IMG/VR virus record: IMGVR_UViG_3300031951_000001
Location: 258,373 to 322,372 of that record
Reading direction: 5' to 3' (one strand)
Length of the DNA stretch: 64,000 nucleotides
Made by a program: the position numbers and the translations under genes. Shown here one piece after another: positions 1-64,000 of the stretch. How positions within the stretch are numbered: position 1 is the stretch's first letter; the number at the start of each line of letters is the position of its first letter. The notes beneath the pieces are model-generated. The model did no database searches, was not told the DNA's origin, and saw nothing but the letters and a program-made list of their open reading frames with translations.

Positions 1-142
1 ATCATTTGATACTAAAAAATATTTTTATAGAAAAGTCGTTTTAGATTACGATAACTACACATATAAAATATATAATTCTAGCGGTGCAAGAATAGGAACA
101 GGGTCACCCATAAATTGGTATGAATATATTAACCCATCATAA
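1..142 (+). CDS. 3' end of a hypothetical (probably structural) protein, truncated by the window edge
   Basis: Open frame from base 2 (SFDTKKYFYRKVVLDY...WYEYINPS*); its TAA at 140-142 overlaps the next ATG. Confidence 0.75.
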   Translation, partial: SFDTKKYFYRKVVLDYDNYTYKIYNSSGARIGTGSPINWYEYINPS

Positions 143-1290
143 TGCAAGATAGGATTTATAATATAAGAATATCACCCGAGGTTATCAGTGATAAAATATT
201 TCCAAAAATATTTTATCAGGATTATGATATCCCTAAAGATAAAAATCCTTGCTGCGATGAACCACCACCACCCCTGACAGGACAAACACCTAATACCGTA
301 TACATTTATTCGTCTATGACCGAAATCGTGTCGGCGGATAATGGAAATTCAATTCTCAATATAACGGTACCGATTTTCTTAACCGAAAACACAGTCGATG
401 TAGGATATTATAGTGTGTTCGACGGTATGGTTACCCAACAGGATACCATGATGAACTTTTTGTTTCAATCATCTGTGGCGGCCCCATACGTCTATTCTTT
501 TTACAATACATCAGATAAACAATTCAAGAGATATCTAAAATTTGCTAATTATCAAATTGATTGGGGTGACGGAACACCGACAGAAACTGTTAATTCAACG
601 GCTCCTACACCATATGTTCACACATACGCTTCAGATGGTGAGTTTGAGATAAGCATGTCAGGTCTAAGTCCTTGGGGATACAATGTTATAAAGAAGAAAG
701 TTTTTACACCATATACTGATATTATTGCAGACAACCCAAATGGGGAAGCATTTTTCATACCGGCTGGTGGTAATTGGTCGGCAACACCTATATCATATAA
801 TTATATAATTCAATATGATGCGGAATGTGAAACAGATAATCCGTGTTGTGAATTTACACCAACTCCGTTTTTGATAACAGGGTATACCACATCTTCCTTA
901 TCATTAGTTGAACTTTATGGACCAACAAAATATAGAATTGACCAAAAAATAACAGGGGCATCAGGAACGGTTGCGGTTTTCAAGGGAGTAGCCGCAAACA
1001 ATTCATTTACCGCATATACCATAAACGATATAGAATATAGAGATTACCCAGATGGTAAAACTACATTCAGTGTTTATTCATCAGGATGTACTGACTTTTT
1101 AGTTTGTTCTGCAATAACAAAGGATGAAGCGTTAATGAATGTTGTAAGTGAACCCGAAATACTTTCAAACGTATTTATCGAAAGAGGTAAGAATACCGCA
1201 CTTGAACAAATACAAAGATTAGGTGAGATTGCAACATTTGGTGATTTAAGAAACTATGGGTACAGCTACTTTACTATAAAAACACAATAA
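142..1290 (+). CDS. Putative virion structural protein with a PKD-like domain
   Basis: 382 aa; 'YQIDWGDGT...HTYASDGEFEI' resembles a PKD/Ig-like motif; lies in the structural operon. Confidence 0.6.
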   Translation: MQDRIYNIRISPEVISDKIFPKIFYQDYDIPKDKNPCCDEPPPPLTGQTPNTVYIYSSMTEIVSADNGNSILNITVPIFLTENTVDVGYYSVFDGMVTQQDTMMNFLFQSSVAAPYVYSFYNTSDKQFKRYLKFANYQIDWGDGTPTETVNSTAPTPYVHTYASDGEFEISMSGLSPWGYNVIKKKVFTPYTDIIADNPNGEAFFIPAGGNWSATPISYNYIIQYDAECETDNPCCEFTPTPFLITGYTTSSLSLVELYGPTKYRIDQKITGASGTVAVFKGVAANNSFTAYTINDIEYRDYPDGKTTFSVYSSGCTDFLVCSAITKDEALMNVVSEPEILSNVFIERGKNTALEQIQRLGEIATFGDLRNYGYSYFTIKTQ

Positions 1291-1307
1291 TAAAAACCAA
1301 CTTTTCA

Positions 1308-1314
1308 TATTTAT
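1308..1314 (+). promoter_or_regulatory. TATTTAT putative late-promoter motif
   Basis: Intergenic, 26 nt before ATG 1341; the motif recurs before many genes in the window. Confidence 0.5.
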
Positions 1315-1340
1315 GTATAAGGGTTAAAAAATAAAATAAT

Positions 1341-2249
1341 ATGGCAACAGGAACATATGGTACAATAAGACCGGCAGACGTTAGTCCCGAGGATGTTGAG
1401 ATAATTTTGAATTATACTCCATCTAGAGACGAAACTGACAATTTTATATTAACTAAATTAGATTCAGGTGCAATTCTAAAACCATACTTTTGTAATGATG
1501 ATACTGGTGGTAACGCTGGCATAGAAATATTGGGTGGGTTATATAATCTAACTTTACCTGCCGACACATTTAATAAGTTGGGAATTTATACCATTTTTGT
1601 AAGACCCACTCAAATTAGAACAACTATTTTGGATTGTGGTGTTTTATCCGCATTACCGAACGTGAGAGGGTTAGTTATTGATTTAAATTCTGTACCATCG
1701 GAGTATAGAAATAAATTCGTTGACCAAGGATTGGTCGGTTTTAGAATTGAGTATCTCAATTCAGATGGAACCAAAATACCTAACTTTTTCAGAATTATTA
1801 CATCGTCATTCTTTTGTGAACCTGTTATTCAAAACCTAACAAACACATCACAAAAGGCGATAAGATATCGTTATACAGATACAAATACAAATTTGATTTT
1901 TTGCACCCTAACACCATCATCATCACCAACAAATAAGCCAAACGCCATTCCTTATATTGGACAACCAAATCAAAATATTATAATAACCAATACATTCTTT
2001 AATCCAATAACTTTGGATGTGGAGATTGCAGAACATGACTTCTCTACTCTTGCAATTGCTCTATTTGGTAATCAGACCAAATCTATTGATGATGGAATTT
2101 ACACAATGTACGACACATCTAATAACATTTACAAACAATACAACCTATATGAAGTACGTGACCAATTCAATGAGTTATTGTTTGAGGTTAGGGAAGACAG
2201 AGGAGATAATATTGATTTTAGTAAAAACTTCACAAATATAACATCTTAA
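1341..2249 (+). CDS. Putative structural (baseplate-region) protein
   Basis: 302 aa ORF coupled to the next gene (TAATG); no recognised motif. Confidence 0.5.
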   Translation: MATGTYGTIRPADVSPEDVEIILNYTPSRDETDNFILTKLDSGAILKPYFCNDDTGGNAGIEILGGLYNLTLPADTFNKLGIYTIFVRPTQIRTTILDCGVLSALPNVRGLVIDLNSVPSEYRNKFVDQGLVGFRIEYLNSDGTKIPNFFRIITSSFFCEPVIQNLTNTSQKAIRYRYTDTNTNLIFCTLTPSSSPTNKPNAIPYIGQPNQNIIITNTFFNPITLDVEIAEHDFSTLAIALFGNQTKSIDDGIYTMYDTSNNIYKQYNLYEVRDQFNELLFEVREDRGDNIDFSKNFTNITS

Positions 2250-5200
2250 TGGCGATAAAGAAATTTACTTGTCCCCCTCAGGCTTCAGGCCAGGGTAGTT
2301 TTTCTGACAATCTCGTAGGTTTTCAACTAACCACGGGAGGAGGGTTAACGCAAGCAAATTTCGAGTTCTCAACAGGGGTCGTAGAAAAAGTTAATAGAAC
2401 ATTTAATACCGGTACATTTTCAGACCCAGTTAGTTTGGACTCACTTGGTATCGGGTCAGTAAATCAATCAAAGTTAATATTTGAGAATAACTTTAAGGTT
2501 TATCCTAATTTTGATTTATCTCAAATTACAAATTTTGTTCAGTATGGTTCGATGTCTAAAAGGATGTCGGCATCTATAACAACGGTTATTAGTAAGTTCC
2601 CCGCGGGTATTGAAGTTAATAAACTTGGTATGGACTACACCAAGGGTGCGACGGCTTACAATATTGTATATTACCCAATCGATGACCAAAGTAGTATGGA
2701 GATATCCGTTGCTAAAATGGCTAACCCATTTGGTGTTGATTTTACAGTAAACGCAACACGTAATTTACAGTTAAAGGAAGTTCAGGTATCACCACTCAGG
2801 AACATGACGGTTGAATATATTAATTATTCATTGTATGTTAATGGTGTTGGATACAACATCAAAAGAATTATTCCTACAGATAGTTTATCAACAGGGGTAT
2901 TAAAAATATATGTTGAGGGAAGACCGTTCAGTGGGGTTACTGATGTTAGTGATACTCTTATAATAAGACCGAACGACCAACAAGTCTCAAAAGTATTCAA
3001 CGAAGATTTAGACGAGGTTGAAAATTTTCTATTAAACAGAAATCTTACTCCGATTTATACTGCTGCATTTAAGATACCACTTGAGGCTGATGATGGAAGA
3101 TTTTATGTTGCAACACAAAATATAAGTTGGCCTTTAGATGGAAGATGGAATTTGGATATCAGAACGCCTAATTTTACAAACTATATTGAAAAGATAGGTG
3201 AAGCTAGTGAGAATTTTGATGGATACTTGACCAACTTGGTAAGTAGATTTTTAGTGACAGGGGCATTTAAAGACTTTGATACACAAGGACAAAAAGTTGA
3301 AAAAATATTACAAATTTTTGGTAGAAGTTTCGATGATACTAAAAAGTACATAACCGCTTTAGGGTTTATGAATTCCGTAAATTATAACACCGGAAATGAT
3401 ATACCTTCACAACTTTTAAAGAATTTAGCTCAAACTTTAGGGTTTAACACTGACATATCACCAATAACTAATTCAGACTTTTTAAGTTCGGTTTTCGGAC
3501 AAAAAAACAATGATAAATCTAGCTTTGCGGGAGTCTCAATACAACAAACACCCGATGAGTTAAATTATCAATATTATAGAAATTTATGTCTAAACGCGGC
3601 TTTTCTATTCAAATCAAAGGGTACTCGTAAATCAATTGAGGTATTGATGAGATTGATTGGGGCTCCCGATGCTCTTGTTGATTTTAATGAATATGTTTAT
3701 GTTGCGGACCAAAAGATTAAATTAAGTCAATTTGATAAAAAGTTTGCTCTTATATCGGGTGGTACTTATTTGGAACAGGTCGCGGTTTTAGACCCGACAG
3801 ATGTGTTCTCAATATTCGGGGTTAAATATACAGGGTTTACCACCAATTTTATTATTGATGATGTTAATATAGGGATAGGTGCTTATCCGATTGACGAACA
3901 AGGATATCCGATTGCTCCTAATGACACAGAAAATTACTTCTTTCAGATTGGTAGTGGTTGGTTTGAATCGACGCCAAAACATAGGTCTCCGGCTCAACCT
4001 AATTTAACAACAAGCGTATTCACAGGGGCAAATCCTGACTATCAGACGAGCTTAATCCCATATACATATGGACAAATTTATTTAGATAGATATAGAAATT
4101 TCCCGTATATGAGCATGGGTTTCAAATTGACTCAAATACCCGATAACAATAAGAGTTGGACTGATGCTGAAACTGGACTCAGAGAAAATTTAGATGGTAA
4201 CTTTAACGCTCGTTATTATGTTGATAATGAAAAGTTAGTATTAAATGCCAAGAACATAGACCTATTCATGAATCCTGGACAAGGATTGTTATATGATGTG
4301 TGGTATATGTCAAGACAATATAATTATCCTATTGCAAACCAAGGACTTGGGTGGGTACAACCTACAAGGTGTAATCCTGACCCTTATACTATGTATCCGA
4401 GTAGAGATGGGGTCGATTGGACGGTAATTAATCCACAACCAAGACAGAAAACATTTTTTGAATTTGCTCAAACATTTTGGCAGAACACAATCAATGTTAG
4501 AAACAGACAATATTTTGGAGCATACCCGACTTTAGAATCAATATATTGGAGATACCTAGAATCACAAAAAAATGTGGGAATTGAAAATAACAACTTCAAT
4601 TACCAAAGTATGATGGAGTATGTTCAGGATATGGGGGATTATTGGATTAGACTAGTTGAACAGATGATACCCGCAACAACTTTATGGAATACAGGTATCA
4701 AATATGAAAATTCAATTTTTCACAGACAAAAATATGTTTGGAGAAGACAGGCTGGTTGCCAGATTGTTGCAATACCCTGCAAACCCTGTACCGTTACGGA
4801 TAATATATTCACAGATAATTGTCCCGTTCAAACAGCGACTTGTTCCCTATATCCATGGAATCCGAACTCAAGTCAAATACAAAGTTTTGCCGCTATATTA
4901 GGTAACATTGTAAATAAGTATTTAACCAATAATGGATTGAGTTTAAATCAATGTGTTTCGGATAGTATAAATTCTATTTGGTATGTTGACATCAGATTAC
5001 AGGGGATTCAGTTAACGCAGTACCCATTTTTTAATGGAGTTGGTTATAATTTAGATGGATTGAGTTATCCTTCTAATTCGGATTGGTATAACGGTATAAA
5101 TGAAGCCCTAATGTCTTTATCTAATTATGGTTATAGTTACTATTTAACAGATACTGATGAAGTTGTAGTGATTAATAATATATGTTCATTGAACAGTAGT

Positions 5201-5254
5201 GGTATTTTGTTAGAAATAAATGTAGGTATAGAATTTACAATAAGTTGTAATTAA
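2249..5254 (+). CDS. Putative baseplate wedge protein
   Basis: 1001 aa; 'LLKNLAQTLG' and 'FLFKSKGTRKSIEVLMRLIG' resemble the KGT motif of baseplate wedge / P2 gpI-like proteins. Confidence 0.6.
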   Translation: MAIKKFTCPPQASGQGSFSDNLVGFQLTTGGGLTQANFEFSTGVVEKVNRTFNTGTFSDPVSLDSLGIGSVNQSKLIFENNFKVYPNFDLSQITNFVQYGSMSKRMSASITTVISKFPAGIEVNKLGMDYTKGATAYNIVYYPIDDQSSMEISVAKMANPFGVDFTVNATRNLQLKEVQVSPLRNMTVEYINYSLYVNGVGYNIKRIIPTDSLSTGVLKIYVEGRPFSGVTDVSDTLIIRPNDQQVSKVFNEDLDEVENFLLNRNLTPIYTAAFKIPLEADDGRFYVATQNISWPLDGRWNLDIRTPNFTNYIEKIGEASENFDGYLTNLVSRFLVTGAFKDFDTQGQKVEKILQIFGRSFDDTKKYITALGFMNSVNYNTGNDIPSQLLKNLAQTLGFNTDISPITNSDFLSSVFGQKNNDKSSFAGVSIQQTPDELNYQYYRNLCLNAAFLFKSKGTRKSIEVLMRLIGAPDALVDFNEYVYVADQKIKLSQFDKKFALISGGTYLEQVAVLDPTDVFSIFGVKYTGFTTNFIIDDVNIGIGAYPIDEQGYPIAPNDTENYFFQIGSGWFESTPKHRSPAQPNLTTSVFTGANPDYQTSLIPYTYGQIYLDRYRNFPYMSMGFKLTQIPDNNKSWTDAETGLRENLDGNFNARYYVDNEKLVLNAKNIDLFMNPGQGLLYDVWYMSRQYNYPIANQGLGWVQPTRCNPDPYTMYPSRDGVDWTVINPQPRQKTFFEFAQTFWQNTINVRNRQYFGAYPTLESIYWRYLESQKNVGIENNNFNYQSMMEYVQDMGDYWIRLVEQMIPATTLWNTGIKYENSIFHRQKYVWRRQAGCQIVAIPCKPCTVTDNIFTDNCPVQTATCSLYPWNPNSSQIQSFAAILGNIVNKYLTNNGLSLNQCVSDSINSIWYVDIRLQGIQLTQYPFFNGVGYNLDGLSYPSNSDWYNGINEALMSLSNYGYSYYLTDTDEVVVINNICSLNSSGILLEINVGIEFTISCN

Positions 5255-8200
5255 TGGCGATATGTAGTTTAACATATAGATTATCAGTGACTGGCGATTG
5301 TACTAACCAAGGTCTTGGGGCGTTCAATCTTCAGGTACAAGGTAGGGCTCCGTTTTTTTACCAATTTTTTTCACCATTTGACGACCCATTACCAATCCCT
5401 TTTGGGGATGGGGTAAGTGAGTTAACTATAAGTAATCTAACACCAAACACGTATTCATTACAAATCACAGATAGTTGTGTCCCACCCACTAGACAAATAG
5501 TTAACGTAATAATATCTGATGGAGTATGTGTTTCTTTATTGGACCATGCAAATACAACTTGTGATGCACCAAACGGGTCGATTACCGCAAGAACTGATAA
5601 TAACTTACAATTAACCCAATATTTTTTATATGAAAACACAAGAGGTTATGTTACTTCAGGAGTTTCTTCTTTAGATGATTTTGTTTTCAGAGATTTGTCA
5701 GGAGGTACTTATTATGTGGTGGTAAATGACGGAGGGGGATGTACAGGTAGGTCTGAAAGTTGTATAATTAAACCCTCAACTCCGTTTGATTACGGTTTTT
5801 ACATAGTAAACGATTCACCATGTACAACTAACACCGGTAAAGTATTCGTAACCGGCCTAACGGGAACCGAACCATACACGTATCAATGGAATACTGGAAG
5901 TATTGAACCTTCGATAACAGGTTTATCAAATGGTAATTATTCTGTCACAGTAGTTGATGCGACAGGATGTAGGAAATCAAAAAATGTTACAGTAGGTATG
6001 GTAAGGGCGATAGGGGTTGCTGAATTGATTACTATCCCACCGTCTTGTTCGGGTAATGATGGTCAAATAACCATAGTAGTTACAGGAGGAACAACTCCAT
6101 ATTATTATCTTGGTAGTAATGGACAAAGTTTAATTACTTTTAGCGAAACATTTAGTTTAACTGGAATACCATCTGGTAACTATTCCATTACAATCACTGA
6201 CGCAGCCTTATGTTCTACTAGTATTTCACAAACACTTGTAACCCCAAATGGATTTACTATAGGAAACATTGGAGTTGTTAACTCAACTTGTAACAATTCT
6301 TCAGGAGCATTGAGCCCCATAACACTAATTGGAGGAAACCCCCCATTTACGTATACTCTTACTTATCCATCGGGTAATTCGATACAGCAAACAGTAAACG
6401 GGAACTCAAATCAGTTTCAAGGACTATCCGCCGGCACATATACACTAACAATTTCAAATGGTCCGTGTACTTTCACAAATACGTATACAATTAATAATAT
6501 TGAAAAATATACCGTAACGACTTCCTCCACAGGAACAACCTGTAATGGTAGTAATGGTAGTATATCTGCAAGAGTATCTTCAGGGTTTACCTTACCTTTA
6601 AGTTATCAATTAACAGGGCAACCTACAATTAGTAATACATCACAGACCGTAGTCACATTTAACAATTTATTTTCAGGTAGTTACCAATTAACAGTAACTG
6701 ACGCTTTACTATGTTCACAAGTACAAAATGTAACGGTAACCGCAGCTGATAGCATTGATTTTTCTATGGCAGGAACCAATCTAAATTTTGGTAACGATGG
6801 AACAATTCAGGTTTATATAACCGAAGGGCCTGCACCTTATAATATACAATGGAGTGATAATGTTAATGGTCAAACAGGTTTGAATTTAACTAATCTTTCA
6901 GCCGGAACATATAGTGTTCTTATTACCGATGCTAATGGGTGCCAATTGAGTCATCAATTGACTTTGGTAGGGTATAATAACAGAGGTGGATATGAAACGT
7001 ATAACTATTGCCAAACAGAGTTTGTATCAAATGGTTTAACAGTTTTAAAGAGACCCCAAAATATGTTTTTAGAAGGGTTTTACGATTTAACTTCGGGTGA
7101 AACGAACTGTATTTTAAATGAGGCTATTTTTACTGCGGTAATTAGTGTTGATGGGACAGTTGTCGAGCAACCATTTTATACAAGTAACAGTTTAGGTGAC
7201 TATCCATCAGACCAATTGTGGTTTAATACGATAGATTCTATTTTAACATCTTTCGATTCAATTGGTAATGTCACCATAGACCCTGCTCAAAATAGTATAA
7301 CTCTTCAAAGTAGTTGTACTGATAGTGGATTAAGTTTGAACAGTGCTGAAGTAAGCGTTGATTTCAAAATTTCGTATGACATTTCCTGTGTATGTAAAGT
7401 TATACCAATACCAGGACCTGTATTTAACACATGTGATATGATATATACCGACGCTTCATCCCAAATATATAATTATGTTTTAAGTTCAGATACGAGCACT
7501 TTATTAAGTGTTGATGGATATAATTTTGATACCCCAAGTATTGCCTATACCAATACAAAATTGTGGGCGTACACTACATCAGCCGGTTCAACCTCAATTA
7601 GAGAATGGGATATTACTCTGAATCCATTTACCGCTTTATATAATAGAACAATAACTTTAGGATTTGCGATTGGTAATGCAATAGGAGTTAAATCAGGTAA
7701 TATATTAATTACAACAAATGCGGATGTAACACCTAATAGATATATTGAAATAAATGTTTCAGGAATATCTCCTGTTGTTACAAATAAAGTTAATTTAGAA
7801 AACTTCGAAGAAGTTGTAGGAAGTATAGTTAATGGAAATGACGGAAACTTCTATGTGTTAATTCAAAATAATCTGAATGAACCATTTGTCGATTATTACT
7901 TAAAAATCGTTAGTACTTTCGATTATTCGACTACATTCACATTGGAATTAACACCTACTATAGTAGGTGTTCCTTCAGGATTATTCTTTAATCCTGATTT
8001 GGTAAATAATTCTATAATTTATTTGGTTGATGATGCTGCTAATATATATCAAGTCACTTTATCCCAACCAAATAGCGTATTATCATATGGTTCTATCGGA
8101 GGAGCGGTAATAACCCCTAGCTTATATCAAGGTAATAGTTGTTTCACACCAGAATTTGTTTTACCAACATTACCATGTGGACAAAATAGTACATTAGGGT

Positions 8201-8742
8201 TTATTAACCTGAATAATACAACAGGTGGTTATTTTGTAACAAGAGTTAATTTGGGGTCTGCAACAGGAATTGCAGAATTAACAATACAGGGAAGTACTAA
8301 TTCTAGACACCAAATAATTTGGAATGGAAACATAGTTGCTGACTCATTATTCTTGACTGGTGTAAATGATAATGCGGGTTTGAATATTAGTATTAATGAA
8401 ATTATACAATACACCCAATTAAATAAATATAATTATACTCCTGGTACCGGTAATGCTACTCAAGTATTCCCTAATTCAGATTGGACCTCAAATGGAACAA
8501 TAAATGTTAGCTATACTGCTAATGATGTTGCTCCATTAACTCCGCAAAGATTGTTTGGTTCGGTTGGAAATCAAATAGGGGTTGTGGAGAATTACCCGAC
8601 TCCGGCTTCTTTAGCAAGTGATACTGATATAAAACTTCAGTTTACAAAAACTTTACCAAACCCAACTTACGTTGAAATTGTTACTATTTGTGCGGCTTTT
8701 GCGGGGGGTAATTACGAATTTAATATGAGATGTATAACCTAA
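5254..8742 (+). CDS. SprB-repeat tail/adhesin-like protein with one beta-propeller-like module
   Basis: 1162 aa; repeated 'G(G/T)T.PYTY.W...I.GL..G.YSVTV.DA.GC' units; ~7430-8160 matches the module repeated in the 3782 aa protein. Confidence 0.7.
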   Translation: MAICSLTYRLSVTGDCTNQGLGAFNLQVQGRAPFFYQFFSPFDDPLPIPFGDGVSELTISNLTPNTYSLQITDSCVPPTRQIVNVIISDGVCVSLLDHANTTCDAPNGSITARTDNNLQLTQYFLYENTRGYVTSGVSSLDDFVFRDLSGGTYYVVVNDGGGCTGRSESCIIKPSTPFDYGFYIVNDSPCTTNTGKVFVTGLTGTEPYTYQWNTGSIEPSITGLSNGNYSVTVVDATGCRKSKNVTVGMVRAIGVAELITIPPSCSGNDGQITIVVTGGTTPYYYLGSNGQSLITFSETFSLTGIPSGNYSITITDAALCSTSISQTLVTPNGFTIGNIGVVNSTCNNSSGALSPITLIGGNPPFTYTLTYPSGNSIQQTVNGNSNQFQGLSAGTYTLTISNGPCTFTNTYTINNIEKYTVTTSSTGTTCNGSNGSISARVSSGFTLPLSYQLTGQPTISNTSQTVVTFNNLFSGSYQLTVTDALLCSQVQNVTVTAADSIDFSMAGTNLNFGNDGTIQVYITEGPAPYNIQWSDNVNGQTGLNLTNLSAGTYSVLITDANGCQLSHQLTLVGYNNRGGYETYNYCQTEFVSNGLTVLKRPQNMFLEGFYDLTSGETNCILNEAIFTAVISVDGTVVEQPFYTSNSLGDYPSDQLWFNTIDSILTSFDSIGNVTIDPAQNSITLQSSCTDSGLSLNSAEVSVDFKISYDISCVCKVIPIPGPVFNTCDMIYTDASSQIYNYVLSSDTSTLLSVDGYNFDTPSIAYTNTKLWAYTTSAGSTSIREWDITLNPFTALYNRTITLGFAIGNAIGVKSGNILITTNADVTPNRYIEINVSGISPVVTNKVNLENFEEVVGSIVNGNDGNFYVLIQNNLNEPFVDYYLKIVSTFDYSTTFTLELTPTIVGVPSGLFFNPDLVNNSIIYLVDDAANIYQVTLSQPNSVLSYGSIGGAVITPSLYQGNSCFTPEFVLPTLPCGQNSTLGFINLNNTTGGYFVTRVNLGSATGIAELTIQGSTNSRHQIIWNGNIVADSLFLTGVNDNAGLNISINEIIQYTQLNKYNYTPGTGNATQVFPNSDWTSNGTINVSYTANDVAPLTPQRLFGSVGNQIGVVENYPTPASLASDTDIKLQFTKTLPNPTYVEIVTICAAFAGGNYEFNMRCIT

Positions 8743-8772
8743 AGAATAAATTAAAAGATTACTTAAAAATAA

Positions 8773-11247
8773 ATGGCTGCTAATTTTTATAATTTTGAAT
8801 TTTGTTGTAGTAATTTAGGAACAACCATATCGGCAAATGATATTGGTCAACCAAGTTTTGCGTCAAATCAGGTCTATTTTTTAGAATCATTAATTTTGTC
8901 AGGATGTGTGAGGGCCATAAGTGTTTCCTCATCCCCAGCAGGTGAAATCATATTAGATGATGCGAATTATACTCTAACCAGTTATAATAGTTGTTCATTG
9001 TGTACAGGGTCAACTGGTGGATGTTTCCCACCTGTGCCAACCCCAACTCCTACAATCTATTATAGTTCAGATACTAGATGTGGTAATGGAATACTAAAAA
9101 GAAATGAATGTGACCCTATAGTTATATTCCCAATGGGAGTTCAATGTGTTGGTGCAAATCCAACTTTGACGACAATACCTGATGGGTCTTTGTCACTAAT
9201 AATCACAGGTGGAACACCACCTTATACTGTTACGTGGAGTACTGGAGGTAATGGATTACTTCTAACTAATTTAGGTGTTGGGAGCTATAGCTCAATTGTT
9301 GTGGATTATTATGGTGATTTCACGGCTTATACTACTTGTACTTTAACCGCTCCAACTCCAGTGCCTACAGAAACTAGATTAACCAACACACCAACAGTTA
9401 CACAAACAGTTACGCCGACCCCGGACCCTAGTTATCCTTCATTCTGCTTAACATTGACTAATATTAGGCCACCACAAACAATTAACATGTATTTTACATA
9501 TACTGGGGAATTGTTAAACAGTATGCCTCAGTATTTAAGTAATAATAACTATAATATATATTGGTCCACAGACCAAGTCCCTAATAGTTGGGTATTAGAC
9601 GGCACACTAACCCAAGGTAATGTTATAAACTATACAACAGATATCACACCGTTATCAGGGTGGGTATTTTTGGACCCGCAAAATCAAGGGTCTGTTACAG
9701 GTATTTTAGGTGAATGTGCATCTTACGGAAATTTGTGTTTTACTTATAGACAAATCAAAGGTCCTGGTGACCCATTATATGAAGGTGTAATTGATTTATT
9801 TTATACAGGACAGATTAATGGGTATCCTTCATGGCAATCTTCTGATGGTACGTATATTCTTACTTGGCAAACTACTAATGGAGGTAGATGGGTAATTGAT
9901 TTTACAACAAATCCTAAGTATACTAATCCGACTAATTCAAATCCATCGATACCGCCATTAACAGGATGGCAACAACCTGGTACAACACCACCTAGTTTTG
10001 CAACAATATATGAAGGTAATTGTACTCCAAGTACTACAGTCGGAACAGCATCCCTCAATGGAAGTAATAACAACACAAGCGGTGGGGGAAGTGTAATCGG
10101 AGGAGGACTTGGAGGTAATACTAGCGGTTTAGTTTCTGGAAATAATTTAGGAGGGGCTTTAACAACTAATAATCCATCCACGGGAGATATACCATTTAAT
10201 GATACGGAGGGTAGAGACGGAACTACAACCCTTGGTGGATATCAATGCGAGTGTATTGCGGTTAGAACAATAAGTACTTACCCCGGAATCGCATTTTACA
10301 CAGATTGTGATGGTAATCCCGCACAGATATCTGTACCTGGAGGTATAGGAGTAAATGCGAGAGCTTGTATATGTAGAAGAGTTGGGACAACAGTAACGGG
10401 AGGGGTTATTGAAGAGCCATGTCAAACCGCTCAAAGCGCGGGGGGACAAACTTCAATAACAAATTATTGTTTAGATATTTTGGGAGATTCTTGTAATCAA
10501 AATGTTACAGGTGGAGGAACTCGTAGTGCGGTTACTACCGCAGAAGATACCGGAATAATAAATGACGGTAACATAACTTTTAGGGCTTCAGGAGGATATC
10601 CACCCTACCAGTATTCAATAGACGGAGGATTAACATATAAATCTTCACCACTGTTCAGTAAATTAGGACCTGGCAGTTATAATACAATTATAAAAGATTC
10701 TTCAGGTAATACGTACAGTAATCAGGTTACTTTGTTCGGACCTGTAGGACCTACTATTTACCAAGTATCGCTTGAAACAAGCAACGTAATACCTAGAAGT
10801 GCTTCTAATGTAACTACAAGACAATTTACATCGACTATTAAGGTAACTCCTGATTTACCCGATGGAGTTGTTCTAACTTTTGATTTAATACATACGGATA
10901 CCTTTAGAAGGTCTCCATCATTAACTGCAGCTACTTTAGTTACGAGTAGTTTACTGAAAAAGAATTCATTTAATTACACAGCATCTACGGTGGTATCAGA
11001 TACAGGTACGACTCTAAATACAAATTCAGGTTGCCAACAGAAAGTAATTTATGTAAATAATTTAACAGAAACTTGGACATCTGTAAAATACTCAAAGACG
11101 GACACACTGTCTCTAATTACATCAACTAGTGTAACAAGAAATTCAATAGACAAGTGTTACATAGGAGAATCTATTGATGATTTTACATTAACAAATTTAA
11201 CAATAAGTGGATGTAGTAATTGCGGTGTTTCAAACATTACAGTATAA
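8773..11247 (+). CDS. SprB-repeat, Cys-rich structural/fibre protein with Pro-Thr and Gly-rich linkers
   Basis: 824 aa; 'GGTPPYTVTWS', 'ASGGYPPYQYSIDGG', PTPTP tracts. Confidence 0.6.
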   Translation: MAANFYNFEFCCSNLGTTISANDIGQPSFASNQVYFLESLILSGCVRAISVSSSPAGEIILDDANYTLTSYNSCSLCTGSTGGCFPPVPTPTPTIYYSSDTRCGNGILKRNECDPIVIFPMGVQCVGANPTLTTIPDGSLSLIITGGTPPYTVTWSTGGNGLLLTNLGVGSYSSIVVDYYGDFTAYTTCTLTAPTPVPTETRLTNTPTVTQTVTPTPDPSYPSFCLTLTNIRPPQTINMYFTYTGELLNSMPQYLSNNNYNIYWSTDQVPNSWVLDGTLTQGNVINYTTDITPLSGWVFLDPQNQGSVTGILGECASYGNLCFTYRQIKGPGDPLYEGVIDLFYTGQINGYPSWQSSDGTYILTWQTTNGGRWVIDFTTNPKYTNPTNSNPSIPPLTGWQQPGTTPPSFATIYEGNCTPSTTVGTASLNGSNNNTSGGGSVIGGGLGGNTSGLVSGNNLGGALTTNNPSTGDIPFNDTEGRDGTTTLGGYQCECIAVRTISTYPGIAFYTDCDGNPAQISVPGGIGVNARACICRRVGTTVTGGVIEEPCQTAQSAGGQTSITNYCLDILGDSCNQNVTGGGTRSAVTTAEDTGIINDGNITFRASGGYPPYQYSIDGGLTYKSSPLFSKLGPGSYNTIIKDSSGNTYSNQVTLFGPVGPTIYQVSLETSNVIPRSASNVTTRQFTSTIKVTPDLPDGVVLTFDLIHTDTFRRSPSLTAATLVTSSLLKKNSFNYTASTVVSDTGTTLNTNSGCQQKVIYVNNLTETWTSVKYSKTDTLSLITSTSVTRNSIDKCYIGESIDDFTLTNLTISGCSNCGVSNITV

Positions 11248-11261
11248 AAAAAGTTTTTCTA

Positions 11262-11269
11262 TATTTATA
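11262..11269 (+). promoter_or_regulatory. TATTTATA putative late-promoter motif
   Basis: Intergenic, just upstream of ATG 11274. Confidence 0.5.
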
Positions 11270-11273
11270 GACA

Positions 11274-13679
11274 ATGGGATATATACTCAAAAATACGTCA
11301 GGATTAATAAATACAAAACTTACTGACGCAGGACGAAAAAAATTATCACAAGGTAAATTCAATATTACCTATTTTCAAATAGGTGATAGTGAAGTTTCGT
11401 ACAATGGACTTGAGGATTTTTACAATCAATTTGACACAAATATTCTTGAAGCCGGATTCAACGACCATAATTCTGCCGGAGTACCACAATCAAACAAACA
11501 GTACGTAAAATACCCTTATTATGTTGATGGTAATGGTGGAAACACCTATGGAATTCCTTACATGGATTCAATAGTAAGTCCTGTGTATAATACGGCAGTA
11601 ATGAGAGGATTTTTTAATGCTGATACGTCATTTTTACCAACCTCATGGACTGTTTTAACAAATGGGCAATATGTGGTTAATTCTAACTATGTATCAAATA
11701 TGTCAACTATCAATGGTACTAACACTATTGAGTTAATATATAACGCATGTAACGCTAATACTTTAAGATTACCACAAGCCGGTGATATTGTAACTATTTA
11801 CTACGATGGTGCCGGATTTAATAATTGTGGATGTAATCCGATACAATATCCACCTTCAGCAACTCCTCCACCGTCACCATCGGCGTCAGCTGCGGTACCC
11901 GAACCATTCCCATGTTTAGTTACGCCAACACCTACCCCATCAAACCCACCATGTCCTGAACCAACACCAGTGCCATTATGTCCTCCTGAACCGGTTGCCA
12001 CTTGTGAGATGACAATGTCAAGTTGTTATCATATTTTAACTTATAGAATAGTAGAAGTGTGTGGTGGTAGTATAGTTTTAGATAGACCGGCACCCGATTT
12101 TACAGTATTTAATAGTTCATGCTATGCTAGAATATTAATATATCCACCTAACATGACGGAGATATATGATAGTTACACACCACAAGCCCATTGGAATGAT
12201 GATGTAATCAATTTTGAATCAATATGTGGTTATGACCAATTTGATGTTAAAATATGGAATATGAATATTCCTTGGTCTGAAGACCCTGCCGGATTAATAC
12301 CTTCTTTATACAAAGGGTATTCCTATTTTAATTCAAGAAGTTATATTGGGTCAAAAGAATTCTTTGGTTATATGTCAACAAGCGGACAAACTGATAGTAG
12401 TTCAGTTTATTTTTATAATTCATTTGATGATAGGATAACAATTACCCCAGAAGAACAAAAGGCTATTGCAATTGTCCATTACACAAATAAAACCATAGAT
12501 TTATTTTATGGTGAAAAATTTGCAATGGAGTCAATTGACCCTGATAATCCGGTAGAAACCACGGGACAAGCAAGAAACTTCAAAGTACATCTCCCATGGA
12601 TTATGTGGCATAAAAATCCTAATTGTTGCCAAGGACAAACATTTTATGTTGACCCCGAAGGATTCGACAATCTAAATTTATTCCAAGTTCATTATCTAAC
12701 GTCTAACAAGAATGAGGATATGAACGACCCTGGCATGAGATATTATCATTTATGGGACACTAATGCGAATGATGATGGATACCCAAGCAGAGTCGGTAAA
12801 GTATTCCCTGACCATAAGTTGGTTATTTTTGACGATGATGAGATAATTGCGGCTATGTCCTATAAATCGAATAGAAACTGGACTTTACCGGCACCTAGAA
12901 TTTCATTAGTTGCACCTAATACTTGTGGTGATGATAATGCGTCAACAACAGGAATATTATCAGGTAGTAATCAAACAATGTATATTACATACAGATTTAC
13001 TAACAATGTTAATTTTACAAATTCATTACACTGTAATTATTATATTAGACAACAAGGACCTAATTTAGATTGTGGTAACCCAATATCACAAAATGTGAGT
13101 GTAAGATTTGGTCCTGAGTTTCCGTGTTTATCATGTGTAGGGTGCGGCGGCGGATGTGTTATGACATCAGGGTTCTTTGCTGAAAATATTGAAATAATCT
13201 GTCAAATAGTTGAAGGAAATCAAAGACCAATTCCTGACGAATGGAAAATAATTGATTTTACATCTCAAATAAGTAATACAATTGTAGATGGATGTATTTT
13301 ACAAAGTGGATTAACCGCATCTACATTTGTAATCACTCAAGAATTATATGACGCCGCTGATTATTATAATCTCAACGATTATATTCCTATGGTTAGTTTA
13401 AACCCATCTGGTCAAACCTTAAATTTTGGTGATGAGTATTATTTCTATGGTAATATAGAAACGGATATTCAAGCAACCATTTATGAGATGAGGTATAAGG
13501 TTAATTTGAGTTTCTCTGAATTTTTGGTACCGTCTAATCCTACTTACAATGGTGGTAGTAGTTACATTACCGACATTGGTCTTTACGATAATGAAAAAAA
13601 TCTTATGATTATATCGAAAATGCAGTCACCTGTATTAAGACAGGGTATTCAGCAATTTTTGGTAAAATTTGATTTTTAA
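11274..13679 (+). CDS. Tail-collar/baseplate fibre-attachment-like protein with a large insertion
   Basis: N-term 'KLTDAGRKKLSQG...ITYFQIGD' and C-term 'ITDIGLYDNEKNLMIISK' resemble the two ends of phage tail-collar fibre (DUF3751-like) domains; Pro/Cys-rich middle. Confidence 0.55.
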   Translation: MGYILKNTSGLINTKLTDAGRKKLSQGKFNITYFQIGDSEVSYNGLEDFYNQFDTNILEAGFNDHNSAGVPQSNKQYVKYPYYVDGNGGNTYGIPYMDSIVSPVYNTAVMRGFFNADTSFLPTSWTVLTNGQYVVNSNYVSNMSTINGTNTIELIYNACNANTLRLPQAGDIVTIYYDGAGFNNCGCNPIQYPPSATPPPSPSASAAVPEPFPCLVTPTPTPSNPPCPEPTPVPLCPPEPVATCEMTMSSCYHILTYRIVEVCGGSIVLDRPAPDFTVFNSSCYARILIYPPNMTEIYDSYTPQAHWNDDVINFESICGYDQFDVKIWNMNIPWSEDPAGLIPSLYKGYSYFNSRSYIGSKEFFGYMSTSGQTDSSSVYFYNSFDDRITITPEEQKAIAIVHYTNKTIDLFYGEKFAMESIDPDNPVETTGQARNFKVHLPWIMWHKNPNCCQGQTFYVDPEGFDNLNLFQVHYLTSNKNEDMNDPGMRYYHLWDTNANDDGYPSRVGKVFPDHKLVIFDDDEIIAAMSYKSNRNWTLPAPRISLVAPNTCGDDNASTTGILSGSNQTMYITYRFTNNVNFTNSLHCNYYIRQQGPNLDCGNPISQNVSVRFGPEFPCLSCVGCGGGCVMTSGFFAENIEIICQIVEGNQRPIPDEWKIIDFTSQISNTIVDGCILQSGLTASTFVITQELYDAADYYNLNDYIPMVSLNPSGQTLNFGDEYYFYGNIETDIQATIYEMRYKVNLSFSEFLVPSNPTYNGGSSYITDIGLYDNEKNLMIISKMQSPVLRQGIQQFLVKFDF

Positions 13680-13682
13680 TCT

Positions 13683-14282
13683 ATGAAACAAACATTAAAG
13701 GAAAGTCCAAAAGTTCTTGGATTAGATGTGAGCACGAAAACAATAGGGTGGGCCTTGTTTGATATTCAGACAAAACAATTACTAGAATTAACTCACATAT
13801 CACCAATTCCTAAACCAAAAGAGGATAATAAAATCAAAGAACTCCTTTTGAAAAGTGAAATTTTCAGAACAAAACTAGAAAAGTATGTAGGTCTTGGAAT
13901 TACAAATGTAATTATAGAAGAACCATTATTAAACTCTAATAATGTTTATACCATTCAGACACTTTTAAGATATAACACACTTATAACTAAAGAGATATAT
14001 GATGTGTTAGGTATTGTACCGGAATTTATATCAACATATAATTCACGTAAATCGGCGTTTCCTGAACTAGTTAGACAAAACGACAAAAACAAATACGTCC
14101 TATTCGGAGGATATCCTAAAGATTGTGATAAGAAACAAATAATTTGGGACTTGGTGGCCAAGAGAGAACCTCAAATTCAATGGCAATACACAAGAAACAA
14201 TACGCTCAAAAAGGAAAATTTTGACCAATCTGATGCGTATTGTTGCGTGTTAGGATATATGAAACAAGAAAGTATTTGGTAA
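13683..14282 (+). CDS. ruvC: RuvC-like Holliday junction resolvase
   Basis: RNase H-fold catalytic pattern: 'LGLDVSTKTIGWA', 'VIIEEP', 'DQSDAY'. Confidence 0.8.
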   Translation: MKQTLKESPKVLGLDVSTKTIGWALFDIQTKQLLELTHISPIPKPKEDNKIKELLLKSEIFRTKLEKYVGLGITNVIIEEPLLNSNNVYTIQTLLRYNTLITKEIYDVLGIVPEFISTYNSRKSAFPELVRQNDKNKYVLFGGYPKDCDKKQIIWDLVAKREPQIQWQYTRNNTLKKENFDQSDAYCCVLGYMKQESIW

Positions 14283-14849
14283 TTACCACATTGTAAAAAG
14301 AATAGGGATTTCTTCATCCAAGATAATTGTATCATTATTGGTAACAACATTCTTTGGTTTTACCCAAAAATCTTGGTAATTCTGCACCACTCCATTTCTA
14401 GCGTATGCGTTGATAACCGGTTTTCCCGTGTTGTATGTTCCCAAAACCTTTTTCCAATCCTTATATTTCTTATAATGTAAAGATAAACACCTCATAGACA
14501 CATATACGTTTAGCTCAATACTATCTTTAAGCTCCTGACGTTTAACAGGAAATCCGGCAAAATAAGAAGCGTATTGTGGCATAATCTGCATGGCCCCAAC
14601 CGCACCTGCACTTGAAACTTGTTTATGGTTATAATCTTTATGATGAGGTCCTCGATATCCGGTCTCAATTCTTGCTACGTTGAAAGCAATATGAATGGGA
14701 ATGTTAAATGAGTCGGCGTATAAAATAATTGCCGAATACATTTTTTCGGCATTGTTCTGTGGTTTTGGTTTAATAGGTTTAGTTACCAAAGAGGCATAAA
14801 CAATAACAGATAAAAATGTGCCCGCCAATAAATAAGTTAGTTTTTTCAT
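14283..14849 (-). CDS. Lytic transglycosylase (SLT domain) with N-terminal signal/anchor
   Basis: 'ARIETG', 'SSAGAVGAMQIMP', 'TYNTG'; hydrophobic N-terminus. Confidence 0.85.
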   Translation of the reverse strand: MKKLTYLLAGTFLSVIVYASLVTKPIKPKPQNNAEKMYSAIILYADSFNIPIHIAFNVARIETGYRGPHHKDYNHKQVSSAGAVGAMQIMPQYASYFAGFPVKRQELKDSIELNVYVSMRCLSLHYKKYKDWKKVLGTYNTGKPVINAYARNGVVQNYQDFWVKPKNVVTNNDTIILDEEIPILFTMW

Positions 14850-14867
14850 AGTTTTTAGTTTTTAGTG

Positions 14868-15722
14868 TTAAGATAAATATTGTCTAATATCCATAGAAAA
14901 CACCGTATCGAGGACATCTTGGGGTACTCTGAACTCCTCGAAATCGGAATTTTCTTTCAGTAACACAATGATACAACCAAAAATTTTAATATCCTCATAC
15001 TTTGACCCTTTTAACATTTCCTTAAGTAACTTTCCATAAAATGGTAGCTGTAAGAAGTAGTGTCCTAACGCATTATCGGGATGTTTTTGAAATGGGGACT
15101 TCATTCTTTTGGTAAATTGGTTCTCCTCAAAATTTTTTGGCTTGTTTGTCTTCCAATCTGTTATGATAATACCAACACTTTTTTTATCCCTACTTTCAAT
15201 TAACCAAACTTTATCAGGTTGTCCAGTATATCCAAGACCCGGGTCACCCAAAACAATCTCCGTATCCAAAAGTTCAGCACCTCGTTCTCTCATAAGTTTG
15301 AGGTAATTGGTTCCGGCATTAATCATACTATCCCCCTTTAGTGTTTGAGTAAAATCACACTCAAACATAGGTTCCCTAACCTCCTTGTCATGTCCAAACA
15401 TTTCAAGTATTTTTTTCTCCAAGAAAAAATGGACCCTACTACCCATATTGGTTGAGTAATCACCAGCGGCTTTCCACTCGGCAAGTAATCGTTGTTGCTC
15501 AATAATATCACCTTTTGCTTTCTTTAGTGATATCTCCTCTGCGGGAAATTCCTCGTAAAACTTTTTTAATAGTTTAGATACTGAAGGGAAGTCACCTTTA
15601 ATTTCACCACTCAAATCTTTCATAAAGTATTTGTGTTCCTCTTCTATGAAAGTTAAATCAATCTCCTTCCGTCTTTTGTGTAATATTTCCCTTATTTCTT
15701 CTGATAATTTCTTTAATTCCAT
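14868..15722 (-). CDS. PD-(D/E)XK exonuclease (Cas4/RecB-like fold)
   Basis: 'PSVSKLL', 'GSRVH', 'TEIVL...GQPDKVW...ITDWKT', 'LQLPFYG'; ATG at 15722 preferred over the track's 15758. Confidence 0.8.
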   Translation of the reverse strand: MELKKLSEEIREILHKRRKEIDLTFIEEEHKYFMKDLSGEIKGDFPSVSKLLKKFYEEFPAEEISLKKAKGDIIEQQRLLAEWKAAGDYSTNMGSRVHFFLEKKILEMFGHDKEVREPMFECDFTQTLKGDSMINAGTNYLKLMRERGAELLDTEIVLGDPGLGYTGQPDKVWLIESRDKKSVGIIITDWKTNKPKNFEENQFTKRMKSPFQKHPDNALGHYFLQLPFYGKLLKEMLKGSKYEDIKIFGCIIVLLKENSDFEEFRVPQDVLDTVFSMDIRQYLS

Positions 15723-16065
15723 TTTTAATTTTTTTTGGCATATACCAAATGCCTTCAATTATTGTCATCAAATCCATTAAGATGTGAGCTAAACTGAAAA
15801 CAATGGCATAATATGTTATTTTATGTACAAGTAGTTTTTCAACGGTTACAATATGGTCATCACCGTAATGTTCCTTCAGTAAATGAACTCTATGGTGACC
15901 ATCCATAATTTTATTTTTTCTATCTACTAGTATTCTACCTTTAGTTTCATCAAATTTTTTATTTGATAAATCATCAACCAATTCCGTCTTTGACTCATCA
16001 AATTCAGTTTTTTTGGTGAATTTCAAATTCCCAACTTTAATCTTACGTTTCCTTGTTAAAAACAT
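15658..16065 (-). CDS. ParB/Srx-like domain protein with a C-terminal hydrophobic segment
   Basis: 'ILVDRKNKIMDGHHR' ParB-N motif. Confidence 0.55.
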   Translation of the reverse strand: MFLTRKRKIKVGNLKFTKKTEFDESKTELVDDLSNKKFDETKGRILVDRKNKIMDGHHRVHLLKEHYGDDHIVTVEKLLVHKITYYAIVFSLAHILMDLMTIIEGIWYMPKKIKNGIKEIIRRNKGNITQKTEGD

Positions 16066-16968
16066 TTAATCTTTAATTTGAACATAATATTCATCTATCT
16101 GACCCTTCAAATCACACACGTCTTTATCTTTAGGTAGATGAACAATTTTTATTTTTCCGTACAATTTACCACCATTAAGCTCACGGTATAATTTAACCGC
16201 GTTATCATAGGCGTCACCATCCAAAGCGATTATAATATTCTTTTTAACCTTATCATATAGAGTGTTAAACAACAACTCACTCATGTGCTTTCCAAGCATC
16301 GGAATACTGTTAGGTAAGAAAAATCCATCGAACACGCCCTCAACAAGATAGATATCCTTTTTCCAATCTATTAGGTGTTGATTGAAGATTATCTTATCCT
16401 TCTCGGCTTGGGGATTTTTGTATTTGGCTCTCGACTTTGGGTCCCAACTTCTTGCAATATAATAATTCAACTCACCCTCAATATCATATGAAGGTACGAT
16501 AACCCTACCGGCATGACTACCGTTATCACAGAACCCTATTGAATACCTTTCGATAATCTCGTCAGTTATTCCTCTAGTTTTCAGGTAATTATACGCTTGT
16601 TTATATACAGGATAGATTGGGTTAGAATCTTTAAACATAACAAAACTTTCAGGCAATCTTAACTTTTGTTTTGGTTTTTCCTTTGGTTTGGTGTCCTCAG
16701 GTTGAAAAAGTTTGTAGACCTTCTTATGTTTCTTGTTTCCGTAGATGTCAATAAGTTTACCGAGTGAGCCGTGGGTACTATTGGTTTCAGCACAACTCCA
16801 ACATTTATATACGTGTTGTAAGTAATTGATTTCGAGGTTACCTTTGTTTCTCTCTTCGTCACATACGGGGCAATTAAAGGAGATTTGTCCTCGGTGTTCG
16901 TAGTGATGTCTCTCATCACCAAGGATTTCTCTCAATAATTCAACCAATATTTCTTTTTCATCTGACAT
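16066..16968 (-). CDS. DNA primase (zinc finger + TOPRIM)
   Basis: CPVC...CWSC zinc finger, 'YLKTRGI', 'YIARS', 'KYKNP', 'LVEGVFD', 'ALDGDA', 'KDVCD'. Confidence 0.9.
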   Translation of the reverse strand: MSDEKEILVELLREILGDERHHYEHRGQISFNCPVCDEERNKGNLEINYLQHVYKCWSCAETNSTHGSLGKLIDIYGNKKHKKVYKLFQPEDTKPKEKPKQKLRLPESFVMFKDSNPIYPVYKQAYNYLKTRGITDEIIERYSIGFCDNGSHAGRVIVPSYDIEGELNYYIARSWDPKSRAKYKNPQAEKDKIIFNQHLIDWKKDIYLVEGVFDGFFLPNSIPMLGKHMSELLFNTLYDKVKKNIIIALDGDAYDNAVKLYRELNGGKLYGKIKIVHLPKDKDVCDLKGQIDEYYVQIKD

Positions 16969-17029
16969 CAGGTAAAAATAAGGGATAAATTAGATACAAT
17001 CAACCTTCACAAGTTTTATCAACCTATTA

Positions 17030-17036
17030 TATTTAT
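17030..17036 (+). promoter_or_regulatory. TATTTAT putative late-promoter motif
   Basis: In the divergent intergenic region, 18 nt before ATG 17055. Confidence 0.5.
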
Positions 17037-17054
17037 GAATATAAAAAATTCATA

Positions 17055-17270
17055 ATGCCAACTGAAGTTATTATCAACGAATTATCAGGTCAAAGTCCAT
17101 TTAATATTTATTTATGTGATAACCCAACAACATCTTGTGTGTTTATCGATACAATCACCTCGGCACCTTATAGTTTCGCAATTCCTGATATATTCAATGG
17201 TCAAGTTTCTTTTAACTTAAAAATAACAACAAATGGTGGTTGTGAAACGTTTCAAACATTGAATTTATAA
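17055..17270 (+). CDS. Small Cys-containing protein homologous to the N-terminus of the 1481 aa protein
   Basis: 'SGQSPFNIYLCD...C' and 'KITTNGGCE' align with '[13 protein letters not shown]...C' and 'KIITADGCE' at 19609. Confidence 0.7.
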   Translation: MPTEVIINELSGQSPFNIYLCDNPTTSCVFIDTITSAPYSFAIPDIFNGQVSFNLKITTNGGCETFQTLNL

Positions 17271-17271
17271 C

Positions 17272-19545
17272 ATGGCAGCACCAACAACACCTTGTGCATA
17301 TACAACCCTATGCGTCTATGATACAGGATTTCCACAATGGGACGACACCTATACTAGGTCAGGAAGTTATAATGGTAACTACTATTATATAGGTAATACA
17401 AACGGATATGTAATTTTTTTAAGTGATAACGGATGGTGTCTTTCTGATTATATTGATGGACAATGTTTTTTGAGCGGTAAGTCATGTTACAGAACTTGTC
17501 CTGATTTTTGTGATGATTATTTTACCAACGGAACTTGTCCCCCACCAGAACCCCCACCACCTGTTAACCCTTGTAATATAATTGATTTTGATGCTATATT
17601 CAATTGCGATGTACCATCACCCACACCACCACCTACACCTCAATGTGGTGATAAAATAACAATTTCTGCGACTTCACCAACTTCAACAATTGAATTTGAA
17701 CCTGATACTGATATTGTTTATACTAATCAAGGTACAATATTCCATAGCCCTTTTAATTTTAATGGTACTAGTCCCGGTAATATATATTTGGCGGTTTCTA
17801 CAACTCAACCGGTGTGGAAAAGAATTGATTCTACTGATGGGCCATTAAATAGAACTGGATTGTGGACCAATCAACCTAATGATAGACCTTACGACACTTG
17901 GTTAGGATTTACTGTTTGTATAAATGTTTCTGAAACTAAAACTTATTGGGTTGGATTAGCGGGGGACAATAATTTTAGAATCTCTATTGATGGTCAAACT
18001 ATTGTAAATACAATAAGCGGACCTTATGATGGTGATACATTTGCCTTTATTTTTTGGCATGTATATCCAATAACATTAACTGCAGGAGACCATGTTGTTG
18101 AATTATTTGGATTAAATAATGGGGCTTCCGGTGCGTTTGGTTGCGAAATTTATAACAACACTATTGATGAATTGACCGGAGCAACCCAAGTTTCTGATTT
18201 GGATATAATATTCACATCCGCTGGCCAAACAGAGGCGACTATAGTGCAGAATTTATCAGGTCAATATCTGGCCAGTGGATATACATGTCCTGTAGGATAT
18301 ACTTTTGACCCCTGTACCATTTCATGTTTTACAATTATACCTCCATGTTCCCCAACACCAACTCAAACTCCCACCGCAACAGTATTCTGCCCATTATCGG
18401 TTAATGCCTCAATTTCGTCTTACACTCCAACACAAACACCAACACCGACCCAAACTCCTACATTACCTGAAACGATTACCCGAGGATGTGGATTTTTGGG
18501 TGACGTTACCTTTAATACTATAAATTCTGTTATAGACTGTCCGGTAAGTTTAGAATTTCAAGATTGTTACAATGGATTAACATATTACACAACTAATTCA
18601 CTCTCAAGGCCTGAAGGTGGCACTTTAGAAAAGTTTATGATTTATCAGGCGAATATTGACGGAATAAGAAAGTGTGTTTCTTTCGTCGGTATAAACCAAA
18701 ACATTATAGGAAGTAGTAATGTTACTCTTATCTCTAATTTGATAGGGTATTCTAATTTAGGTGAATGTACTAATTGTTTAGGAATACTTACCCCGACCCC
18801 AACACCAACACCATCAATAACCCCAACAATTACATTAACTTCGTCATCTAATAAACCAGCACCACCGGCACCATCACAAAGCCCAACCGTTACCCCTTCT
18901 AAACAAGTATTATATTATACGTATGAAAGATGTGGTACTTACACAAGAGTTTGTCAACCAATGCCGGCAATCTCAAATCAATCAATAGGTACTGTATTCA
19001 AAGTAGGTAATGCGGGACAATTCGCGAATACTTGTTGGGAGCTAGTTAGTGTAACATCTGTTTGTAATACATCTAACCCTAATTATAATACAATCACATA
19101 TACTACAAACGCATTTTCGATAATCAATAATGTTTTATATACCGACTGTAGTAAGTGCTCATCCAATACACAAACGGCCCCACCCCAACCACCACCACCT
19201 AGTTTAACGCCTACAAGAACTCCAACACCTACTAAAGCACCACAATCGGCACCAATACAAGCGTGTAAACCCCATACGGTTATAGTATCAACAGGACCAT
19301 GTAATATATGTTACCATCCGGCTGTTTCTGCGTTATACCCACTACCTGCCAATACGACTATGTATTCTCCGAGCGACTTTTTAATACCTGGTTCTCAGTT
19401 GTACATAAACTCAACCTGTACAACACCCATACCTCCTTTCCAATACATCAAAGCCCTTTCATCATCAGGAGGTGCAATAACTCCGACTATGATATCTTTT
19501 GGTGGAGGAATAATAAGTAATTACTCATGTTCGATATGTTATTAG
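17272..19545 (+). CDS. Cys-rich, Pro/Thr-linker protein with a PA14-like domain
   Basis: 757 aa; 'YWVGLAGDNNFRISIDGQTIV...ITLTAGDHVVEL' resembles PA14; TP tracts. Confidence 0.55.
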   Translation: MAAPTTPCAYTTLCVYDTGFPQWDDTYTRSGSYNGNYYYIGNTNGYVIFLSDNGWCLSDYIDGQCFLSGKSCYRTCPDFCDDYFTNGTCPPPEPPPPVNPCNIIDFDAIFNCDVPSPTPPPTPQCGDKITISATSPTSTIEFEPDTDIVYTNQGTIFHSPFNFNGTSPGNIYLAVSTTQPVWKRIDSTDGPLNRTGLWTNQPNDRPYDTWLGFTVCINVSETKTYWVGLAGDNNFRISIDGQTIVNTISGPYDGDTFAFIFWHVYPITLTAGDHVVELFGLNNGASGAFGCEIYNNTIDELTGATQVSDLDIIFTSAGQTEATIVQNLSGQYLASGYTCPVGYTFDPCTISCFTIIPPCSPTPTQTPTATVFCPLSVNASISSYTPTQTPTPTQTPTLPETITRGCGFLGDVTFNTINSVIDCPVSLEFQDCYNGLTYYTTNSLSRPEGGTLEKFMIYQANIDGIRKCVSFVGINQNIIGSSNVTLISNLIGYSNLGECTNCLGILTPTPTPTPSITPTITLTSSSNKPAPPAPSQSPTVTPSKQVLYYTYERCGTYTRVCQPMPAISNQSIGTVFKVGNAGQFANTCWELVSVTSVCNTSNPNYNTITYTTNAFSIINNVLYTDCSKCSSNTQTAPPQPPPPSLTPTRTPTPTKAPQSAPIQACKPHTVIVSTGPCNICYHPAVSALYPLPANTTMYSPSDFLIPGSQLYINSTCTTPIPPFQYIKALSSSGGAITPTMISFGGGIISNYSCSICY

Positions 19546-19578
19546 AACAAATAAACCAACATAAAACGATTAATTAAT

Positions 19579-19586
19579 TATTTATA
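19579..19586 (+). promoter_or_regulatory. TATTTATA putative late-promoter motif
   Basis: Intergenic, 22 nt before ATG 19609. Confidence 0.5.
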
Positions 19587-19608
19587 AGAAAACGTTTGGT
19601 AGTTAAAG

Positions 19609-22600
19609 ATGGATACTATAAGTTTATTTAACATATCGGGTGTTAATCCTCCATTCATAATATACATATGTGATATTTACGGCGATAATTGTGTCGAAGT
19701 TGCTATAGTAAATAACTTTGTTCCCCCGATTATTACACTTAATGTCCCTATAGTTTTCCAAGACTCGGCGGCGGTTGGTGTTAAAATAATAACCGCGGAC
19801 GGATGTGAAAGATTAGAAACTGTTTTATGTAGTATTATAACCACCCCAACCCCTACAATATCGATAACACCAACGATTACCCCTACAATCACCCCAACTA
19901 TTACTGAAACACCTACAATCACCCCAACTATTAGTATTACCCCAACTATTACCCCGACGGTTACTGAAACACTCACACAAACTCCAACCAATACACAAAC
20001 TCCAACAATAACTAATACGGAGACACCAACTAATACGGTAACACCAACCTTAACCCCAACACCTACGAATAATGGTTGTTTTTGTTACTTTGTTGATATT
20101 ACCCAGTTAGATATCAATAGAGCTAGCGGTAATACTGAAACAACTGCAAATGGTGTTGTTAATTTAGTGTATTATGATTGTTCCGAGGGTATTATAACCT
20201 CTGCAATTACTGGAAGTGGAATTTATTATATCTGTAACAATCCATCGGAAACTATAGATGGGTTTAGTATTCCGGTACTATTGAATTACAGTCAAAATAA
20301 TTTTAGTTATAGTAATGTATTCACACCATTATCATTCTCTAGTACGTTTTTTACAGATTATTCAACTTGTTCACAAAGCGGGGATTGTGTTTTGCCAAGT
20401 AGCACCCCAACACCAACTCCAACCCCTACAGTAACTAATAATGGTTGTTTTTGTTATTTTGTTAATATTTCGGCAATTGATTTAGCAAATGCTATAAACA
20501 ATACCAATCCCTCATTTGATGGTGTTGTAAATATTCTATACATAGATTGTAAAGGGGTACTACAAAGACTTACTATATCTTCTCCTGGTATAACTGTTAT
20601 ATGTAACAATGTTCAATCTTCTATTAACTCATTCGGAATAGATGTTTATATAACATATTCTAATAACGATGAGTCTTATAATAATAGAAATGATATAATC
20701 CAAAGTTTTTATACCACTGATAATACCAATTGTACTGAGGCTTCTTCATGTGTTCCACCAACCCCTACTTCTACTAAAACACCAACCGCCACCCCAACAG
20801 GTACTGCGACGATAACCCCTACAAATACATTAACTCAAACACAAACACCCACTACAACATCAACATCAACGCAAACACCGACCGCAACACCAAGTCCATT
20901 CCCATCAAGAACTCCAAGTAATAGCCCAACACCCACAGTAACACCAACTGTAACACCATCACTAACTGTTTCAGGTTTCCCAACAGAAACGCCAACCTCG
21001 ACCCAAACACCTACCGTTACTCCAACAGTGACCCAAACACCCACTAATACTTTAACATCAACACCAACAGTTACTGAAACCCCGACCAATACTGTCACAC
21101 AGACTCTGAGTCCAACTAGTACCGTAACATCAACATCAACTCAAACACAAACTCAAACTCCTACAGAAACAGTTACTAATACCCCTACAGTGACTCAAAC
21201 ACAAACTCAAACTGTTACAATCACAGAAAGCCCAACGAATACCCCCACAATAACTGAAAGCCCAACAAATACCCCAACAATCACATCAACTCCTACTGAA
21301 ACATCTACTCCGACATCTACCAATACTAATACTCCGACCAGTACGAGTACATTAACAGTGACCCCAACAACAACTCAAACTGTCGCATCTACTAATACAC
21401 CAACACAGACACCTACCGCAACTGTTACTGAAACTCAAACACCAACGCCAACTAATACTAACACATCAACACCTACTAATACTAACACATCAACACCTAC
21501 TAATACTGTAACCGTAACTGAAACTAAAACACCAACGCCAACCAAAACACCAATTAATTGTAATTGTATTGAGTTTTTCGCCGCTGCGGGTGGAGCTGTT
21601 ATATCTTATAATAAATGTGATGGAACTTCAGTTACTAATTTATTCGTACCTGGAGGGTCTACGGTTAAGGATTGTATTATAAATGAAGAATATACAATAA
21701 CATCTGGTGTAATAGTAACTAATTTTGGTTCATGTATCGACAATTCATGTCCTACTCCGACACCAACACCTACCACCACCGAGACCCCAACAAATACGGT
21801 AACACCAACTCCGACCACTACTGAAACTCCGACTAGTACAGAGACCCCAACAAATACCGTTACCCCAACTCCGACTATAACAGTCACTCCAACTAAAACT
21901 GAATTTAAACCTCTAAACTTATGGTTTAGTGGTTGTTGTCAACCAGGACAAATCATTCAATTATATGAAGTTCCTGGTGAAATAGGTCAAACCATAATTG
22001 AAGGAGATGTTTATTATATTGAATCACCACAGTTCAAGGGATGCGCGACTAATATAGCTCAAACTCTAACGGATTTACAATACTTGTATTTGAATATTAC
22101 TAATCAATTCACTTGCCAAGATTGTATAGATTCAAATCCTTGTCCAACATCTACACCTACTCCGACACCAACCGAAACTCCAACTCAAACACCAACTCAA
22201 ACACCAACTACAACTCAAACGCCAACCGAAACAAATACCCCAACAGTAACTCAAACACAAACAAGTACAATCACTAGTACTCCAACAAACACGGTTACTA
22301 ATACTCAAACTCAAACAGTTACACAGACAGTGACTGTTACTGAAACGATAACAAGTACTCCTACTCAAACAAATACAACAACTAATACTCCAACTCAAAC
22401 CAGTACAGTTACCAACACATCGACCCCAACATCAACAGAGACATCTACGCCTACGCCAACCAACACTACAACATCTACACCTACAACAACAGAAACACCC
22501 ACACCTACCCCAACACCAACGACAACACAAACACCAACCATAACCTCAACTTCAACACAAACACCAACAGTCACACCAACTAATACTATTACCGTTACGC

Positions 22601-24054
22601 CTTCAACAATATTCTGTGTTGACTGTGTTGAATCAGGTTACACATATGTATTCAGTTGTGCTCCAACACCTTCTATCACTAAAACGCCAAGTGTTACCCC
22701 AACGATAACCTACACACCGACAGTCACCCCAACCAATACAAGTACCCCAACAAAAACACCTACCCCAACTCAAACTAATACTGTAACTGTAACAATAACT
22801 AAAACTTCGACACCTACAAACACAACAACTGTTACTAACACTACAACACAGACACCAACACCAACTGAAACACCGACCGCAACGGTGACTAGTACACAAA
22901 CACCAACTGTAACAGTTACTAGTACTTCTACACAAACACCAACGAATACTCAAACACCTACTACTACACAAACACCAACCCCATCAATTACTGAATATAA
23001 GCCATCATTCAGACACTTTAGTGCATGTTGTTCTCCACATATAGTATTCAGAGTTTATGAGATACCTGGATTGACAGCCACAACCATTGTTGAAGGTAAT
23101 ATTTACTATATTGAGACAGGTGTGTTCAGTGGTTGTGCAACAAGTATTGCCGAAGTATTTACACCAAATAATTATTTGTTTGTTGGTGTGACGGCCCAAA
23201 CTGATTGTGATGAATGTACGTTCTCAAATCCATGTCCGACACCAACCCCTACGCAAACCCCTACACAAACAGAAACTCCAACACAAACCCCAACACCGAC
23301 ACAAACTCAAACATCTAGCCCTACTAACACCCCAACTTTAACACCTACCCCAACTAAAACTCCGGCGCCAACTTGTGATTTGATTGTTACTTTGGTGAAT
23401 ACCGAATCAATTAGTTCAAATACTGAAATTAATATTTGGTATGATGATTCAGGCTCTATGGGGTCTACACGAGCTCCTTTGGAGCAAATGATTGCACCTG
23501 GTGGAATACTTGAAACTTGTTTGATAGGTGTTTATAACAATGATATTACGTTATATAATGAGAGAGTTCAATTCTTCACAATGCAAACTGGCCCATTAGG
23601 TAATGTAAATGAAAGATTTGTTGCGTGTTTAGCAACTTCGAGAAATGCTGGAAGAGCAGTTGATACTAGCGTTGATTTAGTAATCAATTTGGTTTTCCAA
23701 GACGAGAGTGGTGGAGCGTATGTTACAGGTGGAACTTTTACGCCTACAACTGTATTAGACCCGGATTATGGGACTGACGTTACAACTTTGAGAAACCTCT
23801 TATCTTCAATTGATTATGGATTAAGAGGTGTTGTATTTGCGGTAATAAATGAGGGACAACCTACCTTCCAAGACTTGGTACAAACAACTTTTGTAAATGC
23901 GGGAATATATTCACCACCTAACAACTTAAGTGATTATTACTTGACCAATTTAAACTACCAATTAGGTATAAACGATGGAGATACTTCGACTTATTATTAT
24001 AATTTGATAATCTCCACACTTAATTCTTTGGGTATCGTAACACCGGGATGTTGA
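19609..24054 (+). CDS. Mucin-like Thr-Pro repeat protein with Cys-rich modules and a C-terminal vWA-like domain
   Basis: 1481 aa; long TPT tracts; MIDAS-like '[10 protein letters not shown]' and 'LVFQDE' near the C-terminus. Confidence 0.7.
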
Positions 24055-24067
24055 TATATATAAAGGG

Positions 24068-27000
24068 ATGCCAACAGCACTAATACAATCGGTAAATTAT
24101 GCGGGACAATATGGGGATATAACATTCAATCCCCAAACCGGCGGCACCGTATCTGTAGGTGTGCAACTTTTACCATTTAATTATGTTGCCGATTATGTAT
24201 ATGGGGTTTACGTAGTTTGTTTTTCAGCCTTTAGTGTTTGCTGTGAATTCAATTTACTTGCACCTACACCGACCCCTACCGCAACAATAACTAAAACGCC
24301 TACCATAACTCCAACTGAAACTGTAACTCCCACAAAAACACCAACTCCGACAATAACCCCCACAATGACCATGACTCCAACCCCATCAACAATATTCTGT
24401 GTTGATTGTGTTGAGTCAGGTTATACGTATGTCTTCAGTTGTGCCCCAACTCCATCTATAACAAGAACGCCAAGTGTTACACCAACAATTACTTATACAC
24501 CTACTCAAACATCAACTAAAACTCCTACTCAAACACCAACGACGACTCAAACACCAACAATTACCAAGACATCAACTCAAACACCAACAATTACCAAGAC
24601 ATCAACCCCAACTAGAACGCTTACTCCAACAGGAACTAATCCTCCATCTGTTCCCGAATGTGCGGTAATATTTAATTCATTACAAAATGTATTTTTCTAT
24701 GATGTTGACACGGACACTACTACACAACTTATAGTTCCTGACACAGTTGGTTCCGCGACAAATGATATTGCCCATACTTCAAGTAAGTTGTGGATGGCTA
24801 GTGCCAGTGAGATATACGAATGGGATATTACTTTGAGTCCGTTTACCGCGGTATTTAATCGTGTAATTACATTACCATCAGGCATAGGTCCTGGGTTGGG
24901 GGCAATTAATAACACAACCTTGATTGCGGTCCAAAGCGGGGGTAATCCAAAACAGGTTGTTTCGGTAAATATTACTACAAATACTGCGGTATTTACAACT
25001 CTATTCCCGATGTTGATAAACAGAGGTGTTGCGGGAGATATTATTTTAACAACAACAAATAAGGTTATTATTACGACTAACGCGACCGCGGCACCATTCG
25101 GACAATTCATAACACAATATAATTTCTTAAATGGTGACCCTGAAGTCGATATTCAATTGAATCCAACCATCACCCAGCCTTGGGGCATTTTTCAAGATAA
25201 TGGTGAAATTTATATCATGGATGGTAACGAAACTAATAATGTATTCCATATTGATAAAAATTATCCGTACACAATTACATTAACAGGTGATACAGGATAT
25301 TCGGTGTATGGGGCTTCTCAATTACCAAATTGTTTAGATGTAAACTTCATACCTCAAATAACACCAACACCAACCCAAACACCAACCCAAACTCCTACAA
25401 CGACCCAAACACCAACAGTAACTGTAACTGAAACAATTACTAATACCCCAACTAATACCCCAACCCCAACTAAGACACCCGTGTCCTGTGACTGTTTTGA
25501 AATAACCGCGGTTGGGAATAATGCGGTTATTGACTATTTTAAATGTGGTAGTGAAGGGGTTTCGGTAAGAAAATTAATAGAACCTGCAAGACCATTTAAA
25601 GTTTGTTTAGAAAATAGTGGAGTTACTACTCTTTCAGGGGTAACTCAAATTAGTAATTTTGGTCCTTGTATTGACGGAGAATGTGCTAGCCCAACCCCAA
25701 CTCCTACAGTCACCCAAACACCAACAAATACATTAACACCTACAATTACCCCAACAAATACATTAACACCTACAATTACCCCAACTGAAACCCAAACTCC
25801 CACAATTACCTCAACTAGTACTCAAACCCCAACTAGTACTCAAACTATAACTCCTACACTTACCCAAAGTCCAACACCAACAGTAACTCTTACTAATACC
25901 GTGACACCAACAATTACTGAAACACCAACAAGTACGGCAACACAAACACCAACAACTACCACAACCCAAACCCCAACAAGTACAGAAACACCAACCACAA
26001 CCCAAACTCCAACAAGTACACAAACACCTACCACAACCCAAACTCCAACCACAACCCAAACTCCAACAAATACAATGACTGTAACTCCGACTCCGGTTTG
26101 TATAGACGGATGTTCAGTTTTATATGTCGATAGTGAATCATTAATTTATTCTTATGACTATAATACAGAAACGTCTACAGTAATTTTTGACCCCAAGGCA
26201 ACAGTAAGAGATATTGCTAACACTAGCTCAAGGTTATTCATTACTATCGTAAATAGAATTCAAAGATACAGTTTTTCAACTTGCCCTGTGAGTGTTACAT
26301 TAATTGATGAAATAACTAGACTTTTCTTGGGTGATGGTTTATTTGCAATAAATGATACCACATTAATTATAACTAGTACACAAGCAATTGGTCAAGAAAA
26401 CGTACAAGAATTAAACTATATAACAAATACAGTAACCCCTAAATTCTCACTACCAACCGGTTATTCGGTAAGAGGTGATTTTATTCTAACAACCGGCGGA
26501 AAATTCATAGTTTCAATGTTCCAAGGATTGAGTAACTATATTTTACAATATGACTATTCAACTGGTGAACAAGAAGTTTTATTCCAAGTTTCTCAAATTA
26601 TTGCCGGATTCTTTGAATTTGGTGGAAATATCTATGCTGTGGATACTTCAGGTATTGTTTATCAAGCAATTTTAGATTCTCCATGGGGGTTAGTTTCTAC
26701 AACTTTAGACCCATTAACTTTTACAGGGGTTATTAAAGGTACATCCCAAGAGTTATCGTGTTTACCTACAAATTTTAACATAGTAACCCCAACCCCAACT
26801 CCTACCCAAACCCCAACTCCTACTGTCACCGTTACCGAAACACCTACTATGACGGTAACTGAAACTCCGACTCAAACGGAAACTCCGACTCAAACCCCAA
26901 CCAATACTGAAACACCTACACAAACTTCTACCCCAACACCAACACCTACTTTAGATTGTTTTTGTTACACATTTGTAAACACCAGTTTATTAGACAAACA

Positions 27001-30000
27001 AAATGTAAGTGGTAAAGATTGTAATAATATAAATTTTGAGTACTCATTACAAATTTCAGGTTCTGAAGGTGACACCGTAAGTTTATGTGCGTCATCAAGT
27101 TTAGTTTTAGACCCATTTATTGCGGTATTCAATAACGGAGTTTGCGAAGGATTTTGTGGCACCTCAACACCAACACCAACACCGACAGAGACTCCCACAC
27201 CAACCATTACTGACACTCCTACACAAACCCCAACAATTACCGAAACAAACACACAAACCCCAACTCAAACTCCAACAAACACTGTTACAGAAACATCCAC
27301 ATCAACACCGACCCCAACTCAAACTGAAACACCGACAAATACTGTAACCTCTACTCCAACAAATACAGTAACCTCTACCCCAACGATAACATCTACATCA
27401 ACTCAAACTCCAACGGTTACATCAACTCCAACTCCATCAATTACCGAGTACAAGCCAGCTATAAGAACATTTAGTGGATGTTGTTTCCCATTTGAAATTT
27501 TTAAACTTTATGAAATACCTGGATTAACCGCTAACACAATAACTGAAGGTACAGTTTACTACATTGAATCCGGTGTATTTAGCGGTTGTGCTACAAACAT
27601 TGCCGAAACATTCACACAAAATAATTATCTATTTGTTAATATTAGTGCCCAAACTAGTTGTAGCGGTTGTTCGGCATCCTACCCATGCCCGAGCTCAACC
27701 CCGACACCTACTGTAACATCAACACCAACAGTTACTCCAACGATTACCTCGACTCCAACGATTACCTCGACCCCAACTCAAACTGAAACCCCAACTCAAA
27801 CTGAAACCCCAACTCAGACACAAACTTCAACAGTAACATCAACACCTACAGAAAGCCCAACTTCGACACAAACTCAAACTCAGACACAAACTCAAACTGT
27901 AACACCAACAAAAACGTCAACCCCAACAAGAACACCTATTGAGTGTGTTTGTTATTCTATAACCAATATAGGTGAATTTTTTGGTAGTTATAACGGAATT
28001 TTATGTAATGGTGGACCTTCAGGAGGAATACCAATAGGTCCTGGTGTAACATTTACCGCATGTTATGCTAAAGGGTCACTTCAAACTGTGGGAGGTACTT
28101 TAACATTTCTTGAGAATGGGTCTTGTGAGAACTCAATACTTTGTCCTACTAGAACTCCGACTCCTACAAGAACTGGTACCCCGACCCCGACTCCTACAAC
28201 TACTGAAACACCTACAAATACCGTAACGCCAACTACGACAACTACTGAAACACCGACTAGTACATCAACACAAACACCAAGTGTAACCAACACTATAACA
28301 TCAACACCTACTCAAACATTGTGTTGTACCTCATGGACACTATATGGAGGTTTAGGTCAATTACTCGATAATGGATTTGTTATTAAACCTCCTTTGAGGG
28401 TAGGGGATGATTTTGCATTGATACCTACAAATGTAGGCTCACCTGGTACTTTAGTTGGTCAAGTTTTGGAACTAATCAGTGTTAGCCCTCCACTATCGCC
28501 CCAATATTTTACAATTTTAACTGCTACGTTTAACCCTATAAATTCGGCCTACTTATTAACATTTACCCCTACTTTAACAATTAATTTGGGTAGTACCTTC
28601 CAGAGTATAATTTATAACATTTATCAGTCAGGAGGTACACAATTCAATGTTTACAATTGTGGAGGGTCTCTTACGACTTTGAATTTGAATAACAATGAAA
28701 TATTGGTCATTCCTTGTTCCTATGATGTTCAGGTTATATCAGGATTCGGGTATGCTGAGTCTGACCCATCATGTGTATGTGTCACTCAAACTCCAACACC
28801 AACATTGACACCTACTGTGACATCAACAATAACTCAAACCCCAACAAATACAGTAACCGTTACTCAATATACTTGTAATTGTTATTTTATAAATGTGCCA
28901 GACATTAGAGATGGAGTAAATTTAGTATTTTTAGATTGTTTGGGTAGTTTGATTTCAATAGCACCAAATAATTTTGGAAATTATTGTGTTAGAGAAATAA
29001 TTGATTATGGTTCAGGTACCGCCGAACTTGTAGGACTATGTATAGATGGAAATTGTCCAACACCAACGCCAACTCCAACTCAAACCGAAACCCCAACCCC
29101 AACTGAAACTCCAACCCAAACAATTACCCAAACTCCAACTGTTACTCAGACCTCGACACCAACTGTTACTCAGACCTCGACACCAACTGTTACTATCACG
29201 GAATCGGCTACACAAACTCAAACACCAACACCGACTGAAACTCCAACTAATACTTTAACACCGACTGTGACAATTACTGAATCTGTTACGCCAACAAGGA
29301 CATTAACACCAACCAAAACTCAGGCACCATGTTTATCTAGCTGTGATGTGTTGTTATTAGACAATGTCGGTAGAGTTTATATATACAATTCAGTCACTAA
29401 CTCTCCACTGTACTTAGGTATTGATGGTCCTGATGGTTCCTTCGATATTGCACATACAAATAACAAAATATGGTTAAATAGAGGAACTTCATTATATGAA
29501 TATGATATAATATTATGTCCGTTCTCGGCGACATTCAGCAGAGAAATTTCAGGTTCAACGGCATTTAGTGCTGGATTATTTGCAATAAATGACACTACTT
29601 TAATTGCTAATAATGGAGCGACCCCTTCTTCAATTTTAGAGATTGATGTTTCGACTAATCCTTACACAGTTACAACAAAATTCTCTTTATTACCAGGAAG
29701 AAGAGTTTCAGGTGATTATGTTCTAACAAATTCAGGTAAGTTAATTGTTAGTAATTTTTCGGGAACAAACCCAAATGCACCCACTGGTGTTTACATAACA
29801 CAATATAACTATATAACTTCGGCAACACCCCCTGTAGATAACAATGTTGATATATTAATATCCCCAACAATTGTATTCCCATATGGGTTATATCAATATG
29901 GAGGTGGTTTCTATATTCTGAGTGCGAATGGTACACAATATACTTTAGACCTAAATCCTCCGTACACACTTACCGCGGCACCTACAGTTCCTTTACCTCC

Positions 30001-33000
30001 AAATACAATCAACGCCGCATATTTTGGTGCATCCCAATCCAACGGATGTTTCGACAATAACATAGTACCTGTGTCACCAACACCAACCTCAACTCCAACC
30101 CCGACCCCTACCCCAACTGCAACAATAACACAAACCCCAACTATAACACAGACTTCAACACCTACACCAACAATAACTTCTACAGTAACACAGACTCCAA
30201 CCCAAACTCAAACACCAACTTCAACAATTACTGTTACACCAACTCAAACAAGTACGGTTACATCAACCCCAACTGTTACATCAACCCCGACACCAACCAT
30301 AACTGAATACAAGCCGGCAATTAGAACGTTTAGTGGATGTTGTTTCCCATTTGAAACCTTTAAGATTTTCGAAATACCTGGATTAACCGCAAATTCAATA
30401 ACTGAAGGCACGGTTTATTACATTGAGTCCGTAGGATTTAGTGGATGTGCGACAAACATTGCAGAGACATTCACTCAAAACAATTACCTATTTGTTAACT
30501 TGAGTGCTCAAACAAGTTGTAGTGGTTGCTCGACAAATTACCCATGTCCAAGCTCAACACCAACACCTACAGTTACATCGACTCCTACATTAACGCCAAC
30601 GCAAACCCAAACACCAACGCAAACCCAAACACCAACTGAGACATCCACTCAAACACCAACTGAGACATCCACTCAAACACCAACCCAAACTCAAACTTCA
30701 ACACAAACACCGACTAATACACAAACATCAACCAACACCCCTACCACAACAGTAACACCAACTTTGACACGTACTCCTGATACTTGTAATTGCTACACAT
30801 TCTTTAACATATCAACTTCACAAAGTTTGACTGTAGATTTTATTGATTGTACAGGCTTACAAAACCAAATTACAATAAATTACGGAAATAGTGCTCAAGT
30901 TTGTGTTAAAAATAATATTTTCTCGGGTACCCCATCAGGGGCTTTAGTATCATTCTTAAATGGTGATTGTACAAATGGATGTCCGACAACTACCATACAA
31001 GCTTGTAACCCATTTGTAGTGAATGGAACAAATAGAATTATTTATACTTATGACCCAATAACTAACACACAAATTCCATTACCTATTAATACCGAATCTG
31101 TTTCTATATACGATATTGCAACAAATGATAACTATTTATGGATATATGGTAATTTCGCAACATTAGGAAATGGTATAAAAGAATATTTTATAACAACATC
31201 CCCATTTACATCAAGTTTAAATAGATTTATATCGGGTTCTACACTATATCAATCCACAAGAAATGGTTTAGCGGTTTTAAATAACACCACATTAATAACG
31301 GCTTCAGGTACGGCTGGTAATGTGATAGTGAGTTTAAATATTTCATCAAATACTTGGGTTGCAACTCCGTTATTTACTTTACCAACAAATAGAGTCCTAA
31401 GGGGTGATTTAACTTATACAAACACAGGTAATATTATTGCGTTAACTTATAATAATGTTGCGGGTACCGGGTCTTTTTTAACACAGTTTGATTTATTTGG
31501 TAATCAGGAATTAGAATTCCAAATAGGTAATTCTGTTGAAGGATTTGGTTTGTTCATGTATAATTCACAAATATTTACGGTTGCCTCTTCATCGGCGTCT
31601 CCCGCTGTAGTTAGAAGAGATTTGAACTTCCCCTATACATCTTTAACAGTAAACAATATGACAATAACAAATGTTGGGTTTGCCCAACCGTTAAGTTGTT
31701 TAAATGTTAATTTCATAGGAGTTACCCGAACACCAACACAAACCCCAACACCTACCCCAACACCTACTACCACTAAAACTAATACGCCTACATCAACGCA
31801 AACCCAAACCCAAACTCCAACTAGAACCTCAACCCCAACAAACACCCAAACTCCTACTATTACAAGTACCTCCACAATTACTCCTACCGTTACAAGAACC
31901 GCCACAATTACTCCTACCGTTACAAGAACATCAACGATTACTCCTACCGTTACAAGAACATCAACAATTACTCCAACAATAACACAAACGGCAACCCAAA
32001 CGAATACCCCAACAGTAACACAAACGGCAACTGTTACACAAACTGCAACTCAAACTCCTACACCTACCGAAACTTCTAATCTGTTTGCTTGTACTTGTTA
32101 TAATTTCTTCAACACATCAAATAACCAACCCGGAACAGTTACTTATTATAATTGTGATGGGGTATTTAGTTCTGTAACGGTTAGTGCCACTTCATATGTT
32201 CAATTATGTGTTTCAGGTAATTCAACAAATCCATTATACACCGCAACGACCCAAATTACTGCTATAGATGAGTTAGGTGATTGTACAGTAAGTTGCCCAA
32301 CAATTAATTTGGATAGTTGTATTTCCTTTTTAGCTGGGGGGCCGGGTAACATCATTCAATCATATGATTTTCAAACTAATACCACAACTTTTTTACCCAT
32401 ACCAAATAGACCATGGTCAATGCTTGGAATTGCAAATACTTCAAATAAACTTTGGGTTCACGGTACTTATCTTGGTTTCACCAGTGGAGGTATAAGAGAA
32501 TGGGATATAACATTTTCACCGTTTAGTGCAACATATAATGGCAGAACTATAAACATACAAAGTAATACTATATTACCTAATAGTAATGCATGTGGTTTAG
32601 TTGCAATCGATAATTTTAATTTATTAAGTGTGTCAGGTGCTACTGCAGGGTCCCAAAGTGTGGTTAATGTTGATATTTCAGATACCATAACCAATAACGC
32701 GGTATTTACGAAACTTTTTGATTTACCAAGTAATAGAAGAATATTAACTGATTTAGTTTTTACTCAAACTGGTAAGATTATAATAATGACCCAAACAACT
32801 ACCCCTGTCAAAATATTTATTACTCAATATGATATACTTGGAAACATTGAGGTTGATGTTCCATTATTCACATCAGGAATAGATGCAAATAGTGGATGGT
32901 CTATTTTGATTAATTCTAATAATTTGTATATTGTAAGAGCTACTACTCCTGGAGAAATTTATCAGGTAAACTTAACTTCACCATATTCGGCAACCTTACT

Positions 33001-35416
33001 TTCTGAAAGTTTACCAGTTACTGTGACGGACCAATCCCAATCACCAGAGTGTATCACAGTTGAGTTTATACCTGTTACAAAAACACCGACTCCAACACCT
33101 ACTAAAACTCCAACACCTACCGTGACTATGACGATAACGCCAACTTCAGGTGCAACAGAAACACGGACTCCGACGCCGACTACCACTCAAACTTCAACAC
33201 CAACAATAACATCTACGATTACTCCGACAATAACGGCAACACCAACAAGAACGGCGACTCAAACACCAACAATAACAAGAACGGCGACTCAAACACCAAC
33301 AATAACAAGAACGGCGACTCAAACACCGACAATAACAAGAACGGCGACTCAAACACCGACAAGAACTGCGACACCAACAAGAACACCAACTAGAACGGCA
33401 ACAAATACTCCATCGATTACCCCAACCATAAGTATAACTCCAACAATAACCTCAAATTTACCATGTAAATGTTTTAATTTTTACAATACAAGTGATACGG
33501 TAAATGGTACTCTTATATACACTGCTTGTAATTTAACAGTTAGTTCTACAACGGTATCGGCTAATTCATTTGTACAATTGTGTGTAAATTTAAGCGGATA
33601 TAGTGGGTCATCACAAATAACATTTGTTAACCAAGTTGGTTCATGTGTAAATGGTTTTTGTCCTAACATATCTATAAATTCTTGTGATTTGTTATCGGTT
33701 AAAAAAGAACCTTCTGGTCCGACTAATGGTCTTTGGCAGATTATGAGTATTAGAAACGAAAGTCTTTTGTATTTGCCGGTTTCTGGTAGAACTGTAGGAA
33801 CCAACGCTTTAGCGAGAACGTCTAATAAAGTTTGGGTACTAGGATTTTTTACGGCATTAGGTGGTTCTAGAATAAGGGAATACTCAATTACCCAAAATCC
33901 TTGGTCTGCGGTGGTGACTAATAACTATACATTACCGACAAATTTGCCGTCTGTTATCGACAATGGTATGGCGGCAATCGATGATGAGAATTTTATTGTT
34001 GGGTCCGGAACTGCATTGAATGTTATTGCAAAATTAAATGTTTCAGGTGGAATTTTATCATCTACTAAAATTATAGATTTAATATCACCATTTACGGTTT
34101 TTGGTGACATGATTTATACTACAACCAATAAAGTCATAGTTGCGGTTAAAAATACAATTAATACTAACATATGGCAAATTCACCAATATGATGTTAATGG
34201 GACTTTTGAACTGGCGGTAGACGTTTCATCTATATCTTTATTTAATTCCGGAATAAATTTCGCGGTAGTTAATAACCAATTATATTTATTACCACATAAT
34301 CAAACATATAATAATTATTATTTAATTAATTTAAATAATCCTTACAATACCACAATTCAGTCGGCTCTTGGAGGTAGTGCCCCAAATGACGTTGCTCAAA
34401 ATCCTGAATGTATTAATATTCAGTTTATCCCTTCTACACAGACACCAACACCAACAAGAACAAAAACTCCGACACCAACAAGAACTCCAACAAGAAGTGC
34501 AACACCAACAAGAACTCCAACAAGAAGTGCAACACCAACAAGAACTCCAACAAGAAGTGCAACACCAACAAGAACTCCAACAAGAAGTGCAACACCAACA
34601 AGAACACCAACAATAACCATGAGTCCGTCGATTACACCAAGTCGAACAGTAACAATGACACCTTCATCTATTGGTATCTATACTCAACCATTGATGGTAA
34701 GTTTTTCTGGAACATCTACTGTAATATCAAGATACGATGTAACAACAAATACTATTACAACTTTAGATGTACAAAGTTCCGGTATTTTACCAAATCAAGA
34801 TATTGCATGTACTCAAAATAAATTTTGGTTATCAAATCAGGGGTCTGGTAACATAATAAAAGAATATACTTATACCGCGTCACCTTTCAATTATGTGTTG
34901 AATAGAACTTTGAATATACCAGTTACATTGACTGATGGATTAACTGTAAGGACTGTGGGAGGTATTGAATATTTGATTGGATGTACAGGTAATACAACTA
35001 TTGTTGAAATGGATATATCATCAACAACGGCCATAGTTACCGATAAATTTGATTTACCTCTTAACAGAACCATAGGTGCTGATATGATGTATACTAATAC
35101 TGGAAAATTAATAGTTGCCAACTATTCAGGTGGTAATACAACAGTCGGATTTATGACGCAGTATAACTATGAAACAAATACTTTAGAGATTGATAGGGCA
35201 TTACCAACTACTTATGCTGCTGGCGGTCAAAAAGTTTATTTTGTATCTAATAATAATATCTATAGTACTAGTATCTCTGCTAGTCTTTCGGTTGTTTATC
35301 AATGGAATACAGATAGTAATATTAACAATCCACTTCCATTACAATCCTTCGAGTTACCACTACTTCGTGGAAGCGCTCAACCACAAGAATTCATAAACAT
35401 TAATTTCACCTCATAA
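24068..35416 (+). CDS. Giant modular fibre/adhesin-like protein: Thr-Pro linkers, seven ~230 aa beta-rich modules and small Cys-rich modules
   Basis: 3782 aa uninterrupted ORF; recurring 'DIA.T..KLW...I.E(W/Y).IT..PF.A...R.I' and 'GD...T..GK.I' modules. Confidence 0.8.
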   Translation: MPTALIQSVNYAGQYGDITFNPQTGGTVSVGVQLLPFNYVADYVYGVYVVCFSAFSVCCEFNLLAPTPTPTATITKTPTITPTETVTPTKTPTPTITPTMTMTPTPSTIFCVDCVESGYTYVFSCAPTPSITRTPSVTPTITYTPTQTSTKTPTQTPTTTQTPTITKTSTQTPTITKTSTPTRTLTPTGTNPPSVPECAVIFNSLQNVFFYDVDTDTTTQLIVPDTVGSATNDIAHTSSKLWMASASEIYEWDITLSPFTAVFNRVITLPSGIGPGLGAINNTTLIAVQSGGNPKQVVSVNITTNTAVFTTLFPMLINRGVAGDIILTTTNKVIITTNATAAPFGQFITQYNFLNGDPEVDIQLNPTITQPWGIFQDNGEIYIMDGNETNNVFHIDKNYPYTITLTGDTGYSVYGASQLPNCLDVNFIPQITPTPTQTPTQTPTTTQTPTVTVTETITNTPTNTPTPTKTPVSCDCFEITAVGNNAVIDYFKCGSEGVSVRKLIEPARPFKVCLENSGVTTLSGVTQISNFGPCIDGECASPTPTPTVTQTPTNTLTPTITPTNTLTPTITPTETQTPTITSTSTQTPTSTQTITPTLTQSPTPTVTLTNTVTPTITETPTSTATQTPTTTTTQTPTSTETPTTTQTPTSTQTPTTTQTPTTTQTPTNTMTVTPTPVCIDGCSVLYVDSESLIYSYDYNTETSTVIFDPKATVRDIANTSSRLFITIVNRIQRYSFSTCPVSVTLIDEITRLFLGDGLFAINDTTLIITSTQAIGQENVQELNYITNTVTPKFSLPTGYSVRGDFILTTGGKFIVSMFQGLSNYILQYDYSTGEQEVLFQVSQIIAGFFEFGGNIYAVDTSGIVYQAILDSPWGLVSTTLDPLTFTGVIKGTSQELSCLPTNFNIVTPTPTPTQTPTPTVTVTETPTMTVTETPTQTETPTQTPTNTETPTQTSTPTPTPTLDCFCYTFVNTSLLDKQNVSGKDCNNINFEYSLQISGSEGDTVSLCASSSLVLDPFIAVFNNGVCEGFCGTSTPTPTPTETPTPTITDTPTQTPTITETNTQTPTQTPTNTVTETSTSTPTPTQTETPTNTVTSTPTNTVTSTPTITSTSTQTPTVTSTPTPSITEYKPAIRTFSGCCFPFEIFKLYEIPGLTANTITEGTVYYIESGVFSGCATNIAETFTQNNYLFVNISAQTSCSGCSASYPCPSSTPTPTVTSTPTVTPTITSTPTITSTPTQTETPTQTETPTQTQTSTVTSTPTESPTSTQTQTQTQTQTVTPTKTSTPTRTPIECVCYSITNIGEFFGSYNGILCNGGPSGGIPIGPGVTFTACYAKGSLQTVGGTLTFLENGSCENSILCPTRTPTPTRTGTPTPTPTTTETPTNTVTPTTTTTETPTSTSTQTPSVTNTITSTPTQTLCCTSWTLYGGLGQLLDNGFVIKPPLRVGDDFALIPTNVGSPGTLVGQVLELISVSPPLSPQYFTILTATFNPINSAYLLTFTPTLTINLGSTFQSIIYNIYQSGGTQFNVYNCGGSLTTLNLNNNEILVIPCSYDVQVISGFGYAESDPSCVCVTQTPTPTLTPTVTSTITQTPTNTVTVTQYTCNCYFINVPDIRDGVNLVFLDCLGSLISIAPNNFGNYCVREIIDYGSGTAELVGLCIDGNCPTPTPTPTQTETPTPTETPTQTITQTPTVTQTSTPTVTQTSTPTVTITESATQTQTPTPTETPTNTLTPTVTITESVTPTRTLTPTKTQAPCLSSCDVLLLDNVGRVYIYNSVTNSPLYLGIDGPDGSFDIAHTNNKIWLNRGTSLYEYDIILCPFSATFSREISGSTAFSAGLFAINDTTLIANNGATPSSILEIDVSTNPYTVTTKFSLLPGRRVSGDYVLTNSGKLIVSNFSGTNPNAPTGVYITQYNYITSATPPVDNNVDILISPTIVFPYGLYQYGGGFYILSANGTQYTLDLNPPYTLTAAPTVPLPPNTINAAYFGASQSNGCFDNNIVPVSPTPTSTPTPTPTPTATITQTPTITQTSTPTPTITSTVTQTPTQTQTPTSTITVTPTQTSTVTSTPTVTSTPTPTITEYKPAIRTFSGCCFPFETFKIFEIPGLTANSITEGTVYYIESVGFSGCATNIAETFTQNNYLFVNLSAQTSCSGCSTNYPCPSSTPTPTVTSTPTLTPTQTQTPTQTQTPTETSTQTPTETSTQTPTQTQTSTQTPTNTQTSTNTPTTTVTPTLTRTPDTCNCYTFFNISTSQSLTVDFIDCTGLQNQITINYGNSAQVCVKNNIFSGTPSGALVSFLNGDCTNGCPTTTIQACNPFVVNGTNRIIYTYDPITNTQIPLPINTESVSIYDIATNDNYLWIYGNFATLGNGIKEYFITTSPFTSSLNRFISGSTLYQSTRNGLAVLNNTTLITASGTAGNVIVSLNISSNTWVATPLFTLPTNRVLRGDLTYTNTGNIIALTYNNVAGTGSFLTQFDLFGNQELEFQIGNSVEGFGLFMYNSQIFTVASSSASPAVVRRDLNFPYTSLTVNNMTITNVGFAQPLSCLNVNFIGVTRTPTQTPTPTPTPTTTKTNTPTSTQTQTQTPTRTSTPTNTQTPTITSTSTITPTVTRTATITPTVTRTSTITPTVTRTSTITPTITQTATQTNTPTVTQTATVTQTATQTPTPTETSNLFACTCYNFFNTSNNQPGTVTYYNCDGVFSSVTVSATSYVQLCVSGNSTNPLYTATTQITAIDELGDCTVSCPTINLDSCISFLAGGPGNIIQSYDFQTNTTTFLPIPNRPWSMLGIANTSNKLWVHGTYLGFTSGGIREWDITFSPFSATYNGRTINIQSNTILPNSNACGLVAIDNFNLLSVSGATAGSQSVVNVDISDTITNNAVFTKLFDLPSNRRILTDLVFTQTGKIIIMTQTTTPVKIFITQYDILGNIEVDVPLFTSGIDANSGWSILINSNNLYIVRATTPGEIYQVNLTSPYSATLLSESLPVTVTDQSQSPECITVEFIPVTKTPTPTPTKTPTPTVTMTITPTSGATETRTPTPTTTQTSTPTITSTITPTITATPTRTATQTPTITRTATQTPTITRTATQTPTITRTATQTPTRTATPTRTPTRTATNTPSITPTISITPTITSNLPCKCFNFYNTSDTVNGTLIYTACNLTVSSTTVSANSFVQLCVNLSGYSGSSQITFVNQVGSCVNGFCPNISINSCDLLSVKKEPSGPTNGLWQIMSIRNESLLYLPVSGRTVGTNALARTSNKVWVLGFFTALGGSRIREYSITQNPWSAVVTNNYTLPTNLPSVIDNGMAAIDDENFIVGSGTALNVIAKLNVSGGILSSTKIIDLISPFTVFGDMIYTTTNKVIVAVKNTINTNIWQIHQYDVNGTFELAVDVSSISLFNSGINFAVVNNQLYLLPHNQTYNNYYLINLNNPYNTTIQSALGGSAPNDVAQNPECINIQFIPSTQTPTPTRTKTPTPTRTPTRSATPTRTPTRSATPTRTPTRSATPTRTPTRSATPTRTPTITMSPSITPSRTVTMTPSSIGIYTQPLMVSFSGTSTVISRYDVTTNTITTLDVQSSGILPNQDIACTQNKFWLSNQGSGNIIKEYTYTASPFNYVLNRTLNIPVTLTDGLTVRTVGGIEYLIGCTGNTTIVEMDISSTTAIVTDKFDLPLNRTIGADMMYTNTGKLIVANYSGGNTTVGFMTQYNYETNTLEIDRALPTTYAAGGQKVYFVSNNNIYSTSISASLSVVYQWNTDSNINNPLPLQSFELPLLRGSAQPQEFININFTS
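33245..33366 (+). repeat. Near-perfect 30 bp tandem repeat (~4 copies) encoding TRTATQTPTI
   Basis: Unit acaagaacggcgactcaaacacc(a/g)acaata. Confidence 0.85.
34472..34605 (+). repeat. Perfect 30 bp tandem repeat (4 copies plus a partial) encoding TPTRTPTRSA
   Basis: Unit acaccaacaagaactccaacaagaagtgca. Confidence 0.9.
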
Positions 35417-35430
35417 ACCAAACCTAAAAC

Positions 35431-35438
35431 TATTTATA
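35431..35438 (+). promoter_or_regulatory. TATTTATA putative late-promoter motif
   Basis: Intergenic, 16 nt before ATG 35455. Confidence 0.5.
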
Positions 35439-35454
35439 AATAAAATAAATCACA

Positions 35455-35784
35455 ATGTCATTTTCAGCATTAACATGTATGACTGTAACCGGAGCTTCTT
35501 TATCTCCGAACGCAACTATTCAGATTTTTTCTGATTATGATAATTTTTCAGTACCGTTTGATTCGGTTCCTCTGTCAGCAATAACAGGAAACCAATGTCC
35601 TTTTACTCTTACAGGAATACCGGATTTTACGACAGTGATTTTATTAAGAGACCCGGCAACTGCTTGTTGTTTATACGTAACAATTATTTGTTGTGACTAT
35701 AAACAATTCCAGCATGGACTATGTTTTGAATTTCAAGATTATCAACCATACTATTTCCAAGACCAATTCCAAGGTGGAGGATAA
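35455..35784 (+). CDS. Small Cys-rich structural-region protein
   Basis: 109 aa; C-terminal 'FQ(D/H)' repeats. Confidence 0.55.
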   Translation: MSFSALTCMTVTGASLSPNATIQIFSDYDNFSVPFDSVPLSAITGNQCPFTLTGIPDFTTVILLRDPATACCLYVTIICCDYKQFQHGLCFEFQDYQPYYFQDQFQGGG

Positions 35785-35802
35785 AATTATAATGTAAATA
35801 AC

Positions 35803-36855
35803 ATGTTTTTAACTGACAGACAACAAGCGGTAAGTGTTCTACCAACTGACTTAATACATATTGTAAAAACAGGTGATACCTCACAAGGAAACCCTGCTGG
35901 TTCATCATATAAAGCCGAAATTAATCAAATATTTGAGCTTACCGCAGGATGTTGTTTAAGCTCCGCAACTTTTAATCAAGGAACAATTACTTTTAATAAC
36001 GCTTCAGGAGGTACCGCATTTACCGTAACAGGATTGTCATTTACTGGAGGTTCAGGTAATTGTATTAATAATTTGTATGTTAATAATATATGGCCATGTT
36101 CTGTTAATATTAATGTGCAACCGCAGAGCCAAGGAAAAGTTTTCTTTGGGGCTTTAAGTGGGGCCAGCGGATTCACAGTTGATTTAGTTACCGATACCAC
36201 ACCGGCTACAAGGTTAGGATTAAATACAAATACCCCTGAATATACATTAGACTTTTATAGTTTTGATAGACGAAGTAGATTATTTTATGATGATAGTAAT
36301 GCGACAACTCCATCTTTACATAGTTTGACATATTCAGGAGATTCATCATTATCAATCCAATATGGGGCATTCTCACAAGGAAGTTGGGGTATTGCTCTTA
36401 CCGCAAGAGGTTTTAATAATCCAGACTATGACTTTATAGGGGCTCAAGGAGAAACCGCATTGTTTTCATCAACCTATGCTAATGGAATAAACATTATAAG
36501 TCAAGTAACCCCTGATGAAACAGTAAGAGCCACAGAAGATTATATAAGATTTTATGCCGGTATCAGCCCTGTGGATGCAAATTACCAACCACACGTACAT
36601 ATTCAAGGAAGTGGGGCGACTAGAGGATATATGGGTATAGGTCAAGGGAATACGAGTCCAACTTCATTGGTCGACATAAGCGGAACGACCGGTTATGACC
36701 AATTAAGATTAAGAACGACCTACATACCAACAAGCGCTTCTGACCCTAATGGTAATGTTGGTGATATTTGTTGGGGTCTTGATGGTGCGACACCTTACAT
36801 TTATTTGAAAACCAATACTGGTTGGGTAAGAGGATTTTTAGGTTCATTCTTCTAA
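35803..36855 (+). CDS. Putative tail fibre protein (paralogue 1)
   Basis: 350 aa; N-term 'DLIHIV...GSSYK', 'GYMGIG..NTSPTSLVDISG', C-term 'GDICW...YIYLK...W'. Confidence 0.6.
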   Translation: MFLTDRQQAVSVLPTDLIHIVKTGDTSQGNPAGSSYKAEINQIFELTAGCCLSSATFNQGTITFNNASGGTAFTVTGLSFTGGSGNCINNLYVNNIWPCSVNINVQPQSQGKVFFGALSGASGFTVDLVTDTTPATRLGLNTNTPEYTLDFYSFDRRSRLFYDDSNATTPSLHSLTYSGDSSLSIQYGAFSQGSWGIALTARGFNNPDYDFIGAQGETALFSSTYANGINIISQVTPDETVRATEDYIRFYAGISPVDANYQPHVHIQGSGATRGYMGIGQGNTSPTSLVDISGTTGYDQLRLRTTYIPTSASDPNGNVGDICWGLDGATPYIYLKTNTGWVRGFLGSFF

Positions 36856-36867
36856 TTTAATAAAATT

Positions 36868-37989
36868 ATGGCAATACTAACAGAACAAATAAAGGCTAAT
36901 ACGGTTGAGTTAAATGATATAGTTCATATCGCAAGAGATGACCAATTCCAAAGTGAAAACGGCTCATCTTATAAAGTAACTATTGCTCAACTTATAGATG
37001 CAGAGGCATGTTGTTTGACTGGCGGAGAATATGTTCCATCGGCCAATACTATAAATTTATTTGGTCAGTCAGGTTCACTGTCATTACAAATACAAAACGT
37101 AAGTATTTTTAGCGGAGGGTCTAATAGTTGCATAACTAATTTATATCTTAATAACGTACATCCATGTGTCGAAAATATCAATATACAACCGATTGCAATA
37201 AACAATGCACGAACTTATTTTGGTAGACTTTCCGGAATTTCGGGATTTACTGTATTCCACACAACCCAAGCTAACAACAACGAAAACGGAGGTATTTTAT
37301 TTAACTGTACAAAACTAATTCTAAATACTAATACAATTGACACCCCGGTTAGTTTTAGTTTTTTGAGCAAAAATAGAAGGTCTGGTTGGTATTTTTATGA
37401 TAATTTCTCACAAGGTACTTTTAAAGATGTTCAGGAGCCATTAATGAATAGCCCCAACAATAGTAACTCAACTGCAATGGCCGTAATAACACCTGGTTTG
37501 GATAGTAGTAATAAAGTTGGTGCGGTCATGGGAATTGTAGGTCAGTTTGACAATACTTTGGGATATTATGGAGAGGCCTCAGATTCTTTTTTATCGACAA
37601 CAACACACTCTAATGGTTTGAATATAATATCAACAGCGTTAGATGGTACAGGATTTATAAGATTTTATTTGGGATGTGATTATAATTCCTGTGCCGGACC
37701 CCAAGAAGATTACCCAACTCCGCATATTCATATAGATGGTAATCCGGGTACTAAAGGTTTTATAGGTTTTGGGCTTAAAAATTTATCACCAACTTCATTA
37801 GTTGACATTAACGGTGTAAATGCTAATAGACAAACTTCTGGATTTCGTAACTTACGATTGAGAACATCTTATACCCCACCAACTTTTGAAATTAATATAC
37901 CTGTTGGAACTGTGTGTTGGGATAGTGAAGGAATTTATATAAAAATTAGTCTTGCGGTTTGGAGAAGATTCGCAATGGCTCCTTGGTAA
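36868..37989 (+). CDS. Putative tail fibre protein (paralogue 2)
   Basis: 373 aa; same N- and C-terminal motifs as 35803. Confidence 0.6.
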   Translation: MAILTEQIKANTVELNDIVHIARDDQFQSENGSSYKVTIAQLIDAEACCLTGGEYVPSANTINLFGQSGSLSLQIQNVSIFSGGSNSCITNLYLNNVHPCVENINIQPIAINNARTYFGRLSGISGFTVFHTTQANNNENGGILFNCTKLILNTNTIDTPVSFSFLSKNRRSGWYFYDNFSQGTFKDVQEPLMNSPNNSNSTAMAVITPGLDSSNKVGAVMGIVGQFDNTLGYYGEASDSFLSTTTHSNGLNIISTALDGTGFIRFYLGCDYNSCAGPQEDYPTPHIHIDGNPGTKGFIGFGLKNLSPTSLVDINGVNANRQTSGFRNLRLRTSYTPPTFEINIPVGTVCWDSEGIYIKISLAVWRRFAMAPW

Positions 37990-38035
37990 TATTTGATTAT
38001 GAAGTTTTTTTCACCTAACTTTTGAAAAAAAAGTT

Positions 38036-38251
38036 ATGGAAGATTTATCACCAAAAATTGATTTGAAAGGACAACCCACCGAAGTTTGTGAAAGCTGTAG
38101 TAATGAATATTTTAAGGAAGTGGTTCTAATCAAAAGAGTATCAAAACTATACACAGGTAGTTCTGAAGACACTCTTGTTCCTTTTCCCACCTATATGTGT
38201 GGTAAATGTGGTCACGTAAATAAAGACTTCGCATTGTTTGAAAAAGATTAA
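38036..38251 (+). CDS. Zinc-ribbon protein
   Basis: CESC...CGKC. Confidence 0.7.
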   Translation: MEDLSPKIDLKGQPTEVCESCSNEYFKEVVLIKRVSKLYTGSSEDTLVPFPTYMCGKCGHVNKDFALFEKD

Positions 38252-38252
38252 C

Positions 38253-39032
38253 ATGATTAAAAAACTAATTCACTTCAGTGACCTACACGTTAGGTTATTC
38301 AAAGACCACGACCTGTATCGTAAGATAATGGTTGATGCGTTTGAGCAATGGGAACAAATCGCTCCTGACCGAATTGTTTTCACTGGTGACCTTGTACATT
38401 CTAAAAATCAAATGACACCAGAGCTCGTTGAGTTTGTTGCTTGGGTGCTGACAGAGTGTTCAAAGATTGCTAAAACAATATTGATACCCGGCAACCACGA
38501 TTTCCTTGAAAACAATATGGAAAGATTGGATGCTTTGACACCTGTGGTTGATTCACTTCGTAATGATAATATTATTTATTACAAGAACAGAGGTGTTTAT
38601 AAAGATGAAAATATTGATTGGTGTGTTTACTCACTTATGGACCACAACATACCACCAGACATTGAAAAATCGGATAGGGTAAAGATTGGTTTGTTTCATG
38701 GACCGGTACAAGGACTTACTACCAATTTGGGATTTAAGTTTGAGGACGGGTTTGAGGCATCTAAATTTGAGGGTTGTGACCTTGTTTTGTGTGGAGACAT
38801 ACATAAGCGTCAGATATTCGATATACCTGGTAATAAGAAGGCGTACATGATTGGCTCAACCATTTGTCAGAACTATGGTGAAACAATTACTAAACACGGG
38901 TATGGTATTTATGACGTTGAAAAAGATGAATATCTCACCGTAGATTTGGTTAATCCAAGACCATTTTTATCATTTAGAATTAACTCATTTGAAGAATTAG
39001 AACATGGAACAGAAAAGCTCGTTAATTATTGA
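38253..39032 (+). CDS. sbcD: Mre11/SbcD-like metallophosphoesterase nuclease
   Basis: 'HFSDLH', 'TGDLVH', 'PGNHD', 'FHG', 'GDIH' motifs; ATG at 38253. Confidence 0.85.
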   Translation: MIKKLIHFSDLHVRLFKDHDLYRKIMVDAFEQWEQIAPDRIVFTGDLVHSKNQMTPELVEFVAWVLTECSKIAKTILIPGNHDFLENNMERLDALTPVVDSLRNDNIIYYKNRGVYKDENIDWCVYSLMDHNIPPDIEKSDRVKIGLFHGPVQGLTTNLGFKFEDGFEASKFEGCDLVLCGDIHKRQIFDIPGNKKAYMIGSTICQNYGETITKHGYGIYDVEKDEYLTVDLVNPRPFLSFRINSFEELEHGTEKLVNY

Positions 39033-39456
39033 GTTAAGTAATCAAGACCATAATGATTTGATGTCATTCTGTAAATTGAATGACATTGAAATGGTCGATG
39101 ATTTTGCTAAACTTTGTTTTCGTAAAGGTTATTATATAGAGAAGTACGGGTTATTGAATCAAGGACAACTACCTGATATTATCGAGAGAGAACTTGAGAA
39201 GAAGGTTATTGTTGAGGATAGTTCTAAAATTGAAGAACTACAGAATGAGATTTACGTGCTCAAGGGAAAACTTGAAAATCAAAAAGAAGTTGAATGTGGG
39301 AAACTTCAACAATCACTCATGGAATTGAATCGACAAATTGGTGACAAAAACAAAGAAATAGAAAATTTAAACAAAAAGATAGACGAGCTTGAGAATCTCA
39401 CAAAAACTTCTTATGCTTTTTATCTAAAAAATTCAAATATAAAAGAAAGATTATGA
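39004..39456 (+). CDS. Hypothetical coiled-coil protein
   Basis: 150 aa; heptad-rich C-terminal half. Confidence 0.6.
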   Translation: MEQKSSLIIELSNQDHNDLMSFCKLNDIEMVDDFAKLCFRKGYYIEKYGLLNQGQLPDIIERELEKKVIVEDSSKIEELQNEIYVLKGKLENQKEVECGKLQQSLMELNRQIGDKNKEIENLNKKIDELENLTKTSYAFYLKNSNIKERL

Positions 39457-39803
39457 TGACTTATTTAATTGCATGGTTTGTGTTGGCGTACGGATTCACC
39501 AACATTATGGTTTATGGTAGTATATTTGCCGGAATGAGAAAAAGAATTGAGTTAATTGGAAACTCTCATATTCCCGGTATAGCACCAATTTTTTCATTCA
39601 TATCTGGCATATTGTCATGTATGATGTGTTGTTCTACTTGGGTAGGTTTCTTTTTGGGATTGTTCATATTTTCTCCCTCATACTATTTTTTGGGAGCATC
39701 GCCTTTCGTATCTTGGTTCTTTGATGGATTGATGGCGTCAGGTGCGGTGTGGGCAATCAACAGTGTTATAGAATGGTTTGAAGAAAACCGACCAGCAAAG
39801 TAA
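39453..39803 (+). CDS. Membrane protein with a CxxCxSxW motif (DUF1360-like)
   Basis: About three hydrophobic segments; 'LSCMMCCSTWVG'. Confidence 0.6.
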   Translation: MMTYLIAWFVLAYGFTNIMVYGSIFAGMRKRIELIGNSHIPGIAPIFSFISGILSCMMCCSTWVGFFLGLFIFSPSYYFLGASPFVSWFFDGLMASGAVWAINSVIEWFEENRPAK

Positions 39804-39822
39804 TTTTTAAAATTTATATATT

Positions 39823-40011
39823 ATGCCAAAGTCAAGAAACAGAAAGAACCACAAACAGAAGGTTCAAAATCGTAACAACATGATTAAAGGAATTCGTCGT
39901 AAAATGGAAACCGAATACACCGAAATGCTTTCCAAGAAATTTGCGGAAATGCAAAGTGAAATGTCGGCAATGACCGAAGTAGAAGAGGCGACTGTTGTGA
40001 CACAACAATAA
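39823..40011 (+). CDS. Small basic-N-terminus hypothetical protein
   Basis: 62 aa 'MPKSRNRKNHK...'; fills the gap in the operon. Confidence 0.6.
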   Translation: MPKSRNRKNHKQKVQNRNNMIKGIRRKMETEYTEMLSKKFAEMQSEMSAMTEVEEATVVTQQ

Positions 40012-40012
40012 A

Positions 40013-42385
40013 ATGGATTTGTTTAATCCCCCACCAAATTTCAACTATAAAAAAATGATTCATAAGTTAGATACTAATTCGCTTGATAATCCATACATAC
40101 AGGTCGTATGGGAGGATTATGCTGAAAATATCACGCAAGAAAAGATAAAAAGCGTAAGACATTATTTTCAAAAGAAGTATCTATCAACAAATGTTAATGT
40201 CATAACCAAGACAAAGACATCTGATGAGACCGTTCAGACAGTTGATATTTCATTCAATGTATTGGATAAGAATTATCAACTTGAATTAATGAAGTCTTTT
40301 TTAACTAATAAGGGTAATGATAACCTTTATGATGAAATTTATAAGTTGGATGGTATTGTTGATAGTAAGTTGGCGATGGATGACTCTGAAGTAACACCAT
40401 TCAAACGGTGGTATATCAAAAAAATAGAGTTCTCTAACTTTCTATCATATGGGGAAAATCAAGTTGTTGATTTCACAAAGTGTGATGGTATCACGGTGAT
40501 TGAGTCTAACCCACCAAACTTTGGAGGTAAGACCGTATTGTCGGTTGACTTGTTATTGTTCCTATTCTTCAATGAGACTACCAAGACATCAAAGGCTGAA
40601 GAGGTATTCAATCGTTTCACGGATAAGAACAAGGTATCTGTCAAAGGTGAAATCATTATTGATGGTGATGAATACATTATTGTTCGTAACATTGAACGTA
40701 AGAAGTCTAAAGCTGGTGATTGGAATGTTAAGACCGAGCTAGACTTCTTTAAGAAACTATCTGATGGTAGTCTTATGAATTTCACTGGTGAGCAAAGACG
40801 TGAGACTGAAACGTTTATCAAGAATTCTATTGGGTCAAAGGAAGATTTTCTTATGACTATCCTTACAACGGCAACTAATCTTGAGGATTTGATTGACTCT
40901 AAACCAACAGCTCGTGGTCAAGTGTTATCACGATTTATGGGTCTTGAGTTTCTAAAACGTAAGGAAGACGCTGCGAAGGAAGTGTTCAGTGAGTTTTCAA
41001 AATCAATGATTTCAAATGTTCATAATAGTGAGCAATTGAAAACTGAAATTGAGAATTGTAAAAACGGTATTCAAGAACATAAGAATACCATTGGTGAGAG
41101 ACAGAGTGAATTAATTGATGTTCAGAACAGAATTATCAAAGGTCAAGAATATCGTGATGGGTTGTTAAAGAACAAACACACCGATATTGATAAAGAGATT
41201 AGTATGGTACAACCGGCTCAAGTTAAGTCCGAGATTGCCGACCTAAACTTCAAGAAAGATGTTGTGGTTAAACAATTATCTGAAGTCAAAGTTGTTGAAC
41301 CATCCAAGTATTATCACGAAGACAAACACGATAAAGTTAAAGATGAATACAACAAATCATTTAAACAAATGGTTGAGGTTGAAAGTAAGATTAAATCAAT
41401 TGAAGAATTAAAGAGTTCTGTTGAAGGTGGAATAAAATGTGAACACTGTGGAATTGACTTAATGATGGCCTCAATTACACAATCTAAAATTGCCGAACTT
41501 GATGGTTATATCCAGCAAAAAGACCAAATTTATACCACAATGCAGGTTTTAACCAGCACAGAACAAACATTTGTTAGACTTAAAAAAGAATTTGATGAAT
41601 ACGAAAAGAATAAACTAGTCAAAGAAAAACTCGACTTGAGCATTGAAAGTTTTGATATGAAAATTGAGAAACTCCATGACAAATTGAAAAAGTACGAAGA
41701 GGCCCAAGACAAAATTCAAGAAAATACCAAAATTGAAGAACAACTCCTCAAAGCCAATATGAGACTTGACGATTTGGAAAATCAAAAAACGTCAGTTAAT
41801 AATGAGTTAACTCGTCTCAACTTTGACATTGAAAAACTTAATGATAAGATTGATAATAACAATAAGATTATTGAGAAGATAAAGCAAGAAGCGGAGAGAG
41901 AAAAAATCTATAAAGTTTATTTGGAGATTTATGGTAAGAACGGAATTTCAAAGATTATCATGAAAACCATGATGCCACTTATCAACTCTGAACTTCAAAG
42001 ACTTTTAGAAAACAGTTGTCATTTCAGATTGGAAATTCAAATTAATGAAAAGAATGAGGTTGAATTCATCATGGTTGATAACAATACCCAAGTTGAAAAA
42101 CTTATGTCATCAGGGTCAGGGTATGAACGTACAATAGCATCGCTGGCGTTAAGAGCGGTATTAAGTAAGATATGTTCATTACCAAAACCAAATATCATAG
42201 TTTTTGATGAAGTTTTTGGTAAAATATCTAATGATAATCTTGAAATGGTTTCAGAATTTTTCACAAAAATCAAAGATTATTTTGAAAAAATTTTCTTAAT
42301 AACTCACAATCCATTAGTTACCAACTGGTCGGATAATGTTATCAGGATTAGAAAGGAAGAAAATATTAGCTACGTGTCACAATAA
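40013..42385 (+). CDS. sbcC: Rad50/SbcC (T4 gp46-like) SMC ATPase
   Basis: 'IEFSNFLSYG', Walker A 'NFGGKT', coiled coil with CEHC zinc hook, 'SGSGYE' signature, Walker B 'VFDEVFG', 'LITH'. Confidence 0.9.
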   Translation: MDLFNPPPNFNYKKMIHKLDTNSLDNPYIQVVWEDYAENITQEKIKSVRHYFQKKYLSTNVNVITKTKTSDETVQTVDISFNVLDKNYQLELMKSFLTNKGNDNLYDEIYKLDGIVDSKLAMDDSEVTPFKRWYIKKIEFSNFLSYGENQVVDFTKCDGITVIESNPPNFGGKTVLSVDLLLFLFFNETTKTSKAEEVFNRFTDKNKVSVKGEIIIDGDEYIIVRNIERKKSKAGDWNVKTELDFFKKLSDGSLMNFTGEQRRETETFIKNSIGSKEDFLMTILTTATNLEDLIDSKPTARGQVLSRFMGLEFLKRKEDAAKEVFSEFSKSMISNVHNSEQLKTEIENCKNGIQEHKNTIGERQSELIDVQNRIIKGQEYRDGLLKNKHTDIDKEISMVQPAQVKSEIADLNFKKDVVVKQLSEVKVVEPSKYYHEDKHDKVKDEYNKSFKQMVEVESKIKSIEELKSSVEGGIKCEHCGIDLMMASITQSKIAELDGYIQQKDQIYTTMQVLTSTEQTFVRLKKEFDEYEKNKLVKEKLDLSIESFDMKIEKLHDKLKKYEEAQDKIQENTKIEEQLLKANMRLDDLENQKTSVNNELTRLNFDIEKLNDKIDNNNKIIEKIKQEAEREKIYKVYLEIYGKNGISKIIMKTMMPLINSELQRLLENSCHFRLEIQINEKNEVEFIMVDNNTQVEKLMSSGSGYERTIASLALRAVLSKICSLPKPNIIVFDEVFGKISNDNLEMVSEFFTKIKDYFEKIFLITHNPLVTNWSDNVIRIRKEENISYVSQ

Positions 42386-42416
42386 TTTGTGTAATTGAAA
42401 AGTTTGAGTATCTTTG
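42386..42416 (+). promoter_or_regulatory. Bacteroidota-type promoter TTTG-N19-TATCTTTG
   Basis: TTTG 42386-42389 and TATCTTTG 42409-42416, upstream of ATG 42432. Confidence 0.7.
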
Positions 42417-42431
42417 TCAAAAATTAATCAT

Positions 42432-42929
42432 ATGAACTACTTATTAATTGTATTCGGAAAAAATATGAACGAAGTGTCGGCAATCGATATTTGCGAAAAA
42501 ATTACAGGAGAAGAAAAAATTCATGAGGTACAATACCATGTAACCGATGACTCCATAACAATACTGTTCAAGAGTATTCTGGCCCAAAAGAAACTACATC
42601 AAATTTTCTCACCAATTTTTGGAGAAAAGAACACAATCTATGTTCTATTAGAAAATGTCAGCGACATAAACTCCGCTAACATGGCTAAAGGAATTTACCA
42701 AATGTTCTTCAATAATGAAGAGGTGAATGAAAATGAAGAAGTGATAGAATTTGAAGAGGAGGAAGAATTTGATATCGATGTTAGTAAATTAAGAGACTTA
42801 TTGAATAAGAAAGTTGAAGAAAAAGAATTAACTTTGGACGAAATCTTGGATAAGATTAATACCCAAGGGATATATTCACTAACAGATAAAGAAAAAAAAC
42901 AATTAGATAATTACGCAAACAATATATGA
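42432..42929 (+). CDS. Hypothetical protein with C-terminal DUF6576-like motif
   Basis: 'LDEILDKINTQGIYSLTDKEKKQL'; ATG 42432 lies downstream of the promoter. Confidence 0.6.
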   Translation: MNYLLIVFGKNMNEVSAIDICEKITGEEKIHEVQYHVTDDSITILFKSILAQKKLHQIFSPIFGEKNTIYVLLENVSDINSANMAKGIYQMFFNNEEVNENEEVIEFEEEEEFDIDVSKLRDLLNKKVEEKELTLDEILDKINTQGIYSLTDKEKKQLDNYANNI

Positions 42930-43726
42930 AAGACAAAAACACAGGTATTCCTATTAACCAAGAAGAAATTCAATATTACCTCAAAGACATTCGCAAAATA
43001 AAGGTAATGTCTCCCGAACGTGAGCGTGAGCTCGCCTCAAGAATGTTGTCTGAAAACATTACAGATAAGGAACGTAAAGAAATTGAAAAAGAATTGTTGA
43101 TTGGTAACTTACGTTTTGTAATTACCGTGGCCAAACAATATCAGAATCAAGGATTAGATTTCCCTGACCTCATTGCCGAAGGTAACTTGGGTCTTATGAA
43201 AGCTATCCATAACTTTGATTGGAGTAAAAATCTTCGTTTCATATCATACGCAGTGTGGTGGGTTAAACAATCAATCCTTCAATCTCTTAACGACAATGCT
43301 CGTACAATCCGACTACCAGTAAATGTTGTACAGGACCTACAACGAGCAAAGAAAGAGGTTGAGTCAAAGGGTGGTAAGTTGGATGAGAAGTTTGAGATGT
43401 TACCTTCGATTATTGACCTTGATATGAATATCAATGAGGAAGGTGATACACTTGTCGATATTATTAAAAATGAAGACGCTGACATGCCTGACGCGGTATT
43501 CAACAACAAAGATGTACTGAAGTCGGAGTTAATCAATCTTCTAAACGTTTTGGACGAACGTGAAAAAGTAATCGTACTTGACTACTTTGGTCTAACTGGT
43601 ACTCCACGAACATTGGAAGATATCGGAACAGATTTTGGTCTTACCAAAGAACGTGTAAGACAAATCAAAGAGAAAGCGTTGAGGAAATTACGAAACGAAA
43701 GTTCAGTACTTTTCGACTACATGTAA
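42926..43726 (+). CDS. RNA polymerase sigma-70 factor (RpoD/RpoS-like, lacking region 1.1)
   Basis: 'NLRFVITVAKQY', 'DLIAEGNLGLMKA', 'RFISYAVWW', 'RTIRLP', 'TLEDIG...LTKERVRQIKEKALRKLR'. Confidence 0.92.
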   Translation: MKDKNTGIPINQEEIQYYLKDIRKIKVMSPERERELASRMLSENITDKERKEIEKELLIGNLRFVITVAKQYQNQGLDFPDLIAEGNLGLMKAIHNFDWSKNLRFISYAVWWVKQSILQSLNDNARTIRLPVNVVQDLQRAKKEVESKGGKLDEKFEMLPSIIDLDMNINEEGDTLVDIIKNEDADMPDAVFNNKDVLKSELINLLNVLDEREKVIVLDYFGLTGTPRTLEDIGTDFGLTKERVRQIKEKALRKLRNESSVLFDYM

Positions 43727-43736
43727 AAAATAAAAG

Positions 43737-43768
43737 ACCTTCTATTTATTATAATAGAAGGTTTTTTA
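43737..43768 (+). terminator. Rho-independent terminator after the sigma gene; overlaps a TATTTAT motif
   Basis: ACCTTCTATT-tattat-AATAGAAGGT followed by a T run. Confidence 0.75.
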
Positions 43769-43787
43769 CTTTTATAATAAAACTATC

Positions 43788-44084
43788 ATGAAAAAAGTAT
43801 TAGAATTTTTAGACGCATGGGGTGTTAGAATTTCAAGTATTCTCATCCTTATTATCTTTTTCAAAACCTGTAGTACTAACACACGTATAGAAAAGGTTAA
43901 AGATGTATCCTTAAAAAATAATGAGAGAATTGACTCTTTGGCTATCGAATTGAGAAAAGAAATCAAAATCGAAGGTTTGGAGGCGGAGAGAAGAATGATT
44001 CAATCAACCGATAGAGAGTTGATGGATGTTACAAGACAAGAAAGGATTGGTAATATCATCGACAGTTTAAAAACTCGTAAATGA
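43788..44084 (+). CDS. Small membrane-anchored coiled-coil protein
   Basis: 98 aa; N-terminal hydrophobic helix followed by 'FKTCS' (possible lipoprotein Cys). Confidence 0.6.
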   Translation: MKKVLEFLDAWGVRISSILILIIFFKTCSTNTRIEKVKDVSLKNNERIDSLAIELRKEIKIEGLEAERRMIQSTDRELMDVTRQERIGNIIDSLKTRK

Positions 44085-44929
44085 GAAAAATATTTAACTG
44101 GGTTGTAGAACACCCCAACAGAACTATGTTCTTGATACCAATTATATTGGTAGCTATTATCTCAATATCCCACGTCGTTTCTTGGTATGACATAGCCAAT
44201 CCATTTAATTGGGCCATCTACTTATCAATTGCAATTGAGATTGGTGCAATGACGGCTCTTGTTGCTGCAACCAACAAAATTAAAGGAGGGGTTTGGTTTA
44301 TGTTTGGGTTGATTACCTTCATTCAAATGATTGGTAATATCTACTTCTCGTTTAAAGAAATTGAGGTTAATGGGGAATTATTCAGGTCTTGGGTTGAATT
44401 AACATCACCTGTATGGGAAGCTCTTGGCTCTGATATGTCTGATATGACATCGGCAAGAAGATGGTTGGCGTTTCTTGAAGGAGGTTTGTTACCTATTATA
44501 TCATTGACATCGCTTCACTTCTTTACAAAATACGATGTTGGGAAAAAAGAAAACAAAATTGGAATTGAAAAGATTGTTGTTGAAAAAACGGTAGAAGTAC
44601 CGGTTGAAAAGATTGTCGAGGTGGAGAAAATTGTTGAAGTACCTGTTGATAAGATTGTGGAAGTTGAAAAGATAGTTGAGGTAGAAAGAATAGTCGAGGT
44701 ACCCGTTGAAAAGATAGTTGAAGTACCAGTTAGAGACGAGCAATCATACGCACAACTATTATCAAGGATTGCTGAATTAGAAAAAATGCAACCTCCTGTT
44801 GTTGAGAAAATAGTTGAAGTCCCCGTCGAAAAAATAGTTGAGGTGGAGAAGATAGTCGAAGTACCGGTCTATATTGAAAAAGGTAACGATGATGATGAAA
44901 ACTCAAGAAGATTGACCTACTCAAAGTAA
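44081..44929 (+). CDS. Multi-pass membrane protein with EKIVEVP (alveolin/articulin-like) repeats
   Basis: About four TM segments, then repeated VEKIVEVP(V) units. Confidence 0.75.
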   Translation: MRKIFNWVVEHPNRTMFLIPIILVAIISISHVVSWYDIANPFNWAIYLSIAIEIGAMTALVAATNKIKGGVWFMFGLITFIQMIGNIYFSFKEIEVNGELFRSWVELTSPVWEALGSDMSDMTSARRWLAFLEGGLLPIISLTSLHFFTKYDVGKKENKIGIEKIVVEKTVEVPVEKIVEVEKIVEVPVDKIVEVEKIVEVERIVEVPVEKIVEVPVRDEQSYAQLLSRIAELEKMQPPVVEKIVEVPVEKIVEVEKIVEVPVYIEKGNDDDENSRRLTYSK

Positions 44930-44937
44930 AATGACCT

Positions 44938-45540
44938 ATGTTCGAATTAATAAAATACGGAGAGTTTGAAGTAGGGGACCACAACAACAAAATTCAGATA
45001 ATATTACTTAATACTTTAAGAGACAAAGAAACGTTTTTGAACTCCGCGAAGTATAGATTTAACGGGAAAAATCAAAAAATACCTAACTACTTAATCACTA
45101 GGGAAGGTAAGATTATTCAACTATTAGAAAACACTGAAAGTCCTAAATTCTTTTTGGATAAAAAAATAAATCAGAATTCTATTATAGTCTGTTTAGAAAA
45201 TTTAGGTTGGTTACAAAAAGAACCTTTAAACGAGAATTACATTAACTGGATTGGAGATATTTATAAAGGTAATGTGTTCGAAAAAAAGTGGAGGGATTAT
45301 TTCTTTTGGGAACCTTATAGTGAAATACAAATCGAAGCGACAGCTTTTATATGTAAAAAATTGTTCGAAGAAATATCCATAAAGAAGCAAGTGGTAGGAC
45401 ACAATACCAAAATTAATGGAGCCGAGAGAACAGAGGGAGTTTTATGTAGAAGTAATTTCAGTCAAGATTTTACTGACGTAAATCCTTCTTTCGATTTTGA
45501 ACTTTTTTTAAAATATATAGAAGATGAACAATTCACATGA
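44938..45540 (+). CDS. Amidase_2 (N-acetylmuramoyl-L-alanine amidase)-fold protein, probably catalytically degenerate
   Basis: 'NYLITREGKIIQL', 'NQNSIIVCLE', 'YSEIQIEA', 'VVGH', 'DVNPSFDF'; no His in the first Zn-ligand strand. Confidence 0.65.
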   Translation: MFELIKYGEFEVGDHNNKIQIILLNTLRDKETFLNSAKYRFNGKNQKIPNYLITREGKIIQLLENTESPKFFLDKKINQNSIIVCLENLGWLQKEPLNENYINWIGDIYKGNVFEKKWRDYFFWEPYSEIQIEATAFICKKLFEEISIKKQVVGHNTKINGAERTEGVLCRSNFSQDFTDVNPSFDFELFLKYIEDEQFT

Positions 45541-46141
45541 TGAAATTAAAAAATTACTTCGAGCATCTCGTGAGATGTTGTCTAGTACTGAAGTAATTGA
45601 CGAAACAAATAGAATTAAAAACCAATACGGTATTCTAACTGAACAAGGAGTTAGCTTGGTTGGGGGCGGTAATGTCACTAAAAAACTTAATGTTGCTAAA
45701 TCTGTTGAAGATGAAATTGAGGATGACGAACAAGAAATGGACCCATCCAAAGAGGATAAGAAACAGGCTTACAGAATATCAGGAGGTATTTTAGTATTAC
45801 ACGGAAAGGACAAGACAGATTTAGAATTGACTACCGACGAGAAAATCGCGTTCCAAGAAACTATGGACGAATTCGTGTCAGAAGTTTCCGATTTAGTAGA
45901 TTTCAACAAATTAAATGTATATACAAACAATGTTGAATGGTCAGGTAAAATTATTGATTTTGATATAGAATTTTTCTACTCGATAGGTGAAGAAAATGGA
46001 ATCTATCTAAATGGAGAAATGATTAAAACTGACGAGAAATTTTTGGATTTGATAACAAAACTAAAAACTTATTATGAAAAATTCAAATCTAAATGGGCTA
46101 AAATTTTGGCTTCTCGTAAAAAAACAAAACCTGAAGAATGA
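45524..46141 (+). CDS. Hypothetical protein
   Basis: 205 aa ORF in the operon. Confidence 0.65.
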   Translation: MNNSHDEIKKLLRASREMLSSTEVIDETNRIKNQYGILTEQGVSLVGGGNVTKKLNVAKSVEDEIEDDEQEMDPSKEDKKQAYRISGGILVLHGKDKTDLELTTDEKIAFQETMDEFVSEVSDLVDFNKLNVYTNNVEWSGKIIDFDIEFFYSIGEENGIYLNGEMIKTDEKFLDLITKLKTYYEKFKSKWAKILASRKKTKPEE

Positions 46142-46497
46142 TGAACTTGAAAGATATTATAAGTAATTTACTAATCATCGCAGTTGGTGCTTTGGTTGTG
46201 TATTCATTAATGCTTACTACAGATTTAAGTGTTGATGTTAAATCTTACTATGACAGAGTTGATGGGTTACAGACCAAAATTGATTCTGCTATGGCGGTCA
46301 ATCAAAGAATTGACAATAAAATTGCTAAACTCGACTCGGCTATTTTGGTTATTAATAACGAAATACACCTTGTTGATGAAAACATAAACATAATTAAAAC
46401 TAGAACAAATGCCAAAGTTTCTGCTGTTGATAATTTTAACTATTCTGAACTTCAAAAGTTTTTCTCAAAAAGATACAACCCAAATAACCCTAAGTAA
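46138..46497 (+). CDS. N-terminally anchored coiled-coil protein (i-spanin-like)
   Basis: TM helix followed by heptad repeats; overlaps the next gene by 89 nt. Confidence 0.5.
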   Translation: MMNLKDIISNLLIIAVGALVVYSLMLTTDLSVDVKSYYDRVDGLQTKIDSAMAVNQRIDNKIAKLDSAILVINNEIHLVDENINIIKTRTNAKVSAVDNFNYSELQKFFSKRYNPNNPK

Positions 46498-46816
46498 CCA
46501 AACTGCCAAGTTAGTTATAAAGGATATTTTAGCCGGTGACGGGTGTAAAGAAGAGCTCGAGCAAACTTACCTAAAGATTGCTAAAATGGAGGAAAGAGAT
46601 ATCCAAAAGGATAGTGTTATTTATTTCCTTAAAGAAAAGGATTTAAATAATCAAAACATTATAGGTTATAAAGATGGTCAAATAGGACAATTAAGAGAAT
46701 TGTCTAAAAATTTAGAAGACGCAATAGAAGACCAAAATGATAAAATAAAATGGTGGAGACGAGGAGCTATTGCTGGAGGAGTTACCACATTACTATTATT
46801 AATAATTGCTTTTTAA
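46409..46816 (+). CDS. Signal-peptide, coiled-coil, C-terminal TM protein (possible spanin partner)
   Basis: 'MPKFLLLIILTILNFKSFS|Q' signal; C-term 'WWRRGAIAGGVTTLLLLIIAF'. Confidence 0.5.
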   Translation: MPKFLLLIILTILNFKSFSQKDTTQITLSNQTAKLVIKDILAGDGCKEELEQTYLKIAKMEERDIQKDSVIYFLKEKDLNNQNIIGYKDGQIGQLRELSKNLEDAIEDQNDKIKWWRRGAIAGGVTTLLLLIIAF

Positions 46817-46817
46817 C

Positions 46818-47063
46818 ATGGCACTTTCAGACACCGATAAAAAACAAATTGAAGTCATGATACGTAAAGAAATCAAAGACTTCATTGGTAGTAATACCAT
46901 GAGACAATATGAAGACAAACTTATTGACACTATTTCTCGAGAAATCAAAAGAGGAAAGATTGAGGGAGATGTTAAAGAGGTAGTCATAAAAGTATTCAGA
47001 GAGTTTTACAATTTTATGTGGACTCAAAGAGGATATTGGGAACCAAGATTGAAAAATGCTTAA
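46818..47063 (+). CDS. Hypothetical protein
   Basis: ATG 46818, 'MALSDTDKKQIE...'. Confidence 0.6.
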   Translation: MALSDTDKKQIEVMIRKEIKDFIGSNTMRQYEDKLIDTISREIKRGKIEGDVKEVVIKVFREFYNFMWTQRGYWEPRLKNA

Positions 47064-47301
47064 AGAAGAAGAAAGTTTTACCAATAGGCTTAAAAGTGAA
47101 ATTAATACCCAAGCCGGTAGAAGTGGTGTCGTACATAAGTATGGTAGTGACGCGGTAATGTCAATTAATAAACTTACACAATCTTTAGGTGAGGATGAAA
47201 TGGAAGAGGACTGGTCTGAAAAGTATAAAAAAAGTATTGACTGTAATAACCCAAAGGATTTAGTCAAAGAGCTCATTGTCAAGGGAGGAAAAAGAAAATG
47301 A
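47056..47301 (+). CDS. Hypothetical protein; 5' part of a probable frameshifted gene joined to 47298-48023
   Basis: Ends '...WSEKYKKSIDCNNPK'; the -1 frame continues GFSQRAHCQGRKKK into ATG 47298. Confidence 0.65.
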   Translation: MLKEEESFTNRLKSEINTQAGRSGVVHKYGSDAVMSINKLTQSLGEDEMEEDWSEKYKKSIDCNNPKDLVKELIVKGGKRK

Positions 47302-48023
47302 AAGAAAATATAACCGAAGCCGAAAGAACATTAATGGCAAGATTGAAAGACTTGGCAAGAAAACACGTCAAGGGTGACTCAAAAGATGCTAACCGAAAGG
47401 AAAAAATACAAAAAATGTTTGACATGTTAGTAAAACAACTTCACAAAGGTACAAAGGTGGAGATGGAACACGACATGGGTAAAGAGGAGGCTCAAAAAAT
47501 AGCTTTAGACCATTTGGAGGAATTTCCTGATTATTATACACGTTTAAAAAAGGCGGAGGCGGCTGAAGCCACAGGCTCGGGCTCGGCTGGTGGGTTTGAG
47601 GTCCCCTTATTTTCTGAACCAAAAAAACTTGATAGTATGTTCAAATCAGAACAACCTAAAAAGAAAGTTAAAGGAGGTTTTGTTAATGACGAAACCCCCA
47701 AGAAGGTCGAGGCTACCGAAGCTACCAGCTCTTCTTCTGTTGGTGCCTATGACGCACCAGGTTTTGAAGATGTTAAAATGAAAGGTAATAATGAACGTGG
47801 TTCAGGTAGGTCATATAAGAATACACAAATACCTGGTGGAAAATTTGTTAAAGTTAAGGAAAAATGTAAAAAATTTCCTTATTGTAATCAGGGAGATATT
47901 AAAGCTTTGAAAATTTGGGAGAATAAGACACTCCAAAAAGTCATAACAGACATAAGTAAAAAACAGAATATTAGTGAGAGTGTAATCAAAAATATTATTG
48001 CTTACGAACTAGGATTAATTTAA
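47298..48023 (+). CDS. DUF5661-like domain protein (3' part of the frameshifted gene)
   Basis: 'KGTKVEMEH...AQKIALDHLEEFPDYYTRL'; repeated 'EAT.S.S.G.(F/Y)..P'. Confidence 0.65.
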   Translation: MKENITEAERTLMARLKDLARKHVKGDSKDANRKEKIQKMFDMLVKQLHKGTKVEMEHDMGKEEAQKIALDHLEEFPDYYTRLKKAEAAEATGSGSAGGFEVPLFSEPKKLDSMFKSEQPKKKVKGGFVNDETPKKVEATEATSSSSVGAYDAPGFEDVKMKGNNERGSGRSYKNTQIPGGKFVKVKEKCKKFPYCNQGDIKALKIWENKTLQKVITDISKKQNISESVIKNIIAYELGLI

Positions 48024-48032
48024 TTAAATTGA

Positions 48033-48040
48033 TATTTATA
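48033..48040 (+). promoter_or_regulatory. TATTTATA putative late-promoter motif
   Basis: Intergenic, 14 nt before ATG 48055. Confidence 0.55.
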
Positions 48041-48054
48041 TAAAAAAATTAAAG

Positions 48055-49467
48055 ATGAGACAAAAACTTAACGAAACCTATATTAATAGTTTGGTTGAAA
48101 AAATTATCAACGAAACTATCCATGAAAAGGCTGAACAAATCGAAAATATGTTGATGGGTAAGGAGACTGAAGAAGGTAATGCCTTTACAGCAGCTCTCGC
48201 TAAAACTAAAAAAGGAGAAAAATTTAAGGTAGGTGATAATACATTTACCGATACTTCGGATTATAATGAAGGTGAATTGGGTGAGGGTGAAAGTGTTTGT
48301 GAACAATGTGGTGCTAAAGGTCCTATCATGGAAGGAAACATGTGTGAACAGTGTTCAATGAAAGAAGGTGTTTACGAGGAAGAAGATATGGATGTAATGG
48401 ATATGGAAGATGATGAGGATGAACAAAACAAAGAGTTTTGTCAATATCAAAAAAGTAAAATCGATAGTGAAGACGATGAAGATGTTAGAAATGATATGGT
48501 TCAGAGATATGAAGAAAAATGCTCTAGCATGGAAAAGAGCATGAAAGACTTAGCTCGCAGACCAATTAACATGAATGAAAAATTAGTAGGAGGACAAAAA
48601 AGGTTAGATAAAAACAATAATGGAAGACTTGACTCTGAAGATTTTAAAATGTTGAGAAAAAGTAAAAAAAGTGGTGGCGAAACTAAGGAAATTTGGGGAG
48701 CTTTGGCAGGTGCTGCTGAAGCGGCTTTACCTTATGTGGCTCCGGCGGCAACTGATTGGGCTTTAGACAAAATGTTTGGTGAAAATGTCGAGAAAAAAAA
48801 TACAATAACAATGACCGAAGGAGAACTAATTAACTTCATTGAAAAAATTATCAAAGAAGAAAAATTGAAAGCAACTACTAAACATAAAGGATTAGCGACT
48901 TATGAAAAAGCTCACAAAGGTTCAGGTAAAGAGAACGAAGATTATCTAAAGAGTGTCACTAAAAAAATGAAAGACTATTTAAAAGATGGTTCTAAAGGGG
49001 ATTATGAAACTGAACCTGACTTTTTCCCAAAAGGAAATGGTGAATTGGGTGATATGAAAAAGAAGGCTTATATACCTTCAGACGCGGTTCAAGACTATGT
49101 AGATAATCTTACTGCCGCTGGTCAAGAAAACCTTGATTATGATGAAATACATCCTAATGAAGATTGGGTAAGTGATAACATTGAGGGGTCATCAAGAACA
49201 GGTAATAATCCTGAATGGGCAAATACTGGTAAATCTGATGTTAATAAAAAGAGAAACGAGATACGTGAGAAGAATATGTTGGCAAAGATTAAGAGAAAGG
49301 CTTACAATAAAGCACCACAACCTGTTGTTACCGATGAGACTGGCGATACAGGTACTGGTAAGTTAATGATGAAGCTAGAATCTGAAAACGAGAAGACAAC
49401 TCAAAAATTGAATGAAGAATTTGATAGAATGAAACAACTTCTCGGTTACAGTCAAAAAACACAATAA
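48055..49467 (+). CDS. Acidic, probably head-internal protein with an EF-hand-like loop and CxxC pairs
   Basis: 470 aa; 'LDKNNNGRLDSEDF', CEQC x2; leader-like motifs at the N-terminus, internally and at the C-terminus. Confidence 0.55.
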   Translation: MRQKLNETYINSLVEKIINETIHEKAEQIENMLMGKETEEGNAFTAALAKTKKGEKFKVGDNTFTDTSDYNEGELGEGESVCEQCGAKGPIMEGNMCEQCSMKEGVYEEEDMDVMDMEDDEDEQNKEFCQYQKSKIDSEDDEDVRNDMVQRYEEKCSSMEKSMKDLARRPINMNEKLVGGQKRLDKNNNGRLDSEDFKMLRKSKKSGGETKEIWGALAGAAEAALPYVAPAATDWALDKMFGENVEKKNTITMTEGELINFIEKIIKEEKLKATTKHKGLATYEKAHKGSGKENEDYLKSVTKKMKDYLKDGSKGDYETEPDFFPKGNGELGDMKKKAYIPSDAVQDYVDNLTAAGQENLDYDEIHPNEDWVSDNIEGSSRTGNNPEWANTGKSDVNKKRNEIREKNMLAKIKRKAYNKAPQPVVTDETGDTGTGKLMMKLESENEKTTQKLNEEFDRMKQLLGYSQKTQ

Positions 49468-49513
49468 TATACAATTAAATATTATTTCTTATTATTTCTC
49501 CATAAGGTTTCTT

Positions 49514-49981
49514 ATGGAGAATTTTTTTAATTATGTGACCAAACCGATAAGTCCTGAGGATGTTGATGTATGGTTCAGAAGTAATAATATGATTGTAGAA
49601 AAAATTGAATTGTATCACGATTTTACTCGTTCTTTATATGATTTGATGATGGACACCTATTTTGGTCATGACAGTAAAAGTAATGAAACCAAAATAACCA
49701 TGTCAGATGAGGACAATGAGAAACATTTTAACTGGTGTTGGAGTAAAGTGATTAATAACTTCGAAAAAGAGAGTATTGTATTTGAAGAAACTGGAGAACA
49801 CTATGACTACTTCAAGTCATTTTTCGATGAGATATTTTATGAACAAAAAGAAAGTATAATTAGAGAGTCTGTTGGGGATTTTTTCACAGAATTATTTGAC
49901 ATCAACAAAGGGTTTACAAAGTCAGATTTAGACATGGTTACATCAATATATAGGGCGTTAGAAAAAAATATTAAAATATAA
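49514..49981 (+). CDS. Hypothetical protein
   Basis: 155 aa ORF. Confidence 0.65.
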   Translation: MENFFNYVTKPISPEDVDVWFRSNNMIVEKIELYHDFTRSLYDLMMDTYFGHDSKSNETKITMSDEDNEKHFNWCWSKVINNFEKESIVFEETGEHYDYFKSFFDEIFYEQKESIIRESVGDFFTELFDINKGFTKSDLDMVTSIYRALEKNIKI

Positions 49982-50056
49982 AAAATCCTTTTTTTATTTA
50001 CATCTAGCACAAAAAAATTAATTTTACTCTATAATAAATCATTAAAAATTGTAACG

Positions 50057-50239
50057 ATGGATACACTAGAACAAATCAAGTCCCTCACAGAAGAATTGTC
50101 TGTTGATGCGACTAAATTTTTCAAGGGTAATAAGAGTGCCGGTACTAGAGCTAGAAAGTCAGCTCAAGAATTGAAAGCTCTTTTACAAACTTTGAGAAAC
50201 GAAATTTTGGACGAAAGAAAAAAAACTGAGGATGCTTAA
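50057..50239 (+). CDS. Histone H1-like (Hc1 family) nucleoid protein
   Basis: 'DATKFFKGNKSAGTRARKSAQELK' matches the Hc1 family pattern GNKxAGTRxRK. Confidence 0.8.
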   Translation: MDTLEQIKSLTEELSVDATKFFKGNKSAGTRARKSAQELKALLQTLRNEILDERKKTEDA

Positions 50240-50420
50240 TTTTGAATCTTTATTTTTATTTTGTTTTATATTTTCAGTTTTAAATGTTCTACGAACATGT
50301 TTTAGGTTAATAAGTGCCCTGCTACAGGCAAACCCACAACAGTTTGTTCTCGGTAGTAGGGAGCTTATTATCCTCGGTATCAGTATTTCATATGCCTTAA
50401 CATACATAATAAAGGGTTAA
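50232..50420 (+). CDS. Small two-TM membrane protein
   Basis: 62 aa; two hydrophobic stretches. Confidence 0.55.
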   Translation: MLNFESLFLFCFIFSVLNVLRTCFRLISALLQANPQQFVLGSRELIILGISISYALTYIIKG

Positions 50421-50422
50421 TC

Positions 50423-50854
50423 ATGAGTTTATATAAAGAATTTTCAACATTATTTCCATATCTTCAGTCAGTTAGAAAACTACAAAACTTTTTAAGTTTT
50501 GATGTGATGTTTTCTACAACATGGAAATTACCAAAAAAATATGTGGACGAAGAAAAAGTCATGGAACAAGAGTCCAAGACTGCTAATATGAGATTGTTTT
50601 CTTTTGTTTCAGAAATTGACGAACAATCAATTGAAAAAGTATCAACAAACATTCAGAGTATAATAAATTATAATTTAGAGAGAGAAGAGAAAGACCAACT
50701 TTTTCAAGAAAAAGTAAATGAGCTTAAAACATTATTTGAAAAACAATCTCTAAAGAATTTAAAGCAACTCAAATTTGAGTTCAAACAAACTAAAATAGAA
50801 TTGGAGGATAATGTAGATGAAATCCGAGAAAGCGCTAAATTGGTTTCAGAGTGA
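50423..50854 (+). CDS. Hypothetical protein
   Basis: 143 aa ORF in the operon. Confidence 0.65.
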   Translation: MSLYKEFSTLFPYLQSVRKLQNFLSFDVMFSTTWKLPKKYVDEEKVMEQESKTANMRLFSFVSEIDEQSIEKVSTNIQSIINYNLEREEKDQLFQEKVNELKTLFEKQSLKNLKQLKFEFKQTKIELEDNVDEIRESAKLVSE

Positions 50855-50999
50855 AGTTGAAAAAGATAAAGTTGATTTAGAAAGAGAAAAATTAAACTTT
50901 ATCAATTCAATTAAAACAAAAAATAAAGAAGAAATTATACCACAACCACCCAAAAAACTTAATCTATGGCAGAGAATAATGAAGGTGTTAATAGGATGA
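50817..50999 (+). CDS. Hypothetical protein
   Basis: 60 aa; C-term 'LNLWQRIMKVLIG' amphipathic helix. Confidence 0.55.
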   Translation: MKSEKALNWFQSEVEKDKVDLEREKLNFINSIKTKNKEEIIPQPPKKLNLWQRIMKVLIG

Positions 51000-51217
51000 T
51001 GGAGAAGTTCGCTTTACTTGCGGACGCCATGGAAAATATATATCCCCAAGGTAGAGGAGTTGTGGTGTTTGAGTTGAATGAAGATGATTTCAATCTAACT
51101 CAAAAAGAAATGCTAATACCTACGAATGTAAGTTCCCAATTCAAAGTTGATATTTCAGGGACTGAATTCATTTTTTTGAAACGTGAGTTGTTGAATGACG
51201 AAACAGATACGATTTAG
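50966..51217 (+). CDS. Hypothetical protein
   Basis: 83 aa ORF. Confidence 0.55.
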   Translation: MAENNEGVNRMMEKFALLADAMENIYPQGRGVVVFELNEDDFNLTQKEMLIPTNVSSQFKVDISGTEFIFLKRELLNDETDTI

Positions 51218-51824
51218 GGAAACCTTTTTCTTCTAATATCTTATATAGATATTTTCTTTGTATAGTTGAATGGTCTTTGACAAAAATAGTATCGTTTCTT
51301 TTTTCTAATAGAAAGTGATTGTAAAGAGAGTCTATAAACCTAGATGAATCTTCAATAGTCTTTAGAGTAAATAACTTATAATCGTCATCATTTTGTATCA
51401 CAATTTTATTATTTATTGATGACACCATAGACATACGGTTCTTTGGTAAATAAGTTGAGATAAGTTGTTCTAACGATATCTTCTCACCTGTGGAGTAATC
51501 TAAAACTTTATCAGGTATTTTGTAGTTATCTATTTTGATAATCTCGTATTTGTCATCTTCAAGAGTGACTTTACTCTGTCTCCCAAATTCGTCTTTTGTG
51601 TATAATGGAATTTGTTTATTATCATTTAGTTTTATTATTGCCAGTTCGTAATTACATGGCGACCCATTCTCAAAAGATTTCTCAAAAATAACCTTATTAC
51701 TTTCTTTAATCATAGTTTCAAACACAGAAACAGTTTTTTTGTGGGTCTGAAACTTGTTGATTATTTTCTTTTTTACTTTATTTTTGAAAAGAACAATCTG
51801 ATAATTAAAATTGGTTTTTTCCAT
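51168..51824 (-). CDS. Hypothetical protein
   Basis: 218 aa ORF divergent from dnaJ. Confidence 0.65.
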   Translation of the reverse strand: MEKTNFNYQIVLFKNKVKKKIINKFQTHKKTVSVFETMIKESNKVIFEKSFENGSPCNYELAIIKLNDNKQIPLYTKDEFGRQSKVTLEDDKYEIIKIDNYKIPDKVLDYSTGEKISLEQLISTYLPKNRMSMVSSINNKIVIQNDDDYKLFTLKTIEDSSRFIDSLYNHFLLEKRNDTIFVKDHSTIQRKYLYKILEEKGFPKSYLFRHSTTHVSKK

Positions 51825-51849
51825 AACAAAAATATAATAGAATAAAAAA

Positions 51850-52773
51850 ATGAGTGTAGAAAGTTTTTACGATATTTTGGGTGTAACTGAAACCGCAACA
51901 CAAGATGAGATTAAAAAGGCTTATAAGAAGAAAGCAGTTGAGCATCATCCTGATAAAGGTGGGAATGAAGACGTGTTCAAAAAAGTTTCCGAGGCGTATG
52001 ATACATTAGGAGATGAAGGGAAACGTAGAAACTACGATAGTCAAAAGAATAATCCATTTGGTCAAACAGGATTTAATCCGTTTGATGACTTCTTTAATGG
52101 CGCTTTTGGACAACAGTTTAATCAAAGACGAGCTGTCCCCGATAAGATTATAGACGTTACAATCGGGGCAATAGAATCTTTTCTTTCAAGGGATAAGTCA
52201 ATTACATATTCTAGACGTACAGAATGTCCTACTTGTCATGGACAAGGTGGTGATAGAATTAACTGTAATCAATGTGCTGGACAAGGATTTACAACCACAA
52301 GGGTTGGTAATGGAATGTTTATTCAAATGGTTAGACAAACTTGTGGTAGTTGCCAAGGACAAGGATTCACATATAGGACCAGATGTGGAGGATGTAATGG
52401 TGAATGTACAATAGCTTCATTAGAAACAATCAATGTAAAACTACCTCACGGGGTCGATGACGGACAGTTCTTCAAATTACAAGGAAGTGGTGATTATATC
52501 AATGGTATGTATGGAAATCTTGTAATGAGAGTTAGAATTGTTGCTGAAAATAACTTTGAAAAGGCTGGTAATGATTTGGTGTATAATGCGTTTTTTAATT
52601 TAGAAGAATTACAAAAAGATTCATTCAACATACCTCACCCTGATGGTAATATAGAAATAAAGGTTCCTACAGAATTTGATACGTCAAAACCCCTTCGAGT
52701 TAAATCGAAAGGGTTTAATACTAACGGAGTTGGGGATTTGTTTATTAAACTTTTTGTTAAGTTTAAAAAATAG
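51850..52773 (+). CDS. dnaJ: DnaJ chaperone (J domain, zinc finger, C-terminal domain)
   Basis: 'FYDILGV', 'HHPDKGG', four CxxCxGxG-type repeats. Confidence 0.92.
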   Translation: MSVESFYDILGVTETATQDEIKKAYKKKAVEHHPDKGGNEDVFKKVSEAYDTLGDEGKRRNYDSQKNNPFGQTGFNPFDDFFNGAFGQQFNQRRAVPDKIIDVTIGAIESFLSRDKSITYSRRTECPTCHGQGGDRINCNQCAGQGFTTTRVGNGMFIQMVRQTCGSCQGQGFTYRTRCGGCNGECTIASLETINVKLPHGVDDGQFFKLQGSGDYINGMYGNLVMRVRIVAENNFEKAGNDLVYNAFFNLEELQKDSFNIPHPDGNIEIKVPTEFDTSKPLRVKSKGFNTNGVGDLFIKLFVKFKK

Positions 52774-52927
52774 AGATAATGTCCTTCACTAATGATACCA
52801 TTCCGTAGAATGCGAAGAATATTATTGACACGGCAATAATTGCCCCAACTTTTTCCTTTTTTGAAAACTCAAATTCTGGAAATTTTTTCTTACCACAACT
52901 TGAACAACCTTTTTTCTTTTCTTCCAT
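52763..52927 (-). CDS. Small CxxC + TM protein (not in the ORF track)
   Basis: 54 aa MEEKKKGCSSCGKKK...GAIIAVSIFFAFYGMVSLVKDIISIF*; TATTTAT upstream on the minus strand (52946-52952). Confidence 0.6.
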   Translation of the reverse strand: MEEKKKGCSSCGKKKFPEFEFSKKEKVGAIIAVSIIFFAFYGMVSLVKDIISIF

Positions 52928-52977
52928 ATTATTTTTTTAGTAATAATAAATAAAGGAATAAATTTTTCAATTCAAAA

Positions 52978-53009
52978 TTTGCTTTTTTAAGGTTTATTGA
53001 TTATGTTTG
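52978..53009 (+). promoter_or_regulatory. Bacteroidota-type promoter TTTG-N20-TATGTTTG
   Basis: TTTG 52978-52981 and TATGTTTG 53002-53009, directly upstream of the methylase. Confidence 0.65.
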
Positions 53010-53013
53010 TACC

Positions 53014-53853
53014 ATGTTAAGCTATATAGGAGGTAAATCAAAGATAGGTAAATGGATAGTTCCATATTACCCAAAGGACATGGAAACATATGTTGAAACA
53101 TTCGGAGGAATGTTTTGGTGTTTCTTTAATATGGATTTGAAACAATACCCAAATCTCAAACGGGTTGTTTACAATGACTTCAATCCACTAAATTACAATT
53201 TGTTCATGTGTCTTCAACAACCTGAATTATTATTGTCTGCGGTAAATTCAATACCGTGCCAGCAACAAGGAGTTGAAGTTACACCGGCAATATATAAAGA
53301 ACAGTTTAACGAGTTTCAACAAGAAATATTTGGGGATGGTTTTACAATCAACTATCCTGACTATGATGTCGCGGCAAAATACTCATACGTTCTTACACAA
53401 GTGTTCAGTGGTTCTAAACCTGAAACAAGTTCGTTTATTGATTTAAAGGGTAAGTACAAATCAAAGTATCTTACGTTCAGAGACAAGTTATCTAAACCTG
53501 ATTGGGTAGAACATTTTAACAGGATAAGTCATTTTAGATTGGGTGACTTTGAGAATGTTATTAAGGAGTTTGATAGCTCTACAACTTATTTTTATCTTGA
53601 CCCACCGTATTGGAAAACCGAAAATTACTACTCAAACCATGACTTTGACCGTGATGACCATGAGAGACTGGCAAATGTGTTGAAAACTATTGAAGGAAAG
53701 TTTTCGTTATCTTACTATGATTTCGTACTTTTGTCGGAGTGGTTTCCCCAAGACCAATATAGATGGGAAAAGAAGGAATTTGCTAAGGCCGCCGCAGCAA
53801 AGAAAGGACAATCCCAAAATATGGGTGAGGAGTTGCTAATTATGAATTATTGA
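53014..53853 (+). CDS. Dam-family (D12 class) DNA N6-adenine methyltransferase
   Basis: 'SYIGGKS', 'YVETFGG', 'VYNDFN', 'YLDPPY'. Confidence 0.88.
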   Translation: MLSYIGGKSKIGKWIVPYYPKDMETYVETFGGMFWCFFNMDLKQYPNLKRVVYNDFNPLNYNLFMCLQQPELLLSAVNSIPCQQQGVEVTPAIYKEQFNEFQQEIFGDGFTINYPDYDVAAKYSYVLTQVFSGSKPETSSFIDLKGKYKSKYLTFRDKLSKPDWVEHFNRISHFRLGDFENVIKEFDSSTTYFYLDPPYWKTENYYSNHDFDRDDHERLANVLKTIEGKFSLSYYDFVLLSEWFPQDQYRWEKKEFAKAAAAKKGQSQNMGEELLIMNY

Positions 53854-53855
53854 TA

Positions 53856-53863
53856 TATTTATA
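53856..53863 (+). promoter_or_regulatory. TATTTATA putative late-promoter motif
   Basis: Intergenic, 14 nt before ATG 53878. Confidence 0.55.
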
Positions 53864-53877
53864 ATAAAAAAATAGAC

Positions 53878-55242
53878 ATGAAGTTTACATCACTTTTAAC
53901 AAATTTGATTTTGGAAAATTCAAGATTCCAAGTTCTTTACGACAAGATGGTTAAACCTGCTAAGGGTCAAGAAGGAGACGCCAGAAAACCTAAAGGTTTG
54001 ATGGACTTTGAAACTTTGAAGCAAATAATTTTTGCTGACCCAACAACCAAAGCACCACAAGGTATGACACCTGAAACTGCAAGTGTTGAGGACATGGAAA
54101 AAGTTAAAGTTGGTAAGTATAGTCAATGGCTGTTGAAGAATTTTGTAATGCCAACTTTTAATGATGAAAGGACAAATATCGAAAAGGGTACTGCTGAATA
54201 CAAAAGAGCGATGGATGAGTATCAAAGATTGTTTATTGAGGACTTGTTTAAAGTTACGGAGGACCTTAAAAAATATGAAAGGTTTAAAAACCAATTCCCT
54301 CAAGACAAGAGAGATATCAACAAATTAACAGTTGATGATGTTTTTGAATTGACTAAAGATTTGAGTCTTGAGAAGACTAAAGCTACAAAATCTGAAAAAG
54401 AAAAGGCAAAAACAACCTATGAACACCCTGGCGCAGAAATCATGTTTAGAGGCCCAAATTGGACTTTAGTTAAAATTGAAGACCAAGGTACTCTCGGTTC
54501 AGACGCCGCTTCATTCTATGGTGGTTATTATCTTTATAATGAAGGAGAGTCAAGATGGTGTACGTCTCCACATAATTCAAATTATTTCAGAACATATATT
54601 AAGGATGGTCCTTTGTATGTTGTATTACCTAATGATGATGGAGGTAGTGTTGGGCAAAAGACAGGTCTTCCACAAGAAAGATATCAGTTCCACTTCCCTT
54701 CAGGACAGTTTATGGATAGAGAAGACCGCCAGATTAATTTGGTTGAATATCTCAACGGTAAAATGTCTGAACTCAAAGAATACTTCAAACCTGAATTTGC
54801 TAAAGGATTGGTAAGTAAAGGTGGTGATAAGGTTGAAATTAACTATCCTGATAGCTCTGCCGGTAAATTCATTGCGTTATATGGTTTTGAAGATTTGTTT
54901 GAGACATTACCTGAAACAATTGAGAAACTTCTTATTACTAATAAATCTAAAGAACAAATTGCTTTGGATGTACCGGAATCATTGGGTAGATTCACTAATC
55001 TTGATGGTTTGTTACTTAACAATATTATTAGGTCTTTACCGGAATCGATAAGTAATCTTCAAAAACTTAAATTCTTGTCTTTGAATAATAACAAAAATCT
55101 TGAGTCATTACCGGAAGGTATGGCGGATTTACCAAAATTGGCATTTGTTAATTTGGTTGGTTCTAATCCTAATGTTCAGATACCTGATAGATTGAAAGAA
55201 AAGATGAGTGAAGAAATGCCAGGTTTTTGGCATGTTGATTAA
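53878..55242 (+). CDS. Protein with a 'WCTS' domain and C-terminal leucine-rich repeats
   Basis: 'SRWCTS', 'RYQFHF'; LRR units 'LPESISNLQKLKFLSLNNN', 'LPEGMADLPKLAFVNL'. Confidence 0.7.
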   Translation: MKFTSLLTNLILENSRFQVLYDKMVKPAKGQEGDARKPKGLMDFETLKQIIFADPTTKAPQGMTPETASVEDMEKVKVGKYSQWLLKNFVMPTFNDERTNIEKGTAEYKRAMDEYQRLFIEDLFKVTEDLKKYERFKNQFPQDKRDINKLTVDDVFELTKDLSLEKTKATKSEKEKAKTTYEHPGAEIMFRGPNWTLVKIEDQGTLGSDAASFYGGYYLYNEGESRWCTSPHNSNYFRTYIKDGPLYVVLPNDDGGSVGQKTGLPQERYQFHFPSGQFMDREDRQINLVEYLNGKMSELKEYFKPEFAKGLVSKGGDKVEINYPDSSAGKFIALYGFEDLFETLPETIEKLLITNKSKEQIALDVPESLGRFTNLDGLLLNNIIRSLPESISNLQKLKFLSLNNNKNLESLPEGMADLPKLAFVNLVGSNPNVQIPDRLKEKMSEEMPGFWHVD

Positions 55243-55248
55243 AAATTT

Positions 55249-55279
55249 TTTGGCGGTTTGATTTGTTTTTCTATATTTG
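55249..55279 (+). promoter_or_regulatory. Bacteroidota-type promoter TTTG-N19-TATATTTG
   Basis: TTTG 55249-55252 and TATATTTG 55272-55279. Confidence 0.7.
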
Positions 55280-55291
55280 TAAAAAAAAATT

Positions 55292-55585
55292 ATGATGAAA
55301 AACGTCGATGTGGAAATTTATGTTAATCAGATGATTTCTTTTTTTGAAAAGAATCCGAATGACCTATCTAATTTGATTGGAGAATCGTTGAAAGATAGGT
55401 TTTTTGACAAAATCCGAATCAAGTGCTATGAAAACTTGGAAACAGGCGATGAAATTTCTTTAACACAAAAACAACTTATTGACATTGTTGTCGAACTTAA
55501 AACGGAAGAAATCTCTTCGGGGTCTTCCGTGGTTATTCACGATGTCTTCGAACAAAACAAAGTTGGTATCTTTTGTTTAAATTAA
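55292..55585 (+). CDS. Hypothetical protein
   Basis: 97 aa ORF downstream of the promoter. Confidence 0.65.
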   Translation: MMKNVDVEIYVNQMISFFEKNPNDLSNLIGESLKDRFFDKIRIKCYENLETGDEISLTQKQLIDIVVELKTEEISSGSSVVIHDVFEQNKVGIFCLN

Positions 55586-55617
55586 TTTGGCAGGACAGGA
55601 TTTCCGATGTATATTTG
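55586..55617 (+). promoter_or_regulatory. Bacteroidota-type promoter TTTG-N20-TATATTTG
   Basis: TTTG 55586-55589 and TATATTTG 55610-55617; implies the CDS starts at 55644. Confidence 0.7.
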
Positions 55618-55643
55618 TACCACAATTAAAAACAATAAACCCC

Positions 55644-56393
55644 ATGATGACAATCCAAGAACTTCAATCAGCTACCCCATCAGTATTCAACACTCAAAAG
55701 TCAAGTAAACTTTCAGACCGTTACGTGGTTGTACCAACCATTGAGGTTATCAACAACTTCATTGACGCAGGTTGGCAAGTCGCAAGTGCCAAACAAGTAG
55801 GTCAAGGAATGTTCGCTAAACATTCTGTTCGTCTTCGTAACTCGGACCTTCCTAAAGTAGGTGACTCACTAGTTGAGGCAATCATCACCAACTCTCACGA
55901 TGGACGTACCAAACTCCAAGTTGGGGCAGGTCTATACCGACTTGTATGTTCAAACGGACTTGTAGTCCCAATGCAAGAATTGGTTAACATTAACCAACGT
56001 CATATGAACATTCAGATGGATGAGGTTTACCAAATCACAGAGAAGTTTCTTGAGATTAGTCCTGTGATTGAGCGTTCAGTAAATCGTATGATGGAGAAGG
56101 AAATGTCAATGGATGAAAAGATTGACTTCACAACCAAAGCTATCGGAGTACGTTGGAAGAACACAGAGGACATCTCAACACTGACTCTCGAGTCAATTGT
56201 TAATCCACTCCGTGTTGATGACTTCGAAAGCACTTTGTGGAATACCTTCAATGTAGTCCAAGAGAAGTTGATTCGTGGGGGATTTGTTAAAGAGCAAGGT
56301 CGCAACAAGCGTACAGTGAAACCAATCACTTCACTGAACATGGACACCATGATTAACCAAAAGTTGTGGGAACTTGCCGAAACATTCATCTAA
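55644..56393 (+). CDS. DUF932 (DUF945)-family protein
   Basis: 'SDRYVVVPT', 'KHSVRLR', 'NSHDG', 'GLYRLVCSNGLV', 'LWNTFNVVQEKLIRGG', 'NQKLWELAE'. Confidence 0.85.
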   Translation: MMTIQELQSATPSVFNTQKSSKLSDRYVVVPTIEVINNFIDAGWQVASAKQVGQGMFAKHSVRLRNSDLPKVGDSLVEAIITNSHDGRTKLQVGAGLYRLVCSNGLVVPMQELVNINQRHMNIQMDEVYQITEKFLEISPVIERSVNRMMEKEMSMDEKIDFTTKAIGVRWKNTEDISTLTLESIVNPLRVDDFESTLWNTFNVVQEKLIRGGFVKEQGRNKRTVKPITSLNMDTMINQKLWELAETFI

Positions 56394-56428
56394 TCAAAAT
56401 GGGGGAGGAAACTCCCCCATTTTGATTA
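56391..56428. terminator. Bidirectional rho-independent terminator between convergent genes
   Basis: taatcaaaatgggggag-gaaa-ctcccccattttgatta, a perfect 17 bp inverted repeat. Confidence 0.9.
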
Positions 56429-56448
56429 TTTGGAATATTGAATTATTT

Positions 56449-57519
56449 TTATTTAGAAACTTCCCACCATTTAGGACCTTCGTTAGATAAAAAGTCTACC
56501 TTTTTTTCATTTTTACCACCCATTGATACAACCCAAGTAATCATAGCTTCTCCATCTTTACTCAGTAATTTAGTTCCTGGAGTTGCTAATCTTTCCCCAT
56601 GGACACTATGAAAAATAATCGGAATTCCGTTTTTAATTGCACCTACATAACCAACGTGTGTATTAAAAGTAAATGGTGTTTTGTCTTGATAAATACCGGT
56701 TTTGTCTAATTGTCTATTTTGGACAGCTCTTTCACAAAATGCTTTTCCTTTATTACCTGAGTTACCATAGTACATACCAACAATATCCCCAACCTTTAAA
56801 GATGAAAGATTTACGTTTGATTTGGATGGATAAAAACTAGAAATGGTTGATGAAATTTTACTACCATTTTTACAACTTTTATCTTTACCCTCACCTTCTA
56901 GCTCAAAACAAGAACAAGAGTCCGAGTTTACAAATTTTGAGTTTCTAATATTGTCCCAATTAATCGAACCGTCGGTGAACATATTATATAAAACTGACCC
57001 TTTAGTTTTTGCGTTAACAAAAGCTTGCCACGCATTTCCAAGATAGTTACCCGTCATTTTTCTAACATATTCAGAACATCCTTCACCACCGCCATTACCA
57101 ATTGTGGACTCATTTTTATCTGAAATTTTATTACAAAGTGTATTATCAACCGCAACACAACTCTCTGTTCCCGACACTTTATTTTTTTCCTCAGATTTTT
57201 TTTGTAAAGACTTAATACCCATACTCATTACAGTTTTTGTATCTATTTTACCTGTAATTGGTAAGTTATTATCTTTTTGATATTTTTTTAAAGCGGTTAT
57301 TGTTTTTCCCCCAAAAATCCCGTCAACTCCGTCTAAATTTTTTCCACTCCTACCCAATAAACTACCATATTTAGGTTTAAGTTTTTTTTGTACGTCATAC
57401 ACAGTTTGGGAAAAACCTTCATCTAATCTAATTTTATTTTTTGATTTTGAAATGGCTTCTTTGTGTAAATTCAAAATTCTACTTTGTTCTTCTTCGGATA
57501 TTAGTAATTTTTTTAACAT
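56449..57519 (-). CDS. Peptidoglycan-binding domain + CHAP/NlpC-like cysteine hydrolase
   Basis: 'DGIFGGKTITALKKYQKDNNLPITG' (PG_binding_1); 'GCSEYV...GNAW', 'VGDIV', 'THVGYV' Cys-His dyad. Confidence 0.75.
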   Translation of the reverse strand: MLKKLLISEEEQSRILNLHKEAISKSKNKIRLDEGFSQTVYDVQKKLKPKYGSLLGRSGKNLDGVDGIFGGKTITALKKYQKDNNLPITGKIDTKTVMSMGIKSLQKKSEEKNKVSGTESCVAVDNTLCNKISDKNESTIGNGGGEGCSEYVRKMTGNYLGNAWQAFVNAKTKGSVLYNMFTDGSINWDNIRNSKFVNSDSCSCFELEGEGKDKSCKNGSKISSTISSFYPSKSNVNLSSLKVGDIVGMYYGNSGNKGKAFCERAVQNRQLDKTGIYQDKTPFTFNTHVGYVGAIKNGIPIIFHSVHGERLATPGTKLLSKDGEAMITWVVSMGGKNEKKVDFLSNEGPKWWEVSK

Positions 57520-57532
57520 TTTGGGGTTTTTA

Positions 57533-57540
57533 TATAAATA
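57533..57540 (-). promoter_or_regulatory. TATTTATA putative late-promoter motif (minus strand)
   Basis: tataaata on +, 13 nt upstream of minus-strand ATG 57519. Confidence 0.55.
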
Positions 57541-57633
57541 TTTAACATACCTATAATTGTTAATAAGTTTATGTAAATTTATTTTTTTTTGGGATTGATT
57601 TTAACTTATCTTTGTTTTTTTAAAATAAATAAA

Positions 57634-57978
57634 ATGAAAAAAACACTAATAATCTTGGGATTTATAAGTTCATTTATAATATTTTCAATCTTGAAAAAAG
57701 ACAAATTGTATTACATACCGTTTGATATTCCTGGTAAACAAATGGCGGCCACAATACCTCCATTCGGTATTTTTATCGAGTCAAAATATCGTTCTAATGA
57801 AGAAATGTTAAGACATGAGTTGGTACATTGGGCTCAATACAAGAGGATGGGAGTTTACGGATTTTACTCTACGTATTTATCTGAGTACAAAAAGTACGGT
57901 AGGTTTGATGGGCCAATGGAAGTAGAAGCTCGAAAATTAAGTAAAATTAAAACAAAACACAAAATGTGTTTTGATTAA
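57634..57978 (+). CDS. Small HExxH metallopeptidase-like protein with N-terminal anchor
   Basis: 'LRHELVHWAQ', 'PMEVEAR'; ATG 57634 follows TATCTTTG at 57607-57614. Confidence 0.65.
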   Translation: MKKTLIILGFISSFIIFSILKKDKLYYIPFDIPGKQMAATIPPFGIFIESKYRSNEEMLRHELVHWAQYKRMGVYGFYSTYLSEYKKYGRFDGPMEVEARKLSKIKTKHKMCFD

Positions 57979-57997
57979 CGTATTTTATTTTATTCTA

Positions 57998-59023
57998 TTA
58001 TTTTATACAGGATAAACTTTTAGCTGTATTAACGACCTCCTTCAAATATCCTAAACTGCTAATATATTGAATTGTTGGTTCATCTGAAACTAAATTAATT
58101 GCTTTTTGGGTTACTGTAGTTGTATCAGTTTTGATATTTGGAATATAGTTTTTTATAACTTGGTTTTTATCTACTTTTAGTACCAAATCAGGTTTATCTT
58201 TAGGAAATGGTTGATATACACCATTAATACTATCACACGGAGCCATAAATTCAGGATTGTTTGTTTTACAATATTTTTTCTTAAATCTAGATGAACCTAA
58301 ATTATATGACATAATTGCGGCATCCATAACACTATTATTTGATGAAGATGGATTATCTATGAGTTGACCTTGGTTTATTATTTTAGACGGACTTTTACTA
58401 TCATAATATGGGGTTAATTCTTCGTATAAATTTATAAGGTGTTTAGTAACTGCTAAAAGTGAACCTGATAATGACATCAATTCCTCCAAATCTACTCCAT
58501 ATTTTTTTGCGATATCTGGAGTCATTTGAGCAATTCCCATACTCGGAACCCAATTATCTTTATTAAAAACTTTTTTAGCCCCATATTTCAAAACCTCACT
58601 AAAACCCGGTATTGTATCACTAAGCTTATTCATCAAGTATTCTGGTGCTGCTTTAATACCGTACATACCCATAACCTTACCAAAATCAGATTCTCTACCA
58701 ATTATTCCTATTGCATATTTTACGTAAAGTGGGTCAAAACCTTCAGAAATTACAGATACCGCAGCTGTTGAAATTTCAGGTGTGGTACAAGTATATTTGT
58801 TGAGGTTCAAATCGTATGTTTTGACAACGCTTTGACTTTTAATTGGGGTATTTTGGGTGACTGGTTGTTGTTTGGATACTTGTTGCATTCGATTCATTCC
58901 TTGAGCATATTTTTTTTGTTCTTCAGGCTTCAATGTGTTAGTTTTAAATTTGGTTTGCTCTAAAATTATTTTTTTTACAATTTTAAACAAATCAGATTCA
59001 GTGAGTTTGATAACTTTTTTCAT
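57998..59023 (-). CDS. Lysozyme-fold / transglycosylase-like protein with an N-terminal leader motif
   Basis: 'IIGRESDFG', 'SMGIAQMTP', 'AIMSYNLG'; N-term MKKVIKLTESDLFKIVKKIILEQ. Confidence 0.7.
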   Translation of the reverse strand: MKKVIKLTESDLFKIVKKIILEQTKFKTNTLKPEEQKKYAQGMNRMQQVSKQQPVTQNTPIKSQSVVKTYDLNLNKYTCTTPEISTAAVSVISEGFDPLYVKYAIGIIGRESDFGKVMGMYGIKAAPEYLMNKLSDTIPGFSEVLKYGAKKVFNKDNWVPSMGIAQMTPDIAKKYGVDLEELMSLSGSLLAVTKHLINLYEELTPYYDSKSPSKIINQGQLIDNPSSSNNSVMDAAIMSYNLGSSRFKKKYCKTNNPEFMAPCDSINGVYQPFPKDKPDLVLKVDKNQVIKNYIPNIKTDTTTVTQKAINLVSDEPTIQYISSLGYLKEVVNTAKSLSCIK

Positions 59024-59172
59024 TTGACTATAAAAAAATAAATATGTATCTTATTTCTTAATAAATAGATTTGAAATCAAATTAATACAGTCAGATTAAC
59101 AAAATTACTTATATTTGAAAAAAATTTTTTAAGATATAAAAATCTATATTTAATACTACATAACTTTATTCT

Positions 59173-60879
59173 ATGACTGAACTTCTATCAAAAAGGTTTG
59201 AGACCTTCGTGTCGTTGGAGCATCACGACTTCAATGAGTTAACTTTTACCGAAGAACAAGACGACTTAAATATTTTTTCCCTTTCAAATGGGAGGTTTTG
59301 GGAGGGAAGATTATCGTTCTCACTAAAACAAAAACACACGAGCAAGGAGGTATTTGAGGAAAACTTCAAAAATCCTTTGTATAATCTATTTCATAGAAGG
59401 ATGACTGGTGTTGTTGCTGCGGATGATGAGAGGATAACATTAAAGTTTTTTTTGTATTCAAGAAACCGAAGACCTGATGAGAAGTTTGTAAGAATTACTA
59501 CAAATTGTGTTTACATGACCTATAACTTCAAAAAGAATTGTCTTTATACGGGAATTGTAAATGGATATCATAAAAAGAAAAAAGTTAATAAGTCAGTTAA
59601 GATTGTGTCATTTTCTAACGATACGGTAAATGATTTGTTGGGTAAATACATAACATGGTTTCATTTTGTTCATGAAAATTTACCTGAAAAGAAAACCACC
59701 AAAAATGGTTTTTATGATTTGTTAAGTACGTTTATAGATAACATACCTGGCGTAGTTTATGACAATGAAAAGTATGGTACTAAAACCATCCATAAGACTA
59801 TTTTAACCAAAAAGAATATTAAGTTATCCGACAATTGGTCTTCATTTTCTTGTCATTTTCCCCAACCAAAGGCGAAAGACTTCAAGAAGTATGGTGATAG
59901 ATATCTCAATGTGATAATGGAGATTAATGGTTTAAAGGGTGATAAGATACGTAGAGTATTACATAAGATTAAAAACTTTAACCCTTTGGTGTATCACAAG
60001 GCAGTCCGTTTCTTTGGTAAAGATTATCTTTTGGGAAAGTCTGATGACGAACTACAAAATATATTTGAGACAACTTGTATGGGGGATTTTCTTAATATGA
60101 ATTTTGCCTCAATACACTCAAAGAAAGAACGCAATTGTATTTTTGAAATATTCAAATTGGTTATTAACGATGAAATTAATCCCCAAACATTTGCGGACCA
60201 TTTCATTTTCTATACTAACTTGAAAAACTATGAAAACATCAAATGGACCTCGACAACGTATGATGAGTTTAGGGAAGAACATTTGAATTGGACGGAGTTA
60301 AATGACTTTTATACCAAAGGAACGTTCGATAGAATATATAACGATAAATTTGAGAGTGAGGTTACCAAACCAATATTTACAGATGGGAAAACTTTCTATC
60401 CTGTAATTCTGAAAAGTTCCTCAGAATATAATGACGAATCATTTATTCAATCTAACTGTGTTAAAGGTTATATCAAACGACCTGACGCTTTGATAGTATC
60501 ATTGAGAAAAGATAGTCCTGATTCTAAAGAAAGAGCGACTATTGAGTTTAGAATTAGTTTTGATACTGTTATAGAACTTAAGAGAGTACAAACCCTCGGA
60601 AGATTTAATAAATCACTAACTTTGGAATGGGATAACATTTTACCTATATTAGATAAAAGAATTAATGATTTGGTATATACATTTGATACACCAAAGATAA
60701 AGTGTAAAATTGGATATATTGAATTCACATCAGAGTCTAAATTTGTTGATTATAATAAGATAAGACTTAATAGACCATTAATGAGATTTTATGATTCTTC
60801 GGATAATTCATTGGAGTGGGAGGATAAAAGAGTTAATAACATAAATGATATCGCAATACCTTTGCTAGAAGAATTTTAA
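59173..60879 (+). CDS. PcfJ-like domain protein
   Basis: C-term 'ESFIQSNCVKGY', 'RATIE', 'VQTLGRFN'. Confidence 0.65.
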   Translation: MTELLSKRFETFVSLEHHDFNELTFTEEQDDLNIFSLSNGRFWEGRLSFSLKQKHTSKEVFEENFKNPLYNLFHRRMTGVVAADDERITLKFFLYSRNRRPDEKFVRITTNCVYMTYNFKKNCLYTGIVNGYHKKKKVNKSVKIVSFSNDTVNDLLGKYITWFHFVHENLPEKKTTKNGFYDLLSTFIDNIPGVVYDNEKYGTKTIHKTILTKKNIKLSDNWSSFSCHFPQPKAKDFKKYGDRYLNVIMEINGLKGDKIRRVLHKIKNFNPLVYHKAVRFFGKDYLLGKSDDELQNIFETTCMGDFLNMNFASIHSKKERNCIFEIFKLVINDEINPQTFADHFIFYTNLKNYENIKWTSTTYDEFREEHLNWTELNDFYTKGTFDRIYNDKFESEVTKPIFTDGKTFYPVILKSSSEYNDESFIQSNCVKGYIKRPDALIVSLRKDSPDSKERATIEFRISFDTVIELKRVQTLGRFNKSLTLEWDNILPILDKRINDLVYTFDTPKIKCKIGYIEFTSESKFVDYNKIRLNRPLMRFYDSSDNSLEWEDKRVNNINDIAIPLLEEF

Positions 60880-60881
60880 TT

Positions 60882-61238
60882 ATGGAAAAAGTACCACAAC
60901 ATTGTATAGATAAGTTTAGACAGAAGTTTGGACAATATCCCTCAATTATTGAGTTTGATTATGATAGTGTAGATAACTTTGACAAATTGACGACAAGGTC
61001 ATATACTATTTGGTTTAAATCAATTTTCACTGACAAAGGTGTTAATTTTATAGAAAAATATATCGAGTATGACGCGTCAGGTATTCATTTCTATGTAGAA
61101 AAATTAGGAGAAAATAAAGTCAAAATATTTATAATGACAACACCTGATAGATACAGTGTTGCTGAATTTACAATAAATAATTTAATTAAAGCAAAAAATG
61201 GAAATTACAAGCAAAGAACTCCAAGAGAAAATGAATAA
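60882..61238 (+). CDS. Hypothetical protein
   Basis: 118 aa ORF. Confidence 0.6.
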   Translation: MEKVPQHCIDKFRQKFGQYPSIIEFDYDSVDNFDKLTTRSYTIWFKSIFTDKGVNFIEKYIEYDASGIHFYVEKLGENKVKIFIMTTPDRYSVAEFTINNLIKAKNGNYKQRTPRENE

Positions 61239-61521
61239 TGGTGAAAAATTTATAGTGGATTTTCACGCCGCGTGGTGTGGTCCCTGTAAAATGTTGAAAC
61301 CGATTTACGAAAAGGTTGCCCAAGATTTGGCATCAAAAAATTCAGATGTTAAACTTTATACAATGAACGTAGATAACAATCGTGATATGGTTGTATCGTT
61401 GGGTGTTCGTAGCGTACCAACAATTAAGAGTTTCGCTAACGGAAAAGAAATGAACACAAGAGTTGGTTTGTTACAAGAAAACGCACTTTTGGACCTAGCA
61501 AACAATTTGTTAAATGGATAA
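61198..61521 (+). CDS. trxA: Thioredoxin
   Basis: 'VDFHAAWCGPCK', 'VRSVPT'. Confidence 0.92.
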   Translation: MEITSKELQEKMNNGEKFIVDFHAAWCGPCKMLKPIYEKVAQDLASKNSDVKLYTMNVDNNRDMVVSLGVRSVPTIKSFANGKEMNTRVGLLQENALLDLANNLLNG

Positions 61522-61798
61522 GTTAGTTATAGTTTTCACAATGGACGGTTGTCCATTTTGTGAGATGATGAAAACCCAATTGGTTGAGAGTCAGATTGAG
61601 TTTGTTGAGAGAAATATCAATACTCATGCCGACGAATATCAATTGTTTGTTGAAGCAACTGGTAGTGAGTTTGTTCCGGCATTCATGATTATTGATGACC
61701 CATATGGGGAACCAAAGTCAGAAGGTTTTGTTCCTGACAAACACTACAATACAATAGAAGAAGGTATTCAAATTATTAAAAATAAATTAAACGGATGA
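61514..61798 (+). CDS. Glutaredoxin/NrdH-like protein
   Basis: 'FTMDGCPFC', 'FVP'. Confidence 0.8.
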   Translation: MDKLVIVFTMDGCPFCEMMKTQLVESQIEFVERNINTHADEYQLFVEATGSEFVPAFMIIDDPYGEPKSEGFVPDKHYNTIEEGIQIIKNKLNG

Positions 61799-62319
61799 AT
61801 CTATCATTTAACAAACACGGACAACTACACATACCAATAAAGAAATGGGATTTAGATGACGGAAATATTTTAGTGATATATCAAGGGTCTCGAGGAGCGA
61901 ACCCCGATTTGGACTTTATTGTCAAATATAAAGCACCAAACAAAAGATTGAGAGCTCCATCTCACACACATTGGATTGTTGATTTGATTGTTAAATCTAG
62001 TCATTCATCATCCGATGTGTGTGACTTTGTTTCTGATTGGATTGAATTATATGATAAGATAGAACCATTCAATTCAACCGAGGAGAGAGACAACTACGAA
62101 TTAATCTACAATGAGTATTTCTGTGATACTTATACAACCATAGATAACTTGGGTCATTTATCTGTGGAATTTTTGTCAGCACTTATTGAGTTATTCATTA
62201 AGTGTGAAAAACAAACTCCTGGTGCTTTCATGTTTAAAAATCTTTTACAGTTAGTTAGGGACTTCTGTAATGGCAAGAAAGATTTTTATCAGGTGGTTTC
62301 TTATTCTAAACGAGTTTAG
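61795..62319 (+). CDS. Hypothetical protein
   Basis: 174 aa ORF; 'RAPSHTHWIVDL'. Confidence 0.65.
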   Translation: MNLSFNKHGQLHIPIKKWDLDDGNILVIYQGSRGANPDLDFIVKYKAPNKRLRAPSHTHWIVDLIVKSSHSSSDVCDFVSDWIELYDKIEPFNSTEERDNYELIYNEYFCDTYTTIDNLGHLSVEFLSALIELFIKCEKQTPGAFMFKNLLQLVRDFCNGKKDFYQVVSYSKRV

Positions 62320-63143
62320 ATAATATATAATTCAGATATCTTGTCACCAACTAACCAAGGTTTGGTTTCTAGTTGTGTGTCTAAATCATTACTTATATCG
62401 TAACCCTTGAGATATTTTTTCTCAAATCTTTGAATATTAAAATCGAACACGTCCAATACCATCGATTTAATTTTCTCATTCATATATGGGGAGTTACTTA
62501 ATATATCGATAATAGGGTCGTTTGTTTCCTCATCAATAACGTCGGTATATTTTATTGACATGTTTGTTGCTTTAATTGCTTTGAATAGCTGATACGCGAT
62601 GTATTCACAGTAATAAAATGCAGACCTACCGTTGTTTAGACTATACCCATATGGGAACTCAGACTGTCTTGAACCTCTAATGTCTTTAAATGAATAATCT
62701 ATTGGTTTTTCAATGTATTCATTGGTGTATATCAAAAGCTTATCCGTGTAATCTACCGCTTCCCAAATGTCAGAATGATTATATACATAATTTAAAACTC
62801 TCTCATGGAATATAGGTCTTACACTATTGAAAAATTCAAAACAAAATTCTTTCTTTTCTCGATGTAAGTATTCACAGTCATATTTGATTAAATCAATCGT
62901 ATTAATGTTTTTGATACCTAATGTAGATAATTGAGATTTCATCTTTTCAAAAAATGATTCTTTGATTGAATCTAAATCAATTATTTTCTTTGATGATGTT
63001 TTGCCCTCAACAACAAAGAATGGCTCAAATTGTGTTACTCTAATTTCAGTGTATGGATTACCATCTTTAGATATTTCCGACATGATATAATCAGCGAATT
63101 TATTAACGATACCGATTCTGTAATTAGGATAAATATACTTCAT
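62316..63143 (-). CDS. Degenerate S-adenosylmethionine synthetase (MetK)-like protein
   Basis: 'NKFADYI', 'VVEGKTSS', 'GRSAFYYCEYIA', 'VFDF' occur in MetK-like order, but the catalytic motifs are missing; ATG 63143 preferred. Confidence 0.5.
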   Translation of the reverse strand: MKYIYPNYRIGIVNKFADYIMSEISKDGNPYTEIRVTQFEPFFVVEGKTSSKKIIDLDSIKESFFEKMKSQLSTLGIKNINTIDLIKYDCEYLHREKKEFCFEFFNSVRPIFHERVLNYVYNHSDIWEAVDYTDKLLIYTNEYIEKPIDYSFKDIRGSRQSEFPYGYSLNNGRSAFYYCEYIAYQLFKAIKATNMSIKYTDVIDEETNDPIIDILSNSPYMNEKIKSMVLDVFDFNIQRFEKKYLKGYDISNDLDTQLETKPWLVGDKISELYII

Positions 63144-63190
63144 AAAACTGTTTTGAAATTGATAGTGAAAAAAATCCACATATTAAATAG

Positions 63191-63225
63191 AAAAAGGGGA
63201 ATAAATTCCCCCTTTAATTTTTTTT
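63191..63225. terminator. Probable terminator hairpin
   Basis: aaaaaggggaat-aa-attccccctttaa followed by a T run; imperfect inverted repeat downstream of the minus-strand 47 aa gene. Confidence 0.55.
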
Positions 63226-63246
63226 ACACCCAACATCCCATTCATA

Positions 63247-63390
63247 TTATTTCTTATAATACTTCTCAACAACCTTATTTACCTGTTCTTGAACAGTTTG
63301 GTTATTTTGAGGCGTTTGAATTTGACCAGGTGCTGGTTGAGCAGGTGCCGCTTGAGCTTCTGCCTGTTTGTTTTTACATCCACATCCCAT
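63247..63390 (-). CDS. Small MGCGC-start peptide
   Basis: 47 aa MGCGCKNKQAEAQAAP...VVEKYYKK; TATTTAT upstream on the minus strand (63434-63440). Confidence 0.65.
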   Translation of the reverse strand: MGCGCKNKQAEAQAAPAQPAPGQIQTPQNNQTVQEQVNKVVEKYYKK

Positions 63391-63492
63391 GTGATTAGTT
63401 TTTTTAGGTAGTTTATTTCTTATCGTTATAAACATAAATATCTTTATTTGAGACAATTTGTAAAGAATATTGCTTTATTTACGAAATAAAAA

Positions 63493-63499
63493 TATTTAT
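63493..63499 (+). promoter_or_regulatory. TATTTAT putative late-promoter motif
   Basis: 7 nt upstream of ATG 63507. Confidence 0.5.
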
Positions 63500-63506
63500 C
63501 AGTACT

Positions 63507-64000
63507 ATGGGTAAAATAAAACTCACGGAAAGTGAATTTAAGAAGTTTTTGAGGATTACGCTTGTCGAGCAAAGTGAGGAAGAATACTACAAAATTTCAC
63601 CAGAAGAATTTTCAGAGTTGATGAAGTTCGGTGGATATCACGGAAAAAGTGTAACAAAATTAAAAATGTTTGGAGGTAAACCAATTTGGATTACTGGTGA
63701 TTTGATTTTAAATGATACACCTACCGATTCATTAGGTAATGTTAAATATATTGAGGGTAGATTAGATATTAGACATACAAACATAAGTGATTTGTCAGGT
63801 GTTGAAGTTAAAAATTATACTTGGGACTCTGGAACACCGAGGGAGGCAAGACGTAAAGCTGAAGAAAGAAGAAAAAAATTACAAAGCGCCGAGGAGAGAA
63901 GATTCAATAAGGAGTGGGATATCGATAATCCTGATATTACTGAACTAGGTGAAAAGGCAAATGCTCTATATGATATGTTGGTTAAAGATAGAGAAATCGA
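63507..64000 (+). CDS. Partial CDS with the leader motif and LRR-like units (runs off the window)
   Basis: MGKIKLTESEFKKFLRITLVEQ...GDLILNDTPTDSLGNVKYIEGRLDIRHTNISDL; no stop before 64000. Confidence 0.75.
   Translation, partial: MGKIKLTESEFKKFLRITLVEQSEEEYYKISPEEFSELMKFGGYHGKSVTKLKMFGGKPIWITGDLILNDTPTDSLGNVKYIEGRLDIRHTNISDLSGVEVKNYTWDSGTPREARRKAEERRKKLQSAEERRFNKEWDIDNPDITELGEKANALYDMLVKDREI

What the first reader, a model, noticed from the sequence alone, without database searches (positions are those of the whole stretch)
1308..63499. TATTTAT(A), a putative phage late promoter that is the reverse complement of the T4 late promoter
Seen: TATTTAT(A) lies on the sense strand in short intergenic gaps at 1308, 11262, 17030, 19579, 35431, 43743, 48033, 53856 and 63493 (+), and at 52946, 57533, 59038/59061 and 63434 (-). 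These positions are before structural and leader-bearing genes. Established: the T4 late promoter is TATAAATA on the sense strand, and TATTTATA is its reverse complement. Inference: a distinct -10-only late promoter read by a phage sigma. AT-richness makes some chance hits likely.
Basis: partly seen in the sequence, partly recalled or inferred. Interest (0 to 1): 0.6.

Follow-up and report, generated by a model that had tools for sequence, protein, structure and literature searches.

The report
Phage-specific promoter box TATTTAT(A)
TATTTAT is a real, strictly gene-oriented and evolutionarily conserved promoter-like box of a 322-kb T4-like freshwater phage that probably infects Bacteroidota. 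It is most likely the -10-type element read by the phage's own gp55-like sigma factor, which would make it a T-rich variant of the classical T4 late promoter.

Summary
All 14 listed sites exist. A whole-window count shows no excess (37 vs 37.8 expected), but position and orientation are far from random. In the window, 16 of 37 copies lie in the 4.6% that is intergenic. Genome-wide (322 kb), TATTTAT is the commonest sense-strand 7-mer upstream of genes: 119 observed against 15-32 expected. Gaps between same-strand genes hold 73 sense and 6 antisense copies; convergent gaps hold none. In relatives it stays invariant amid diverged flanks (61/61 and 49/50 at two head-gene positions).

The box has no -33/-35 partner. 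A putative start A lies 5-6 nt downstream, and the ATG follows at 4-6 nt (leaderless) or 14-18 nt.

A second class, the host-type Bacteroidota promoter TTTG-N19-20-TAnnTTTG, marks an early-like arm and drives the RpoD-like sigma gene in the window.

The phage is T4-like (gp20 portal, gp23 capsid, gp46/47) and has a second, divergent gp55-like sigma outside the window. Flavobacterium phage immuto and phage Mel-JY01 have only that sigma and use the same box. In immuto it lies mostly in the structural-gene region.

Verdict: a real promoter element, and a new variant of the T4-type late promoter. "Late" and the reading sigma are inferred, not shown. Site 43743 is a terminator hairpin.

The parts
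1308..1314 (+). P-type box, 26 nt before the ATG of gene 1341-2249, which heads the run 1341-11247 of large ORFs
11262..11269 (+). P-type box TATTTATA, 5 nt before the ATG of gene 11274-13679 (leaderless-type spacing)
14873..14879 (-). It lies 23 nt before the ATG of the transglycosylase-like gene 14283-14849, within the last codons of the exonuclease-like gene.
17030..17036 (+). P-type box, 18 nt before the small ORF 17055-17270, which is followed by gene 17272-19545
19579..19586 (+). P-type box, 23 nt before the 1481-aa ORF 19609-24054, which is followed by the 3782-aa ORF 24068-35416
35431..35438 (+). P-type box, 17 nt before gene 35455-35784
42385..42416 (+). Host-type Bacteroidota promoter (TTTG, spacer, TATCTTTG), 15 nt before the DUF6576 gene 42432-42929, which overlaps the sigma gene. 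Relatives keep TAnnTTTG here in 44 of 49 unique upstream regions.
42926..43726 (+). RpoD-like phage sigma factor, 266 aa (Sigma70 regions 1.2, 2 and 4; phrog_351). It sits next to the gp47-like gene (38238-39032) and the gp46-like gene (40013-42385).
43731..43768 (+). Intrinsic terminator hairpin after the sigma gene. The TATTTAT at 43743-43749 forms part of its 5' arm and loop, so this site is probably not a promoter.
48033..48040 (+). P-type box (TATTTATATAAAAA), 15 nt before gene 48055-49467
52946..52952 (-). P-type box, 18 nt before the small ORF 52763-52927
53856..53863 (+). P-type box (TATTTATAATAAAA), 15 nt before the leucine-rich-repeat protein gene 53878-55242
57533..57540 (-). P-type box, 14 nt before gene 56449-57519, whose product carries the N-terminal leader
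59038..59044 (-). P-type box, 14 nt before gene 57998-59023 (leader-bearing). A second copy lies at 59061-59067, 37 nt upstream of the ATG.
63434..63440 (-). P-type box, 43 nt before a doubtful 47-aa ORF (63247-63390). This is the weakest of the listed sites.
63493..63499 (+). P-type box, 7 nt before the ATG at 63507 of the ORF that runs off the window (leader-like N-terminus, MGKIKLTESE)
55272..55279 (+). Host-type -7 box TATATTTG with an upstream TTTG. It is one of five such promoters in the window; the others start at 42409, 53002, 55610 and 57607.

Best explanation
TATTTAT(A/T), usually preceded by A, is the core of the phage's own promoter class. It is a -10-type element with no -33/-35 partner. 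Host core RNA polymerase would use it once it carries a phage-encoded sigma. The most likely reader is the divergent, two-domain gp55-like sigma at genome 136629-137381 (minus strand, outside the window), not the RpoD-like sigma in the window.

Proposed order of events:
1. Host sigma-A polymerase fires the bipartite host-type promoters (TTTG-N19-20-TAnnTTTG) of the early arm.
2. The gp55-like sigma then directs transcription from the TATTTAT boxes. They are the nearest upstream promoter type for about 70% of coding capacity, including all head, packaging and giant structural genes.
3. Transcription starts at an A 5-6 nt after the box. This gives either leaderless mRNAs (ATG 4-6 nt after the box) or leaders of about 10 nt.

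Shown: non-random placement, strict orientation, conservation, lack of an upstream element, and co-occurrence with the gp55-like sigma across lineages. Inferred: that it is a promoter at all, the start site, the timing, and which sigma reads it.
For: Placement and orientation.

Conservation: in 80 capsid-gene neighbourhoods of relatives, same-strand gaps hold 380 sense and 80 antisense copies in 36 kb, against 331 copies in 893 kb of coding DNA. The box is invariant in 61/61 and 49/50 orthologous upstream regions while the flanks have diverged.

Anatomy from 423 unique sites: A/T-only positions 14-17 nt upstream, A at -1, A-rich positions 5-7 nt downstream, and a two-peaked distance to the ATG (4-5 and 14-16 nt). 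No TTG occurs upstream, whereas the host-type set shows TTG 22-23 nt before its TA.

The geometry matches measured Flavobacterium promoters, where the start site lies 4-5 nt after the -7 element and AT-rich patches sit at -18 and -28 (PMC6847099). The host-type promoters in this genome show the same two ATG spacings.

The major capsid gene has a 28-nt A-rich gap with no box, so the box is not needed for translation.

No Pfam RNA polymerase beta or beta-prime catalytic domain was found in the genome.

T4-like core: Portal_T4 2e-77, Gp23 2e-73, Terminase_6N.

Second sigma:
- Weak hit to phrog_234, the T4 gp55 family (E 0.005).
- Nearly all of the top 50 Foldseek matches to its model are sigma factors, though none reaches E <= 0.001. 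They include sigma-E region 2 bound to a -10 element (probability 0.97, rmsd 3.1 A).
- Over 8,000 homologs.

Natural experiment:
- Flavobacterium phage immuto has a homolog of this sigma (E 3e-15 and 1e-92). The gene lies between the gp47-like and gp46-like genes, which is the T4 gene 55 neighbourhood.
- Immuto has no RpoD-like sigma.
- Immuto has 36 sense and 12 antisense boxes, mostly in its structural-gene region, while its block of small genes uses host-like bipartite promoters.
- Mel-JY01 shows the same pattern: sigma homolog at E 2e-32, no RpoD-like sigma, ATATTTAT 16 sense and 1 antisense.

The RpoD-like sigma operon has a host-type promoter in 44 of 49 relatives.

Of 29 genes with a capsid-targeting-like N-terminal leader, 23 carry the box and none carries a host-type promoter.
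Against: There are no transcription-start or expression data. The two RNA-labelled runs hold only contigs of relatives, and the tool marks them as probably DNA.

Sequence-level membership of the divergent sigma in the gp55 family is weak: hhalign probability 6-10%, no PDB sequence hit, and a model pLDDT of only 70.

In this genome that sigma gene sits deep in a tightly packed operon. The only recognisable upstream promoters are themselves P-type, which is awkward for a factor needed to read them. In immuto a host-like promoter lies about 2 kb upstream.

The box also precedes the DnaB helicase gene, upstream of ribonucleotide reductase, so it is not restricted to classical late functions.

No gp45-type clamp and no clear gp33 homolog were found.

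Co-occurrence across three lineages is correlative.
Confidence: 0.6

Rival explanations
1. The box is a promoter, but it is read by the RpoD-like sigma in the window (42926-43726). That sigma would be made early from a host-type promoter and would switch the polymerase to TATTTAT. The gp55-like protein would then do something else or read a subclass.
For: The sigma gene lies downstream of a conserved host-type promoter (44 of 49 relatives), which is the expected wiring for the first step of a cascade. It is the only clear Sigma70_r2 protein in the genome. The box also precedes replication genes, which suits a middle class. In this genome the gp55-like gene appears to depend on P-type promoters.
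Against: Immuto and Mel-JY01 use the same oriented box and have no detectable RpoD-like sigma. This sigma has a full region 4, which normally needs a -33/-35 element, and the box has none. Its architecture resembles that reported for the Bacteroidota primary sigma, which lacks region 1.1, so it fits the bipartite host-type promoters better.
Confidence: 0.2
2. The box is a variant of the host -7 element, used directly by host sigma-A polymerase without any phage sigma.
For: It shares geometry with host promoters: the position relative to the putative start, and AT-rich patches that fall about -18 and -28 from the putative start. With a 5-nt spacing to the start, TATTTATW matches TAHHTTTG at six of eight positions.
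Against: In Flavobacterium promoters T-7 and G-5 are nearly invariant (PMC6847099), whereas the box has A and W at those positions if the start lies 5 nt after the box. The two classes are cleanly separate in sequence and in map position: host-type promoters occur almost only in 0-100 kb and 300-322 kb, and the box is nearly the only type in 100-300 kb. In immuto, early-like and structural regions use different boxes.
Confidence: 0.08
3. The box acts in RNA rather than DNA. It would be a translation-initiation enhancer for a host that does not use Shine-Dalgarno sequences, or an RNA processing site.
For: The spacing to the ATG is tight and two-peaked. The host type lacks Shine-Dalgarno use and prefers A/U-rich leaders.
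Against: - The most highly expressed structural gene, the major capsid gene, lacks the box in this genome and in 66 of 79 relatives, having only an A-rich gap.
- Host-type promoters, which are accepted DNA signals, show the same two spacings.
- The box often sits directly after a terminator hairpin.
- It sometimes lies 40-60 nt from the ATG, as before the portal gene.
- At 4-6 nt from the ATG it is too close to serve as a ribosome landing site.
Confidence: 0.07

Closest known systems
T4 late promoter TATAAATA, read by gp55 with gp33 and the gp45 clamp (established knowledge; Geiduschek and Kassavetis 2010, as cited in PMC5259590)
   Same: - An AT-only element of 7-8 bp about 10 bp upstream of the start, with no -35 partner, close to the start codon, and in front of head, packaging and tail genes of a T4-like phage.
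- The outer bases TAT..ATA are identical.
- A gp55-like sigma candidate is present, and in the relative immuto it lies in the gene 46/47 neighbourhood as in T4.
   Different: - The two central bases are TT rather than AA on the non-template strand.
- The sigma candidate is about 65 residues longer, with an extra C-terminal helical domain.
- No gp45-type clamp or gp33 was detected.
- The box also heads replication and many small genes.
- About a third of copies abut the ATG (leaderless layout).
Bacteroidota primary-sigma promoter: -33 TTTG and -7 TAnnTTTG (TAHHTTTG) (PMC6847099)
   Same: The distance to the putative start is the same (4-5 nt after the element). AT-rich patches fall at about -18 and -28. 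Part of the sequence overlaps (TA..TTT). Genuine examples of this class occur in the same genome and drive the window's sigma operon.
   Different: The box lacks the nearly invariant G-5, has A where T-7 would be (assuming a 5-nt spacing to the start), and has no TTG/TTTG upstream. It is segregated from the host-type class along the genome.
ATAAATA late motif of the Rak2/GAP32/CBB jumbo phages, which also have a gp55-like sigma (PMC5259590)
   Same: Jumbo phages with a T4-like core, a gp55-like sigma without detectable gp33 or gp45, and a short AT-only motif before structural genes. Their capsid proteins are about 33% identical to this phage's.
   Different: Those phages keep the T4 orientation and core (ATAAATA in the sense strand). 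Here that word is almost absent in sense orientation (6 of 79 copies in same-strand gaps).

Membership tests
T4-type (gp55-dependent) late promoter | Single -10-region element with no -35 element | tested here: met
   No TTG or other conserved upstream word in 107 sites from this genome or 423 pooled sites; only an A/T-only patch 14-17 nt upstream.
T4-type (gp55-dependent) late promoter | Consensus TATAAATA on the non-template strand | tested here: not met
   The consensus is (A)TATTTAT(A/T). Sense-strand TATAAATA is not enriched: 19 sense against 56 antisense, and 6 of 79 copies in same-strand gaps. The two words differ at the two central positions.
T4-type (gp55-dependent) late promoter | The genome encodes a gp55 homolog | tested here: inconclusive
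   For:
- phrog_234 hit at E 0.005 (genome search) and 0.048 (protein scan).
- Shared N-terminal KPKxNY and HNFD..AY motifs.
- Nearly all of the top 50 fold matches are sigma factors.
- The immuto homolog lies between the gp47-like and gp46-like genes.

Against:
- hhalign probability only 6-10%.
- tblastn with T4 gp55 finds nothing.
T4-type (gp55-dependent) late promoter | gp33 co-activator and gp45 sliding-clamp activator | tested here: not met
   No DNA_PPF (gp45) match in the genome. The small gene downstream of the sigma is only a positional candidate for gp33 (E 0.056 between lineages). Distant homologs could have been missed.
T4-type (gp55-dependent) late promoter | Precedes late (virion and packaging) genes and is active late | tested here: inconclusive
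   Position is met: the box precedes the terminase, portal and head genes and the giant ORFs, and in immuto it lies mostly in the structural region. It also precedes the DnaB helicase gene. Timing could not be tested, because no usable RNA data exist.
Bacteroidota sigma-A promoter (-33/-7) | -7 element TAnnTTTG with invariant T-7 and G-5 | tested here: not met
   The box has no G, and it forms a class distinct from the 37 TAnnTTTG sites in the same genome.
Bacteroidota sigma-A promoter (-33/-7) | -33 TTTG about 19-20 nt upstream of the -7 element | tested here: not met
   TTG frequency stays below 10% at every upstream position for the box. For the host-type set it reaches 43% across the two positions 22-23 nt upstream.
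Promoters of phage-encoded multisubunit RNA polymerases (phiKZ/AR9 type) | The genome encodes split beta/beta-prime-like polymerase subunits | tested here: not met
   No RNA_pol_Rpb1_2 or RNA_pol_Rpb2_6 match at E <= 1. Very divergent subunits cannot be excluded.

The most novel reading that the evidence does not exclude
A deep branch of the T4 superfamily has re-specified its late-type promoter from TATAAATA to TATTTAT(W). The branch includes these abundant freshwater jumbo phages, Flavobacterium phage immuto and Mel-JY01, and perhaps Rhodothermus phage RM378, which uses TATTTAA. The change would go together with an enlarged, two-domain gp55-like sigma. In the jumbo members a captured RpoD-like sigma would additionally take over host-type promoters, giving a two-sigma cascade. 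About a third of the new promoters abut the ATG, so the phage would rely heavily on leaderless mRNAs in a host where transcripts are mostly leadered.
Probability: 0.4. Interest if true: 0.65.

Novelty: new variant of a known kind. Interest (0 to 1): 0.55.

Why it matters
If confirmed, this gives the first promoter consensus for a large and environmentally abundant group of T4-like phages. More than 590 related contigs are present in IMG/VR, and the gp55-like sigma has over 8,000 homologs.

It would allow operon and timing maps of otherwise unannotatable jumbo phage genomes. It also offers a natural specificity switch for studying how minimal gp55-type sigmas read the -10 region: AA changed to TT at the centre of an otherwise identical box.

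A cultured relative, immuto on Flavobacterium sp. LMO8, carries the same box and sigma, so the idea can be tested directly. The paired host-type and phage-type promoters and the leaderless layout would also be useful parts for genetic tools in Bacteroidota.

Tried and rejected
- Whole-window and whole-genome counts against shuffles or the reversed word show no excess. This test ignores position, so it says nothing about function.
- E. coli-type -35/-10 promoters are not enriched (71 found against 75 expected).
- No nucleotide-level relative in the cultured-phage collection, and no tRNA in the window.
- Pfam RNA polymerase beta and beta-prime domains are absent.
- T4 gp55 found nothing when searched directly against the genome. 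phrog_12791 and the gp45 clamp family gave none.
- PDB sequence searches with the divergent sigma, alone or as a profile, gave nothing. hhalign against T4 gp55 gave a low probability.
- A weak tblastn hit of that sigma in immuto at 24.8 kb was a chance match to an unrelated 141-aa ORF. The real homolog was found by profile search.
- No third motif emerged from the gaps that lack both boxes. One-mismatch variants of the box show no strand bias.
- Flanks of boxes near the capsid gene and near the sigma gene could not be compared to look for subclasses, because most sigma-side sites are the one terminator site.
- RNA evidence: the two RNA-labelled aquatic runs hold contigs about 90% similar, marked by the tool as probably DNA, with no start information.
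- Literature searches found no earlier description of TATTTAT as a phage promoter.
- Site 43743 is rejected as a promoter because it is a terminator hairpin.

Full report
WHAT THE WINDOW IS

The window is the last 64 kb of a 322,372-bp IMG/VR virus record. G+C is about 35%. There is no Shine-Dalgarno signal, and the region upstream of start codons is A-rich, as in Bacteroidota (PMC6847099).

The phage is a distant member of the T4 superfamily. It has a T4-type portal (Portal_T4, 2e-77), a gp23-type capsid protein (2e-73) and a T4-type large terminase. The window itself holds gp47-like (38238-39032) and gp46-like (40013-42385) genes.

The closest cultured phages by capsid protein are Microcystis phage Mel-JY01 (40% identity), Flavobacterium phage vB_FspM_immuto (41%) and Rhodothermus phage RM378 (36%). 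Near-identical DNA occurs in lake and freshwater metagenomes. More than 590 related loci are present in IMG/VR.

CHECK OF THE OBSERVATION

All coordinates are correct. Placement and orientation are another matter.

- In the window, 16 of 37 copies lie in 2,938 nt of intergenic DNA. Thirteen or fourteen of them lie within 60 nt upstream of a same-strand start.
- Genome-wide, 134 of 240 copies lie in the 6.6% of the genome that is intergenic. TATTTAT is the most frequent of the 21 words of its composition between genes and the least frequent inside genes.
- It is the top sense-strand 7-mer upstream of genes: 119 copies, against 15-32 expected from Markov models of the same DNA.
- Gaps between same-strand genes hold 73 sense and 6 antisense copies, and convergent gaps hold none.
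- My start-codon refinement could have favoured the motif. The unrefined longest-ORF model gives 65 sense and 7 antisense, with the same distance profile. All analyses of relatives used unrefined ORFs.

ANATOMY

From 423 non-identical sites (this genome plus relatives), the consensus has three parts:
- an A/T-only patch 14-17 nt upstream;
- A, then TATTTAT, then A or T;
- an A-rich stretch whose strongest positions are the 5th to 7th nt after the box.

There is no TTG or other -33/-35-like word.

The distance from the box to the ATG has two peaks, at 4-6 nt and at 14-18 nt. If transcription starts at the A 5-6 nt after the box, the first group gives leaderless mRNAs and the second gives leaders of about 10 nt. 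Many boxes sit directly after a hairpin followed by a T-run.

A SECOND PROMOTER CLASS IN THE SAME GENOME

Gaps without the box revealed TATATTTG(T) and TATCTTTG(T), both sense-only. This is the Bacteroidota -7 element TAnnTTTG, and TTG peaks 22-23 nt upstream of it, which is the -33 element.

In Flavobacterium johnsoniae this element spans -12 to -5, the start lies 4-5 nt after it, and AT-rich patches sit at -18 and -28 (PMC6847099). The TATTTAT box has the same geometry relative to its putative start. The host-type promoters here show the same two ATG spacings. This parallel is my main argument that the box acts as a promoter rather than in RNA.

Host-type promoters occur almost only in 0-100 kb and 300-322 kb. 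These two stretches form one arm if the genome is circularly permuted. They precede mostly small genes. The box occurs everywhere and is nearly the only type found in 100-300 kb. About 70% of coding capacity has it as the nearest upstream promoter type, against 10% for host-type promoters.

CONSERVATION

In 80 capsid-gene neighbourhoods of relatives (76-89% capsid identity), same-strand gaps hold 380 sense and 80 antisense boxes in 36 kb. Coding DNA holds 331 copies in 893 kb.

Upstream of the gene that precedes the capsid gene, 61 of 61 relatives keep TATTTAT. Upstream of another head-region gene, 49 of 50 do. The flanking bases have diverged freely, and the proteins are down to 40-60% identical.

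The capsid gene itself has a 28-nt A-rich gap with no box in this genome and in most relatives. This argues against a role in translation.

WHICH POLYMERASE AND WHICH SIGMA

No Pfam RNA polymerase beta or beta-prime catalytic domain was found in the genome. Two sigma-like genes were.

(a) Window 42926-43726 encodes a 266-aa RpoD-like protein with regions 1.2, 2 and 4. It overlaps a DUF6576 gene that is preceded by a host-type promoter at 42385-42416. In relatives, 44 of 49 unique upstream regions keep TAnnTTTG and only 3 have TATTTAT. This gene therefore looks like an early gene transcribed by the host holoenzyme.

(b) Genome 136629-137381 (minus strand) encodes a 249-aa protein with these properties:
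- It gives a weak hit to the T4 gp55 family, phrog_234 (E 0.005).
- It shares the N-terminal KPKxNY motif and the HNFD..AY motif with gp55.
- It has more than 8,000 homologs, the closest 120 of which are at least 79% identical.
- Its model (pLDDT 70) retrieves sigma factors almost exclusively among the top 50 Foldseek matches. These include sigma-E region 2 bound to -10 DNA, although none reaches E <= 0.001.
- hhalign against the single T4 gp55 sequence is not significant.

THE NATURAL EXPERIMENT

Flavobacterium phage immuto has a full-length homolog of protein (b) (26% identity, E 8e-14; profile E 3e-15 and 1e-92). It is annotated as hypothetical. Its gene lies between the gp47-like phosphohydrolase gene and the gp46-like ATPase gene, which is the neighbourhood of gene 55 in T4. 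Immuto has no RpoD-like sigma detectable by tblastn or by Pfam Sigma70_r2.

Even so, TATTTAT is among the top two sense-strand 7-mers in immuto's gaps (36 sense, 12 antisense). The copies lie mostly in the structural-gene region (78-160 kb), including in front of the portal gene. The block of small genes at 60-76 kb instead uses TTG-spacer-TATATTTAGGTAT promoters.

Mel-JY01 behaves the same way: sigma (b) homolog at E 2e-32, no RpoD-like sigma, and ATATTTAT 16 sense against 1 antisense. RM378 uses a close variant, TATTTAA (17 sense, 3 antisense), and no homolog was detected at the threshold used.

The box therefore travels with sigma (b), not with the window's sigma. In both the jumbo phage and immuto the gene right after sigma (b) carries a box, and Mel-JY01 has a copy about 60 nt downstream of its homolog.

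One difficulty remains. In the jumbo phage, sigma (b) is translationally coupled to the upstream gene and has no recognisable promoter within 4 kb. The nearest upstream boxes are P-type. In immuto a host-like promoter lies about 2 kb upstream.

IS IT 'LATE'?

For:
- Its position before the terminase, portal, head-morphogenesis and giant ORFs.
- The segregation of the two classes in immuto.
- Of 29 genes whose products begin with a shared leader (MKKxIRLTESEL-like), 23 carry the box and none carries a host-type promoter. The leader contains the L/I-x-E pattern cut by T4-type prohead proteases (my knowledge, untested here). If it is a capsid-targeting leader, these small genes would be late genes even though they lie in the early-looking arm.

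Against:
- The box also precedes the DnaB-like helicase gene, with ribonucleotide reductase two genes downstream, and a superoxide-dismutase fusion gene.
- No expression data exist. The two RNA-labelled runs contain only contigs of relatives and are probably DNA.

I therefore call the class 'post-early'.

RELATION TO THE T4 LATE PROMOTER

TATTTATA is formally the reverse complement of TATAAATA. Because the T4 box is nearly palindromic, the two differ only at the two central bases when read in the same direction. The T4 orientation is not used here: sense-strand ATAAATA makes up 6 of 79 copies in same-strand gaps. In Rak2/CBB-type jumbo phages, by contrast, ATAAATA precedes structural genes (PMC5259590).

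With a 5-nt spacing to the start, the box also matches the host TAHHTTTG at six of eight positions. The mismatches fall at T-7 and G-5, which are nearly invariant in host promoters, so a different sigma is plausible.

SITE-BY-SITE IN THE WINDOW

Good promoter candidates:
- Plus strand: 1308, 11262 (leaderless type), 17030, 19579, 35431, 48033, 53856, 63493.
- Minus strand: 57534, 59038 (with a second copy at 59061), 52946.
- The unlisted site at 14873 on the minus strand.

The site at 63434 (minus strand) is weak, as it lies 43 nt before a doubtful 47-aa ORF.

The site at 43743 lies inside the terminator hairpin after the sigma gene (43731-43768; -19.1 kcal/mol, z = -6.5). This hairpin is conserved in relatives, so the site is probably not a promoter.

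VERDICT

The motif is real and functional-looking. It is best read as the -10-type core of a phage-specific promoter class in a T4-like lineage that probably infects Bacteroidota, and so as a new variant of the gp55-type late promoter. My estimates are about 0.85 that it is a promoter element, and about 0.6 for the full statement that includes the gp55-like reader. Nothing here is experimentally shown.

Noticed in passing
window 57998-59023 (-), 56449-57519 (-), 63507-end (+); genome-wide 29 genes, e.g. genome 28683-40325: A family of genes whose products start with a shared leader (MKKxIRLTESELxxIVKRII or MKYLITESK). Of the 29, 23 have a TATTTAT box and none has a host-type promoter. The L/I-x-E pattern resembles T4 prohead-protease sites, so these may be capsid-targeted internal proteins.
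   Followed up: partly
window 42385-43726: A phage RpoD-like sigma (regions 1.2, 2 and 4, no region 1.1) is co-transcribed with a DUF6576 gene from a conserved host-type promoter. It sits beside the gp47/gp46-like genes, where T4 and immuto place their gene 55 or its homolog. Its own target promoters are unknown; possibly it takes over the host-type class.
   Followed up: partly
genome-wide; window examples 11262 (+) and host-type sites: Both promoter classes are often placed 4-6 nt from the ATG (35 of 119 P-type sites). This predicts many leaderless mRNAs, whereas 87% of Flavobacterium johnsoniae transcripts have leaders longer than 10 nt (PMC6847099).
   Followed up: partly
window 19609-35416: Two giant ORFs (1481 and 3782 aa) lie in a stretch with strongly negative GC skew (-0.25 to -0.32) and positive AT skew, unlike the rest of the window. 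The 1481-aa protein matches only phrog_15511 (unknown function).
   Followed up: no
genome 136246-136617 (-), outside the window; immuto 78906-79256: A small gene (123 aa; 116 aa in immuto) directly follows the gp55-like sigma gene and carries its own TATTTAT box in both phages. By position it is a candidate gp33-like co-factor, but the similarity between the two is only E 0.056.
   Followed up: partly
genome 137378-161922 (-), outside the window: A long minus-strand block around the gp55-like sigma is full of sugar-modification genes: GDP-mannose dehydratase, a DegT aminotransferase and several glycosyltransferases. This suggests virion or DNA glycosylation, or host-surface modification.
   Followed up: no
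window 51850-52773, 53014-53853, 53878-55242, 44938-45540: Accessory genes include a full DnaJ-type chaperone, a Dam-type N6-adenine methyltransferase, a leucine-rich-repeat protein and an Amidase_2 lysin.
   Followed up: no
Mel-JY01 (PP395634.1), loci L267-L276: This phage is recorded as infecting the cyanobacterium Microcystis. Yet it shows a sense bias of the Bacteroidota-type box TAnnTTTG (20 against 11), the TATTTAT box and 34% G+C. The recorded host may deserve a second look.
   Followed up: no
RM378 (NC_004735.1), loci L277-L283: Rhodothermus phage RM378 has a related sense-biased word, TATTTAA or TTATTTAA (17 against 3, and 11 against 1), in its same-strand gaps. This may be the same promoter family in a further host phylum.
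   Followed up: no

Follow-up and report, generated by a model that had tools for sequence, protein, structure and literature searches.

Whole-module shuffling in giant Thr-Pro-linked toolbox genes of a freshwater T4-like jumbo phage

We find that three neighbouring genes (here termed A, B and C) of a 322-kb T4-like jumbo phage, known from metagenomic data, evolve by the swapping of whole modules, since the same modules occur in differing orders among the relatives of this phage. Combinatorial shuffling, as opposed to an invariant order of modules, had been proposed in an initial annotation of the DNA, and module orders were found to vary among the relatives that we call G1, G2, M and L047. 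The account that we prefer, to which as a whole we would give a probability of about 70%, is that the products of these genes would be beads-on-a-string adhesins carried on the virion. Each of these proteins would begin with a conserved domain, Bn or Cn, as its probable virion anchor. Small disulfide-rich modules (F, X, N, V and U) and beta-propellers (P) would then form an array, and the chain would terminate in an adhesive tip, which is vWA-like in gene B, a propeller in gene C and, in one relative, a ConA-like lectin. Whole modules would be gained, lost and replaced via recombination, both between co-circulating relatives and between paralogs that share a genome, those of B and C among them. 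Linkers would lengthen and shorten by slippage of 18-30-nt units, and purifying selection would maintain the protein sequences of modules as their synonymous sites saturate. Under the same account, the Thr-Pro linkers are most likely permissive junction zones, and not necessarily preferred sites of DNA exchange.

Layout of genes A, B and C

The window (the whole stretch of 64,000 nt that was analysed) is the terminal stretch of the phage genome, which encodes a gp23-type capsid protein (215 bits) and whose virus record is rated 100% complete. Phages with related major capsid proteins infect Microcystis and Flavobacterium. The region is reproduced at 99.97-100% identity in four independent assemblies of other samples, and is therefore not an assembly artefact. 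Genes A, B and C and their modules all lie on the plus strand. Gene A (17272..19545, 757 aa), as delimited by its ORF and by segmentation, consists of five modules, A1-A2-A3-A4-A5, with short Thr-Pro linkers between them. Gene B (19609..24054, 1481 aa, P0001) reads Bn-N-N-X-F-V-F-Bc: a putative anchor, Bn (19609..19836), which is N-terminal in all its other carriers, is followed by two N modules (20065..20394, aa 153-262; 20434..20754, aa 276-382), one X module (21550..21744), the F module B_F1 (21904..22149, aa 766-847), a V mini-module of 28 aa with a CxxC...C pattern (22597..22680, aa 997-1024), a second F module, B_F2 (22996..23241, aa 1130-1211), and the C-terminal tip Bc (23371..24051). 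Gene C (24068..35416, 3782 aa, P0002) is considerably longer and is arranged as Cn-V-P-X-P-X-F-X-U-X-P-F-XP-XP-XP-P. Its own putative anchor, Cn (24068..24256), is N-terminal in 12 of 14 other carriers, and precedes V (24380..24463, aa 105-132), P1 (24641..25351), C_X1 (25478..25690), P2 (26093..26779), C_X2 (26951..27157), C_F1 (27449..27694, aa 1128-1209), C_X3 (27935..28144), the single-copy U module of ~155 aa (28310..28783), C_X4 (28865..29050), P3 (29318..30067) and C_F2 (30308..30553, aa 2081-2162). The composites X5-P4 (30779..31720), X6-P5 (32081..33067) and X7-P6 (33449..34429) complete the array, and P7 (34655..35413) forms the C-terminal tip. Thr-Pro linker makes up ~34% of the codons of B and C (1790 of 5263), in spacers of 19-270 aa between modules, and the linkers of gene C include two tandem repeats of 30-nt units, one of 4.3 copies in a Thr-Pro linker (33237..33366) and one of 4.7 copies with 99% matches (34472..34613).

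The repeats described in the initial annotation were borne out at the positions given there. The F module is present in four copies where these had been placed, two in B and two in C (pairwise blastp E 1e-26 to 5e-57, identity 46-89%), and the N module is duplicated in B (42% identity, E 8e-31, with a 20-nt exact DNA match at 20068/20437). Eight copies of the X module exist (one in B, seven in C), each of ~60-70 aa with the pattern Cys-x-Cys...Cys...Cys...Gly-x-Cys, in which five Cys and one Gly are invariant. The V peptides of B and C, which had been reported as identical with synonymous differences in their DNA, match at 28 of 28 aa, an identity that stretches to 41 of 42 aa, and their DNA differs at 12 of 84 nt, all synonymous (pS 0.58, dN 0). 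To this list we add the P modules, absent from the earlier one, seven of which occur in gene C (~230-260 aa, 25-38% identical). Moreover, the toolbox family comprises at least 11 genes in the phage genome, A, B and C included; further members elsewhere in the genome combine Bn, Cn, X, P, A2 and a lectin module, and a second giant toolbox gene encodes 3709 aa.

Folds, genomic setting and possible function

Pfam gave no match for the whole proteins or for any single module; no module has a homolog of characterised function, and neither a glycoside-hydrolase catalytic domain nor a carbohydrate-binding-module family was detected. Genes B and C had no tblastn match among 50,697 GenBank phage records, the neighbouring genes had none in megablast and tblastn searches of GenBank phages, and PHROGs returned only phrog_15511 (annotated as of unknown function), mainly over linker stretches. 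Nothing relevant on Thr-Pro or PT-linked phage fibre proteins was found in the literature. The P1 module is predicted by AlphaFold (pLDDT 94.9) to form a beta-propeller of ~20 strands with a Kelch/YWTD, DUF6923/DUF4394-like fold. This model matches atlas clusters carrying DUF4394/DUF6923 at TM 0.76-0.78, in agreement with language-model features, while P modules gave no match to the Pfam HMMs of these families up to E=1. DUF4394/DUF6923 domains are propellers of bacterial lipoproteins and surface proteins, from which the P modules differ in forming an array of seven within a single chain, in which many of them are joined directly to an X module. The best viral structural match of P is to proteins of Virus NIOZ-UU157 (BFVD A0A7S9SU35, A0A7S9STY0; TM 0.82, 26% identity, E 1.7e-15), which are uncharacterised, and this likeness is structural and at the level of a single module.

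The F module yielded a weak model (pLDDT 68.7; one of five models above 50), and with this low-confidence model Foldseek gave no match at E<=0.001 and VIA-align a best Z of 3.9 (to small beta-barrels), below the level of unrelated folds. Its profile matches only 77 proteins among 1.84 billion (1.84e9) representatives, and these 77 combine the modules of this toolbox in over 30 different orders or architectures; a word search for F among proteins of 815-2590 aa found one protein. Several new and rare domain families, F among them, are thus defined, and these may bind glycans or surfaces. As for the tips, Bc contains a D-D-S-G-S motif of the DxSxS type and scores 0.89 against VWA clusters by atlas features (a lead only), with no Pfam match, and the tip of the G2 ortholog of gene B (G2_B) matches Laminin_G_3, a ConA-like lectin family (E 8e-15, 55.7 bits, cut-off 27.6). 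A homologous lectin module forms the tip of the gene at 161966-165478 of the window's genome (E 8e-59 to an HMM built here).

Genes A, B and C are placed among replication genes, flanked by a T4-type primase, an exonuclease and SbcCD genes, with no recognised tail-fibre cluster there. The adjoining genes carry SprB and Hoc-like Ig repeats. We infer that the A, B and C proteins are adhesins located on the virion, and their content is adhesin-like, including a beta-propeller, a lectin tip, the vWA lead and neighbours with those repeats; B and C are putative fibres. A rather unlikely alternative is that they are not tail or host-recognition fibres, but decorate the capsid or tail, or are secreted or displayed on the host surface. 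A decoration that binds glycans, for instance, could hold the particle to mucus or to particles, in which case module turnover would reflect habitat and not host range. The flanking replication and recombination genes would fit this alternative, as would the repeats of the neighbouring genes, which are typical of decoration or adhesion, and the lack of similarity to known tail-fibre families, including gp37/gp38, in Pfam, PHROGs and the 50,697 phage records. However, a conserved N-terminal domain, a variable distal array and swapped C-terminal tips constitute the usual layout of receptor-binding proteins, which argues against this alternative.

Mosaic receptor-binding genes are a route by which phages change host, and in the best-studied cases the exchanged units are loops or fibre segments. 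In the PT-box cellulases and xylanases of bacteria, Pro/Thr runs join independently folding modules whose order varies. The proteins described here resemble these enzymes in that Pro/Thr linkers join globular modules, but differ in having no detected catalytic domain, in the third of the protein that linkers occupy, in being phage-encoded and in their far larger size. Another parallel is provided by the T-even adhesin genes gp37/gp38, for which PMC3157838 (citing Tetart et al. 1996, 1998) describes that the exchanges making chimeras tend to fall in or near conserved motifs between variable segments. Shared with that system, as PMC3157838 presents it, are T4-type phages, hyperplastic modular adhesin genes and the swapping of C-terminal specificity parts. 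Mosaic evolution of the gp37/gp38 kind is seen here in the differing tips of gene B in the window and in G2, in whole-module replacements and in mosaic dS. In contrast, gp37/gp38 bear no sequence relationship to the B and C modules. Their units are hypervariable loops flanked by glycine-rich motifs, or else parts of a trimeric fibre, whereas each unit here is an entire globular domain (25-330 aa) set between flexible Thr-Pro spacers, in a toolbox of at least 11 genes of an uncultured phage that lies outside a recognised tail-fibre cluster.

We tentatively raise the possibility, on balance a doubtful one, that with these genes freshwater T4-like jumbo phages make an apparatus for host recognition or adhesion of a kind not described before, in the form of a multi-gene toolbox that takes up ~15% of the genome and places new domain families on length-conserved Thr-Pro stalks. 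If so, receptor-binding modules would reassort between positions, genes and co-circulating phages, generating combinatorial specificity, and the Thr-Pro stalks would have a dual role, spacing the modules physically and providing joints in the gene at which reassortment is safe. What reassorts in this one jumbo phage, over ~11 genes, are whole small domains of no known family that are separated by long Thr-Pro spacers.

Module turnover among relatives and the role of linkers

Around 11 whole-module gains, losses or replacements separate three diverged relatives from the window, and each difference in architecture involves a whole module with linkers at its bounds. The G1 ortholog of gene A (G1_A) is without A2, G1_B has two V modules, and G1_C is without V, P1, X2, X3 and one XP. 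The slot of C_X4 is occupied by an unrelated 330-aa module in G1_C and by a propeller in G2_C. The tips of gene B also differ, being Bc in the window versus A2 plus the ConA-like lectin (Laminin_G_3) in G2, where A2 is 66% identical to the gene-A module of the window. In L047 the arrangements A1-A3-A2 and Bn-P are found. Furthermore, a single F variant (75-89% aa identity) occupies both F positions in the window but only one in each of two relatives, namely position 1 in G2 and position 2 in M. A type 37-47% identical to it fills the remaining F positions, and the two F clades have support of 95/94. In M, a short contig (Ga0114364_1017731) on which three ORFs make up gene C, an F module of 35% identity takes the place of C_F1, with breakpoints at 27435 and 27697, both in linkers. 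When the window is compared with M module by module, dS is 0.16-0.24 in four modules and 1.1-1.6 in six, a mosaic signal that would be inflated if M, as it could be, is a chimeric strain assembly.

The initial annotation further proposed that Thr-Pro-coding DNA acts as a recombination substrate, with breakpoints in the Thr-Pro tracts. In favour of this proposal, exchanged units end in linkers and the best-resolved exchange tracts have their ends inside them; against it, mosaic breakpoints fall in linkers in 8 of 17 cases versus 30% expected (p=0.10), an enrichment that is not significant, and the other nine lie inside modules. In its full form, Thr-Pro DNA would be the preferred substrate: repetitive ACN-CCN tracts of non-allelic linkers would pair, and crossing-over within them would create new module orders. 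We consider this unlikely, and the data argue weakly for Thr-Pro DNA itself as the driver of module swaps. The linker-bounded architecture differences, the replacement breakpoints in M, both ends of the exchange tract in G1 (which takes in ~30 aa of upstream and ~10 aa of downstream linker) and the variable copy number of perfect linker repeats are all consistent with it, as is the direction of the breakpoint excess. However, no exact DNA match between distant linkers exceeds 23 nt, which is no more than a random choice among synonymous codons yields, and the counts of 12-20-mers in common equal a synonymous-codon shuffle null (11 versus 11.1 expected at 20 nt). It is F modules that contain the longest shared DNA, of 28 nt in the window and 41-50 nt in G1, and two of the four indels between near-identical genomes fall in module DNA. 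Moreover, an in-frame crossover inside a linker leaves a folded product, so selection for folded products would alone cause surviving junctions to accumulate in linkers, without any hotspot. Such a selective filter and a true hotspot may both fit the present data, and natural relatives with one module at different positions offer a clean system for asking whether linkers promote shuffling mechanically or only tolerate it.

Distant linkers share neither more nor fewer exact DNA words than expected by chance, and the ideas that linkers were recently homogenised or that repeats are actively avoided were both rejected on this basis. Linkers do change in length, through slippage of 18-30-nt units: they contain 52 short-period arrays, and the 30-nt unit at 34472 is present in one or two fewer copies in two genomes that are 99.97-99.99% identical.

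F exchange between genes and selection on modules

In G1, F copies have been swapped between genes B and C. The G1 copies B_F2, C_F1 and C_F2 share 90-98% identity, show a pS of 0.27-0.38 among themselves versus 0.6-0.9 to their orthologs, and use the same codon at 86 of 121 positions versus 54.7 expected. That the repeats merely go back to ancient tandem duplications kept by selection, and that modules no longer shuffle or pass between B and C, is highly improbable: such a history would accommodate the window genome, whose paralogs are at or near synonymous saturation (pS 0.55-0.87), whose V copies share 16 codons versus 12.6 for independent choice (P=0.12), and in which no near-identical internal repeat, and so no recent internal exchange, was found (the best internal DNA repeat being 72% over 658 nt), but not the codon sharing beyond chance and the low pS of the G1 copies, the one F variant at different positions in different genomes, the ~8-fold variation in per-module dS between the window and M, or the differing module content of relatives.

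Recent gene conversion was considered for the identical V peptides and rejected; their codon sharing matches independent choice, and the V peptides are without a DNA trace of recent exchange. Each module's protein sequence is held by strong purifying selection, with synonymous sites saturating, in keeping with the selection claimed at the outset. Between copies dN/dS ranges from 0 to 0.3, with values of 0 for V, 0.05 for C_F1/C_F2 (89% aa identical, dS ~1) and 0.2-0.3 for older pairs.

Modules of genes A, B and C and selection on them

Three adjacent genes on the plus strand, A (17272-19545, 757 aa), B (19609-24054, 1481 aa) and C (24068-35416, 3782 aa), encode modular proteins, which we cut at Thr-Pro-rich stretches before comparing all pieces with one another. 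These linkers account for about 34% of the codons of B and C together. The repeats described in the initial annotation were recovered: the F module occurs four times (pairwise identity 46-89%, E 1e-26 to 5e-57), the N module twice (42% identity), the cysteine module X eight times, with five Cys and one Gly invariant, and the V peptide in two copies identical at 28 of 28 residues, whose DNA differs at 12 of 84 nucleotides, every difference being synonymous. The largest repeat, absent from that annotation, consists of seven P modules of 230-260 aa in gene C. From a 20-sequence alignment, AlphaFold predicts P to be a beta-propeller (pLDDT 94.9); the model is similar to PDB propellers of the Kelch and YWTD types and to ESM Atlas clusters of DUF6923/DUF4394 (TM 0.76-0.78), and among viral structures it is closest to an uncharacterised Virus NIOZ-UU157 protein (TM 0.82).

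The region is reproduced in four other assemblies from different samples at 99.97-100% identity. No module matched Pfam, even at E=1, and neither B nor C had a tblastn match among 50,697 GenBank phage records. Against PHROGs, the only match of the two proteins (P0001 and P0002) was phrog_15511, at ten stretches of gene C. This alignment falls mostly on Thr-Pro linker, and so points to similar low-complexity proteins in other catalogued phages.

Purifying selection on the modules, as had been proposed, is evident from codon alignments, in which dN/dS ranges from 0 to 0.3: it is 0 for V, 0.05 for the two F copies of gene C (C_F1/C_F2, dS about 1), and 0.2-0.3 for B_F1/B_F2, B_F2/C_F1 and N1/N2. 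Between the two V copies, 16 of 28 codons are the same, against 12.6 expected from independent choice given that gene's usage (P=0.12); consequently, their identity is kept purely at the protein level, and their DNA carries no trace of recent exchange. Codons shared by C_F1 and C_F2 slightly exceed expectation (47 vs 36.6, P=0.006), and this pair forms the best internal repeat of the whole genome (72% over 658 nt), a 110-nt terminal overlap aside.

Module order and exchange of F among relatives

The F alignment, used as a pattern to scan IMG/VR, identified diverged relatives, whose full loci were then compared. Module order varies among three of them (G1, G2 and L047), in agreement with the combinatorial shuffling suggested initially. 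Gene B, which reads Bn-N-N-X-F-V-F-Bc in the window (Bn being its N-terminal domain and Bc its C-terminal tip), is Bn-N-N-X-F-V-V-F-Bc in G1 and ...X-F-V-F-A2-[Laminin_G_3] in G2, where the terminal domain is matched at E 8e-15 and A2 shares 66% identity with its counterpart in window gene A; gene A of G1 is without A2. Gene C, with its own N-terminal domain Cn, reads Cn-V-P-X-P-X-F-X-U-X-P-F-XP-XP-XP-P in the window (XP being an X-P composite) and Cn-X-P-F-U-[new 330 aa]-P-F-XP-XP-P in G1; G2 keeps the window order, except that its X4 slot holds a propeller and its F2 contains a nested domain of ~95 aa. L047 shows the orders A1-A3-A2 and Bn-P. Summed over relatives, there are about 11 whole-module events with linker boundaries and one insertion inside a module. 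In F2 of G2 (L017 11044-11550), the segment of ~95 aa lies between conserved F halves, and not at a linker.

The F modules fall into two clades (support 95/94). One tight variant (75-89% amino acid identity) occupies position 1 of gene C in G2, position 2 in a further relative, contig M, and both positions in the window, while the other type (37-47% identical to the first) occupies position 1 in M, position 2 in G2, and all positions in G1. With G1 included, each of the four pairings of type and position is represented, which requires replacement by recombination. Moreover, B_F2, C_F1 and C_F2 of G1 are 90-98% identical, with pS of 0.27-0.38 vs 0.6-0.9 to their orthologs, and use the same codons at 86/121 and 90/115 positions, against about 53 expected. 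These copies are direct evidence that sequence has passed between the two giant genes, and the similar tract extends into the linkers, about 30 aa upstream and about 10 aa downstream of F.

Thr-Pro linkers and the position of breakpoints

The proposal that Thr-Pro coding DNA serves as a recombination substrate finds support in repeat change within a linker, but not in the DNA that distant linkers share. Linkers are full of local tandem arrays (period 12-72 nt, 52 TRF rows), and the most perfect of these (34472, 30 nt x 4.7) is shorter by one or two units in two genomes otherwise 99.97-99.99% identical, which shows slippage or unequal exchange within a linker. Between distant linkers, however, the longest exact match is 23 nt, and shared 12-, 15-, 18- and 20-mers are as numerous as after shuffling synonymous codons among linker positions (at 20 nt, 11 observed vs 11.1 expected). 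It is the F modules that contain the longest homologies between paralogous regions, of 28 nt in the window and 41-50 nt in G1.

Breakpoints had likewise been expected in Thr-Pro tracts. Contig M (L019, Ga0114364_1017731) is collinear with window gene C, and per-module dS between them is bimodal, being 0.16-0.24 for P2, X3, X4 and X6P5 and 1.1-1.6 for F1, U, P3, F2, X5P4 and X7P6, with intermediate values for X2 (0.70) and the start of P7 (0.59). Transitions were located by sliding identity and a three-state HMM; 8 of 17 lie in linkers, including those that flank the replaced F1 on either side (27435 and 27697), yet against a 30% share of the aligned length this gives a binomial P of 0.10, and others lie inside modules (26712, 27038, 28054, 28930, 30993 and 31440). 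M is a 9.4-kb contig in which gene C is broken into three ORFs with two deletions, window 29920-30229 and part of P7 being missing; the split gene may be degraded or an assembly problem, and M may be a chimeric strain assembly. The evidence from G1 and G2 stands independent of M.

Among indels between near-identical genomes, 2 of 4 lie in module DNA. One genome (G003/L018, 99.99% identical) is without 24150-24228, a 79-nt deletion without flanking microhomology; from residue 27 of gene C onward the reading frame is lost, and Cn with it. This may be natural, as a knock-out or an N-terminal variant, or else an assembly error. Another genome (G004/L014, 99.97% identical) lacks 31084-31143, 60 nt (20 aa) in frame, inside propeller P4. 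Linkers are the places where viable junctions survive; initiation of exchange there is not demonstrable. Despite saturated DNA divergence and repeat turnover, linker lengths are strongly conserved in orthologues (r=0.95 over 20 linkers, B and C vs L016 and L017; e.g. 270 vs 273 aa and 159 vs 160 aa), which hints that spacing may be functional or under selection.

A wider toolbox, putative function and genomic setting

Module HMMs revealed further genes in the window's genome, in three clusters: a gene of 1171 aa ending in the lectin module that caps G2 gene B, two genes beginning with Cn (758 and 965 aa), a Bn-X gene, a P-tipped gene of 1416 aa, two ORFs of the window, and a second giant gene (genome 189376-200502, 3709 aa) with the order X-P-P-X-P-P-X-P-A2. 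The latter and five other toolbox genes lie outside the window, at genome 161966-207726. Within it, the toolbox extends past A-C, since upstream ORFs contain P (5254-8742) and X (8773-11247); SprB repeats and a match to Hoc-like Ig are also found in these ORFs. Together these further genes take up roughly 49 kb (15% of the genome). F was found in 17 loci in the metagenome scan and in only 77 of 1.84 billion representative proteins in a full profile search, joined there with X, P, N, U, A1, A2, A3, Bn, Cn and Bc in more than 30 orders, Bn always and Cn nearly always being N-terminal.

The layout, a conserved N-terminal domain followed by variable Cys-rich modules and propellers on long spacers and then interchangeable adhesive tips (vWA-like, as a lead only, ConA-like lectin, or propeller), is that of an adhesin or receptor-binding protein anchored in the virion, which is the putative function here. 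Among known systems, the T-even gp37/gp38 adhesins behave most similarly, undergoing recombinational shuffling at conserved motifs (PMC3157838). Neither B nor C shows sequence similarity to known fibre families.

The IMG/VR record (322,372 bp, completeness rating 100%), of which the window forms the final 64 kb, carries a major capsid gene of T4 gp23 type (215 bits, exceeding the cut-off). The closest relatives of this gene (~40% identity) come from Microcystis phage Mel-JY01 and Flavobacterium phage immuto. Genes A-C are flanked by T4-type primase, exonuclease, RuvC-like resolvase and SbcCD, with SprB and Hoc-like Ig repeats in large ORFs upstream. The ends of the record share a 110-nt direct repeat (window 63891-64000, genome 322263-322372, vs genome 1-110; 99% identity), a hallmark of complete assemblies that are circular or circularly permuted; IMG/VR lists the record as linear. 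The strong excess of C over G and A over T in 20001-32000 (GC skew down to -0.35, AT skew up to +0.19) arises because ACN (Thr) and CCN (Pro) codons make up about a third of the coding sequence, and does not reflect a replication signal.

What the first reader, a model, noticed from the sequence alone, without database searches (positions are those of the whole stretch)
44081..44929. Phage membrane protein with alveolin/articulin-like EKIVEVP repeats
Seen: after about four TM helices, 44560-44880 encodes roughly ten EKIVEV(P) units (VEKIVEVEKIVEVPVDKIVEVEKIVEVERIVEVPVEKIVEVPV). Established: EKIVEVP/VPV repeats typify alveolins (IMC proteins) and articulins, which form membrane skeletons in protists. 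Inference: a polymerising membrane-attached lattice in the infected cell, acting as a holin-like raft, an envelope stabiliser or a virion assembly platform. Convergent low-complexity origin is possible.
Basis: partly seen in the sequence, partly recalled or inferred. Interest (0 to 1): 0.65.

Follow-up and report, generated by a model that had tools for sequence, protein, structure and literature searches.

The report
Phage membrane protein with repeat tail
A giant-phage inner-membrane protein really does carry about eleven EKIVEV(P) repeats, but they are one lineage's version of a fast-changing acidic tail in a conserved envelope/lysis gene cluster and resemble protist alveolins by convergence, not descent.

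Summary
ORF 44081-44929 (+, 282 aa) has four transmembrane helices followed by 11 EKIVEV / EKIVEVPV units, and it passes Pfam's IMCp cut-off (27.4 vs 21.1 bits).

The alveolin reading is not supported:
- The conserved part is the N-terminal 4-TM domain: 742 clusters at 50% identity, at least 509 IMG/VR contigs, no Pfam, PHROG or PDB match.
- The C-terminal tail is hypervariable, 60-370 aa, acidic and low-complexity.
- EKIVEV arrays occur in only one clade (16 of 27 rows, 0 of 55 outside). Copy number is 0-11, and sister phages with about 80% identical TM domains have unrelated tails.
- The same arrays sit in unrelated prokaryotic proteins (ZapA-like, GYF_2, chemoreceptor, Wza-like), many of them also flagged IMCp.
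- The period is 6/8 aa, not the alveolin 12 aa.

The gene lies in a conserved envelope cluster of a 322-kb jumbo phage: a small Cys-bearing anchored protein, this 4-TM protein, an Amidase_2-like protein (adjacent in 79 of 79 loci), p205, and an overlapping spanin-like pair.

My best reading is a holin-like membrane gate or anchor. Its cytoplasmic tail would be an extended acidic spacer ending in a conserved basic RLxYxK tip. That function is inferred and has not been shown.

The parts
44081..44929 (+). Whole gene, 282 aa: 4-TM domain plus repeat tail
   Evidence: start conserved in homologues
44081..44545 (+). N-terminal 4-TM domain (aa 1-155), the conserved core of the family. Invariant polar residues lie in the helices: S28, H31, S49, E53, T79, Q82, N86
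44567..44731 (+). Repeat block 1 (aa 163-217): eight EKIVEV / EKIVEVPV-type units
44732..44803 (+). Interruption (aa 218-241) with a predicted helix at 220-236, followed by PP
   Evidence: pLDDT ~60-67
44804..44869 (+). Repeat block 2 (aa 242-263): three units
44906..44926 (+). Conserved basic C-terminal tip RRLTYSK (family motif [KR]RL[ST]Y.K)
   Evidence: 45 of 59 distinct near relatives
43731..43768 (+). Terminator-like hairpin (16-bp stem, T run) between the sigma gene and the cluster. A TAnnTTTA box follows at 43768-43775
43788..44084 (+). p98: small protein with an N-terminal hydrophobic segment, an invariant Cys28 (K-T-C-S-T-N) and a helical rest. Its stop overlaps the start of the 4-TM gene (ATGA)
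44938..45540 (+). Amidase_2-like protein, 200 aa, no signal peptide. It is adjacent to the 4-TM gene in 79 of 79 related loci
45524..46141 (+). p205: conserved soluble protein of unknown function, always present in the cluster
46138..46497 (+). p119: N-terminal TM helix plus coiled coil (i-spanin-like architecture)
46409..46816 (+). p135: signal peptide ending ..SFS|Q plus a C-terminal TM helix. It overlaps p119 by 89 nt
42926..43726 (+). RpoD-like sigma factor, the conserved upstream neighbour

Best explanation
The gene encodes the multi-pass inner-membrane member of a conserved envelope/lysis cluster of an uncultured 322-kb jumbo phage. The cluster is p98, the 4-TM protein, an Amidase_2-like protein, p205, and the overlapping spanin-like pair p119/p135. 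The 4-TM bundle is the conserved working part. It most likely acts as a holin-like gate or anchor that controls the neighbouring wall-directed protein, which has no signal peptide. The C-terminus is cytoplasmic (N-in/C-in by the positive-inside rule). It is a long acidic, extended or disordered spacer that ends in a conserved basic tip, RLxYxK. In this lineage the spacer was built by tandem duplication of EKIVEV / EKIVEVPV units, and selection now maintains it at the peptide level. It may tune reach, timing or self-association, but it is replaceable. The resemblance to alveolins is convergent. Shown: the anatomy, the family, the synteny, and the clade-restricted, labile repeat. Inferred: the topology, the holin-like role and the spacer-plus-tip mechanism.
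For: - Family size: more than 2292 word-search hits, 742 clusters at 50% identity with the domain always N-terminal, and at least 509 IMG/VR contigs.
- N-domain median identity to the window is 79.5%, like sigma at 80.5%. The amidase-like protein is 59% and p98 is 53%.
- Tails are hypervariable. All 16 repeat-bearing tails fall in one clade of 27 rows (SH-aLRT 98) and none among the 55 other rows.
- Synteny: the Amidase_2-like gene lies within 2 kb downstream in 79 of 79 loci, p205 in 79 of 79, and sigma upstream in 70 of 78. The order is kept in distant members on 371-kb and 248-kb contigs.
- Five of six consecutive genes between 43788 and 46816 encode membrane, exported or wall-related proteins.
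- In L095 a non-homologous 4-TM protein (hhalign probability 0.2%) carries the same EKIVEV tail and an RVLSYKK end. It occupies the same slot before the amidase-like gene. Holins typically show this positional conservation with membrane-domain replacement.
- The C-terminal tip is conserved in 45 of 59 distinct near relatives.
- The amidase-like family keeps H25 in 51 of 65, H155 in 60 of 65, and an acidic residue at 163 in 56 of 65.
Against: - There is no match to any holin family in Pfam, PHROGs or NCBIfam.
- At 282-530 aa, with an acidic tail of 60-370 aa, the proteins are atypical for holins.
- The TM domain is as conserved as the sigma factor and has an invariant buried polar set (S28, H31, S49, E53, T79, Q82, N86). 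That looks more like a transporter or enzyme site than a typical holin.
- The window's amidase-like copy has Asn, not His, at the first putative Zn ligand, and no homologue has the T7-type Cys, so its activity is unproven.
- A separate SLT transglycosylase with a signal-anchor lies at 14283-14849(-) and could be the real endolysin.
- The 462-kb phage homologue is not next to an amidase.
- There are no expression or timing data.
Confidence: 0.5

Rival explanations
1. Alveolin-like lattice: the EKIVEVP array pairs between molecules into beta-ribbons and builds a membrane-attached protein layer or raft in the infected cell.
For: Pfam IMCp passes its cut-off. The repeat peptide is kept by selection: 132 synonymous against 36 non-synonymous codon differences between units. 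The units are rich in V and I and punctuated by Pro, which favours beta structure. True alveolin domains are also disordered as AlphaFold monomers and form a beta-ribbon only with a partner (PMC12465100), so pLDDT ~30 does not exclude this. The tail type is retained when the TM domain is swapped (L095).
Against: The repeat is absent from 55 of 55 rows outside one clade and from 11 of 27 rows inside it. Copy number is 0-11 among phages with ~80% identical TM domains. The period is 6/8 aa, not 12 aa. The same arrays act as inter-domain segments in ZapA-like, GYF_2, chemoreceptor and Wza-like proteins. This points to a generic linker rather than a dedicated skeleton.
Confidence: 0.1
2. Membrane tether or regulator: the 4-TM domain anchors an acidic tail that sequesters a cytoplasmic partner at the membrane. 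The partner could be the neighbouring sigma factor, DNA or another phage protein, as with a membrane-bound anti-sigma factor or a membrane-tethered DNA binder.
For: The gene follows an RpoD-like sigma gene in 70 of 78 loci. Of 132 family representatives, 22 carry an R-V-R-L-S-x-E-D-L-type motif in the tail, and it hits Pfam TacA1 at 22-25 bits against a cut-off of 21 (also Atlas row 4). The fold has weak likeness to actinophage DUF2637 membrane proteins that carry HTH or excisionase-like ends (TM 0.5-0.6). The conserved C-terminal tip looks like a docking peptide.
Against: A strong terminator-like hairpin separates the sigma gene from this cluster. The window's tail lacks the TacA1-like motif. 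There is no sequence match to DUF2637. The neighbours on the other side are envelope proteins.
Confidence: 0.15
3. Superinfection exclusion or envelope remodelling module, working like T4 Imm/Sp: the membrane protein, together with the small exported p98 and a wall-binding amidase-fold protein, blocks entry of other phages or reshapes the wall during the long jumbo-phage cycle.
For: The cluster is made of envelope proteins. The amidase-like copy in the window lacks one canonical Zn ligand, as non-catalytic wall binders do. p98 has the size and layout of small periplasmic phage proteins.
Against: Exclusion genes are usually accessory and fast-evolving. This TM domain, by contrast, is a core gene as conserved as sigma across at least 509 viral contigs. 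PADLOC gives no match.
Confidence: 0.1
4. Meaningless low-complexity expansion in a non-functional or mis-called ORF.
For: The tail is compositionally biased and AlphaFold confidence is low.
Against: The ORF, its start and its C-terminal tip are conserved in thousands of homologues. Synonymous differences dominate between units.
Confidence: 0.02

Closest known systems
Alveolins / IMCp domain (PF12314) of Alveolata
   Same: The consensus heptad EKIVEVP is identical. The composition is rich in V, E, K, I and P. The Pfam model passes its cut-off. The domain is low-confidence as an AlphaFold monomer. The protein is associated with a membrane.
   Different: The period is 6/8 aa (14/20 aa super-periods), not 12 aa. 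The protein is an integral 4-TM protein, not a soluble, often palmitoylated cortical protein. It comes from a phage. The repeat is a clade-specific, dispensable variant of a hypervariable tail. There is no similarity outside the repeat. The same arrays occur in unrelated bacterial proteins.
Holins with a charged cytoplasmic C-terminal regulatory domain (e.g. lambda S; 4-TM holin families; T4 T with antiholin RI); from my own knowledge
   Same: It is a membrane protein encoded directly before a wall-hydrolase-fold gene that lacks a signal peptide. It has a charged hydrophilic C-terminus. Its genomic slot is kept while the membrane domain is swapped (L095). A small anchored partner (p98, 98 aa) recalls RI (97 aa).
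   Different: It belongs to no known holin family. It is much longer. The tail is acidic and 60-370 aa rather than short and basic. The TM domain is strongly conserved with a buried polar cluster. Function is untested.
Anchor-spacer-tip proteins: TonB (Glu-Pro/Lys-Pro rod), ZipA, the FtsZ linker plus C-terminal peptide, titin PEVK; from my own knowledge
   Same: There is a membrane anchor or globular head, then a charged Pro-containing low-complexity spacer of variable length, then a short conserved terminal element. The P/E/V/K-type composition is also shared.
   Different: There is no sequence relation. The partner of the tip is unknown. The spacer here is cytoplasmic and rich in beta-branched residues.
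DUF2637 (PF10935) membrane proteins of actinophages
   Same: Both have a four-helix membrane domain followed by a variable cytoplasmic end, sometimes a DNA-binding one. There is weak Foldseek likeness (TM 0.5-0.6).
   Different: There is no HMM match in 65 members or in the genome. The hosts and phage groups differ.

Membership tests
Alveolin / IMCp (PF12314) | Match to the Pfam IMCp model above its gathering score | tested here: met
   27.4 bits against 21.1. However, only about 10 of 120 close homologues carry the precomputed hit. The model also flags ZapA-like and GYF_2 bacterial proteins, so it detects the repeat, not descent.
Alveolin / IMCp (PF12314) | EKIVEVP heptad embedded in 12-residue repeats, about 13 per domain (PMC12465100) | tested here: not met
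   Units are 6 or 8 aa. TRF periods are 18, 24, 42 and 60 nt. There are 11 units in two blocks.
Alveolin / IMCp (PF12314) | Repeat domain is the conserved, defining part of the protein family | tested here: not met
   The TM domain is the conserved part. The repeat is confined to one clade, varies from 0 to 11 copies, and is replaced by unrelated tails.
Alveolin / IMCp (PF12314) | Alveolate origin and a place in the sub-alveolar network | tested here: not met
   The source is a 322-kb virus record with phage genes.
Alveolin / IMCp (PF12314) | Assembly into filaments or beta-ribbons with partners | not testable with these tools
   The monomer model has low confidence, as it does for true alveolins. 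No oligomer model was run.
Articulins | VPVPV-type 12-residue repeats | tested here: not met
   Only single PV dipeptides occur between units. No VPVPV is present.
Holins (functional class) | Membrane protein encoded next to an endolysin gene | tested here: met
   An Amidase_2-like gene lies directly downstream in 79 of 79 loci. Caveat: its catalytic competence is unproven.
Holins (functional class) | Hydrophilic, charged C-terminal cytoplasmic domain | tested here: met
   Tail net charge is -11 with a basic tip. Topology is inferred from charge distribution. The length and acidity are atypical.
Holins (functional class) | Membership of a described holin family | tested here: not met
   No hit in Pfam, PHROGs or NCBIfam. 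There are only scattered sub-threshold holin hits, in 1-2 of 65 members.
Holins (functional class) | Timed hole formation that releases the endolysin | not testable with these tools
   This needs expression and lysis assays.
DUF2637 (PF10935) | HMM match | tested here: not met
   0 of 65 members and no match in the genome. The structural likeness is weak.
Amidase_2 (neighbour gene 44938-45540) | Zn-binding triad of T7 lysozyme/AmpD type | tested here: inconclusive
   Pfam scores 34.9 bits. In 65 homologues, position 25 is H 51 / N 13 / D 1 (the window has N). Position 155 is H in 60. Position 163 is E or D in 56. The T7 Cys position is S, N or T and never C.

The most novel reading that the evidence does not exclude
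EKIVEV(P) arrays in phage and bacterial proteins may fold with each other into alveolin-type beta-ribbons. In that case this jumbo-phage protein, anchored by four helices, would lay down a protein sheet or raft on the cytoplasmic face of the host membrane. Alveolin-style membrane skeletons would then be a convergent principle shared by protists, bacteria (ZapA-like, GYF_2 proteins) and phages. Separately, the 4-TM domain would be the founding member of a new holin or gate family typical of a large group of aquatic jumbo phages.
Probability: 0.1. Interest if true: 0.75.

Novelty: new variant of a known kind. Interest (0 to 1): 0.4.

Why it matters
The result matters in three ways.

1. It corrects an attractive but misleading annotation. 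An above-threshold Pfam IMCp hit in a phage or bacterium reports a convergent repeat, not an alveolin.
2. It defines a large, unannotated family of jumbo-phage inner-membrane proteins. The family has a confidently modelled 4-helix domain with no known fold relative, and it sits in a fixed envelope cluster. It is a candidate for the still unknown holin or lysis control of these uncultured phages.
3. It shows that EKIVEV-type arrays are reusable spacer modules across many prokaryotic protein families. Their physical behaviour (disordered spring, rigid rod or beta-ribbon) can therefore be tested on small bacterial and phage proteins.

Tried and rejected
- PHROGs, NCBIfam and PADLOC gave no match for the protein, p98, the amidase-like protein or p205.
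- Pfam on 65 N-domains gave only scattered sub-threshold hits.
- PDB by sequence gave nothing.
- Foldseek against PDB found nothing at E<=0.001. VIA-align wide found only generic four-helix bundles, Z<=8.8.
- The Atlas fold search returned only unannotated viral clusters. The Atlas feature search with the tail gave no usable hit.
- tblastn against 50,697 phage records found only one uncultured 462-kb phage, N-domain at 32-34% identity. Megablast of 10 kb found nothing.
- Complex prediction on the N-domain plus p98 returned no answer. I do not use it as evidence either way.
- The idea that DUF6576 upstream is a rhomboid-type protease in a proteolytic sigma/anti-sigma circuit is rejected. p171 is soluble, and the Pfam match covers only a 47-aa C-terminal motif.
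- The idea that ClpP links to the basic C-terminal tip is not supported for this genome: there is no ClpP in G000.
- The first impression that the amidase-like protein is a dead enzyme was softened after 65 homologues were aligned.
- Papers: no report of EKIVEVP or alveolin-like repeats in phages, and no paper that cites PF12314.
- No other genetic code was used.

Full report
OBSERVATION. The window holds an ORF at 44081-44929 (+) of 282 aa. Its ATG overlaps the stop of the preceding 98-aa ORF (ATGA).

Hydropathy and an AlphaFold2 model of residues 1-160, built on 65 diverse homologues (pLDDT 89.9, pTM 0.81), give four membrane helices: 12-36, 42-64, 71-93 and 122-~150. There are also amphipathic helices at 2-10 and 99-115. 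Basic residues cluster at the N-terminus, in the loop after helix 2 and after helix 4. The two other loops are acidic. By the positive-inside rule (my inference) both ends are cytoplasmic.

Residues 163-217 and 242-263 hold 11 units of EKIVEV or EKIVEVPV. Tandem Repeats Finder reports periods of 18, 24, 42 and 60 nt. A loose hexamer pattern has 15 matches in all six frames of the 322-kb genome, 9 of them in this gene. Between units, 132 of 270 codon pairs differ synonymously and only 36 non-synonymously. The peptide is therefore old and maintained by selection. Pfam IMCp scores 27.4 bits against a cut-off of 21.1.

THE GENOME. The window is bases 258373-322372 of a 322,372-bp IMG/VR virus record with 34% G+C, estimated complete. 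Its last 98 bases repeat bases 13-110. The window encodes SbcCD-like nucleases, an RpoD-like sigma factor, a Hoc-like domain protein and ORFs of 1481 and 3782 aa. No cultured phage holds a relative of the protein. Only an uncultured 462-kb phage does, at 32-34% identity over the membrane domain.

THE FAMILY.
- The word search gave more than 2292 hits, all metagenomic, on contigs up to 154 kb.
- A profile of the N-domain, searched against 1.84 billion representatives, found 742 clusters at E<=1e-3 and 158 at E<=1e-30. The domain is always at the N-terminus.
- An IMG/VR scan found at least 509 viral contigs.
- Across 65 diverse members these residues are invariant: P20, I21, S28, H31, N40, P41, W44, L48, S49, E53, F75, T79, Q82, G85, N86, W104 and G134. 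This places a polar stripe on each of helices 1-3.
- The domain has no Pfam, PHROG, NCBIfam or PADLOC match and no solved relative by sequence.
- There is no convincing fold match in the PDB. Atlas matches are unannotated viral clusters only. In BFVD there is only weak likeness to actinophage DUF2637-type proteins, which the HMMs do not confirm.

THE TAIL.
- Behind the domain, tails run 60-370 aa. They are acidic, low-complexity and different from cluster to cluster.
- In a tree of 82 N-domains (quick IQ-TREE search), all 16 tails with three or more EKIVEV-type hexamers lie in one clade of 27 rows (SH-aLRT 98), and none among the 55 other rows. Inside the clade they are mixed with repeat-free tails.
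- Among 59 distinct proteins from the 80 nearest IMG/VR loci (N-domain 71-100% identical), 31 have no such hexamer and 17 have three or more. The highest count is 9, in the window's own allele. Other lineages expand EVIKEV or EKEVIV instead.
- The most stable feature of the tail is a basic C-terminal tip, [KR]RL[ST]Y.K, in 45 of 59. Others end in ..NIKRID..EKKK or ..RRRFR.
- Of 132 representatives, 22 carry an R-V-R-L-S-x-E-D-L helix motif that reaches Pfam TacA1 at 22-25 bits against a cut-off of 21. The window's tail has only a short helix at 220-236.
- A search with the tail alone found 372 proteins. Of the 104 newly listed, 103 lack the 4-TM domain.
- EKIVEVP arrays therefore also sit between domains of ZapA-like proteins, GYF_2 proteins, a PAS-chemoreceptor, a Wza-like exporter, membrane-anchored coiled-coil proteins and other jumbo-phage proteins. 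Many of these carry the precomputed IMCp label.
- I conclude that the array is a portable, convergently recurring spacer.

CONTEXT.
- In the 80 nearest loci, an Amidase_2-like gene follows within 2 kb in 79 of 79, p205 in 79 of 79, and the sigma gene precedes in 70 of 78.
- The order is kept in distant members, including a 371-kb contig of 45% G+C and a 248-kb contig.
- A 16-bp-stem terminator-like hairpin at 43731-43768 separates the sigma gene from the cluster.
- p98 has a hydrophobic N-terminal segment followed by an invariant Cys and a helical rest.
- p119 has an N-terminal membrane helix plus coiled coil. p135 overlaps it by 89 nt and has a signal peptide ending ..SFS|Q plus a C-terminal membrane helix.
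- Five of six consecutive genes thus encode envelope proteins. The layout (small anchored protein, multi-pass protein, wall-hydrolase fold without signal peptide, overlapping pair of anchored coiled-coil proteins) is that of a lysis cassette.
- In contig L095 of a related phage, the same slot before the amidase-like gene holds a 447-aa protein. Its four-helix membrane domain is not detectably related (hhalign probability 0.2%), but its tail is again an EKIVEV array ending RVLSYKK. That phage lacks p98, and its protein has a ~130-aa coiled-coil loop.
- Positional conservation with replacement of the membrane domain is typical of holins (my knowledge). It also shows that tail and tip matter.
- Caveats on the amidase-like protein: Pfam scores it at 34.9 bits and hhalign against T7 lysozyme gives 38.7% probability. 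In 65 homologues the putative Zn ligands are H25 (51; Asn in 13, including the window), H155 (60) and E/D163 (56). The T7 Cys position is never Cys. Activity is plausible for the family but unproven for this copy.
- A separate 188-aa SLT transglycosylase with a signal-anchor lies at 14283-14849(-). No Phage_lysozyme or M15_4 was found.

MECHANISM. I commit to the following at about 0.5 confidence. The protein is a holin-like inner-membrane gate or anchor of the phage's envelope/lysis cluster. Its cytoplasmic tail is an extended acidic spacer that presents a basic docking tip. In this lineage the spacer is built from EKIVEV units. What argues against this:
- The domain is as conserved as the sigma factor (79.5 against 80.5% median identity).
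- It carries a buried polar cluster.
- The tail is far longer and more acidic than known holin tails.
- No holin family matches.

The rivals are an alveolin-like self-assembling layer (0.1), a membrane tether or regulator of sigma or DNA (0.15), and an exclusion or wall-remodelling module (0.1). I estimate the non-homology to alveolins at 0.85 or higher.

COMPARISON. The protein shares the consensus heptad, the composition and a Pfam hit with alveolins. It fails the 12-residue period, conservation of the repeat, taxon and architecture (PMC12465100). In working principle it is closer to anchor-spacer-tip proteins such as TonB, ZipA or the FtsZ linker, and to PEVK-type segments (my knowledge).

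HOST HINTS (unresolved).
- p135 homologues have signal peptides cleaved before Gln, as in Bacteroidota (the rule itself is my knowledge).
- TAnnTTT[GA] boxes lie in 10 of 33 upstream regions against 6.6% of random windows. There are no Shine-Dalgarno motifs.
- Related contigs were binned with Chitinophagaceae, Emticicia and Flavobacteriaceae, but also with an alphaproteobacterial MAG and a Prochlorococcus single-cell genome.

LIMITS. The complex prediction gave no answer. The tree is from the quick search, not the careful one.

Noticed in passing
window 46138-46816 (+): There are two overlapping genes (89-nt overlap). p119 has an N-terminal TM helix plus coiled coil. p135 has a signal peptide plus a C-terminal TM helix. 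This is a spanin-like pair. In p135 homologues the residue before ..FSQ alternates between Cys and Ser.
   Followed up: partly
window 14283-14849 (-): A 188-aa SLT lytic transglycosylase (39-40 bits) with an N-terminal signal-anchor lies among DNA-metabolism genes on the minus strand. It is a second candidate wall hydrolase of the phage.
   Followed up: partly
window 43788-44084 (+): p98 family (167 hits) has an invariant Cys straight after the hydrophobic segment (K-T-C-S-T-N). JGI auto-names some members as the LpoB lipoprotein. The lipobox is atypical, so lipidation is uncertain.
   Followed up: partly
window, upstream of many ORFs (e.g. 11274, 35455, 48055, 53878, 55292, 43788): A recurrent TATATTTATA / TAnnTTT[GA] box lies 10-25 nt before start codons, in 10 of 33 upstream regions against 6.6% background. 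No Shine-Dalgarno motifs are seen. It resembles the Bacteroidota -7 promoter element.
   Followed up: partly
L010 (Prochlorococcus sp. AG-409-L21 single-cell genome, 83.8-kb contig): A contig of a single-cell genome labelled Prochlorococcus carries the same sigma/p98/4-TM/amidase-like cluster, with the N-domain 75% identical. This could mean an infected cell or a co-sorted phage. It conflicts with the Bacteroidota hints.
   Followed up: no
P0393, P0396, P0395, P0421, P0394 (proteins): Bacterial ZapA-like, GYF_2, PAS-chemoreceptor and Wza-like proteins carry long EKIVEVP-type arrays between their domains. Many are labelled IMCp by precomputed Pfam.
   Followed up: partly
L095 1977-3320 (+): A related phage has, in the same slot, a 447-aa protein with an unrelated tetraspanin-like 4-TM domain and a ~130-aa coiled-coil loop. 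It has the same EKIVEV tail and RVLSYKK end, and the phage lacks p98. The loop may replace p98.
   Followed up: partly
P0116, P0402, P0406; L096 3001-3912: The same C-terminal coiled coil, ending ..LLRGSNLNRR[IV], follows EKIVEV arrays both in one 4-TM family member and in soluble 298-303 aa jumbo-phage proteins. The latter are encoded next to a metallophosphatase. This suggests tail modules are shuffled through the repeats.
   Followed up: no
window 24068-35416 (+) and 19609-24054 (+): There are two very large ORFs, 3782 aa and 1481 aa. The second matches phrog_15511 of unknown function. The neighbouring ORFs at 11274-13679 and 17272-19545 are rich in Cys and in Pro/Thr linkers.
   Followed up: no
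G000 bases 1-110 and 322275-322372 (outside and at the end of the window): The last 98 bases of the record repeat bases 13-110, although IMG/VR classes the record as linear. This indicates a circular assembly or a short terminal repeat.
   Followed up: yes
G000 178447-180192 (+), outside the window: There are two adjacent ~290-aa proteins made largely of Gly-rich GGxG runs, both ending in ..GG.G.V.I..W.
   Followed up: no

What the first reader, a model, noticed from the sequence alone, without database searches (positions are those of the whole stretch)
47250..47300. Slippery heptamer C_CCA_AAG at a -1 frame break joining ORFs 47056 and 47298
Seen: frame 0 reads AAT AAC CCA AAG GAT (N N P K D) and stops at 47301. 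The heptamer 47250-47256 is C CCA AAG, a correctly phased X_XXY_YYZ site. A -1 shift gives GGA TTT AGT CAA AGA GCT CAT TGT CAA GGG AGG AAA AAG AAA ATG, in frame with ATG 47298. This yields WSEKYKKSIDCNNPKGFSQRAHCQGRKKK, which I recall as a contiguous small motif in large-phage proteins (from memory, not searched). Established: A_AAG is a strong bacterial -1 shift site. Inference: either programmed frameshifting giving short and fused products, or a one-base deletion or sequencing error.
Basis: partly seen in the sequence, partly recalled or inferred. Interest (0 to 1): 0.65.

Follow-up and report, generated by a model that had tools for sequence, protein, structure and literature searches.

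The report
One-base deletion, not programmed frameshift
The apparent frameshift site is one missing A that splits a conserved 322-codon phage gene in this record only; every other assembly of the same phage and every relative reads straight through, so it is an assembly error or private mutation, not programmed recoding.

Summary
ORF 47056..47301 and ORF 47298..48023 overlap by ATGA. C_CCA_AAG (47250-47256) is in phase. A -1 shift there restores WSEKYKKSIDCNNPKGFSQRAHCQGRKKK, which is a real, near-invariant block of a phage protein family carrying DUF5661.

The break is private to this record. Four other assemblies of the same phage are 100% identical over 6.7-20 kb around the site, except that each has CCCAAAAGG (A4) where the window has CCCAAAGG (A3). 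That gives one 322-aa ORF (296 aa in a shorter variant). Two contigs of another phage carry the same 37-mer with A4. Logan contigs of four runs from four studies all carry the extra A. All 18 homologous loci examined have the motif contiguous in a single ORF, with synonymous variation at the P-K-G-F codons.

There is no RNA structure downstream of the heptamer. The heptamer itself is simply what remains when one A is lost from C_CCA_AAA_G. ATG 47298 is an internal Met codon, and the GGGAGG before it encodes Gly-Arg in a phage that shows no Shine-Dalgarno use.

Verdict: a single-base deletion in an A4 run. It is either a consensus or assembly error or a private allele; programmed frameshifting is not supported. 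Low interest.

The parts
47056..48023 (+). One gene, broken here by a missing base. In other assemblies of the same phage it is a single 322-aa ORF (L004:2758-3726), a hypothetical phage protein with DUF5661.
   Evidence: the intact 322-aa sequence is held letter for letter in the ESM Atlas.
47250..47256 (+). C_CCA_AAG heptamer and site of the deletion. The A run 47253-47255 is A3 here and A4 (CCC AAAA GG) everywhere else.
47212..47297 (+). Near-invariant family block W-S-x-K-Y-K-x-S-I-D-C-x-N-P-K-G-F-S-Q-[RK]-A-H-C-x-G plus a Lys-rich tail. It is read in frame 0 up to 47256 and in the -1 frame from 47256.
   Evidence: Invariant columns are W53-G77 of the intact protein, and the break falls between K67 and G68.
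47257..47301 (+). Out-of-frame tail DLVKELIVKGGKRK* of the 81-aa frame-0 ORF. It is a product of the deletion, not conserved sequence.
   Evidence: No homologue has it.
47298..48023 (+). The '241-aa ORF' is residues 82-322 of the intact protein (Met82 onward). DUF5661 lies at about 47430-47558. ATG 47298 is an internal Met codon.
   Evidence: (DUF5661, E 8e-11, 42.5 bits against a cut-off of 27).
47283..47288 (+). GGGAGG, Shine-Dalgarno-like, 9 nt before ATG 47298. It encodes Gly-Arg of the conserved block and is unlikely to be a ribosome-binding site.
   Evidence: none of 29 other gene starts in the window has an SD-like purine run upstream. The sequence is identical in the intact alleles.
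47108..47185 (+). 78-nt (26-codon) in-frame segment of the poorly conserved N-terminal part. It is absent from one other assembly of the phage (G002/L005, 296-aa variant).
47856..47899 (+). Second near-invariant module of the same gene (GGKFVKVKEKCKKFPYCNQGD). It is shared at k-mer level with other phages in the same samples.
   Evidence: depth spike and contig ends at 47860-47890; invariant columns P260-G280.

Best explanation
Window 47056-48023 is one gene for a 322-aa phage protein of unknown function. Its parts are a variable N-terminus, an invariant Cys-x11-Cys block, DUF5661, a disordered linker and a second invariant block. In this record one A of a four-A run (CCC AAAA GG) is missing. 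That puts the reading frame out by one in the middle of the invariant block, gives a 14-codon out-of-frame tail ending at TGA 47299-47301, and makes the rest of the gene look like a separate ORF starting at an internal Met codon. The slippery heptamer is not an independent signal: deleting any one A from C_CCA_AAA_G necessarily leaves C_CCA_AAG. The deletion is private to this record. It is either a consensus or assembly error or a real allele of the population sampled. I lean slightly to error (about 55:45), because the site sits exactly at a de Bruijn-graph junction shared with other phages. It is not an evolutionarily maintained recoding signal. Shown: the deletion, its uniqueness, the intact ORF elsewhere, and the lack of a stimulator. 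Inferred: error versus real allele.
For: (1) The alignment with S-SRM01 and P-TIM68 shows a single 1-nt gap in the window at the A run. (2) IMG/VR contigs 3300031787_000052, 3300008116_000430 and 3300008114_000012 are identical to the window over about 20 kb, with 0 mismatches, except for one extra A at 47252-47255. JGI contig Ga0315902_10000007 (322,892 bp) is the same over 10 kb. (3) Pattern scans of IMG/VR and the JGI metagenomes that allowed either A3 or A4 found 6 contigs, all A4. (4) In Logan contigs of 4 runs from 4 studies, every bridging contig has an A put in behind 47252. (5) Over about 200 kb aligned with G003 there are only two 1-nt indels: this one and an intergenic A5/A4. (6) All 18 homologous loci have the motif contiguous in one ORF of 282-606 aa, with synonymous changes (CCA/CCT, GGA/GGT, AGT/TCN), so selection acts on P-K-G-F in one frame. 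(7) The 84 nt downstream of the heptamer fold no better than shuffles (MFE -5 kcal/mol, z +1.1). (8) No other gene start in the window has an SD.
Against: The raw reads of the sample from which this record was assembled could not be inspected. Only contigs were available, and contigs drop rare variants, so a real A3 allele in that population is not excluded. C_CC.A_AA.G is one of the three most shift-prone heptamers in E. coli (PMC4066793), so some -1 slippage would occur if the allele is real.
Confidence: 0.93

Rival explanations
1. Programmed -1 ribosomal frameshifting at C_CCA_AAG, maintained by selection, yields a short 81-aa product and a fused 322-aa product in a set ratio.
For: The heptamer is canonical and in phase. 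C_CC.A_AA.G reaches 54% with a strong pseudoknot in E. coli. The -1 frame is open for 255 codons and restores the conserved motif.
Against: The break is absent from four near-identical assemblies, from contigs of four runs and from all 18 homologues. There is no downstream structure. Without a stimulator the best V_VV.A_AA.G motifs shift at about 0.3% in E. coli. The frame-0 tail is not conserved anywhere. The heptamer arises automatically from the deletion.
Confidence: 0.02
2. The A3 allele is real in the source population, and the gene is a recent pseudogene or split gene. A trace of full-length protein may come from unprogrammed -1 slippage at C_CCA_AAG (translational correction of an indel), and the C-terminal 241 aa may come from re-initiation at the ATGA overlap.
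For: G000 differs from G003 by about 30 genuine-looking SNPs and one intergenic 1-nt indel, so it is a distinct population in which private alleles are expected. Illumina-type assemblies rarely miscount A3 versus A4 (own knowledge). Frameshifting that compensates indels is documented in the review PMC5009743 (abstract).
Against: No contig in any collection or run examined carries A3. The gene is conserved from cyanophages to this phage, and the break destroys its most conserved block. The expected rescue without a stimulator is about 0.3%. This phage shows no SD use, so the GGGAGG is unlikely to drive initiation.
Confidence: 0.4
3. Two genuine, separately translated genes coupled by an ATGA overlap; the -1 continuity is a coincidence.
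For: ATGA overlaps are common between phage genes, and an SD-like GGGAGG lies 9 nt upstream of ATG 47298.
Against: The -1 reading reproduces 25 invariant residues of a conserved block exactly. The same DNA with one more A is a single ORF in every other assembly.
Confidence: 0.01

Closest known systems
Bacterial and IS-element -1 programmed frameshift sites (dnaX A_AAA_AAG; IS3/IS911 A_AAA_AAG; C_CC.A_AA.G reporters of Sharma et al. 2014, PMC4066793)
   Same: An in-phase X_XXA_AAG heptamer, which allows tRNA-Pro and tRNA-Lys to re-pair in the -1 frame, and a long open -1 frame.
   Different: There is no downstream stem-loop or pseudoknot and no upstream SD at the stimulatory distance. The break is not conserved in any relative. 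The frame-0 product has no conserved C-terminus.
Phage tail-assembly-chaperone G/GT-type frameshifts
   Same: A phage gene in which a -1 shift would fuse a short product to a longer one.
   Different: Those breaks are conserved across phages, and both frames are under selection. Here the homologues are single uninterrupted ORFs, and the gene belongs to the DUF5661 family, not to the chaperones.
Homopolymer-length indels in metagenome-assembled contigs, or private frameshift alleles
   Same: A single-base length change in a mononucleotide run, unique to one record and otherwise 100% identical to sister assemblies. It lies at a graph junction where contigs of other assemblies end.
   Different: Nothing tested distinguishes it from this class. 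Error versus real allele is unresolved.
Pfam DUF5661 (PF18905) phage hypothetical proteins, e.g. Synechococcus phage S-SRM01 QPX48171
   Same: DUF5661 scores above the gathering cut-off. The same invariant WSxKYKxSIDCxNPKGFSQ block lies directly upstream of DUF5661. The nearest Atlas clusters are 98-100% DUF5661 and viral.
   Different: Module order and content vary between members. The function of the family is unknown: there were no PHROG hits, no PDB fold match and no paper.

Membership tests
Programmed -1 ribosomal frameshift site | In-phase slippery heptamer X_XXY_YYZ at the frame junction | tested here: met
   C_CCA_AAG at 47250-47256, with codons starting at 47251 and 47254. Such heptamers occur 160 times in 19,172 codons of the window, and this one is the automatic residue of deleting an A from C_CCA_AAA_G.
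Programmed -1 ribosomal frameshift site | Stimulatory element (downstream stem-loop or pseudoknot 5-9 nt away, or an upstream SD-like sequence) | tested here: not met
   47257-47340 folds at -5 kcal/mol, z +1.1, and 177 of 200 shuffles fold at least as well. The only SD-like sequence lies 27 nt downstream of the heptamer, not upstream.
Programmed -1 ribosomal frameshift site | Frame break and slippery site conserved in related genomes | tested here: not met
   Four near-identical assemblies, contigs of 4 runs and 18 homologous loci all have one continuous ORF.
Programmed -1 ribosomal frameshift site | Both the frame-0 and the transframe products are made at a defined ratio | not testable with these tools
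   This needs a reporter assay or mass spectrometry.
Pfam DUF5661 (PF18905) protein | Profile match above Pfam's gathering score | tested here: met
   42.5 bits against a cut-off of 27, E 8e-11, at residues 45-87 of the 241-aa ORF, which are residues 126-168 of the intact protein.
Assembly or sequencing homopolymer error | Reads of the source sample disagree with the contig's run length | not testable with these tools
   Only Logan contigs (no raw reads) were served. All of them have A4, but the source run of this record is not identified.

The most novel reading that the evidence does not exclude
The A3 allele is real and dominant in the sampled population of this freshwater jumbo phage. The phage gets by because unprogrammed -1 slippage on C_CCA_AAG, one of the most shift-prone bacterial heptamers, restores a small amount of the full-length DUF5661 protein. 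That would be a natural case of translational correction of an indel, caught just after it arose.
Probability: 0.08. Interest if true: 0.3.

Novelty: not a real feature. Interest (0 to 1): 0.07.

Why it matters
Mainly for annotation. The two ORFs 47056..47301 and 47298..48023 should be treated as one gene with a frameshift. This site should not be counted among candidate recoding signals. It also shows that a perfect, in-phase slippery heptamer at a frame break is the expected by-product of a one-base loss in a C3A4 run, so the heptamer adds no evidence for programming. If the allele proved real, it would be a small natural example of an indel sitting on a highly shift-prone motif.

Tried and rejected
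- **Downstream RNA structure**: none found.
- **PHROGs**, for the two ORFs, the intact protein and the cyanophage motif segments: nothing significant.
- **Pfam** for the motif block itself: no family covers it; only DUF5661 is detected downstream.
- **AlphaFold2** on an 11-sequence alignment: mean pLDDT 60. Only the DUF5661 helices (about residues 90-170) and the C-terminal helices (286-321) are confident, the motif block scores 56-70, and the linker 174-285 is disordered.
- **Foldseek against PDB**: no match at E <= 0.001, so no function was assigned.
- **Paper search for DUF5661**: no papers.
- **SD-driven independent start at ATG 47298**: rejected, because no other gene start in the window has an SD.
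- **Transcriptional slippage**: rejected on established knowledge. A run of 3-4 A is far shorter than the 7 or more needed.
- **tRNA genes in the window**: none, so nothing can be said about tRNA-Lys supply.
- **Direct repeats** at the edges of the 78-nt deletion variant: none found.
- **The large protein searches** (search for homologous proteins, the search of protein representatives) were not used. Locus and pattern searches had already answered the question.

Full report
**Setting.** The window is the last 64 kb of a 322,372-bp virus record from IMG/VR. It is AT-rich. No gene start in the window has a Shine-Dalgarno sequence. Two large ORFs carry SprB repeats. Together these point to a freshwater jumbo phage, probably of a Bacteroidota host; that host assignment is an inference. 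Runs that hold the sequence are lake and freshwater metagenomes.

**Observation.**
- ORF 47056..47301 (81 aa) ends at TGA 47299-47301, which overlaps ATG 47298 of a 241-aa ORF (an ATGA overlap).
- 47250-47256 is C_CCA_AAG in the correct phase.
- The -1 frame is closed by TAA TAA at 47244-47249. It is open from 47250, where it reads PKGFSQRAHCQGRKKK, and runs into ATG 47298.
Synechococcus phage S-SRM01 QPX48171 starts MGWSEKYKKSIDCNNPKGFSQRAHCQGRNKK and continues into a DUF5661 domain. Prochlorococcus phage P-TIM68 AIR93449 has the same block internally.

So the two window ORFs are the halves of one ancestral gene.

**What the break is.** A DNA alignment with the two cyanophages shows exactly one gap in the window, in the A run: CC-AAAA-GG in them, CCC-AAA-GG here.

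The decisive evidence comes from other assemblies of the same phage.
- The search for related loci returned three IMG/VR contigs from other metagenomes with a 100% identical downstream protein.
- Over about 20 kb around the site these contigs have zero mismatches to the window and a single gap: an extra A at 47252-47255.
- With that A the locus is one 322-aa ORF (L004:2758-3726). It is 296 aa in a variant that lacks 26 codons of the N-terminal part.
- A pattern that accepted either A3 or A4 found six contigs in IMG/VR and the JGI metagenomes, all A4. One is a 322,892-bp contig identical to the window over 10 kb but for that base. Two are contigs of a different phage.
- Logan contigs of four runs from four studies all have 'A put in behind 47252' in every contig that bridges the site. 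In run X5 the remaining depth at that place belongs to short pieces of other phages' copies of the motif, which end at the site (tables 7 and 8). That reading of the extra depth is my inference.
- The intact 322-aa protein is held letter for letter in the ESM Atlas.

**Is the record generally error-prone?** No. Over about 200 kb aligned with the 200-kb sister contig there are about 30 substitutions, a few larger in-frame or repeat-associated indels, and only two 1-nt indels. One is this site and the other is an intergenic A5/A4. The record is therefore a slightly different population, and a private real allele cannot be excluded. However, the site lies exactly where contigs of other assemblies end (47253-47275), because co-occurring phages share the following k-mers. 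That is a place where consensus errors are plausible. I lean to error at about 55:45, but only raw reads of the source sample can decide.

**Conservation in distant relatives.** Eighteen homologous loci were examined: fourteen IMG/VR loci (three of them sister assemblies of this phage), two metagenome contigs and two cultured cyanophages. All carry the block contiguous in one ORF of 282-606 aa.
- The codons for N-P-K-G-F-S vary synonymously (AAT/AAC, CCA/CCT, GGA/GGT, TTT/TTC, AGT/TCN). Selection therefore acts on the uninterrupted protein frame.
- In an 11-sequence alignment the invariant columns run from W53 to G77 of the intact protein, and the break falls between K67 and G68.
- The frame-0 tail DLVKELIVKGGKRK has no counterpart anywhere.

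**Frameshift signal.** The heptamer is not independent evidence. The intact allele reads C_CCA_AAA_G, and removing any one A leaves C_CCA_AAG.
- In-phase X_XXY_YYZ sites are common in the window: 160 in 19,172 codons, 3 of them CCCAAAG.
- The 84 nt downstream fold no better than shuffled sequence.
- In E. coli, C_CC.A_AA.G is one of the three best motifs, reaching 54% with the IS3 pseudoknot. Without a stimulator the best V_VV.A_AA.G motifs shift at about 0.3% (Sharma et al. 2014, PMC4066793).
- The GGGAGG at 47283-47288 encodes Gly-Arg of the conserved block, lies downstream of the heptamer, and is present in the intact alleles too. Because the phage uses no SD elsewhere, ATG 47298 is best read as an internal Met codon.

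**The gene.** The protein has five parts: a variable helical N-terminus; the invariant block with two Cys 11 residues apart; DUF5661 (PF18905, 42 bits against a cut-off of 27); a disordered Ser/Thr/Lys-rich linker containing further conserved short modules; and a C-terminal block, GGKFVxVKxKCKxFPYCNQGD, followed by two helices. Its function is unknown: there was no PHROG hit, no fold match and no literature. In cyanophages the homologues lie among head and tail genes. Here the neighbours include an Amidase_2 protein (44938..45540).

**Verdict.** This is a one-base deletion private to this record, either an error or a private allele, in a single conserved gene. Programmed -1 frameshifting is not supported, because two of its three testable defining features (a stimulator and conservation of the break) were tested and not met. 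Interest is low. The residual novel reading is a real allele partly rescued by adventitious slippage, of the kind reviewed in PMC5009743. I give it about 8%.

Noticed in passing
window 47056-48023; loci L007-L016, L037, L046, L080/L081 (alignment A2): The gene family is a mosaic of short near-invariant modules: the WSxKYKxSIDCxNPKGFSQ block, DUF5661, EATGSGxAGGFxxPLFSEPKxxDSMFKxEQPKKKVKGGFV, and IPGGKFVxVKxKCKxFPYCNQGD. They are joined by EAT-SSSS linkers and appear in different orders and combinations. L007 has no DUF5661 and a permuted order. L012, L037 and L046 have an N-terminus that looks ParB-like by eye (not scanned). The motif is 80-95% identical at DNA level between phages that share nothing else alignable, and only about 100 nt of 4 kb hits cyanophages. 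This suggests module shuffling by recombination.
   Followed up: partly
window 47253-47275 and 47860-47890: Logan contigs of all four runs end or branch at the two conserved modules, with depth spikes up to 312 at 47856-47899. Several co-occurring phages therefore share these k-mers.
   Followed up: partly
window 47108-47185: This 78-nt in-frame segment of the same gene is absent from contig IMGVR_UViG_3300008116_000430, giving a 296-aa variant. One contig of run X5 skips 144 nt, 47068-47211. The N-terminal part of the gene is length-polymorphic.
   Followed up: partly
window 41427-41585: A 159-nt in-frame segment inside ORF 40013..42385 (SbcC/Rad50-like Walker B) is absent from the 200-kb sister contig G003.
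   Followed up: no
window-wide gene starts; ORFs 5254..8742 and 8773..11247: There is no Shine-Dalgarno motif before any of 29 gene starts, and two large ORFs carry SprB repeats. This hints at a Bacteroidota host.
   Followed up: no
window 39426 (end of ORF 39004..39456): An in-phase A_AAA_AAT heptamer is followed by a 123-codon open -1 frame. That frame contains an ATG and a hydrophobic protein, so it is most simply the next gene overlapping the end of this one.
   Followed up: no
G000 genome 237931 (upstream of the window); G000 versus G003 overall: The only other 1-nt indel in about 200 kb is an intergenic A5/A4 run 13 nt before a start codon. The two contigs are circularly permuted relative to each other: G003 position 140857 corresponds to the start of G000.
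   Followed up: partly
window 24068-35416, especially 34511-34546: A 3782-aa ORF. A cluster of substitutions against G003 at 34511-34546 lies where two alignment blocks overlap, which suggests an internal repeat.
   Followed up: no
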